From Bigelowiella natans CCMP2755 (lineage: Eukaryota; Protista; Cercozoa), in NCBI GenBank assembly GCA_000320545.1, contig ADNK01003027.1:1-64000 (forward strand): a stretch of 64,000 bases of DNA, in the 5' to 3' direction. A program made the position numbers and the translations under genes. The notes under the pieces were generated by a model. That model was not told the origin of the DNA. It saw only the letters and a program-made list of their open reading frames with translations, and made no database searches. Of this stretch, positions 1-64,000 are shown in pieces (within the stretch, counting starts at the first letter, position 1; the number at the start of each line of letters is the position of its first letter).

Positions 1-51
<51 letters not shown>

Positions 52-119
52 TCTCTCTCTCACTCTCTCTCTCTCTCTCTCTCTCGCTCGCTCGCTAGAT
101 ATATAAATAAAAAAAAAAT

Positions 120-150
<31 letters not shown>

Positions 151-162
151 ATATATAAATAA

Positions 163-237
<75 letters not shown>

Positions 238-240
238 TTA
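1..240. repeat. (TC)n / poly-A / (TA)n compound microsatellite
   Basis: Directly visible at the window start. Confidence 0.95.
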
Positions 241-572
241 TATATATTGTATATAAATATTGTATATAAATATTATTTTTATATCAGTGGAGTATCTCAA
301 TTGTTTCCAATTTTCGGATCATATCAAGAACGAGGTAGGTAGCTTGTGGAAAAGGATGAATAATAATAGGTTGATGGTGTTGCTCTTCGTGATGTGGTGA
401 GAGAAATCAATTCATATCAAGTAGAGAAATGGGGATTTATGGCTGCTGTAGAGTAGTCTGTTTTTAGGTGTTTTGTTTTTGCTTTAATAATGAGTTTTTA
501 GTCGAATGACTATTGTCTTGAGCAGCAGCTGTAGTTGTGTGTAGTAGTTGTAGCAAGAGCAGGATCATAAGT

Positions 573-1309
573 ATGAATGGTTATGATGTTTCTCCTACTG
601 CCCGACATTATCAGAACGTTCCTGGAATCATTGTATTGCACGATAAGTGGGGCATTACTCCTGACATAATTCACTGTGCTCGATTCTTGAAGTCACATGG
701 ATACACCGTTTATGTACCTGATCTGTACCGAGGGAAACGACCGTTCAGTCACAAGGATGCAGATGATATGATGCAGCGCTTCGACTTGCAATTGGCTTAC
801 GCTGACATTGATGCTGCTGTGAGATACGTAATGATAATATGTGCATATAGTCGTATTTATGAGGAGGAGATTTGTAGTAGTAGTAGTAGAAGAAGAAGTA
901 GCATCATTGTTGATGTCAGATGTTGTTTATTTAGCCTATAAGACCTAGCTAGATGTAGTAATATGCCATGCTACCTGAATCACCCTATATGAGCATCCAT
1001 CCTATCTATTCATCACATCATCATCATCTTCGTTATCACTATCACCCTCTACTACTACTATCGTGGTCATCATAAATGATGTATATATTATTACCTCTGG
1101 TACTACTACTACCACTACTATCAGATGAGAATCAACAGTCCTTTCCGTAGCGTTGGATGTTTAGGGGTGGGCACGCTTGGGACACATATAGCTCTTGCTG
1201 CACATGCAGAATTTCGTCGTCCCGACGAGAATTTTGACGGTAGTAATAATAATCGGTAGTGGTTGATAGTTGTAATAGATATCAGAATCATGACAATGGA
1301 GCAATAGAT

Positions 1310-1373
<64 letters not shown>

Positions 1374-1680
1374 GAAGAGAGAGAGTAATTGGCACTTCTA
1401 GTACTAGAGTAGTATTACTGAGTTGATGCTACTACTACTACTACTACTACTAGGCCTTGTTGTCGTTGGATGCGGTGCCCCAATGGGGTCAAAAGCCTCC
1501 TCTGAGTCGTGGAGAGTACATCGTATCAAGTACCCCCTGCAATGCCATTTCTCCCAAACAGATTCTCTCTTCAACCATCACGATCAAATATACCAGAAAT
1601 CTCGCAATTATCTTGCTCAAAGACATGCAAAAATAAGGAGCGGGGGAAGGAGGAAGAGGAGAACCCATAATCATCTTAGC

Positions 1681-1718
<38 letters not shown>

Positions 1719-1904
1719 CAGCAGCAGCAGCAGCTCATCAAATAGCTTGCTGATGGAACGAAGAAGGCAATTTGAACAGTACTTGGATAAGCATCATACA
1801 GGATCATCATCAAATAAGGACAATGCAGATCTCTACGTGTATCCAGGTAGCTAGAGTAGGCCAATGATGATGATGATGATGATGATGAGGATGAGGAGTG
1901 CGAT

Positions 1905-1937
<33 letters not shown>

Positions 1938-2446
1938 TATATTGCCCCAAACATGTGTAGTCAGTGAACAACAACCAATAATGTCATCATCGATCTCCTT
2001 CTTCTTCTTCTTCTTCTTCTTCTTCTTCTTCGTCTATCTGTTGTTCTCTCCCCTCCCCCAGAAACAGACTATGGTTTCTTGCAGGCAGGTGCATGGTACG
2101 CGAAGAACAGAGGTACTACTAGTAGTAGTAGTAGTGGCAACACTGATAGTAAAAAGTAGTCAAAACTGATCGGTTATAATGGACAAAGACTCGCTCAAAG
2201 TACTGTTTGCAGCTGCATCATCATCATCGTCATCACGACTATTATTATTATTATTATTATTATTATTATCATTATTATTTTATTAGAAATGTTGGGCCTG
2301 GAGAACAGCAGCAGCAGCAGCATCAGAAGACTTGTATGGGATAGGATTCTGTCGTTTTTCAGACGTACATGCAAACCTGATGTTGATCTAAGGCCAAAGG
2401 AAGAACACCACCAGAGATATGTATGCACTTAACTATTATATGCGTG

Positions 2447-2478
<32 letters not shown>

Positions 2479-4505
2479 ATATTATGATGTGTAGAAGGAG
2501 GAGGATGAATAATGACTCCTCGATCACTCGTTTTAAAACTTGCTGTTGTTGTTGTTGTTCTTCTTCTTATATGATAAATTGATGATGACGATGACATCCT
2601 CTGAGCAACACCACCATCACCAGCATATACATCACCACATATATCACCACTATATAGAGGGACGAGATGGAACTCACTGTACAAGCTTTAGAGTATGAGG
2701 GTGCTATTCCTCGTATACCGTTCATAAAGGCCAAGGTGCTTCTAGTTCCTTCTCCTCCTCCTTTTACCACTTAATAGCTTTGTAAAAAAAGAAAAGATGA
2801 TGGTGGTGGTAGCTGTCGGTGATATAGTGAGTGATAATATCATCTATCTATCTATCTATCTATCACAGGTAGACCAACTAACGTATGTGGATCCTGATAT
2901 GCCAAGATTGGGCAAAACTGAGAAGAAAGATCTAGAACAAAGAAATATTCTCAAACTGGTATGCACCCCCTCCTCCTCCTCCTCATCATCATCATCATCC
3001 ATCATATGCAGCAGCAGCAGCAGCAGTAGATATTAAATAGGAGAAGCAATCAAACTAACAATATGATGATGAGTTATAGGTAGGTAGGTAGGTAGTAGTA
3101 GTAGTGGAACTAAAACATATGATGGTGGTGGTGATGGTGATGATGGTGGATGCAAGGGGGGGGGGGCGACAAGAAGCTTCCGACAAGAAGCTTTCTCCTC
3201 TCACCATCATCATCATCATGATATTATTATTATTATCATTGAGATAGTGGTTGTTACTCACTCACAATGCTTTCTCCTTCCCATCCTTCTTCTTCTCAGA
3301 AAGACACAAACATCGAGGAAAAACTGGCAAGTCTCTACACACTTGGACATGAAAGAGTGTATGGATGATGAGAATGCTGATGCTGCTGCTGCTGATGATG
3401 ATGATGATAGAGAAATGAGTAGTGTCTACTACTTTCTTGTTAGAAGCATCTCCACCACATGCTATTGCTCCTGTGCAGAAGGCTTTAATATTATAATCAC
3501 TGCGAAAGTAGGCTATTATTATAGGAAATCTTATCTGTCATTCATATTATGAGGAGAAACCTACTATTGCTTGTTTGTTTGCCGCTCGAGAAATGAAATA
3601 CTTAATCCTATTGTTATTATATTACTACGTATTATTTTGTTGTAAACGGGATCATTGTATTCGATGCTGATGTATTTACGATATAACCTATCAGATTTAC
3701 CAACATTTTCCAGCGCTTAACCTTGCAAAGATACAGGAAGAAGCGCTTTCGCAAGTCTCTTAGAAGAAAGGAGTATAAACGGGTAGTAGTACTATCTTGA
3801 CAGTACTAGCAGTAGAAGTAACAGTAAAACTATGTTGTCGCAAGCAAGAAGTTATCTACAGAACACGCTCAAAATAATAACGTGACCAACACTGTTAATA
3901 TTTGTGATGATGATGATTCAGGCTAAAAAGGCAAACCCAAAGCTGATAAAATCTAGAAAGATTTATTGGGAAAGTGACGCTGCATTAGAGGAGGCATATG
4001 AGGCTGATCCGGTATGATATTAAGATGCAAATGATGATCATGATGATGATGGTAATGATGCTAATTGCTGTCTGCAGTGATTATTCGACAAGATTAAACC
4101 GATGTTATATCAGGCAGAGACTCTTATGTTTGTTCTCTGAAAAGTTATCTTTATCTAATGTGGTGTTAAAATACAAAACAAATGTTCTTCTCACATATAC
4201 TACTATCAATCCTCTTTATATCCATTCATCAGAATGATCAAGGATATGTCCTTCACCATCCAGACTTTATGGATACAGATATAGCCCCCTCGATCAAGAG
4301 AGTACTCTCTCCATCAACGAGACGTATGTCTAATCGAAAGATCCTGTTTGGTGATGGACTACGACCGTTCACGCATAAACCACTTACAGCTCATGAAAGA
4401 AGACGCCGTGCAAACTTACTTCACGCTGCACGCCCACCTTCCAAAAAACCCAAACGTAAGCTTCCACCTCCCCCGCAGAAGCTGCCAGATAGTCCTTCGA
4501 GGTAG
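573..4505 (+). CDS. Dienelactone hydrolase-fold (alpha/beta hydrolase) protein with long basic C-terminal extension; about 10 exons; probably catalytically inactive
   Basis: Exon 573-827 PGIIVLHDKWGITPDIIHCARFLKSHGYTVYVPDLYRG matches the DLH N-terminus. Exon from ~1125 gives SVGCLGVGTLG at the nucleophile elbow. Exons 1454-1847 and from 2061 give YPLQCHFSQTD...YVYPETDYGF. Further GT-AG exons at ~2363, 2658, 2869, 3300, 3695, 3922 and 4233 lead to TAG at 4503-4505. Start and one internal junction are approximate. Confidence 0.7.
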
Positions 4506-4599
4506 AAGTAGCAAGTATGTGATGCGTGCATTATCCGATGTAAAAATAACAGCATCTATTTCACAGAATTCTGTGTGCACGAAGTTCGTGAATGACTCA

Positions 4600-5850
4600 T
4601 CGCAGCGAAAAGCACATTTGCTAACATTTATTGAGTGCTAATAATAATATACAGCGAGCAGCATCTGGACAACGCTACACTAGAATCGCCCAGTTGCCTG
4701 CATGCTGTGTTCAATGACATGATGCATGCACACATGAGACGGGCTAGCGGGTGGAATGAGGTGATTAAATCTTTTCAATTGCACTGTCATCCTCATGTGT
4801 CTGTGCAATGCTGCGGCTTCAGCGCTTTTGTCATGGCATAGCTACTCATTCATGTCACTGCATGTGTCTCTTTTGTGCATGCAAAAGCATTCATGTCGAT
4901 CACCACATCTAGACATGCATGCTGTGCACATGGCGTGCAGTACGCAATTTTGTTCGGTCATCGTCAAGCGTTTGTTTTTGTCTCGCAAACCCTGTCTAGC
5001 TGTCATGATCGCTTCCAATTGATTGGGCATTCTCAGTTGATGTTGTGCGTGTTCCGGGCAGCTAAGCAAGTCTAGCTAGCTAGAGGTGGGTCAACATCAT
5101 GCATCTTTGATCACTGCTCTAGTGCTGTCATGTGTGACAGTGAGCATCGTCTTCCTCATACCTGGAATCATTGGGCATCATGCACCGCACGCTAGCACGG
5201 TCGGCATGGCGCTATCCAGATTCACATGATGATGCACACAGCAATGTGATGCACATTTGTCATCACATCACGTTGTCCACAATCTCATGCACACATGCAT
5301 AGTTATCACATTGCTAGATTGCCACACATTGATCAAGGTGACAATTGAACAAATTTGATTTGTTCATTGCATCCGTCTCACATGCACATTCACATGCACT
5401 AGCACATCTAGTACACGTGTGTGTGTGTGTGTGTGTGCAACACCAGAAACACCACTGCTCTGCGCTGTGGCCATGCTAGCATGTCTGGATGTTGTTTGAA
5501 TGATCGACAACAAAAAAAAATGAGCACACAGTGATGACAATTCATCACGCACATCCTGACCCCATGCATGTTCATCATGTGCATGCATGCTCATCAGTTA
5601 ATGTCCAGATGTGCATGTTAGGTGCCTAGCTGGAAGGCATAAGCGGCGTGACTCGTGCCATGATTCTCCATTGCTGTTGCCACATGAGCATGCGTGCGAA
5701 CAATGCTACAAGGTCAATGCGTACACGTCAGCCTGTGACGGTCCTCTCAAGAACATGCTTGCGGATGTAGATGACAAAATATAACTAGAATAATGAATAA
5801 CAAATAATGACACATTGCATTACATGCATGTCTATGCTACAACACGCTAG
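4600..5850. mobile_element. Degenerate repeat island 1, TpA-depleted, containing copies of a dispersed ~70-90 bp repeat
   Basis: Dense CATG/TGCA/CTAG and few TA outside CTA/TAG. Repeat copies at 4733-4825(+) and ~5330-5382(-), with another just outside at 5918-5992(-), homologous to 17625-17703(+). Confidence 0.75.
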
Positions 5851-5861
5851 CTGTAATATAT

Positions 5862-5920
<59 letters not shown>

Positions 5921-6258
5921 GCCGCTGCATTGCACAGCTACATTAGGATGACCATTGAAACAATTTAAACATTTCATTACATCCGTCTCATATATTAATG
6001 TGATTAAGAATACATAGAAACTTATTTGTTATAATACGTGTGCACAATATCAGGAATCATTGCGTGTGGTGCTACAAAAAGCTGAAGTGGATAGCATATC
6101 GAATGGCGAGAGTGCTATTTGTTAACAACCTAGAGATCTAAAATTCATCATCCAACCTAAAGACCTAACATTCACCATCCCTGATGATAATTTGCTGTCG
6201 TTGAGACATCAATAATCTTTGTGCCGCAACCCTAATAAACAACTCGTTCCTTCTCTCC

Positions 6259-8135
6259 TCAATCTATTTGAAGAACTATGCCAGATTTTGCTGCAGGGGA
6301 ACGACAACTCTTCGTGTTTTTGATGGCAGCAGCAGCCGCAACGGTAGCAGCATCACCCCCCCCAGAGAAGTATGAGGTGCTTCTTTTAATGTTGGATCCT
6401 ACCTCAGGTTGATTGGCGCTCAGGTTTGGATGTATTCGTGCAAATTCATACCCCTGAGGTCGGTCAGTGGTAGGAATGAAAAGCATTTAAATGGTGTTGA
6501 TGTAAGCATATAATAATAACAACATATATTGATGACAAAGTACAACATGCTGGTATTTGTTTTATAAAATTGTTATCATGCATTAACATAGGTAACATCT
6601 CATCTACAACACTATTCACTATATATTGCATCGGTGGATTGATATGGCACAACACTACTACTACTACTACTACTACTACTAATACTTTAGAAATGAAGGA
6701 CAGTCGTATCTTGTTTTCTTCTTCCTCAGTAAAAGCAAAAGGGTCGTCAGCCTCATCTTTATTATTTTCCTCATTGTTCTTGTTTTTCTCTTGATCTTTT
6801 TCTCCTTCTGCATTGCTGCTCTTGTTCTTATTATTAACAATTCGTAAGCACACAACAGCTCCCCCAGATCCAGAGAACTTAGCCGCCATTCCGAAGTTCT
6901 TGGCCAAGGACACCAGCTCTATATTTCTACACCCCACACACCACAATTTACACAATAACAAATCGTCTTAACATTCGCACAGCACGGGTAGTATCTGAAA
7001 GAAGAAGAAGACATTTCATATTACACACACAAACACTGCCTCACCGTTCCCCTACGACGCCATCCCCATACATTTTCCTCCTTAGAGCAAAGTTTTTTTG
7101 CATTAGCCCTGCTAGATCTTCTGGGGTGTTATCTGCAACAAGGGCCTTCTTGGCCTCATCAGCAAATGATGCAACTTCTTTCATACCATCTACAATCAAC
7201 TTTTCTCCCTTTATCCATCGCTGCTTTGCGGTACTAGAAGAAGAAGAAAAAGAAGAAAAAAGGAGGAGGAAAAAGAAGAATCACATATCCATCAGACACT
7301 ACTCTGACTTACTCTATTATTGTCACTACCATCATGATCATCATCATCACCATCATCATCACCATTACCTGTGCACTTTGCCACTTTCTTCTGCAACAGT
7401 CGTGTTCCAAGCTAAGTACCTTAGAATTAGCATGATGATGGATCATGGGTAGTGAGAAGTGAGGAAAGTGCTTTTGTATGGATCTTCTTGGCTAACAGCT
7501 GCTCCTGATTCATAATGACGATAAGGGATAATATAGTGGTACTTTTCATATTATTATTATTATTACATTGTTGGAAGTAGCTTGGGGTCTATAGGTGTAT
7601 AATCTCCGTGACCCTGAGTCTTTATAAGCTTGGAATCGAAGTTCATGTGCACCAAACCACCGTAAACCTGACATTAGTTTAAGTATTATCTTCAAAAGTA
7701 TATTTGAATTTATGCTGCATCGTATTGATGGCGCTCTGCTCACTTTACCATCATTATATATCGGACAAATATGCAATAAAACAATGGGAAATAGCATCTG
7801 TTTAGATATTCTCACAAAGGCCCAATCTCAACATAGGTTGTAGCTATTTATCATCATCATCATCATTATTATTGGTTATGTTATCATATACAGTAGTAGC
7901 AGTAGATATTGATATACGGCACAACGAATGAACGAAGAAGAAGAGGCGAGATAGGTATTATTTCTAGAAGCAGCACCTGGATTACACGGTCTTGGAGACC
8001 TGCATTGATTCCCAACTCATTTACCTGATTAGATATGAAAAGTGTGTGTGCAGCAAAAAAGTCTAGCAGGCTAGCAGTACCAGTCTACATCAATCTCACT
8101 ATGTGCTATGTTATAATCATAATCACCACCATCAC

Positions 8136-8168
<33 letters not shown>

Positions 8169-8267
8169 ACGACTACTACACCTCTATATCAAGGATCTTC
8201 TGCGGTAGAGCTTCCTTCTTCAGTTTCAAGTCCAATAACGTCAATCCATAGAACCGCATTAGCCCTG

Positions 8268-8301
<34 letters not shown>

Positions 8302-8660
8302 CGGTTGTTGTTGTTGTTGTTGTTGGTGGTGGTGGTGCTGTTGTTGCGAGAACCATAATAAGACTACACTACTACTTCCTTAGATCATCATCACCATCAC
8401 GTTGAAAAAACTCTTCAATTGACTGATAGATCCATTATGGCGTGTGTCACATTGTCATCGATAGTAGGATTTAAGAAGAAGTGTGCTAATAATCTGAATG
8501 ATATACTACCTTTAAATGCTGCGGTGATGATAGCAGAGGACCCAGCCAGACCAACCATACGAGGAATGGTAGTTGAGTAAGACATTGTGAAATTGCCGCT
8601 CACCTCTACCTGCTCAGTGGAGATAATAGCATACACGCACACGCTGCTTTCAAATTGGGG

Positions 8661-8710
<50 letters not shown>

Positions 8711-8846
8711 TTCGTGCAGCAGTACACAAACGCTTATTACATCGGAGAAAATGATGATGATGATGATGATGATGACGACGATGATGATATTATTAAAGTC
8801 CTGTGCAAGTCTGTGATGAGTCATGGATTATCATCAAGTAGTAGTT

Positions 8847-8879
<33 letters not shown>

Positions 8880-9225
8880 CCCCAGCATCCTTGCACAACT
8901 GTTTGAACATTCTGCAGGTAGCCTAATTATGTACAGAAGAAGAAAGAAGAAGATGATGAAAAATCAAGACAGATACGGCCACAAGCACCCAAACACTGAT
9001 TTCACATCCTCATCACCACCACCTTCTCTTCCTCTTACTACTACTACTACTTCTACTACCAAAATACTACTACTATTAGTACTGGTAAGCACCTTGAGCA
9101 ACCTTAGACCCCCGTAGTAGCCATTCTGATCAGTGTGCCCTGCCAAGTGCTCGAGAGAGGAAAAGCTTGAAGGGTCAAATTCTGGATGTGCTACTAGAAC
9201 AAGCCGTCGGCTGTGATGATGAAGA

Positions 9226-9282
<57 letters not shown>

Positions 9283-9623
9283 GGAAGTGGGGAGGATTGA
9301 ATCATTTGCTGCTGGTGCTACTGCTACTGGTAGTGGTGGTGGTTGTATGTGGATTTACCACTACTTTCTTCTACTATTACTTGTTCTACTACTACTACCT
9401 TGGCCTCAACGTGACCTCTGCATGGAAGTTACGAATGGATAACGATAATGTTTTACCACCAAATCCATCGGATGGATTTCCCATCACCCCTTTCACAATA
9501 AAGAAGTAGTAGTAGTAGTAGTAGTAGTAGTGTCATAAAGCAACAAAATCAATGACGCAAAGGAAAGATGATAATAATTACATCTATTTACATAAAATAT
9601 ATATATGTAGTACTAAAAGGTGG

Positions 9624-9668
<45 letters not shown>

Positions 9669-9745
9669 TAGTACCGATCCTAGCACACACTCTTGAAACT
9701 ACTTTGGGTGGAAGCTTATTTAAGTGCTCATCAAGAACCTAAATA

Positions 9746-9794
<49 letters not shown>

Positions 9795-11420
9795 CAGCAG
9801 CAGCAAGTTAGGAGAATATGAAGCATTGCTTTCAACTCAGGACTATATATCAACCATTGCTTTTCACATCAACAACAACTCAGGACTATATATCAACCAT
9901 TGCTTGCAACATCAACAACAACTCAGGACTATATATCAACCATTGCTTTTCACATCAACAACAACTCAGGACTATATATCAACCATTGCTTGCAACATCA
10001 ACAACAACTCAGGACTATATATCAACCATTGCTTGCAACATCAACAACAACTCAGGACTATATATCAACCATTGCTTGCAACATCAACAATATAATAACC
10101 ATGCTAAAGTGAGTGAGTGTTTCCTTCCATTGTGCAAGATCAGCTATATCAAATCTTCCTATAAGGGGTGCCCCTCGAAGTTGAATCTTTTTCTCTTTCA
10201 CCAACCACCCCATCATCCCTCCTGTTTCAACCAAATCGTTGGAATTAATAATAATAATAACAATGATGATAATGATGATAATGATGATAATGCTGAGTGA
10301 GATGGAAGAAATGGGAGCGACAATGGAGGGGTGGGGCTTGTTGGTGCCGCCTCCTTCTATTATCGACTGCATTGATAGAAGATTGAATAGTAGCTGGTAC
10401 GGAGAGAAAACAACAGCAGCAATAATGATAGATAACAGTGATGATGAAGATAGTTGTTAATAGTGTTGATTACCAATGCTGTCAGCATGAGGATTAGTGC
10501 CAGGTGGTGCTTTGCTCTTGTGTTCCTTGTCGTCCTCTTCTCCATTGTAATCGCTACTTGCACCAATTTGTGATCCAAAACTACGAATGTGCTTCAAAAC
10601 CACCTGCTTTCACAGCCGTCATCGTCGTTATTATTATGATTATAGGAGCACCAACATTAACACCAACATCAGCAACGTGCAGAGCAATAATTCTTCCATA
10701 GCTCCATCATACTAACACATCTACTACTATTACTACTACTACTACTACCACTACTTCAGGAAGGACATGACAGACTGAAGAGCTTCATGGATCATGAGGT
10801 ACTCAATAAAACTATGCTACTATTCAACAACTCTTTCATCCTCCTCACCCTTGATCTAAGCGCATAGAATGCAGGGCAAGCAAAACGAGATGTCGTTTGG
10901 TTATGAAGTGGTTTCTCTAGAAGCTTTATGACTAATCCGCTTGATTCCTCAACCTGTAAATATGAGTGAAAGTAATTTAATTACGTGATATATTAAGTGG
11001 TCAGTGATGATGATGATGATGACGGATTTATAGATTGTTTACTACAGGGATAATAATACTAACTACTTGCGATGGTGTTGGTAGTGTATGATTACTGACT
11101 TTAATATTTTATGCATGCATGCTTGTGTGTGTGTGTGTGTGTGTGTGTGTGCCGTCTGTAGAAGAAGTACCACCACCACTTCCACTACCAAGCAGAAGCA
11201 GGGGAAGAGTATTGGTGATAGATTTGATCATTGCTAAGGCGTCATTATCATGTACAGCAGCCATCATCAGGTGGTATTGCTGTTTAGACGACGACTACGG
11301 TAAATAGGCAGAAACACCTCTACAATTCCACGCTTGGACACCTATAGTATTGGTAAGAGTAGTAGTTATTATTATTATTATTAGTAGGAAGTCTTATTCG
11401 TAACATCGTCATCTCATCAC

Positions 11421-11457
<37 letters not shown>

Positions 11458-13409
11458 GTTGTTGTTGTAAAGCACCATCACTACCTCGCTTGGATCCGAG
11501 AGTTTATAGTACACACAACCACACTTCTTCTCGGGGAGGCGCTCAAGAAACGACGTAAGCTCAAAGTCAGATAAAAACAATGTGTCCTACAATTCGTCAA
11601 AGAATAGTAGTAGTAGTAGTAGTAGTAGTAGTTGCATATATTATGTGACGACGATAGTAATATAATGAATGCATGAATGATGATTCATATATGTAGTAGT
11701 AGTAGTAGTAGTAGTAGTAGTATATAATCCTCAAAATGACAAGTAGCATTGCCACCCTATCACCCACCTACACAACGATGTTCCCATCATCGGATTATCA
11801 CATACAATTGGTGCATCTACTAACTGTACTGTACTGTATTGTGTATTAGAACATATCATTGCTTACCCCTGCAACGACAAGAATATCAAAGCCATCTATT
11901 TCCTTCCTGGCATAGGTAGTAATTAATGAAATGATTATATGATCATCAATGGGATGATTATATGGTATGTTGGTCTTACATCTATTAGGACAAAGAAGTA
12001 AGGTAGGTAGTATAGCTGCTGCTTCTTCTTCTTCTTCTTCCACCACTACTTGTCGTTCTACGTGAATAATAACCTTTTCTTCTCAATTACGAGTTTAAGG
12101 TCCCCAACAGCGCCCAGCCGACCCTCATATGTCTTTGTTTCATCATTGATCACATTCTCTAATGATGTATCATAAGTTGTAAGTATGGATATATTGTTGT
12201 CGATGCGAGAATGATGATAACGTGACGTTGTGAGACGACGACATCGGTTGTATTAGTGAAGATGAATACATGATAGATATGGAAATAGTAGTAGTAGTAG
12301 CGTGGCTGATATCCCCATGTTACGAAATTAAAATGAATGCACTTATTTCTCGATCGGTGTTCTACACTCGTCCCAACAATCTCCTAATCTTAGTCACTCC
12401 CCCCTCTCTACCCCTCTCTGTCGCACTCTCTCTTGTTTGTTATATATTGCTATCTCCTGTTGGCAATCCTAAAAACCAGCATCAACCTGTCGCAAAGCCA
12501 TCGACTCCGTTTGCCCATTTAACAAACTTAGGGTACATTAAAGCGTTGGTAACAATATACACCCTCGAAAGATCAACCAGACCCTAAATAGAGAGGAGGA
12601 TAGTGGTGGTGACAGTGGTGGTGGTGGTGTCCATATAATGACGACTAATATTATTATAATATACAACTGTGAGTATTGTGAGGACGATGCAAGTGAGAAG
12701 GAAAGTAAATAATAATAATAGTGCATATCGTCTCTTTGAATCGATGAATCCAGTGATCCAACAGTAATAATAATAATAATATTCATACATACATCAGTCT
12801 CTTTGAATCGATGAATCCAGTGATCCAACAGCGGCTTACCACCAACAGGCAATAGAGCTAAATTATGATGATTTCAATCTCGTGAGAAATTAGTACCCGT
12901 TTAATAAAATGCAAACTTTGTTGCTCACTCACCTTTAGGTTGGCCGACTTATTCGAGAATAATACGTTTCGCATCGTCGTTTCAATGATTATATCACAGT
13001 AACACAATACAAACATTACTTAGCCGGAAAATACGAAGAACATCATAAAGAAAAGTTGTGGGGGACATTATTCTTTGCTTACGTAAGTGAATGAATTGGC
13101 CACTATCATCTGCAATGATGTCTTTGTGTAGCCGACTGCCTATTTGTTGCATGATAGCACGCAACGAATCAGAACAAATGCGGCTCATCGAAAGGTAGTA
13201 AGTAATGGCTGCTAAGGCGGTTGCTATTGCCATTATGGTGCATATATGTACGAACAATTGCGGCAAAACGGACAGCAACGACTAGATATCTTAAGGTTCC
13301 GGACCTCATTTTGGGTGATTGATCAATGGTGTTGTCACTATGTGCTACCATATCCTGCAGCAAGGACGACGACCGCCCATCGCCTGGCTTCTTTTTCTTG
13401 ATCGCTCAT
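6259..13409 (-). CDS. Bifunctional NTP-transferase (UDP-glucuronate pyrophosphorylase-like) / glucuronokinase (GHMP kinase); about 20 exons
   Basis: Spliced N-terminus MSDQEKEARRWAVVVLAAGYGSRLHKDIIADDSGQFIHLLGQPKALLPVGGKPLLDHWIHRF...VYIVTNALMYPKFVKWA...ENVINDE...RLGAVGDL (nucleotidyltransferase signature). Downstream GVMGNPSDGFGGKTLSL, GHMP motif IPRMVGLAGSSAIITA (~8520-8570), GINAGLQDRVIQ (~7975-8010) and AAKFSGSGGAVV (~6850-6890) are glucuronokinase-like. Confidence 0.88.
9834..10091. repeat. 43-bp intronic minisatellite, 6 copies
   Basis: Unit AACTCAGGACTATATATCAACCATTGCTT(TTC/GCA)ACATCAACAAC starts at 9834, 9877, 9920, 9963, 10006 and 10049. Confidence 0.95.
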
Positions 13410-13866
13410 AAAATGCTACTATTGCCTGCTTGAAAAGTGTGAAAATTTGCAGCGTTGGGGCTATTGAAGGATGATAATGATGATGGTGATGATGATAATG
13501 ATGATGATGATGAATGATAGCAAGTCGTGATAGGGTGTATTAACGTACTTACGTGCGTCGGAAGATAGGTCAAAGCAGCAAGGTGTTTATAGTAGTAGTA
13601 TAGTGTTGTTCGACTGCACTGTTTGTACAACAGCACATGGTCACAGTAGGCAGACAGGCAGGCAGAAAGACCTTAGGCGGATGATCTAATCCGAGTAGAG
13701 GTATTGTTAGTAGTAGCGATGTGTGTGTGTGTGTGTGTAGTAGAATCTGATCAAGGTGGTGGTGGTGCTCTCTTTGTTGTAGTTGTTGTTGTTGTTGTTG
13801 TTGTTTCCTGCTCTGTCATAGTATATAAGTATATGTTATCTCAGTGAGATATCACAACAAGCAGCG

Positions 13867-13938
13867 TCCGCGTTAGTACAATGGTTAGTATTCCTGCCTG
13901 TCACGCAGGAGATCGGAGTTCGATTCTCCGACGCGGAG
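13867..13938 (+). tRNA. tRNA-Asp (GTC)
   Basis: 72 nt; acceptor stem TCCGCGT/ACGCGGA, anticodon arm CCTGC-CT GTC AC-GCAGG, T arm CGGAG-TTCGATT-CTCCG; Pol III T-run at ~13950. Confidence 0.97.
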
Positions 13939-14548
13939 GGAACTCGAAGTTTTTGTTTCGTAAAAACATATTTCATGAGACACATTTGGGGGTTTTATCC
14001 CTGCGACAAACCTTTTTGTGATATCCCGATAATAATTCTCCGATGCCTGACATTTCTCCGCTCATCTACCAAGCAAACACCCTCCTCCTCCTCCTCCTCC
14101 TCCTCCTCTTCCCACTCTTCTGCACAACTTGTAATACATATCCAAACAAAAGAAAGCACTAAACCAATTTAAGGTTCATGTATAACGTATGATTCAATTA
14201 TATTCTGTTCGTGCTGTATTTAAACTTGTTTCATTATTTACCATCTATTTTTTTCACCTTTAGTCCTTCCTTCTTCTGAGAGCACAACCAACGAAGGCTT
14301 GTGTTGTTTGGACGATGAAAACGGCCTCAAGGCCCGCTTCGAAGAATGGAATTTCAGGAAGAAAATCAAAGTCCTTAAATAATAAGGTCGTATCGAATGA
14401 GAGAAAAATGTGGAAATCGTATCGCCCACAGCCAAACCACACATACGGGTATGAGGGTTAGTAGGACAAACACACGCACACAAAATGGTCTGCGGATGGT
14501 AATACCCCAGCTTAGATGCAAATCTACATAATTTAGAAGGGTGCAACG

Positions 14549-15704
14549 ATGGCTGCGAAGAAAGCTTCTTCTTCTTCTTCTTCTTCTTCTTCTTCTTCTT
14601 CTTCTTCATCCGTTTCAACTCCACGAGAACCTGGGACACGTCGTAAACGAGGCCTTGCACCTGAAGAGCTCAAGGCTAAGGGAAACGAAGCATTCAAGGA
14701 CCAAAAATATGATCAGGCCATTGACTTGTAAGCGATCTACTTTATGGAAGCCTCTTGCATGAATATTGGAAATGATACTAGATTAAAAAAATAGAGAGTG
14801 ATAATTGCTTAGAGGTCAGTGTGAATTTTTAATGATGAATATGTTCTTATTATGCATTGCGGATTATAATAATTTATAGTTTCAAGAGGGCAATTGCCTT
14901 GGATCCCCACAATCATATATACTACAGTAATAGAAGCGCTACATATACCGCGAAGGTATTAGAGTTCTACCACACAACAGTATAACCGACTACTATATTC
15001 TTCTTCGAGCGAATGAACAACCCTCCATCGATTTTTCCGCTATTGGTTCAGTTTGCGAAATTGTTTCAGCATACATACATACACATGCATGCATGCATTA
15101 ACGTTATTTTAATGTTTAAAAGGCTCTTGGAGACAACATCACATTCAGTACCGTGAAGGGGCTTGCCAAGGTGGTGAAAATTATCACATGTATAATGCGA
15201 ATAATAATGTGGTTATTGGTGCGCAGATTATGCTTTATTTTTTCCGATTTTTATGATGGTTATTGGGGTCATATCCGGCGTAAAAGGAAGGATAAGTGAA
15301 GAATAATTTGTCCTCCTTCTTCTTCCACATTTCCTACAAATCCCTTCTCTTCCTCCTCTCCCCTGCTTATTATTCACCATAAAGCAAGGAATATTGGACG
15401 CCAAGAAATGTATATCTCTTGAGCGTACATTTGGAAAAGGATACATGCGATGGGCAACCGCTCTAATGTTAATCTTTGACTTCAAAGCTGCCGTAAGGTG
15501 GCAATATACTACGACGCAAAAAATATATGTGTCGCGCCAACCATACATTATCATGCATGTGTTATCTTTGGAGAGGGCGATGAATGAATGAGTGTGTTCT
15601 CTTTTCTTCCGTAATCGTCGATGCTGATCTGTTTGCTGCTGCTGCCTGCTGCTGCTACTACTGTTTGCGTTGAATTTGATGTATTAATACACCATCAATT
15701 ACAT

Positions 15705-15735
<31 letters not shown>

Positions 15736-15743
15736 GACGGTTG

Positions 15744-15812
<69 letters not shown>

Positions 15813-16932
15813 TACTAGAGTCATCAAGAAAGGACTTGAAGCTGTTCCTAAAGATCCCCTCCTCACCAAAAACCTTAAAAAAGCGAAGGTAGGTGTGTCG
15901 CTCTAGATAATTTAATTAATGATCATATCTGATCTTTTTCTCGACAACCACAAATGAATGCTGGATGATTGAGTATCTATCTATCACCAGGAAAAACTAG
16001 CACGGTGGGAAAAGGGACTGGGTGTAAAACGGCGAAGACCAAGTAGTACAGATACAATCGATGACAGGGAAGATGAGAAGAAGAAGAAGAAGAAGGGGGA
16101 AAACAGCAGACTAATGAACTCTTATGATGATCTTCACCAGCATCATTATCATTCGTCGTTCCCCGATATCATAACTATGGCAGGTGGATTTCGAATAGGC
16201 GAGGAGGATACGGCTGCGGAAAAAGCACGTAAGGAGGAACTCAAGGAATTGCGACGTCAATTTCTGGAAGAGTCGAAATTAAACGAGGTTTGAACATTTT
16301 TATTTTATAAAAGAATACCTTGTTGCAGGAAGGAAAATCCTACTATAACAGCTCAGTTTGTAAAGATCTACTGCTGCTGCTGCTGCTGCTGCTGCCATTT
16401 TTGTAGTTGTCACATGCAATAAATGTCTGCTCCTTAGAGACTACGACGACATATCATCTTATATATTTGATGAAATACAATAAGATATCTCACTCCTTTA
16501 CCCCAAGAAAGAGGAAGAACAACAATACCCCATTCATTCTCCTCATGATCCTTTTTCTGCATCATCAACTCATAGATAAGTGAACGGAATCGTCTTTTGA
16601 AAGCAGAGGGAATAATACTTCCAAAATCAAATATTATGGTACAATGCACACGTCGTCGTCTTTTGAGTCAGCCAGAAGTAGAACGTGTAACCTGCAACAG
16701 ACTACTTTCTAAGAGCGAAACATCTTCCTTTGCACACAATGGTGATACGCCAACTGCAAAGAGAAAATAACGATTTATTTCTTAGTTTACCTAAACTTAA
16801 TATGTATTTACAACGTTTTAATCTCTCCAGGGAGCTCCATCGCAGAGTGGATTTCAGCCGTTTGGAGATTATTTTACACACAAGAATAAAAGGCGGAAAC
16901 GGAGAAGAAAAAGAATATCGGCGTATGACTAA
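14549..16932 (+). CDS. TPR-domain protein (STI1/HOP TPR1-like N-terminal TPR) with charged C-terminus
   Basis: Spliced EELKAKGNEAFKDQKYDQAIDL|FKRAIALDPHNHIYYSNRSATYTAK|...LDAKKCISLERTFGKGYMRWATAL...KKGLEAVPKDPLL; last exon from 16831 GAPSQSGFQPF...SAYD-TAA at 16930-16932. Confidence 0.85.
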
Positions 16933-16999
16933 ACAGATTTCTTGTGCTCACACCCAACCATCTTCTACTGCCAAGTTTTGAAAGGTGCTTTATGACCAA

Positions 17000-18200
17000 C
17001 GCCATGGCATTGCTGACGTCCCGTGCCTATTGCTAGATTGGTACCCTGATAGCAAACTCATCTACCATTATCAGATGTCTTCTTCATCTACTGCACGATG
17101 AAACCGCAAGCATATTGGCTGCGCTAGTGCTCGACAATGATGCTGCTATGCGCTGTTGTCTAGCTGTGCACAGCTAGACTGCTGCCATGCATATCGTGTA
17201 TGTGCAGATAGCAGCTAGCGGCTCGTTATTGTACGTTGCCACATAGCATGCGCGCACACCCGCAGCCGTGTTATGACCATGCGTACCCCACATTTCATTC
17301 CTCTGCTGTTCGCGGGCAGCAAAAATTGCAAAAACTGTGCAACGCTGAAAATTTGCCTACTGACGCCCTACATATACCTGCTGCTACGTATACTGCTAAA
17401 CTAAATAATTGCTATGCTAGAATGACATGATGAAAATCATGGGCAGGCACATCACAGGGTGCATGTATGCGTGGAATGATGAAATTGAATTTGCAGCCAG
17501 AAAATTGTGCAAATTTGTTGCAACAAGGGCGCGCTTTACGGCACATCTATTTGTAGGCGCAGATGCATGCTGCATATACGTGCCGATTTGATCGACAATA
17601 ACATTGTGTATGAGACTACGGATGTATGAGACGGATGTGATGAAGAATTAAATTTTTTCAATGGTCATCCTGATGTAGCTGTGCAATGCAGCGGCTACAG
17701 CGCTAATGTTGCATCTGTTGGTTTCTGCCACAATATAACAATGTGTTTCATGCATTTGAAAGCGTCCTCATGCGACTACGGATGTATAGATGTGCCTGTA
17801 TATTCGACTTACTAAGTTGAGCTATATATAGACAAGATGCACATCTAGACATGCATGCTAGCATCTAGGCATGGCATGCCATGCTAGCCTAGCAATGCAT
17901 GGCAGCCAAGCTAGCTCACGTAGCGTACTATGTGTTGGTTCTTGCATTAAAAGTGAAATGGCTAACACCATATATGTACATGCGATTCACATGCAATATA
18001 GCAACATATACAATGCTGACGACACAAAAAAGATCTGCATCAGATTGCTAATCGTATCGATGGTCCACAATTGTACAGTCAGAGTGCGCATGATGGCGTA
18101 GAGAAGCGGCGACATGAAAGATGTTTATTTTACATTAGCAACGTATTGTGCAGAGTTTCATGATGAAGTCATGCACACAGCAGTTAACTATTACTTTTTT
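17000..18200. mobile_element. Degenerate repeat island 2, partially TpA-depleted
   Basis: GCATGC/GCTAGC-rich; contains the dispersed-repeat copy 17625-17703 and a related GACTACGGATGTA motif at ~17614-17626 and ~17775-17787. Confidence 0.65.
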
Positions 18201-18240
18201 CATGTTTTATGTCCTGCACGAACACCCAACACCAGAAAGG

Positions 18241-18971
18241 TTAAGAAGCAGGTGGATAGGAACTCGAAGGTGGGTAGCCTCCTTGAGCTACTGCTGGTTG
18301 CGCCGCACCGTATGGAGAGTATGCTGGGTAACCTCCAGTTGCTGCTGCTTGTCCTCCTTGAGGTGGGGGGTAAGAAGCTGTTTGTGATGGATAACCTGGA
18401 TACTGAGGAGGAGCTGTTCCTGTAGTAGTAGCCGTAGTACCAGGGTATGGACTATAAGCTGGGGTGGTGACAGCTGCTGCTGCAGCAGCAGAAGGATACG
18501 ATGATGTAGGGGCTGGTTGCTGGCTGTATGGATGGTAAGAAGGTGCGGTGGTGTGAGGAGGAGGGTATGCTTGCTGTGGCTGCTGTGTAGGATATGACGA
18601 TGTCGGAGGAGGGGCATTGTATTGAGGTGGCGGTGCTCCATATCCTCCTCCTCCTCCTCCTCCTCCTCGTGGGTAGGATGATTGTCCGTATGAATTGTTA
18701 TATCCATAACCACCACCACCACCACCACCATAGCTTGAATAGGAGTTATTCCAAGACGATCTACCGCCATAGCCTCCTCCCCTTCCTCCTATCCCTCCCC
18801 CCCCAGTTTGAGATGCTGCCTGGCGAGTTCCCTTTGTATCACGTGCAAATTTGACACGAAGGGGTTTCGGAGCACCGGGAATCATATAGCCGTTCATCTT
18901 TTCAATGGCCCGCTCTGCAGGGGCTCTCTCGGCGTAGTGCACAAAACCGACGCCTCTTCCCAAACCCCTAA

Positions 18972-19018
<47 letters not shown>

Positions 19019-19480
19019 AGATGAAATTTTAAAATAAGGAGAGCAACAAATAATAGAACACAACCCCGTTACTAGTGTAAAGGTGATGTGATGATGCTGG
19101 ATTCTCCATTCATATGTTGAAACGATGATATATGATGTGATGATGCTGGATTCTCCCATTCATATGCTGAAACGATGATATATGATGTGATGACGCTGGA
19201 TTCTCCCATTCATATGTTGAAACGATGATATATGATGGAGAAATGCTGTTAGTGGCTAGATCAGGTTTATTATTACGTTTTGTTGTCAATCAGAATGCTG
19301 CATTCTGCGATGGTTCCAAAGGGTGCAAATAGAGTCTGAAGTTGCTCCTTCGTGTACTCATAAGGTAATTGTGCGACATAAACATTCTTTTGCATCAGCC
19401 TCTCCCCGCCGCCATATTGCGACGATTGTTGGTAATGACCACCTAAGAGTTGTTGGTGGTGGAGGTGGTGGGTTGGTGTC

Positions 19481-19514
<34 letters not shown>

Positions 19515-19614
19515 TTGTGGCCTTCCTTTTTAATAATAATAAGTAAGTACGTTGTACTCCAACATTACTCTCTTCTTCCTATTAAACCACCACCACCACA
19601 CCATCTTTCGAAGT

Positions 19615-19647
<33 letters not shown>

Positions 19648-20702
19648 CCATTCAATTAACTAACACACTGTAGTAGCCACGGTCACGGGCATAAACAACG
19701 CACATTTGCAAACACATAATACCATATCCTCCTCCGCCGCCACTGTACCCTCCCCCTCCAAGTAAGGGGCGACCGTTGTGTCTATCATTCGATCGCAAAT
19801 CTTCCTTTTTCTTAGCGTGCTCAACGCGCATAGGTATGCCGGTGCGTGAACCGGGAGCAGACTTGCCATTTAAAGCATTGATAGCTGCATTGGCGGATTC
19901 CGCAGCCTCTGTAAAGTAGAAGAAAAATACACAATATGCTAAGTAATCTACTCACTTAAACCGATTAGGGTGGTGTGGGTGGATGGGGAAAGATACCGAA
20001 ATGGACAAAACCAACGCCCCTGCTTTTGCCAAAATTTCTTAGAATCTGCACGCTAATGCCGTGCAAAAAATTGGGTTGGGACGGAAGAAATCGAACGAGC
20101 CGGAGAACATAGGAAACCGAAACACATAAAATTAAAAAATCAATGAAAATTAATATAAACCAGGTATTACGAATCGAAGTTGTGGTAAAATCATGGGTTC
20201 ATAAAGCGGATATAAGAGCATGCACATACCGAGTGATTTTCCCATATGGGTTAAAAAGTGCTTGCAAATTTTCTTCCTCGTATTCCTCAGGAATGTGGCA
20301 GACGTAGAGATTCAACATCCCCTCAGAAGTTGATGATGAGGGCGCGGAATTGCCATTGGGTTCAGGTTGCTGCTGTTGGACTTTCGATTCTACTACAGGT
20401 TTTGTCTCCTGATCTTCTAGTGACGGTGCTGGAGCGGGAGCGGGGGCTACATCAGCAGTTGCCTCTTCTTTGAGGTCTTGCACAATTATCTTTTCCTTCA
20501 CCTCAGTTTTTTGGCGTTTGGCCGGTTGAGCAGGCTCATTTTCAGTTGATGGGGGCACTGCAGAAGCTGAGCTATCATCGACACTACCAATATCCCGTTT
20601 TACACCGGCTGTTGTTTCCTCCTTTACGTCTCCTTTTTTCTCCTCCTCCTTTCCCAATGTGGCTTCCGTGTCAGCAGGCTTTTGCACATTTTCCTCAGTC
20701 AT
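18241..20702 (-). CDS. Two-RRM RNA-binding protein (ELAV/Sxl-like) with G/Y/P/Q-rich low-complexity tail
   Basis: RNP2 LNLYVCHIP, RNP1 SRGVGFVHF (~20000-20025), second RRM NVYVAQLP...LYLHPFGTI and RGVGFVHY...PLRVKFA; ATG at 20702, TAA at 18241-18243. Confidence 0.9.
19085..19235. repeat. ~50-bp intronic minisatellite, 3 copies
   Basis: GATGTGATGATGCTGGATTCTCCCATTCATATGTTGAAACGATGATATAT repeated in tandem. Confidence 0.9.
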
Positions 20703-21049
20703 TTTCTCTCTTTCTCTCAACCTGAAATCACGGACAATAATTTGTTGTATGCGTTCTTCTGAAGTAGGAAGATTAAGAGGAATAAGGAATCGAAGGAACA
20801 CACCAACAGACGATGTTCCTTCAAGAGATTACCTTCGGGTGGAACAGGGGGAAGCGCACTCAGGCAGGTTTCAGATTAAATTCACAATTGGCGAAGAAAT
20901 TTCAAATCTAATCCACCCCAGTTAGCATTTTTGTCACCTATCTGGAAATGTCGTATAATTTAATTTCCATGTATTTACATGATCCATGAAAATTCCGTGT
21001 CCGCACTTGGTATGGAATTCTGCGCACTAATCAAAAGTGGAAAACTGCG

Positions 21050-22390
21050 CTCAAGTTGTGGTCATGTCACATGTGCGACTTGAGGAACAACGCACAATTC
21101 CTAGATTCTAAATTCTTAGAACTGCATCTGAATTACGACTTAAAATCGAAGTCGCCCCCAATCATTGAATGCTTTTTTAAGAAACTGTTCTTAGTTTCTT
21201 CAATTTCTTCGAGAACGTCTTGATTCTGCTCAATTCCAGACTCCTCCAAAACCAAAATTCTGCTGGGGGCCCCCTCAGATGATCCAATCGTAGATCGTCA
21301 TGTGGACATGGCCTTCAGGAAGTTTTTGCTCAGAGTGGAGGTCTTGCGCCGTCAGAACTTTGCTGCTAATGTCATTGCTTCTCAATGACCAAGTCATGCC
21401 ATTTTGGCAAACCAGCTAGTTGATTTGCTGGTCACAGTCCTCACTGAAACCAGTTCGAGGCACTGCATTTTGCACGCTGCAAGTGTCTTGCAACACTTTG
21501 GAAATGTAGTTTTTCATCATTGTTTCATTGTTTCATTGTTTCCATGATCTGAATTGCTTCTGTTGCACGTTCACTGAGAGCCGTCCTGTCCGATCAACAT
21601 GGAGCTCCAGACGCCTGAAAGTCCAAAGTTTCTCAAGGGTGGGCAGTGGGTGGGGGGAGAGGGCACCTGCTGCCATTCTTGGCCCTGGCGAACAGGAATC
21701 ATGAAGCAATGTGACTGACTTTGACACGACGGCGACGCAACGTGTGAACTCCAATGATGAGCGAGTCTCCTGAAGGCTGTGTCGACACGATGGTCTGCGA
21801 TCGGGTCGTCCGAAGGAGCACCCAGGGGTGCTCTGGTTTTTACGGAGTCGGAACCATGGAAGAAACTTTGGTGGGCAAGTGAGGCAGGTGCCAGAGCCAC
21901 ACTCACATTCCAGCATTGGCGGAGAGGACCAGAGGAGTCCGTCATTCCTCGCATCGACCGAGTGGGATGATGAATCATGAACAAAGCATTGATGCAAAAA
22001 CCACACGAGCAAGAACCACATGGGAGACATGCACGAACGTGTTGTTCTGGTGTTGTTGGGAGGGTCATTGCACACACGGAGACAATTGCATGCACACACC
22101 AGAGATCTGGAGATGGGTGTGCCAGCTGTCACACACAATGTCTCTTTGTTGCAGACCATGGACACTGTGCAGGTGATGCACATGACACGTGTGAGTGTCA
22201 CATGTGCCACATCTATGTCCATCTACACGTCGTGCCTTTTGTCCACACATGTCGACCATGTGCACTGCGTGTGTCCATTGTGCAGCTGCTGCAGCATGTG
22301 ACTGGTGTTCACACACTTTCCCGTCTGCAGTCTAGACGATTTTGACAAAAATTGCTACTATGCTACATTGTTGTAGTTTCTCATGCATTC
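21050..22390. mobile_element. Island 3: two tail-to-tail relics of a probable non-LTR retrotransposon 3' end, TpA-erased
   Basis: 21239-21390(+) and ~21700-21850(-) encode homologous peptides (DSSKTKILLGAPSDDPIVDRHVDMAFRK / DSVKTRAPLGAPSDDPIADHRVDTAFRR) differing largely at third codon positions. The minus copy has a frameshifted CCHC-like segment upstream (~22030-22090) and a repeated tail at ~21515-21545. Confidence 0.6.
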
Positions 22391-22412
22391 CATGATTTTC
22401 CTTAGTTGAAAC

Positions 22413-23021
22413 TTAGTCAAGACATCGGATGTACTCTCTTGGTTTATTCCATTGTGTTGTTGCTAGATGCGAAATGTCATAGTTGAACCGATGATTCCTC
22501 ATGCGAGGCCGAGAAACAACTACTGCAGGATCAGAGTCCTTTTTTTGTTTCTTCTCTTTTTGTTGTGTCCTCGCCGTTTGAACATGTTTTCTTCTTTTCG
22601 TTTGAAGTGCAAAAGTTTCGACAATTTTGCAGGCAGATGTGTAGTTTTCATTTTCATTGGCGTGAGATTTGTGATTGTTGCTGGGTCTTGAATACTTGTT
22701 ACGAAGAAGGCGGGTATTATCTACTCCAGTCTTATGAGAGGTCATAATATCGTCGTCGTTGCCACTGTTCATTCTCTTGTTTTTTCTGTGCTTCTTCCTC
22801 ATCAGTATCATCCTGCTTTTGCTGCTGCTACTGCTGCTAATAACACCACTATTTTGGTCCTCCTCCTCCTCCTCCGCCTTTATTTCCTACGAAATAATAC
22901 ACCAAAGAGGCACCGTGAACAACTGTTTTCATACTAACTCTGTACTAACTCTATATATACCACCTGTAACTAAATACTTCCTCCTCTTCATAATATATTT
23001 ACTACCATACCTTAATGACAG

Positions 23022-23053
<32 letters not shown>

Positions 23054-23827
23054 CCATCCTGCTTCTCGGTGTCCACTTTGTCTTGAGCGTTGTTATTTGA
23101 ACCCAGCTGCACCCGTCGCCGTCGTCGCCTTCTCTTCCTCCTCTTCCGATGTTTTCTCCTCCTCCCCTGGATCTGTTGATCGGTACAATGTATTTTCTCC
23201 TCTTCCTTCTCTTTGTCGCCCTCCATGGCATGATCATGGTAATTATGATGATGATGATGATGATGATGATGATAACGGTGCTTCCAGCGTCGAATATCTG
23301 CACGATGCGCCTCAGTATGGCGTCGCACGTAATATTCATCACTGGTATCCTCGGAAGAGGAAGAAGAAGAAGAGGAGGATGACGGTGATAATGGTGAGCG
23401 GTAATAGTCTCTTCCTTTATATTTTCCATTATTATTCATGGTCAATGGGGAGAACGAAGAAGAAGAATGAGGGACCTGAAAGGTGTTATGTACAAGAACA
23501 GCTTTGAATAAATTAGTATCCACAACTTACTTAATACTCTCTTGTCGTTTTGTATATTGCTATTATTTTTGATTGATTGATTGATTGACCTTCTTAGATC
23601 CAGGAGTGTGTATGAATTGATCCGGCAGCCAATCTTTCATGATTTGAGCTACACTTTCAGGGTCAATTGTAGTAGAAGATGATAATGGTGATAATGATGA
23701 TGTTCTCTTATGCTGCTGCTGCTTTTGCCCTGCATTTAGCTGTGCTTCATCCCTAACAATAGTAGATAATAAAAAAAAGCAAAATACTAAAAAAAACAAC
23801 TAATCTATTTCCCCCCTTCTCTCTCTG

Positions 23828-23874
<47 letters not shown>

Positions 23875-24812
23875 CTAATGTCAGCATGCCACTACTTCTT
23901 CACACAGCAGCAGCTAGCTACACTTGTCGATAGTCGTCGATAAGAGTCTTGTTGGCAATAATGGATGATCATGATTTGTTCTCTCTCAGTCTCTGTATTT
24001 CGTCGTTTGTCGTCATCATCTTCCGTCCTATCGTTATTTTAAACAGCTAACAAATACTACCTTGATGTTGTTCTTCTCAGTAAAGTCTCTGCCTCCTCCG
24101 TTGAGTATACACGCAGCATAACATTATGGTTTGTACTAGTATCGTGATCATCAAACGTAAGAACAAGGTTTCCTTGTCTTGTTCCCAACACCTCCCCAGC
24201 TCCAGAGAACCTGTAATAGTAGTAGTAGTAGTAGTAGTAGTAGTAGGTTATCATCAATCATGGTCATCATGATGATAATCAGGATGATATTTTATATATC
24301 ATACTAGTAGCTTAAGTACGCAGCACCAGCAAGTTGTAGTAAGTAGTAGTAGTAGTAGTAGTAATAGTAGTAGTAGTGTAGTGGTAGTGGTAGTGGTAGC
24401 AACGTAGCTTTCTCATTACCACATATATGACTGACAACAACTACAACAACTACAATACCTATCCAACAGTCGATCGCCTGTTTTGAGCCCCCAATCAAGA
24501 CGTAGCGGATCGGTCATCATCATCATCGATGTTTGTGTAGATTTTGTTGTTGTTGCTGCTGTATAACCACAAGTACTGCTACTGCTACTACGGGTACTAG
24601 CACCCGCTGCTGCTTTGGTAGTATTACCACTACTATTGTTACTACTACTGCTCAATGTGGTAGTAGCACCATCTATTTGATCTATCTTTCCTTTCAGCAG
24701 TAGCTGCTGATAGTAGTGGTAGTAACGATGTGGATCATGATGATGATGATGATGATGACGATGATGCAAATCACCTTGACCACGCCTTTTTCTTTGTCTT
24801 CGTCTTTGTAAC

Positions 24813-24851
<39 letters not shown>

Positions 24852-25235
24852 TCCCCTTCTTCTTCTTTCTCCTCCTCTTCCCTTCTTTGATAAGTAACTT
24901 CTGCATTATTATTACCATCCTCGTTGTATAGTTTTGGTCCTCCTAGAGTTGTATTGCTATCATTCTTTTTCTTCTTTTTCTTCTTCTTGCTGTTGTTCTT
25001 CTTAGATTCTCCTCCTCTCCCGAACGAAGAAAGAGCAGGAGGACGATAAAGAGGTATTGGAAGTCCCACAACAGGCTCAGGGGGTGGGGGAGGAAATGGG
25101 CAATACTTCAATAATCTTAATGTAGGTTTTGCATAAATTGTACAATGGAGCAAATCTTTGAGGGTTCTCCTTGAATTCAATCCACTCATCCCAGCTCCTT
25201 GACCAGCCCAAGAAATGCATCTGGTTTATATTATA

Positions 25236-25282
<47 letters not shown>

Positions 25283-26695
25283 CATTTTGGTTCTTGAATT
25301 AGTAATTAAGAGTAAGGTGATGATAATGATGATGATGGTGATGGTGATGTTGATGAGTTCTACCCATCAGTGATTCTTTTATCTCTGTGGCATACATTAT
25401 TATTATGCACTCTTATATTGACCATACCACAACTTACGACTACTTCATCCGTAATTTTATTCTTATTATTATTCTGCTTATTTTTCTCGTTCTTCTTCCC
25501 GTAATATTCTGTCTTCTTCTTCTTCTTTAAATATATGCAATAATGTGTAGTAGTAGTAGTAGTAGTATTAGACCCGTTTAATACTTACTTACTTACTTAC
25601 TTACTTACACACTCCTCTCTCAAGACTAATACTACTAGAATAATCCCTCTCTTCCTGCTGCCCCTCTCCCTACTCCTCCTCCTCCTTCAAGTATTACTAG
25701 TAGTTAGTATACTGAGTAGTCACCACCTGTAACAGATTTGGGTTATCTTGGTCAACTCCATCGACAACAGCTGGATGCCATTCCCCATTCCAATCACGGC
25801 AATCACATCGATCTCCTTTGGCTAATATACCACCACCACCACTACTACTACTACTACTACTCCTACTCCTACTGCTATTAGCAGCACCAGCCTTTGCTAC
25901 CGCTGTTGTTGCTGCTGCTGATGATAATGATGCTAAATCTTTCTGCCTTTCCAATGATGAAGATCTTGAATCACTCTGGTTATCTTCCAATAACTCGATG
26001 CTATATAGATTAGATTACGATGATGATGATGATGATGATGATAATGAGAATGATTAGAATGATAAAATGATAAGAAAAGGAGAAGAAGAATAGATTTTGA
26101 CGTTGTTGTGGTTTGCATTTGTTAATAAAAACAGAAACTACAATCATAAGAATGATCATCATGAATGATGACACGTGTACAGCAGCAGCAGCAGCTCGTT
26201 GATTACTGATTACACAAGCCTCCTCCTCCTCCTCCTCCTCCTCCTCCTCCTACTACTACTACTACTACTACAGCAGCTCGTTGACTACTGATTCACAGTG
26301 TCTACTACTACTACTACTACTACTACTACCTACTCTATCAACCTCCAAACCTACTACCTATTTGCCTACTACCTGTTTTTGGGATCTGGAAAGATTTCAT
26401 ATGAAGATTCTCCGTCATCGTACTTGATAAGCAACCTCCAAATCTTTGGATTTGAACACAACATTCCTTGTAAAGCTACCCAGCCTCCATACCTTACTCC
26501 GTTATCGAATTTCACCACAACTCTCATCTCCACACGTGGAATCATGATGATGGGGGGGACTGCGATATTAGTTGCTGCTACTGTGCTGTCCTTAATCATG
26601 TTATCTTGTTCTTCTTTGGCTTTTTCCCCTTTCTTTTTTTCCTCCTATTTTGCTCCTGCTGCTGTTTTTTCTGTGTCTTTCTACTTCTATTCGTG

Positions 26696-26730
<35 letters not shown>

Positions 26731-27130
26731 GTTATTATCCTTTTTTGATGAGAGTGTGGCGCCACCAGCAGCAGCAGCAGCATCAATTGAGTATTTGTCG
26801 TCATTGTCATCATCTTTGTCGTTTGGCATCATCATCATAGTAACGGAAGAAGAAGAACTCTTTGAACGATGACGATGACGACTACGAGCTCCAGACGCTG
26901 CTATAGCTTCAATCTTACTTCTTTCTATAGCTACTTTCAACCAATACGCATCAGCCTGCTCATCGTGTAGCGTTTGTGGGGCTCTCCTCACGCGTTTTGG
27001 ATATGATGGTTTCTTCTTAAACAATGATGGTGACGATTTATCTCCTACTACTTCTCCTCCTCCTCCTCCTCCTCCTTTGAGACTACTACTATCAGCAGCA
27101 CTACCTCTACAATCGCTACTACTACCATCG

Positions 27131-27161
<31 letters not shown>

Positions 27162-29180
27162 CACAGTTGTTGCTACTTTTTGGTAGACGTCTACAACTAC
27201 TAGTATCATCCTTCACACCTACTACTACTACCACTAGTTTGTCATCATCAGCAGCAGCAACAGTAGTATTTATGCTAGTAGCACTACTACAAACAACTGA
27301 AGAATATTGTTGTTGGGAACCATGAAGAGGAGGAGGCGAAGGACGATGACTACAGCGAAGAGATGATTCAACTCCATCGTCCTGTGAATCATCATCATCA
27401 TCTTCTTCTTCATCATCATCATCATCATCACAAAGTAACAGAGTGCTGTTGATTTTGCTGGTAATGTTGTTGGTTTTGCTCCTTTTGGTAGTGCCTAGTA
27501 CTACAGCTCCTCTCCCTGTCTTATTTTCTTGTTTCTCAACTTTTTCGTCGTTATTATCATTGCCGTTATTTGAGCAGCTGCTCTCTGGCATTCCATAGTC
27601 TTCTTCTTCTTCTTCTTCTTCTTCTTCTTCTTCCCCATAGGATAATGTTGTTGATGGTGGTGGTGGAGAAGGAGGTGATGACAACGACGTTGGAGATGAA
27701 GATGGGGAAGAAGATGATGGGGAAGAGGAGGAATGTCTTTGCTGCTCCTTCTCTGGGTAATGATTCTTCTTTGCATCTCTATTTCTGTTCTTGTTATCTA
27801 GGGTTTTTTTCCAAGATGATGATCATCACCAACTTGCTGTACATCCTCGTGGTCATCCCATTCTCTCCTTCCGCCCCTCCTTTCCCCCCTCTTCCCCTCC
27901 ACCATCAACAACCGTTGATTTGACGTGACTGCGGACCTCGAATATAGACGTTTCAATCTTGTTTTACAGTGTGCGGTTGAACGAACACCTCGGGGAGCTG
28001 GTACTACCCCCAAAGCTTTCAGATGATCTTCATGCATCTTTGCTTCAAGATCATGATACTTTTCTTTCAACTCCTCTCTAGTCATTACTCGTGTTTTTTT
28101 CAGGGTTGTTTGAGGAATTAATGACTGGCAAAAGTAGTCAGGAAACAACGAATAAGAAGAAGAAGAATTCAAGTCGTAACACCTCATAAAACTACTTTTT
28201 CCTCTATCACGAAGTAGACGATGATGACGGTGGTTATCCTGAGTATCATCACATGATGATGTGTTTGATTTGAGGAGGGTGCTGTTAGCACCAGAACAAC
28301 CCATTAGTACCAAGTTGGGGTCAGCATCATCATCGTAGTGAATACTTTCATCATTCTTTCCTTTTTCATGATAGCTGTAATGGTGATAACAAACACTGCT
28401 GTGATCAACATCCTCGGAATAGAGAATGTTATTTCTTGAATTAAGTGTTGTGTTCGACGACAACGACGATGACGACGACAACGTCATATTGTGGGACACA
28501 GTCATCGATCCAGTTGATGAAGAAGAAGAAGACAAGTGACGTGAAGAGGAGAGCCTGTTGTTGATGTTGTTATGTATGGCAGCCATTCGCAGTCTCAGAT
28601 CATTCTTTTCATGACCTAAACAATAGCAGCAGCGCCAGCAACAACTGCATTCAAATACAATATTCCTGGTAAGATATATCTCAAGAGCAGTATTCTATTA
28701 TGAGCAAAACCTACTACTACTAGTACTACTACTACCATTCGACGCTTCGTGTTGTTGCCTTTTGCATACGACGATTCAATCAATTCTACTCGCATTCTTG
28801 GAAAATAGTGTCGCATTAGCTCTCTATACTTTATCCTCAGTCTGCGTGCAAGAGATGTAATCTTGGAGCTTAGACCATTGTATTCAGCACAATTAGACAC
28901 CAACAACTGAAAGTCGGCAGCGAATATTCGTACGTCCTTATGATACACGTTGCCTTGTTTAAGTCGTTTCTGTGGTATGTATGCAGGAATAATGGGAAGA
29001 ATGTATAGCCAATATTCATGATAGTAATAATCATTTTAAGAACCAAAAGAACAAAGATGACAACGGATGAAGATTCACATCCGTTGTTTATGTGTGTGTG
29101 TGTGTGTGTGTAAAACAACAACTACTTCATAAAACTGCTCTGCTGCACTGTGTTTAATGTTCTGCTGAATCTACCACCCC

Positions 29181-29216
<36 letters not shown>

Positions 29217-29464
29217 ATACCACATACTACATACTACTACATACTAGTATTACTACTACCCTCATTGTGAGGAGGTCCACAGGATGTTCAATACGTTCAT
29301 GGTAATCTGGGGCGATTTGAGGGTCAACAGGCTCACGAAACGGCCAGGCACATGGCATTCGTCGAAGTTCCCATAATATGCGCTCAAGCCTTGACTCTGT
29401 TGTTGGCTTTTTCTTATTAACCTTAGGCTCCTATCAAAATCACCATTATCATGTATCTGGTAAA

Positions 29465-29496
<32 letters not shown>

Positions 29497-31177
29497 AATG
29501 ATGATAACTTTGTCAGTCATCATCGTATTTGTGCAGCAGAAGCAGCAACAACAAAATGTGCACACTTATGATATGATATTTCCATTTATTGTGCAGCATA
29601 CATATTACTTTCGTCTTTGGACGAAGATCGTAGTATGCAATGTGTCCCTTTATTGGCTGCTTGTGCGTCTTTGAATCCTTCAACCACAAGATCTGCAGTA
29701 ATTATCATGTCGCCCATCGCTTGATCATTTCGTTGGCCTCGGTGTTTCGTTATCTAATATATCTGGGCATACTACTCCCTACTTTGATTTCTTGCATACT
29801 TCTCCCCACTTTGATTTCTTACTAACACATGAGCTATGTAATATATATATGGACCTCCTCCTCCTCCTCCTCCTCCTCCTCCTCCTCCTCCCTAATTTTA
29901 CTTACTTATCGATGGCTGCTACTACTACTATACTGTTTCTACCTCGAAATTATAGAAATCTAGTCTGTTGAGGACTTTTACTACTATACTGTTTCTACCT
30001 CGAAATTATAGAAATCCAGTCTGTTGAGGACTTTGACGTCGTACCACATTCCGTCTGAATAGATAGCCTGCACAACTTTTCCAACGCCAAATTCGCCCTA
30101 ATCAATCAATCAATCACTCAATGAACGACGAACACAGATTGTATCATATCGCGGACTTAATTCGCCCTATTGAATGAATGACGAACACACTTTGTATCAT
30201 GTCGTGGACTTTAATTCTCCCCATTGAATGAATGACGAACACAGATTGTATCATGTCGCGGAATTCGTAAACACCGCCACCACCATTATCTCAATTTTAG
30301 ATATTCTTCCTCTTCTTCCTTGTGTTCTCATGATTGACCTTCCTTGAATCTGGTAGACCTGATGACATTGACGACGTCGAAGGTGAAGAGGAGGACATTT
30401 TCGCTGCTGCTGCTGCTGCGGCTACTACGGGTTTTTGTGCAATTTCCAATCCCATAACTGCAGCTGCGTTGGCTCGAGCTCTTTTGTTCTTTTTACGTCT
30501 TGGTCTCTTCTTTGGATGATCCTGCTGTTGTTGCTGCTGCTGTTTAGGGGTCTTAGAGTCCCTTTTCCTCCTCCTCCCCCCCCTCCTCCTAAGCGAAGCT
30601 TTAGTAATTGCAATGCCTGGACCACGATGTCGCCGTCTCTGCTGGCGCTTTTTAGATTCACCTCCGCGTACTGTGACACTTCTATGGCGTTGTTGAGGAT
30701 GCTGCTGCTGCTGCTGTTGTTGTTGTTGTTTCTTCTTCCTCGCTGATTGCTTTCCCTCCTCCCGTTGTTTCATCGTCATCATACGACTACCACTACTACC
30801 ACTACGTGTTGTTGTTCCTGCTGCTGCTGCTGCTGTGATCCCACTAACAATGGAATTCATCATTTTCTTCATGATCCAGCTACTACTACTACTACTACCA
30901 CTACTATCGTTTTCTCTTCTCTCCAGCCTTTTGTTTGAGGAACTTGCTGAAGTCTCACGCCTAGTTTGCATTTTCTTCGTCCTGGCACCTGAAGTCTCAC
31001 GCCTAGTTTGCATTTTGTTCGCCCTGGCACCTGCAGAAAAACATCACTACATTTCTGCAATTCGCCCACTAGAAGCGTCATCATTCAGACAAGCCAGTTC
31101 AGATGTGGTGAGTATGAAAAGGTTATCCTCAACTTGTTCGTCGTCACAATCACAATCATCATCATCATTATTATCAC

Positions 31178-31231
<54 letters not shown>

Positions 31232-31508
31232 GTGGTCGTCATTCGGCATTATCAAATCGACCGATCATTATCAATACATCATCCCGATTCTGCTCATCCT
31301 CCTTTTCCGTGAGATCACCGTCATTATCATTACCATCACTATTACCACTATCACCACTACTGCTTATTACCCTGTTGCACTCTTCTCCCCCCTCTCCTCT
31401 CTCCTCTCTCCCGATTGATGAATCCCTAATCTTGATCCTCCTCCTTTGATCGCTTGCTCCTTCGTCTGTCTTAAAATAGTCAGTCGTTCGATTAAATTCT
31501 ATGCACAA
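22413..31508 (-). CDS. Large low-complexity chromatin reader with one bromodomain and 3-4 Tudor/chromo-barrel-like domains
   Basis: Tudor VGKVVQAIYSDGMWYDVKVLN...|ILWLKD (30000-30095, 29610-29690). Bromodomain AWPFREPVDPQIAPDYHERIEHPVDLLTMR|KRLKQGNVY...FQLLVSNCAEYNG (29262-29430, 28830-28970). RVEMRVVVKFDNGVRYGG...IKYDDGE (26380-26540). Tudor-knot KGDRCDCRDWNGEWHPAVV...|MHFLGWSRSWDEWIE (25727-25825, 25170-25221). The 5' end is uncertain. Confidence 0.78.
30110..30262. repeat. ~53-bp intronic minisatellite, 3 diverged copies
   Basis: AATGAATGACGAACACAGATTGTATCATGTCGCGGA... repeated. Confidence 0.85.
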
Positions 31509-32274
31509 ATCAAGTCCAATTCTCTATTTCGTCATCGATCTACAAGAAAACTCACTCATGTTTCGTGGAGCAATATTAGTTACGACATTGCATCAATTCT
31601 GTTAGTTTTATTCTAGTCGCATCCTTGACTTCCCAGCTATATTCATTCATCGAGGTGATTTTCATAGTGGATGTAGTCGGTTGTCCTCCTGCGACTTATG
31701 AAATTCTTCATGCGATATGCATTTGATTAAATTTTGATTTGATGAAATCCATTTGGCAACATAAGTAATGTTATCATTACAGTCGTTGTCGCAAGCAGCG
31801 AAATCGACACGAAATGCATGGAGACAGCAGCACCAGGTGATTTATTGCCTTTTCCAACGCACAATATTGCTTTACTCAAGTATTTTGTAGGCGATTTGTT
31901 GTTTTTTTTGCCCTGATATTACTTCTTCACTGCTACTTGCTGTGCGGTGCTTGGAACACTACGAAGGAGAAGAAGAAGAAGAAGAAGAAGAGGGAGGAGA
32001 AAATGGAGGAGAGCAGGAGGGGGAGCAGCAGCAATGTAGTAACTACCATGGGAGATCTAGGACAGAAACAAAGAAGACAGACATAGTTGTTCGCGACAAA
32101 CGTTTTACAGACCACATTGAGCCAACAGCGAAGCTACTACTACAATTTGAGAAGAAGCTGCACGACGAGCTCAACTTTTGCACAAATTTCCTTCTGGCCA
32201 CATGATGACGAATCCAAACATCATTTTGGTCTTAGTTCGCCGAAGAAACTGCTAACAATCGGTCATCTAGAACA

Positions 32275-33437
32275 ATGGAACTATCACGAATAAACCCGTT
32301 GTTTATTATCATTGTTATTATCGTTGCGATAGCACATGCAGCAGCGTTGTCATCCTCCTCACAAGTAGTAGCATCACCCACTTTAAAAAGAGAATTAAGA
32401 TCTGGCGATGACAAGAAGACTACTTTCCATTTGATGGAATTAATAAGGGGTTCTGGCGAGGAGTGCAACAAGAAGAAGAGGAAGAAGAAGAGGAAGAAGA
32501 AGAAGACTTCCCATAGCGATTTACCTCCTTATCGGAACATCTTGCATATCGTGATTGACGACCTAGGTTGGCATGATGGGTCATGGAAATTATCGTTGAC
32601 ACCAAATCTGAATCGCCTAGCTCAGGATGGCGTTTCTCTGGAGCGTTTGTATGCCTCTCCCATGTGTGCCCCTTCAAGAGCATCAATGTTCACAGGAAGG
32701 CATCCCGCAGCACTTGGATACTATAGAAACCCAAGTGAAGACGCATGCTTACCATCTGATTGTGAATATTTGCCATTTCATCTTCGTAGCCTCAAAAACC
32801 CTGGCATTGTCCAGAAACATGATGATAATGATGATGATGATGTGGAAGAGGAAGAGGATCGAAAGAGCAGCTACAAAACCCACCTTGTTGGTAAATGGCA
32901 CCTCCCTTGGCATTCACCTGACGAACTACCCTCAGGACCAAAAGTTTGCTTTGATAGGTAGTAGCAGTTGTAGCAGCAGCAACAGCAGCAACAGCAGCCA
33001 CAATGACATGACTTTAGAGTGACAATGCCATTAGGTAGAAGCCTCCCCTTTTTCCATGCATGTATTTCTGTTGTCGGGTTGAGACCATTCTCCTTCCTTC
33101 CTTCCTTCCTTCCTTCCTTCCTTTCCTCCTTCTCATGCATCTAAATCAATATTGAAACATTATTGACCACATAAGATAGTTCTCCAATCGTTCTTTATAA
33201 CATGTATAATAACTGTATGTTCTTACTACTTGGTTCTGCTTCTTGTCTGGTGCTTTATTGGTTAGTTTCTTTGGATACTTGCACTGGGGAATGGATTATT
33301 TCACGCATGAGTTCCCTCCTTCTGTTCATACAGGACCTGTAACTTGTAGGGGGTACGACGTTATTTGATGTTGTGGTGGTGATTGAGTGTTAGTTGTTGC
33401 AAGTGCATTATTTCTTACTATCACTTATTCCTCCTGC

Positions 33438-33469
<32 letters not shown>

Positions 33470-34856
33470 CTTCTTCTGCTTTTAGCAGCCATTTCTTCAT
33501 CTCTGATACACATAAATACGAACATACACGCACGCACACATAACAAATGTCTAAAAAAACAATTACAATGAAATAAATAACAAACGGTGTTGCAAATTAC
33601 CTACATGTGTACTAGTTTATCATCATCATCATCATCATCATCACCTAAGAATTTATTATTATTTTCCCCTCCTCCTATCCTCTGATAATGTATGTTCAGC
33701 TACGATTTAATAAACTCTACTCGGTTTCGTCAAAGTAAGAAGGGAGATGGAGGAGGAGGAGGAGGAGGAGGAGGAGGAGGAGGAAGAAATGTTCATGAGG
33801 TTGATTCTCCGGGCGACTTATTTGATGGGATTTACGCTGATGAACTATTCGCACAAGAGGCTCTGCGTATTATCAAGACGCACAGTAGTAGCGAGAAAGA
33901 ACTGATCAAAATGAAGAAACAGCGGCAGCCGTTATACTTGTGTGTAGCATTTCAGGGTCTGCATGATCCGTATCAGGTTGTTGTAGTAGGTCATGGAAGA
34001 AGTAGCAGCAGCAGCAGCAGCAGCAGCACATGTTCGTAGTTCATTAGGAGGATCCTGATTTCATTTCATTTCATTATATTACAGTAATAATAGATGTATC
34101 AACAAACGACCTCAACAAATTGTTTCTTAGCTTTGGCACTTCACCATAGTTGACACTCTTTGACAAGATTGCGTGGTTTTGCTGCTACTATTAATGTATT
34201 ATGGTGTTTGGTTGTGGTGAGAAGGCTCCTGATAAACATTCTGGGATGCAGCACTCACGAAGTGAAGCTTTGCCTGATTTCTCCTCCACAGATGATCTGT
34301 GTAGTGGTATTACTACAAGCAGTAGCAGCGGCTTGAAGGATGGTAGTAAGGATGAGTTTGGGGGATATGATGATGATGGAGATATGATTCACAAGAAGGA
34401 GGAGCTAGAAGCTCTAACTACCAAATGCTCAAATTACTCGAAAATGGTAGTAAGTCAGGGCGCATTATGTAATATATGATAAAACGAAGAAGAAGAATAA
34501 ATTAAGGCGAAAGAATAAGACAAACAGTTCTGCGTGAATATCATACAATCATTCTTCAGGCTATTTTCCAAAAGAGACACTCCAGATGATTGCTATCATC
34601 ATCATCATCATCATCATCATCATATCTATCATGGTTATTGTCTTGCCTGTTAGACTGACAGTTCCTTCTTGCTATTCTTTTTCTTCTTTTTATTATTGTT
34701 CTTCTTCTTCTTCTTCTTCTTCTTCTTCTTCTTCTTTTCCAGCTTACAAAATTGGATGATTTGATTGGGCAGCTTGTGAATGAGATCAAGCATCAAGGGA
34801 TGTACGAGAACACAATTATCATCGTACATTCTGACAACGGCGGAGCACTTGCATGG

Positions 34857-34906
<50 letters not shown>

Positions 34907-36138
34907 AGCTGCAGTAGTAGTATACGTTCGCCACATCCTTCCTATTACTTTCTCCATATTCTCATAGTAGACAAAATTCCTACTATTATTATTTGTTGTT
35001 GTTGCTGTTCATCATAGATTATTACTCCTAGCCATTACTTCAGTTGTTGGCTTTGCGATATCCTGCTGCTGCTGCATCCATATTGTTTGTTGTTTTATTT
35101 TTATGCAGGGCCGAGGATAGCAAGCTAGGTGGAGCATCTAGTAATTACCCATTAAGAGGCGGAAAGTTTGGATTATATGAGGGAGGTGTAAGAGTGAGGG
35201 GCTTCGTCCACTCCGATCTATTACCCGAATCACAAAGAAATTCAACATGGGATGGCTTAATGCATATCTCAGATATTTTAGATACCATCGTTGGAGCAGC
35301 AACAGCAGGAGGTGTTACTATTACAGAGGGAAGAAGAAGAAGAAGAGAAAAGGAGGAGGAGGAGGAGGAGGAGGAGGAGGATACGGATGTTGTTGGAGAG
35401 GACCAATTGGAAGAGGAGGTAGCAGCCTTAACAGCAACAGATACATCAGTCGCTATGGAAGAAATGAGAAAAGGAGGAGGAGGAGGAGGAGGAGGAGGAG
35501 CGACAAGCAAAGACGGCACTACCGTTACACCTAGTAGCAGCAGCAGCAGCAACACGTTCAACATGTGGCCATATATCTTGTCAGGACTGAAATCGCCCCG
35601 TAATGAAATAGTTCTGCAGCCTCTCAATCAGTATTGGCCAAACGCCAATAATAATCGCTGCTGCTGCTGTTCTGATTCATGGCTTAACAATCCATATCAA
35701 CCCCATTGTGGTGCAGCTTACCTGCAATGGCCATACAAACTAATTGTGGGAGAACCTGGTGACCATAGAACTTCAAAGTCAGGATTAGCTGATCGATTAC
35801 TTGAATGGCAGCAGCCAGCATGTCATCAAAACGACGCTCCTATGATCATAAACATAGGGCCAAAGTTCGGAAGTCAAGAAATCCGACTTTTTGACGTCGA
35901 CAGAGATCCTGGAGAAAGTATTAATTTGGCTCACACCCCAAAAGGGAAAAGGCTCGCTATGCAGTTGGTTCAAAGATTAATCACAGAAAGTGCAAGTTTC
36001 CCTGCACCAACTGTAGGAAGTGACTTGTCGGCACCACCCAAAGAAGCATGTGAGGTGGTGAGAGAAACAGGGAACTGGCGACCTTGGGAACCTTCCAAAT
36101 TTGGAGATCATGTAGTTGTTGCGACAAGGAATGAATGA
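32275..36138 (+). CDS. Secreted/lysosomal arylsulfatase (formylglycine-dependent, ARSB/I/J-like)
   Basis: Hydrophobic N-terminal signal; NILHIVIDDLGWHD; CAPSRASMFTG (CxPxR); THLVGKWHL; PLYLCVAFQGLHDP; ENTIIIVHSDNGG; SNYPLRGGKFGLYEGGVRV; LFDVDRDPGE. Confidence 0.93.
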
Positions 36139-36449
36139 ATGAATGACATCGACGACGACGACGACGACTAAAACGAACAAAAATATGTTATCATAGATTG
36201 TAGCGAGCAGTTTGGAGAATGTACCACCTATACTTCCATGCTGGGACATATGACAAATGATCATCATCATTCATATTTTTGTCGTAGAAATCTCCAACAA
36301 ATTTTAATAATTGTTCGAACAGCGGTGGTGCAGAAATACTTAGTCAGGACGCCTTTTGAGGATGACTTGATGTGTTCTGTAAGTTCTTCTTGTTTGGGAG
36401 CTAGTCCACTTCATGTCGGCATTTACACGCACACAGCCATATTCGCATT

Positions 36450-36480
36450 GTAATATGATTCTTGCACCTTGATCGCCTAG

Positions 36481-36518
<38 letters not shown>

Positions 36519-37900
36519 TTGCATTGCTATGATTGGCAAGTGGGGATTCATCTGATGGCAATTTTGTGCTCGTTTGCACATCATGTGAGTTTGACATGGC
36601 CCACCAAGCTAGCGAGAAAGGGGCCATGAATGCTAGAATGTGCAAGTGTTCATTCGATTGTTAGGCTGATCGCCACTGCATTTGTTTGCACGGGAACATC
36701 TAGACACATGGTCATGCCAGCATGCAGCATGCCCACTAGCTAGCTAGTCCACAGTAGTAGCTAGCGGTCCTGTGAGAAGAATTTGCACATGCAGATCTTT
36801 CTGCGATTGCTGATGAAACAAAACAGGTGTTGCCGAGGAAGCTGAAGCTTCCAGGTAGGCAGTGGAACAAATGCTCTTGTTGCGCATGCAGGCGCGCTGG
36901 AAATTGATGCATGTGAAAGATGCGATTTGACAATGATGCCAGCAGCAAACAATTCAAATTTCACACATGGAGCCATTCGCTGACGCCATGCTAGCATGCA
37001 TGGATGCCAGCATCAAGATTCTTCATTTTTGCTTTGCGGGCAACCTTTTGCATTGAAAGTTTTGGGGTTCCGTTGGGGTTTCATTTGTTTTGCATGCATT
37101 TTTGCACACAACTGTGTCAATCCCGGTGACGAGTGGGTTTTGAACAAACCATGCTTTGCGCGTGCGGCCTGGCGCGCTCAATCGTTGCAATCGGACATTG
37201 GAAGCACACTGGAGCCTGTTTGAGGTTCAAATTTGATTTTTTTTTCGAATTTCAGCTCAAAAACCTCATTTTTCAACGCAGAACGCCTGCCAGCAGGCGA
37301 AAATTGGAAAATTCTTGCCACTTTCGAACACGCTAGCGCATTTGCATTTGCGTGCCATGAGTTTTGCAAGCTCATGAGGGTGTGTGCACACTAGCTTTGT
37401 GGACGTGCGAAGTTTCAGCACACGCACGCAAAAATCACTGGACCAATTGACAAATTCATGCTGTTCGTTGCACATTTGACACAGTGATTGAAAATTCACA
37501 CCATTCATCACACATTTGATGCAGTTGTGCATGTCACACACTAGCACACCTAGACACTCTAGCTACTTAGCAGTAGTGCTAGACTGTAACGTGCATGACA
37601 CAGCATCGCGAATGTCTCCAGATGTTGTGTCCATTTTGCAGCGTTGACGTGCCGAAGCAAATGTGTCTACGTTAGTACTGCGCTGTACTTGCGCACACAC
37701 GCACACACGCACACACATGATTTCACTTTTGTTGCGTAGTGTCTTGCGAAGATGCGCGATTCGCGCCAATATTCATGTATGCGCGATGGAGTGATGTCCC
37801 AATCCATGCTATGTGTCATGTGTACTAGCAGAGACTATCTAGCTATGTCTAGAGATCTGTGCATTGACATGCTATGCATGGCTTGGAGTCCCTTTGATAC
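36450..37900. mobile_element. Degenerate repeat island 4, TpA-erased
   Basis: From ~36480 to 37585 every TA I could find is in CTA or TAG; 36994-37333 contains none. No recognisable coding remnant. Confidence 0.7.
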
Positions 37901-37940
37901 GTGGTTGTGACTGTCTGATAAAAGAATCGAACTTGTTCGT

Positions 37941-39174
37941 CTACAGAAGCGAAGATGCACAGTGAGAAAACAAACTAAGTAGATGAAATGGCGAATCGCT
38001 TGATTTGCGACAGAGACTTTCTTCAAGGTAGTAGGGGTTTGTCGTCTCGATGTTGTTTCTATGTGAGCTATGATCTCTTTCATGATGATAAAATGATGAA
38101 TTATGTGCTTCAAATAAATCTACAATCGATTCATTTTTGAGAGTTGACAAGCGCCAGAGCTTGCAAGCTGAAGCAGCCACGTCGTTGTTTCCAAGCTTTC
38201 GAAACAAATATATTGGTCTTGCCTGTCCAAACGATTTGCTACTAGTCCCAGATATATTAAAAGTGCGGAACAGCTGCAAACGGGTGTGATTTCGAATCCA
38301 AGCGAGGAAATCTTTGGGACGCAGCTTTATGTTCTTGAGAGATCCAATCGTAGGAGAGGAAGTTTCTCTTTTAGTTTGCGCTTTTTGGTAGCTTTTCCAT
38401 GGTTGTGGTTCTAATGCAAGAACCCCCCCTACCGAAAGAGATCGTTCACATTTGAGGAGCAAGTCGATGATTCCCTGGTCGCCCCTACATTGGGGTATTA
38501 TTATAATAATCATTTTTATTATCATCATCATTATCTCTTTTATAAATCTTATCACAACTTATCAGGTAACAACTTGTAAATTATTATCATACCCACACCA
38601 TCATCGTTAATGCTACTTGTCGTACGTTATACGTACGATGTATTACCAATTCAGGTGGATCCACTTCGTAACGCTAAAGCAAGTGATCATGTCATAAACT
38701 CCAACCGATTCATAAGGATTATCCAACCAATTTTGGCAATGGAAATGTACTTGAAGTCGTCGCAAATTTTGAGCTTCTGCATGATGATGATGATGGTGAC
38801 GTTGAGTGCTACTTCCTTTTCCCCCTCTTGGTAGAAAATGCTCTTTTCTCAAGATGTTGTTGCTGCTGCTGCTGATTATTGGTGGTTGATATTGATTCTG
38901 ATGCCTGTGGCGAGGATGAAGATACGATGAGCGAAATAATAATGCACCAGAAGCTCTCGAAGAATCATCTTTAGCTGCCACTGCCGCTCGTATTGCATTC
39001 GAGCGTGCTTTGTAAATTAAGGTAGGGTCAATATCCACACCATGCATTACGTAGGGCTGAGCTTTTAGAGCAAGGCCTAGTGTCAGGATACCCTCCTGAC
39101 AACAACAACAACAATAATATTAATTATACCATTAGATAATAAGGGCAGCGTACGTGCGTGTGTGTCCCCGGTAG

Positions 39175-39209
<35 letters not shown>

Positions 39210-40508
39210 TGACTATTGATATCGTCAACAAAAAGTGCTTACATTGCAGCCAATGTCCAAACACCTCATTCCTTTCAATGAATTCGGTTCAAATATGTTT
39301 AGCCTTATGTCCTGCCCAATTTTTCTTCCAGATCTATACCTGATTCAAGATATTATTACATAAAGGAGGTCTCTTCTACATCATGGCTGGTCGCTGATCA
39401 TAAAGCAAACGATGCTTTCTAAAGATGATCGATATCAGACTTATGATATACAGATGAAACCTCACCATATGTACACGTACTTGCATGTATAATTTTCACG
39501 ACGGGACTATATCATCATAAGCAGCTTGTTGTATTGATCTCCAAATATAAAGAAAAATAACTAAAGGAGGCATGCTTCGAGATTTGGGAATTTTGTCCGA
39601 GAGATGCACGCAAATACTTATGATTGGATGTCTACTACTAGTACGGACATCATCACAGAATTTTAGGCAGCAGCAGTCCTGTTACACCAGCAGTAGCAGC
39701 AGTAGAGGCAGCAGCAGTACCAGTAGAAGTAGCTCTCTCTCTCTCTCTATTTATGTAACTAGTCATTATTATTATCACCCATAATAGTTCTGGTAGTTCC
39801 CAAATTTAACACTCCCCCTTCTCATCCACTGCCCTTTTCTCTTGTAGAAATCTTTAACTACTGAAGGGGGTGCTTCTTTCCCTTCCTCTCTATATCGTCC
39901 CTCGCTCCTTTCACAATTGTTGTTGTTGTTGTTGTTTTCGGTGTTGTTTCCATTGGCCACAGAGCTGTTCTTCTTCGGCACGTGAGATTCGGACAAAGAA
40001 CTCTGTTTATTATATTGTCGATGCTGTTGCTGCTGCTGCTGCTGCTGCCGCGACAAGGTGGTTTGTGGAACATGACGACGAGGAGGAGGATGGCTACACC
40101 TTTCGATTTAGTACGCAGGAGAGTGAAGAAGACGACATTATATAACGGCAACATTACTTTTTATGCTAGTTGATAATGATGAGTAGGTGATAACCTATAT
40201 TACTGCTTACAAAAGAACTACCTCCTCTAATACAATTTCTTGTTACTACTACGACAAAACCATCATCATTCATTCATATGTTGATTATTACTTGAGCAAT
40301 CGTCGACGACTCGCCTCCTCATCTCCATATGCTGGCACAATGAATTTCCTTTTGTTCAACAGAGAAGAAACCGGAACAGCAGCCGTACCCGCAGTAGTAG
40401 CAGGTATGCTCTTTTTTCTCATTATTATTTGTGTCTCGTTGTTCCCTGTCGTCGTATGGCAGTTCCTTAGCTTGCTTACTGTCGAACCAGAAAGAAGCTG
40501 CGACTGGA

Positions 40509-40539
<31 letters not shown>

Positions 40540-53667: not shown

Positions 53668-56505
53668 TGAGTATGTACGTCGTGCGCGTGCGTGTATGTA
53701 TCTAAGTATAGTATCGACGAGATCCAAACGCATGTACAGTCATTGTTCGGCATTTTATCTCTTCAATTACCTATAATTTATCTTTTTCACTTATTTTAAA
53801 ATACGTGTATCGAGGGTATTTTAGAAAGAATAGTAGCTGCAGCTATAGAAATGTGAAGGACAACTAACCAACCAAATACCTGTTTTTCCATGTAGTATGA
53901 ATAAAAACAATTTCATCGATTTTGCTGATTTTTACATATATCCTGTTCTCCCCTCTCTATTTGTTTTCCCGTCAAGATTTATCTTTAAAGATAAGCATAT
54001 TGAGAGAGAAGGAGGAGAGGAAGGAGCTTGTCCTCTAAATAGTGATTCTAAAATGATTTTTGGTTGCCATCAGTACCAAATGTCGACGCTACCTGATGAA
54101 TGCTTCTCAATGGAAGTTCTGTTATCTTCTTAACAGGTAGCAATCCATCAATATTGTTTTCTTGTGTCTTCTTGTATAAGTATTATTATTGTTTGTGCTC
54201 TTCTTTTCTGGGACCTTAAAGAGTGAGAAAAAGGCCTTCATCATCTCGTCTACAAGGCGGAAAGATATCATCATCATATGGTATTTGTGTCCGGCAACGA
54301 TGATGATCACGACGACGATAATGATGATGTTGATAATTTTAATAATGATGATGACGATGCGAGCCAAAATCAATCTCGTCTTCTGTTATGCAGAAAGTAG
54401 TGAGGCAGCTCATAAACAACGACTTTGGCTGCGTGATCTCTCTAGGTGATAGGTTTATGCCTGATAGCTCTCTGTCTATACCAATGGTGCTCGCATCGTT
54501 AATACTGTCAGCTTCGATTTGTAAAAAATGACCATTAGACATGCATCATTTCGCAAATCAAGGATCTTTACAATTTATGTGCATAATTCTGTTCAGATTA
54601 TTGCACACCAACTTTTTCACATGTACTTACTCTCTCTCTCTCTCTTCTCCCCTTCCTCTAATATGCAACAATCATGGATGATCATGGCAATTTACTAGAA
54701 ACTACATTCGATTGTGTCATCGGTTTTGGAGGAATCTTTGTGTTGCCTATCTTGGAGCACACGAACCCGAAAATACTACCGCACACATCGATTTGGTATC
54801 AGCTTTTGATGTCAATACAACACACATATACGCACATATACGATAACATATACCGAGCAGGTTCCTCCACTAGGTGCACTAAATGGCGAGACTGTGAATA
54901 TCGCCCACAAAGAAGTGCTCTTTATAGCACAACTACATCAGGTGCTAATGAATAATGGAATTATAGCCCACCTCGCCCATCTCTACTCTGTAGCACCACC
55001 TCGCCCATCTCTACTCTGTAGCAGCTCAAAAAGAAACAATATAAAGTCGCATTACTATTTTCTACTACAGCTACTACTATTACTCTTGTACAGTGTTGCC
55101 TCCACCATTAATGTATTTATCTATCATCAACACATTCAGGCAAGTATACCGTGTGCCGTAGGACTAGCCCTGACAATTCGAAGTGACGCAGTCTCTTGGT
55201 TTCATGTAATATTAATTAATAACTAATGTAGTAGAAGCAACAAGAGCTACCATTATGAGTGAATATTATATTCCTTTATCGAATTTTCAACACTCTAATT
55301 TATTTACTCAATTAACGATCTTTATCTTTTGTTTTTCGTAGGGACCAGGACTCTCTTTACTTGGATTTGTGGCGAAGAATCAAGAGTAATTCATATTGTT
55401 TTGTAACAAAGAAGAAGAAGGAAACACACACTAGTACGATAGTCACACATGTTCTGAGATTTTGTATATGAAGTCGTTCTGTTGAAAAACCATGATGAAA
55501 ATAAATGCTTCGTTGTTATCATTATTGTCGTCGTTAGAGTGCAAATTCTCCGTCAGCAGCGCCTGGAGCGACATTTGAGAAAGAAGACGCAGCAGCGTGG
55601 GAAGGAGGGCATTAGAACTCATGAAAATGAAGTTGGTGATGACGATGATGATTTAAATGATGCTGCTTCTGATGATAATAGCAGTAGTAGCAGCAGGAGC
55701 AGCAATGCTGAGAACGACGATGAGGACATTTTGATATTCGGCGATGCAAGATTAGGATTGTTATGTCCCGAAAACCTTCATCGGTGGGTTAGGAGATATT
55801 CTGCATCACTATTACTAATTGATGCAAGGACAGAAATGCATTTTGTGGGATGATGATAAAAGAACAATTTAGAATAGATCGTGTGGATTCTATCCTCGAT
55901 ACTTTCGCATCCCCCTCCCCCTTATGATATGTGTGTTACCGTTTTGTTTTCTTTTATTTCTACAGATTGATCTACTCGTCTAAGATTCTCAGGGTGATTA
56001 TTTCTCAATGCATACTCCTACGCTGTAAATTCTATTATGGTGTTGGTGATAATCATCATCTCTGTGTGCGTACGAGCGTGCATGCATGCTTCTGCTATAA
56101 TTCTATAAAAATGCGAAATATTTACTGTTTGTTCTTTTGGCGAACTTGAGATGGAAATCTCGGATTAGAGAGTGTAATATTCAACAATCTTGATTGTTCA
56201 AGAGAGAGCAGGGACAAAAATAAAACAAAGTTAGATAGCAGCGACATCAATAAAATTATTCACGATATATTCACGATATATATATCGTCAAATCCTTCGT
56301 TTGTCAAGGCATTCTACAGTGCTTATGTGCGATTAAACACGATGAGTAGCTCCTCGACGTGAGACAATAATATGAAAAAAAAAATCTGCCTTTCTTATTG
56401 ATGTTATTCTTGCGTTACATACTAGCTTTGCTCTTAAATCTTCGAATTTAACTAAAACTATTCTCTATTTTTCTATTTTCATCTCTTGGTTCCCTTTCCT
56501 CTCTT

Positions 56506-56548
<43 letters not shown>

Positions 56549-57243
56549 ATTCGGAACTTTATTTCTTCCGTCACTCCTGGAGGCAATTTCAATTTAAATA
56601 CACTATTTCTGTGATTACAGAGGAGCGTTACCATTATCTTCATTTGCTCCAAGATCTGCTGCGAATAAAATAGATTGGAAGGGAAAGTCTACAGAATGGA
56701 AATTCCTGGGTACAATATAATAAAAAATGGGACATATGATAAATAATGGGATTTCTCAGTATACTCCCTCATAATAATTTTACATTGTACCCTCGTCCAT
56801 ACATCATGCAGCTACACCATGGATAAAGCATTCCATCGATTCATATTTCTCAGACAAAAGAGAAAGGGCTGTTGTTGTTTATGCAGCAAGGAGAGCAAGG
56901 GGGTACATATCTATTTTTTTATTTACATCATGACAGTGTGCTGCTGTTACTGATGATGATAATAAAAATGATAACTTTGTGAGTAATATATTGATGAGAT
57001 ATGGTACTGTGTATTGTGGCGTTGTTCTCATTTTATGCTGCCTTGCTTCTGTATTTTGTGTTGATAAATAATATCATGATAGATGGCTTGGAATAGCGTC
57101 AGCCTATGAAGAGACGGAACAATATCAGCAAGGTACTCGTGTATGTGTAAAAGTATACCTGCATATACTGATATTCATTAAGAAAAATTTACATATACAA
57201 ATATATAAAAGTATATGTGTGTAAAAAATACATAATTGAATGT

Positions 57244-57287
<44 letters not shown>

Positions 57288-57405
57288 ATATGTGTCTCCA
57301 TATGTGTGCATCTATTTTATAAATATTCTATTCATGTGCATGTACACATGGATGTGGTTGTGTGTGTATGTATGTTTATGTATGTGTATGTATATATTAC
57401 CTGAA

Positions 57406-57464
<59 letters not shown>

Positions 57465-57482
57465 TTATGTGTGTGTGTGTGC

Positions 57483-57525
<43 letters not shown>

Positions 57526-58237
57526 CATTCGAAATATGCCTTTTCTAGGGTGTTCATGATGTGATGATACGTGACAATCAAAGAAACAGTTGTGCCAACA
57601 GAGTAAACTTCTTGGATGTATATTTGAAATCAGGATTTGAGAGCTTTTCTGCAGCCTTTGGAAATCTGAAGATTAATCTAGAGTCAGTAAAAGCTCGGCC
57701 ATCAACTTTATCAATATGATTTGATATCTGTATTAGATGCATTGAAATTTGAGTTATTTTTCTACTAAGAAGTTAAAATTCTTCTTCTGTTCTTAACCTA
57801 AATTATGTCTCTCCACTGGTTAGCTTGGCTGCAGTTCCAAAACAAAATGCGTACATGGATTATGCGGCATGGCATCTAAAGTATGATGAACACCGAATTT
57901 TTTTTGCTTTACATATTTAATAGTAATTTCTAGGATTTATATTAAATTTTCCAGCGTATGTGGATATAGTATTTTTTGGGGCACTATCTTGATGCTAACT
58001 CGTTAGTTAATGCTTGATTCTATTCAAACAAGTGTAAAAAATTTTTATATCATACATTTTTACAAGTCAGCAATAACCATAACCTTAATTTGATTAATAG
58101 TTGATTTACACGATAGGACCTAGAATCTAACTTAGAATTAATTTTATTGCTGTCAGATGTATAGTTGGATTATGTAAATCGGCGGCACGTACGAAAGGAA
58201 TACATCTTTCTATTAAGTTCGTTTATGTGTGTGTGTG

Positions 58238-58282
<45 letters not shown>

Positions 58283-59466
58283 ATGTCGATCATATAATAT
58301 ACGCGTCAACAATATCTCTGGGAGGGCATTGGAATTTAGTATCTGTTAGATAGAGTATATAACAATATTCAAAAAGTTATCAGCATCGATTGTGATGATT
58401 AACAATGACACGATATACCAGATATCTTGAAAAGGCTGTTAAACTGATTGCTCCACTTGCAAGGTGCTCTTGTTGAGCATTTACTCACTATATTCGTGAT
58501 TTCAAAAGAAAAGAGACTCCGAATATCGAAACATTACAAAAATTACAATAATAATATTTCTGTAATGTATCTTTTGGAAACATCAAATTCCATTGCAACG
58601 ATACTAATAATAAAATCGTTTCTTTTATATTTGTCGTCATCGAGGTAGCTCTTTGTCGTCACTACGAATCAACATAATTATCTTTGCAATTTTGGGTTGG
58701 TGTTTTCTTTTCCTGTTCTGATGCACAGGGCTAACCCAATAGCTACGAATAAATTTTCGCTTCTCCCTTCGTCCAGAATACTCACCAATCAAAATCGAAG
58801 AAAGGAGAGGTAGAAGATAATACAGTAAACAATAATGGTAGGATTTGACACAAAGGGCGATGATATCTGAAATCTTTCTGATTAAAGACAGGAAAGATCT
58901 CTCTCACTTTGGATCGGCTTAGCAAGACTAAAGACATTATCGATCGAGCTTCACACTAAGGTTTGATTTTATTGAAGATTAAAAGAAATTTAATGATGAT
59001 GAGATCATGATGGCATAGATGGGAGCATTTCAAAACGCGATTGATGACCGGGAGGAGGTACGTAACATGAAGTAATAGTGATGCTTATATGTATTTATGG
59101 AATGTGTTATATGATAACGGTGCAAGATTAAGAAATATATTTATGATGAGCAATGAGTTATGAGGTAAAAACGGAGCTTCTCATCCATAATTATATCTCA
59201 TCGCAAAGTGATATAATTTTTAGTATGATCACAGATGCACATTATTATCAGTTCTCATTGAAATTAGAATAGTCAAATATCTTCCGCTATGCTATGCACA
59301 CGTGTGTTTTCTTTTTTTATATTTGGTGCTCACGAATGTATCTAGGTGGGGAAAATATGCAGATTAATAGGAAATTCTGTCTCCACGAGGTTTCATAGCC
59401 ACCAAGTGCAAAATTATACAGAAAATTATATTTTACTGACTTTTCTACTTTATTCTGTCCTCCCTT

Positions 59467-59561
<95 letters not shown>

Positions 59562-60262
59562 AATAATAAAGAGAGATATATATATATATGTGTGTGTGTG
59601 TATGTGTGTGTGTTTTTCTTTTTTTTTTCAGTATTCTCTGTGAGGCAGAGCTTTCTATCGGCGATACATATCTTCGGCTAGGCATGTGGTAATTTACTAA
59701 CGAGCTGACTCTATCTGTACACAATCACAATTATTTTAACATGTCATCCTCTTTCGAAAACAAACACCAAATATTCCATTTTCTAGGGAAGACGCTCGTT
59801 TAGCTTTCAGCGTTGTCTACAACAACAGGTGTCTTCTTCTTTGCCCTCTTTGTTACAATTTTTGTTTCATAAGACGAGGGAAAATCGATAAAAGCTTTGA
59901 AAAGATTATCGGAGTGACTTCATTTTTTAATTCTCCCCACATTTCAAAAGTCGGTTTTGTTACAAGCAAGAAAGAATGTCATATTACGACTACTTCCATT
60001 ACTAATTTTCCGTGCAGCTTTCGAGCGGCAATCGGAGATCGACCTTTAAGTATCACCAACCGATGGAGAGCAAGAGCACTCTCTGGAAGAGCAGACGCGA
60101 ACATGAAAAGTGGTGCCTTCTACGAACAAAATCGAGATGTACAGGTATGATCCACCATAAATGTGTTAAATACGAAGCTCGTCGAATCCTGTTCTTTGCT
60201 CATAGGAGCTAAAAGTATTGCTGACTCAGTCGGATGAGCCATTGTTGCGTCAGGTTTTTTAA
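41578..60262 (+). CDS. NLR-like STAND NTPase: helical N-terminal region - NB-ARC (AfsR/AP-ATPase-like) - winged helix - TPR-like repeats; more than 35 exons
   Basis: Walker A VLLVVGARGVGKS (47932-47970); Walker B VIVLDDV and sensor-1 VLIITTR (exon 49109-49349); LASHTGG (~50335-50353); winged helix CFGYVFARLPRIARGVFR|GLFVFGGPFSASMVCELL (52915-53151); LGALNGETVNIAH (~54870-54910); TPR-like ARRARG|WLGIASAYEETEQYQQ (56880-57131) and RARALSGRADANMK (60065-60110). Not all junctions were resolved, so the 5' end and the single-gene model are less sure than the NB-ARC call. Confidence 0.72.
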
Positions 60263-60399
60263 TGATAAATGAATATATTCTTTGACGAACTCATTCTTAC
60301 GATTACGGAACCTTGTAACACACATGTAGGAAATACTTCATTCTCGAGGGAAAAGCGTAAACGCCGCAGTTGAGAAAATGAGATGATAATGCTTGCACA

Positions 60400-61200
60400 T
60401 CCTTGTAATCACGGGAACACATTTTAACGTGATACAAAAGCATGTGTCATGCATGCTTGGAGCCTGTCAAAGCGGTGGAAACAGATTCTCAGTATTTTTG
60501 ATCCGCATGTTCCTTAATTTTACGCAGAGGCAAATCAGATAGCTCATCTATCATGAACGTGCCGAAATGTACGCTGCTGGTTTCGGAATAACTTTATTAC
60601 ATTAAAATTTGCATCTTTACGCATCATGAGACAATTATATTTGCAATGTTAATTTGAACCAGTGGTCGATTGCAACAATATGTGTACTACTCGATTAACA
60701 ACGCTACCTGCGAGCATTCACATGGATGCAGCATCTTTTGCAGCGCATGCAATGCTGCACATGTAATGGCTAGCTTGCAGACCTAGCGTACACGCGCACA
60801 TTTGTGGCGACATGCTCCTGATTAATAAGACGTGCATGCGTGGACATACACACACTCAAAGTCACATATACAACATGTTTTTGTGTGTACGTGTTTTGAC
60901 AAACTACACACTTGCATTCTTGCATAATGACATCGCATGCACATTGCAATGCGACTATTTTTACGCATGTATTTACTAATAATAACGAATCAGAAGCTAC
61001 ATTATGCCGCAAGCATGTGAGCAGAAAGTCGTACACAACAAGATCATGTAACTTCAATATCTCCTAACTACTTGTTCATGTGCCTTGTCTGAATTACCAA
61101 TAGGGATAATGCGACTTTATATTTTGGGTTCGATGAGCACACAGCTAGACAGTGTTGCCAGTTTTTATTTACAAGTAATTTGCTTCCATTCAAACAAGAG
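60400..61200. mobile_element. Island 5, partially TpA-converted degenerate repeat region
   Basis: CATG/TGCA/GCATGC enrichment peaking at 60710-61090, but many unconverted TAs remain. Confidence 0.45.
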
Positions 61201-61263
61201 CAGTAATGCTTTTAATTTTCTACCAATTCTCAGGATGAAACTAACTTAATGGAATTATCTGTT

Positions 61264-62510
61264 TTATTTGACCGTCAGATCCATTACGTTACATGCGGGG
61301 AGGACTCTACACAACCAAACGAAATATATTCCAAGAGGGTTCCAATGACCTAATATAAGTGATGGAGAAAGGTTACGCACAGTCTAGATAGACTCCCTCC
61401 ATTTTCATAATATTTTTAATGCTATTAGAAATTTTTTCATTAATAACCATATAAATTTATTTATTTATTTATTTATATTTAGTGACCTCTTGAGGCATCT
61501 TCTGTATTGTATTTTCTATTTATTTATATTTAGTGACCTCTTGAGGCATCTTCTGTATTGTATTTTCTATCTATTTATATTTAGTGACCTCTTGAGGCAT
61601 CTTCTGTATTGTATTTTCTATCATTTGTTGAATTATAGCCACTATTCGCTCAGGTACATGAAATTCCTAACCCGCATTAGCCAAATATACAGCGAAAGTC
61701 ACAGAAAGATTATAAAATATCGCAACAGTGATTAGTTTTTGAGACTCGATATACAATACAGTCAACGATTCCTAAACTTGTCGTAATTTTCTTCTACCCT
61801 TCTGACGCATCCTTTGGGATATCGAAATTTTATGTAGGAAGACGTCGATGTTCGCACGCAGTACAGAGCCCTACATTCATTAAGAACGATTTAGAAAATC
61901 ATATGTCTTTATTTCAATGGCTGTGGCAGCATCGTTTAAGTGAAGTATTTAAGAAGTAACCTGCAGCATTGGTATCGTCGTCCATAGACAACCTTTCGTC
62001 CTGTTCGCCGCAGAAACTGCCACTGTGGACAAACGGCGGCAACCAAACATAAAAAATGTAGGAAGCAGGCAAACAAATTCATTTCATCTGACATATATAT
62101 ATAGAAGTCGTGCCGTCCCCTCCGTAGGACTACTACTAGAGTAGAAAATGGCCTGTAGCCTTCTTAGTAGTAACCTTGTTGAGCTGGAGTGGATGGTGTT
62201 GACACTCCTTTACTACGTTTCCTGCCATCCAATCTTTAACTTCTGTCGATGGAAATAGGAATTCATTTTAGCAATTTGTATCAAACGTCCTAATTTTACG
62301 TTGGTTAGCTGCGGTACCTAAACAATATCCACAAAAAGCACATTTTTCAAGTTCTAGCGGAGAAAGAGTCTGTATCCGAGAGCATTTATCTAATCCCTTT
62401 GGCAAACCTATTTTCGATTTTGGTTCAGAGAAATTAAAAGCACCAGAAGAAAACGAACACCTTTTTCCGACTCCTGGGAAGAATCGTGCTGTTGTTTTAT
62501 TGCATAGCAT
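61264..62510 (-). CDS. Possible small spliced hypothetical gene
   Basis: GT-AG-bounded open segments on the minus strand (~61264-61306, 61798-61870, 61961-62022, 62150-62243, 62460-62510); no recognisable domain. Confidence 0.25.
61467..61621. repeat. 51-bp minisatellite, 3 copies
   Basis: AGTGACCTCTTGAGGCATC recurs at 61481, 61532 and 61583. Confidence 0.95.
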
Positions 62511-62769
62511 TGATATGGCGGCTCGTTGAATGGTTGATTCTGCATCTGCTGGTGTAATTTGAAGCCGATGGAATCAAAAAAGGAAGCGGGTGTTTGGACA
62601 AGTTATTTCCTCTTTATTATTCTTTTTCTTCCTCCTCTTCCTCTTCTTCCTCCTTCTGTTCCCCCTCTACGAGAAGGAAGAAGGAGAATGAAAAAAAGGA
62701 GGACAGAAAAAGGAAGAGAAGGGAGGAGATCTGGAAAGTACTGTATGCACAAAAAGAAAGAGAAAAGTC

Positions 62770-63110
62770 AACATCGCACTTCTTTCGGGTTGTTCTGCTC
62801 CCAGATATGCTCCCAACAAATTAGATCAAGAACATCGCACTTCTTTTTTTCTTTCCTTCTTTCTGTCTTTCTTTCTTTCTTATTGTGAGGGAAGAACATC
62901 GCACTTCTTTCTTTCTTTCCTTCTTGCTTTCTCTTTTTGTGAGGGAAGAACATCGCACTTCTTTCTTTCTTTCTTTCCTTCTTGCTTTCTCTTTTTGTGA
63001 GGGAAGAACATCGCACTTCTTTCTTTCTTTCCTTCTTTCTGTCCTTCTGTCCTTCTTGCTTTCTTTTTGTGAGGGAAGACTCGAAGAACATCGCACTACT
63101 TTCTTTCATC
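62770..63110. repeat. Pyrimidine-rich minisatellite, ~50-70 bp unit, ~6 copies
   Basis: Core (GAGGGAAG)AACATCGCACTTCTTTCTTTC separated by CTTT tracts. Confidence 0.9.
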
Positions 63111-63142
63111 CTTTCTGATCCTGAGGGTGGTGGCCGACTGCG

Positions 63143-64000
63143 ATGGTGACGACAAAGAGAATGTTGCCATCAGGTGAGCTGCTGCATTCTGATCATAACG
63201 AGGTGGCAAGAAAGGTTGCTCCAATATTCTCCCTGAGCCTCTCCGCTATTTTGGTATTTTCAGAAAAGGTGATTGATCTGACGCATGATGCCTCCTCTTC
63301 CCAAGTCGCCACCTCTGGAAAGGAAGTGAATCGGATGGGCGTGGTGACTACAGGGGACCTGTCACCAGGTTGTCACTGCTGTTACTCTCTTATCGTAATG
63401 ATTGGCAAATGAAGAATCACTCCGACGCTTCTTCCTTCTGCTCCCCCAACCTTACATTTTCAGGAGATGTAATTGACCTAACGAATGAAGTCTCCTCCTC
63501 CTCTTCCACCACCACCTCCTCATCATCATCCAATTCCACCGCCTCTCAAAGGGAAGCAGTTCATCAGTTAAGCAAAAAGTCAAAAGTATTTGGCCAGATA
63601 CCTAAAAAAATGATGATTAAGGTGGGATACCAATTGAATAATGTATGACTATTGCTCATGGCCCTTTTATGATGTGGATCTTTGTTCAGTTTTCTAAACA
63701 GTATTCAATGAAAATTCCGGCAATTTCACAATCAGGCATCGAAAAGACCGAAGTCGCATCTAACTCTTCCGAGCAGCGAGAGCATTAAGAATTCTTCCAA
63801 ATTAGATGAAAATAATTTCAGGGAGATGAATATGGTAAAAAAAAGAATTATGAGAAAACAGCAACGTTTGTGGCCAAATTGTCCAATTGAATTATATGAC
63901 ACTGGGGACCTGCAACTTGGCCATGGAATCAGAAGTAAGGGGAAAATTGATCCAGGAACATTCGTGGCGAGCTACCCATCAATCGTGAAGAAATGTTATT
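63143..64000 (+). CDS. SET-domain protein with two N-terminal SUMO-interacting motifs (truncated by window end)
   Basis: In-phase exons 63143-63173, 63264-63368 (EKVIDLTHD), 63464-63622 (GDVIDLTNE) and 63736-end, giving IELYDTGDLQLGHGIRSKGKIDPGTFVASYP, which resembles the SET N-terminal strands (GxGVR...I..GTFV.EY). Confidence 0.75.

Follow-up and report, generated by a model that had tools for sequence, protein, structure and literature searches.

The question raised by this locus is what removed TpA from parts of the 64,000-nucleotide stretch of Bigelowiella natans DNA analysed here (the window), and how the affected sequences were chosen. The first-pass annotation had described five TA-depleted islands at 4.6-5.85, 17.0-18.2, 21.05-22.4, 36.45-37.9 and 60.4-61.2 kb. 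The observed/expected (o/e) ratios of TA in these intervals were 0.52, 0.95, 0.21, 0.41 and 0.79, respectively, and that of the whole window was 0.88. The enrichment of TG and CA described there was present in all five (TG and CA o/e 1.5-2.0), with CG o/e between 0.60 and 0.95. Segmentation of the window with a three-state HMM returned only three TA-void blocks, and the five intervals were classified as follows (no strand applies):

4678 to 5705: TA-void island 1 (HMM), 27 TA, 14 of them in CTAG; TG 1.93 and CA 2.22 o/e
17000 to 18200: partial island, with TG/CA and CTAG excess and TA not depleted overall; CTAG-dominated patch at 17830-17925
21201 to 22354: TA-void island 3 (HMM), 8 TA in 1154 bp
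36456 to 37556: TA-void island 4 (HMM), 18 TA, 13 of them in CTAG; no TA outside CTAG over 708 bp
60400 to 61200: the annotated fifth island, TG/CA-rich, not TA-poor, single copy; not accepted

The 708-bp run, between 36856 and 37564, was the longest without a non-CTAG TA and had a chance probability of ~1e-11 even at a coding-like rate. The 17.0-18.2 kb interval is a partial or relaxing island: its non-CTAG TA o/e was 0.77-0.80 (~30th-36th percentile), CTAG was in excess (12/89 against a 2.2% background, p = 6e-7), and 6 of the 7 TA in the patch lay within CTAG. At 60.4-61.2 kb TA was near the window norm, the CTAG excess was not significant (3/57, p = 0.13), and a search of the genome found no second copy. 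The islands are a hazard for annotation since they yield long false genes, Tyr-free and Cys/His-rich; a Pfam search of the island ORFs gave no match.

Repeat or transposon relics, described in at least three islands, were confirmed in four:

4697 to 5053, minus strand: decayed 3' end of LINE family A (LINE-A), ~62% identity to young copies
5313 to 5400, plus strand: a further short LINE-A 3'-end relic, 74-80% identity
5865 to 5995, plus strand: intact (TA)n microsatellite, then a LINE-A 3' relic (5918-5995) with its TAs kept; the unmutated edge of island 1
17625 to 17776, minus strand: young LINE-A 3' end, 2 substitutions relative to copy L062; three slow-context TAs intact
21235 to 21543, plus strand: 3' end of LINE family B (LINE-B) with a microsatellite tail; 95-99% identical copies, downstream of RT in L082 and L079
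21700 to 22040, no strand: relics of older repeats, matching other loci at 76-79%, within otherwise single-copy TA-free DNA
37107 to 37529, no strand: MITE with ~14-bp terminal inverted repeats; 89 candidates, 84-92% identity

The older relics include an inverted relic (21768-21853) and a multi-copy motif (~21970-22040). A first look at LINE-B gave 738 candidates. A classification of LINE-A as a DIRS element was ruled out by Pfam, which gave an endonuclease and an RT, as in a LINE. Many loci of these families lie inside wider TA-free zones.

The direction of change was determined from polarised comparison of LINE-A copies, which were the best-scoring matches of the family rather than a random sample. 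TA>TG/CA accounted for 53 of the 56 substitutions in copy L077 (p = 3e-53) and for 60 of 67 changes in L081. L075 and L083 had lost 96-97% of their TA, and the loss in heavily hit copies other than L077 was 88-97%. An outgroup from the ocean, L089 (68% identity), had 53 TA in common with the young copies, so TA is the ancestral state; 48-50 of these were TG/CA in L075/L083 and none in L060. Tyr codons of the outgroup became Cys or His throughout the hit copies, which should disable them. TpA>TpG and TpA>CpA both occurred (68:61, 69:69 and 30:23 in three copies), and likewise ancestral TA in the terminal inverted repeats of the MITE was resolved to TG in some copies and to CA in others; the copies aligned for the MITE and for LINE-B lack phylogenetic independence. 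The polarised spectra thus bore out A:T>G:C change at TpA on both strands, its association with transposons, and the exclusion of RIP and 5mC decay as its source: A>G at TpA reached 50-69%, whereas C>T at CpG was 1-3%, and C>T change creating TpA, the hallmark of RIP, was not seen.

The islands might instead have inherited the composition of TA-poor elements, or have arisen by CpG decay or RIP-type C>T change. Active elements do have non-coding ends that are already TA-poor and keep mostly slow contexts. However, besides the dominance of TA>TG/CA, CpG changes were few (1/56 in L077, 9-10 of ~245 in saturated copies), and TG/CA swaps made up 44-49% of the differences between some LINE-B copies, so the coding parts had a normal TA content when they inserted. 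Comparison of LINE-B copies led to rejection of a TA-free master for their coding DNA. As the main cause, these explanations are refuted.

This hypermutation is real, yet it has been reported before. The annotation knew of no characterised system of this kind, but the first report of TpA>TpG/CpA hypermutation in B. natans is a preprint of 2026 (Mettrop et al., bioRxiv 10.64898/2026.01.13.699255), which obtained the de novo spectrum and rates from mutation-accumulation lines and proposed an ADAT2-like deaminase as the enzyme. Direct measurement there concerned an NCLDV insert and a virophage insert, and the main target was single-copy; RT, endonuclease and DDE domains were enriched among TpA-poor sequences, and action on transposons was inferred from composition only (Mettrop et al., 2026). 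CTAG and the wider context are not mentioned in its main text, and its Table S2 holds four non-TpA sites (CAT, AAT) that are not discussed there (Mettrop et al., 2026). Our analysis shares with it the organism, the TpA>TpG/CpA spectrum on both strands and the enzyme hypothesis, and adds copy-level polarised spectra, gradient and boundary data, and the CTAG/context results; copy-by-copy targeting, slow contexts, a weak second target and the lack of strand clustering go beyond its main text. No second system with such a signature turned up in literature searches, nor did anything on CTAG sparing or on B. natans DNMT5. One RT family gave more than 100 equal-scoring matches, many in a 1659-aa frame, which fits the preprint's 150-copy 5.7-kb element. 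Sequencing runs, one from 2021 and many DNA runs of 2025 covering 16 samples, are consistent with T0 plus 15 lines. With a single offset, the DNA of one NCLDV capsid locus agreed with 3/3 mutation sites listed in the preprint and with their contexts (chance ~0.2).

How are the targets chosen? Fifteen copies at 99.7-100% identity kept at least 97% of their TA, whereas copies of similar age were 36-88% converted. L077 had lost 36% of its TA, in the 3' half only and with merely 3 non-TA changes, along a gradient of 0/64, 6/20, 16/24, 16/18 and 14/14 converted (0-100%). Mutated copies agreed in direction (TG or CA) at only ~43-65% of sites, which indicates that they were hit independently. The 3' flanks of L075, L081 and L083 kept 10-11 non-CTAG TA per 100 bp. 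The contrast between untouched and heavily hit copies, the L077 gradient and the TA-rich flanks together point to locus-level marking rather than RIP-like homology pairing. Spreading into host flanks as a general rule was not supported by the TA density flanking family copies. Two ChIP-seq runs, whose target was not identified, showed no enrichment of single-copy island DNA. Two resequenced samples showed no differences in it, and none are expected at the published rate over so short a stretch.

RIP is a C>T process tied to the sexual cycle; homology triggers it, and TpA is its product. The process described here resembles it in its dense, context-specific transitions on both strands, in the saturation of transposon copies and in the dinucleotide scar it leaves, but differs in that A:T>G:C change removes TpA, most near-identical copies are spared and single-copy DNA is hit in clonal lines. 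The outcome therefore fits the description of the islands as repeat-targeted and a mirror of RIP, while the targeting does not. In a true mirror, DNA-DNA homology pairing between repeats would set the targets. The repeats in the accepted islands, the ability of mutation to end at an element edge and the 16 of 49 changes in young LINE-A copies that are also TA>TG/CA agree with this. Against it stand the 15 near-identical, almost untouched copies, the one-sided loss in L077, the TA-free single-copy DNA of island 3 and the preprint's single-copy main target, and we consider it very improbable.

Conversion depended on the wider context. CTAG and CTAC/GTAG were approximately fourfold slower than other TA contexts, not immune: in the window's two repeat families, TA survived at 69/109 CTAG, 34/60 GTAG and 15/119 other sites; internal survivors were 14/141 in CTA/TAG contexts and 3/330 otherwise (p = 8e-6). 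Being the slowest context to be removed, CTAG accumulates beyond its expected frequency. Absolute CTAG immunity was rejected, as CTAG conversions were seen in the repeat families and in pooled reads, where ~10% were converted, both ways. Resistance of all CTA and TAG sites held only in part, since ATAG/CTAT converted both ways and survived at 1/44. AAT, CAT and AAC formed a weak second target (A>G at AAT 4.1%, AAC 2.2%), and AAA was not a target.

The strict dinucleotide specificity and the palindromic slow context would also suit a two-step route, in which modification of the TpA adenine in silent DNA, such as methylation, would precede its deamination or miscoding, and CTAG/CTAC slowing would reflect either what the modifier prefers or a protective mark. 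ApT, where 6mA usually lies in eukaryotes (PMC12695648), is part of the second target. However, in other protists 6mA is a mark of active genes and does not deplete ApT (PMC12695648), a search of the genome for an N6/N4-MTase (PF01555) gave no match, and CTAG is not fully protected, given its conversion in pooled reads. We regard this route as improbable.

Because TpA is palindromic, sequence cannot separate adenine deamination from a T-centred change. The same targets and spectrum could come from error-prone synthesis, with a Y-family polymerase placing G opposite template T, or from modification of thymine to a base read as C. Pol eta and Pol iota insert G opposite template T at WA motifs, and the secondary A>G at AAT and AAC resembles this WA preference. 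On the other hand, the secondary targets include CAT but not AAA, and transversions and other changes are very few in young hit copies (3/56 in L077). Strand-coordinated tracts were absent, with 247 strand runs observed against 246 expected (p = 0.55) and a same-direction share of 0.49-0.53 at all distances, although repeated rounds could blur such clusters. For thymine modification, a genome search for Tet/JBP, run without a positive control, was blank. These T-centred routes are unlikely, albeit the least so of the alternatives to deamination.

Deamination of adenine in DNA has relatives elsewhere. A 5' T/U preference of ADAT2/TadA would agree with the U33 that invariably precedes A34 in tRNA, and ADAT2/ADAT3 or TadA editors are not known to act as transposon defence. 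The A>G chemistry proposed here would be shared with TadA-derived base editors and with amphioxus ADAT2/ADAT3, which has DNA A-to-I activity (PMC10354150). AID/APOBEC and ADAR are similar in that a host hypermutates foreign nucleic acid, with a preference for certain 5' neighbours; in contrast, AID/APOBEC makes C>T changes in strand-coordinated clusters and ADAR edits one strand of RNA, whereas here both DNA strands are changed equally and unclustered. The anticipated expansion of deaminase-fold enzymes did not emerge: the genome search gave 6 matches to the TadA/CDA fold (PF00383), and the ADAT1/ADAR type (PF02137) matched at one locus.

Taken as a whole, we lean modestly towards a model in which a locus would first be marked as foreign or silent, by chromatin or an RNA guide, and a mutator would then act inside the marked domain, site after site over many rounds, the domain being part of an element or ending at its edge. 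The chemistry, least certain of these steps, would be conversion of adenine to inosine by a TadA/ADAT2-type enzyme and its replication as G. Jointly with this model, the islands are somewhat more probably than otherwise transposon graveyards of LINE 3' ends, a MITE and older relics on which the TpA hypermutation pathway of B. natans has acted. A more tentative extension, which we hold slightly below even, is that a DNA adenine mutator, always present and guided by chromatin or RNA, selects individual transposon copies rather than repeats in general and spreads over ~1.5 kb from a starting point. Its context code (TA, slowed at CTAG and CTAC/GTAG, weak at AAT/CAT/AAC) would fingerprint a natural dsDNA A-to-G editor, to which active elements may have adapted by keeping none but slow contexts in their non-coding ends.

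Genome defence by A:T>G:C change is unusual in a protist, and its literature is months old. The copy-level data turn an observation on viral inserts into a shown transposon defence and argue against homology pairing as its trigger. Any candidate enzyme must reproduce the context fingerprint in vitro, and a natural DNA adenine editor, if true, would be of interest to base-editing work.

The first-pass annotation had proposed five TA-poor intergenic islands. The observed/expected (o/e) ratios of TA across these intervals were 0.52, 0.95, 0.21, 0.41 and 0.79, compared with 0.88 for the window, and the proposed enrichment of TG and CA was found in all five (o/e 1.5-2.0), with CG at 0.6-0.95 and low CC/GG. 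An HMM over the window returned only three TA-void blocks, 4678-5705 (island 1), 21201-22354 (island 3) and 36456-37556 (island 4). The longest run without a non-CTAG TA was 708 bp (chance ~1e-11), and the TAs left in the islands were chiefly CTAG (o/e 2.24 vs 0.36-0.75 for other NTAN). The 17.0-18.2 kb interval is a partial island, with a CTAG share of 13.5% vs 2.2% (p = 6e-7) yet a small TA loss. The 60.4-61.2 kb interval was rejected as an island, being single copy with a CTAG excess at p = 0.13. The annotation had not listed a TA-poor block of pyrimidine-rich tandem repeats at 62500-63700 (o/e 0.17-0.5); this block has no TG/CA or CTAG excess, so its TA poverty has a different cause.

Repeats in the islands and host genes near them
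537-941: dienelactone hydrolase
4697-5053 and 5313-5400: decayed LINE family A 3' ends (island 1)
17625-17776: young LINE family A 3' end (partial island)
18241-20801: RRM protein
21235-21543: LINE family B 3' end and tail (island 3; family of hundreds of copies)
28616-28948: bromodomain
32275-36138: sulfatase
37107-37529: MITE (island 4)
37941-39047: Bin3 methyltransferase pieces

Searches covered the genome (91,405,885 bases, 3736 contigs) and agreed with the annotation that at least three islands hold repeat or transposon relics. The relics of LINE family A (endonuclease and RT) in island 1 have as neighbours a (TA)n run, still intact, and a further relic with its TAs retained. Island 3 also contains older relics within DNA that is otherwise single-copy. 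An ancestral TA in the MITE terminal repeat was resolved to either product, differing between copies. The LINE-B tail (21515-21543) is a tandem 8-bp unit common to all copies and resembles a unit rich in T/A whose two TAs have been lost to conversion, which suggests that the non-coding end of the active lineage may derive from a mutated ancestor.

Family A copies were compared with one real copy, L062, whose intact frame (positions 1-3399) has 145 TA and zero CTAG. Fourteen copies differed from it by 0-9 bases over up to 3.4 kb and kept at least 97% of ~145 TA. Among the mutated copies, 53 of the 56 differences in L077 (p = 3e-53) and 60 of 67 in L081 were TA>TG/CA, the direction originally proposed, while L075 and L083 had lost 96-97% of TA and carried only 9-10 CpG changes. 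An ocean-metagenome relative (68% identity) served as outgroup: all 53 TA that it has in common with young family A copies stay in the copy L060 and 48-50 were converted in L075/L083, and at its Tyr positions L075 has Cys 16 times, His 15 times and Tyr once. Judged by this outgroup, TA and Tyr are the ancestral state in family A. Even in the young copy L062, 5 of the 40 positions that are Tyr in the outgroup read His/Cys. Metagenome relatives of LINE-A (L087-L089) had normal Tyr content, with RT identity of 58% and 77%. Agreement between mutated copies in TG versus CA was about chance level, so the copies were mutated independently of one another once inserted. The RT copies of family B were without Tyr, and TG/CA swaps made up 44-49% of the differences in two close pairs, indicating that its coding DNA was likewise TA-normal when inserted. 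The substitution direction in both families excludes RIP and 5mC decay, as the annotation had argued.

The annotation knew of no characterised system of this kind, but the same process has been reported (Mettrop et al., bioRxiv 10.64898/2026.01.13.699255). In B. natans mutation-accumulation lines, NCLDV and virophage inserts showed a thousandfold higher TpA>TpG/CpA rate; 124 TpA-poor clusters were reported, and RT, endonuclease and DDE domains were over-represented among TpA-poor coding sequences. The spectrum is that of the islands here, and the organism is very probably the same, as several indirect lines suggest. The NCLDV capsid was a single locus in the genome, where 3/3 published mutation sites and contexts fit at one offset, a match weak alone. 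The genome also holds a large near-identical RT family similar to the preprint's 150-copy element, and its resequencing runs, from 2021 and 2025, cover 16 samples. More than 100 RT matches scored equally, many within a 1659-aa open frame (e.g. contig C1779:57788-58213), and this family is very young. The main text of the preprint is silent on CTAG, context and spreading.

In the window's two repeat families, ancestral CTAG was retained in 69/109 cells, GTAG in 34/60 and other contexts in 15/119. With CTAG ~5% converted each way in pooled reads, absolute immunity was ruled out, and CTAG is slowed, not immune. Internal survivors in saturated family A copies were CTAA 8/74, CTAC 5/23, ATAG 1/44 and all others 3/330. 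Across 261 TA-void 200-bp windows, CTAG stood at 1.5 of expectation, CTAC at 0.07 and the rest at <=0.03; selection itself partly explains the low non-CTAG values, not the CTAG value. In the preprint's Table S2, a 3' G followed the mutated A in 20/206 cases (hand count) vs 22% availability in a 3.5-kb regional sample. Non-TpA A>G was higher at AAT (4.1%), CAT (2.3%) and AAC (2.2%) than elsewhere (<1%), and in the preprint the four T>C sites outside TpA fall in the same CAT/AAT contexts. No strand clustering of changes was seen in family A copies. On scaffold 10 of Table S2, A>G in TAG (3/91) and T>C in CTA (17/115) were asymmetric between strands (p = 0.008, hand count).

Repeats were hit, as proposed, but targeting by homology pairing is disfavoured. 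Among the best-scoring family A matches, near-identical copies were almost untouched, although young copies, too, showed this change at low frequency (16/49 differences). L077 had only 3 non-TA changes, as few as untouched copies, with a 36% TA loss confined to its 3' half (0/64, 6/20, 16/24, 16/18 and 14/14 along the element). The 3' flanks of the saturated copies L075, L081 and L083 were TA-rich, TA-free flanks lay beside the untouched copies L066 and L067, and the TA-free zone extended 0 to >1.5 kb past LINE-B and MITE copies. The gradient, the flank pattern and the preprint's single-copy viral target favour marking of individual loci as the probable mode.

The best reading of these sequence patterns is that an individual locus would first be marked, adenines at TpA would then be deaminated distributively on either strand, and the deaminated adenine would be fixed as G. 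The route may instead be thymine-centred or run through an error-prone polymerase; either would yield identical letters because TpA is palindromic. For the deamination reading, Mettrop et al. proposed ADAT2 as the candidate enzyme. Our genome search found six TadA/CDA-fold matches and one ADAT1/ADAR-type locus, with none of the expansion of deaminase-fold genes envisaged in the annotation, and no match for Tet/JBP or N6/N4-MTase. A full-length, apparently intronless C5 DNA methyltransferase match (C1391:110667-111599, E 2e-76, 649-aa frame) lies ~2 kb from a repeat motif also present in island 3 and is possibly element-borne or foreign. Single-copy island DNA was not enriched in two ChIP-seq runs, a result that is uninformative about any particular mark. 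In two 2026 ChIP-seq runs the signal was 2-3-fold higher over the RRM gene's 5' end (20266-20826).

The island process is real, ordinary for the B. natans genome and already described. Copy-level targeting, the gradient and the context hierarchy are useful additions to the preprint's text.
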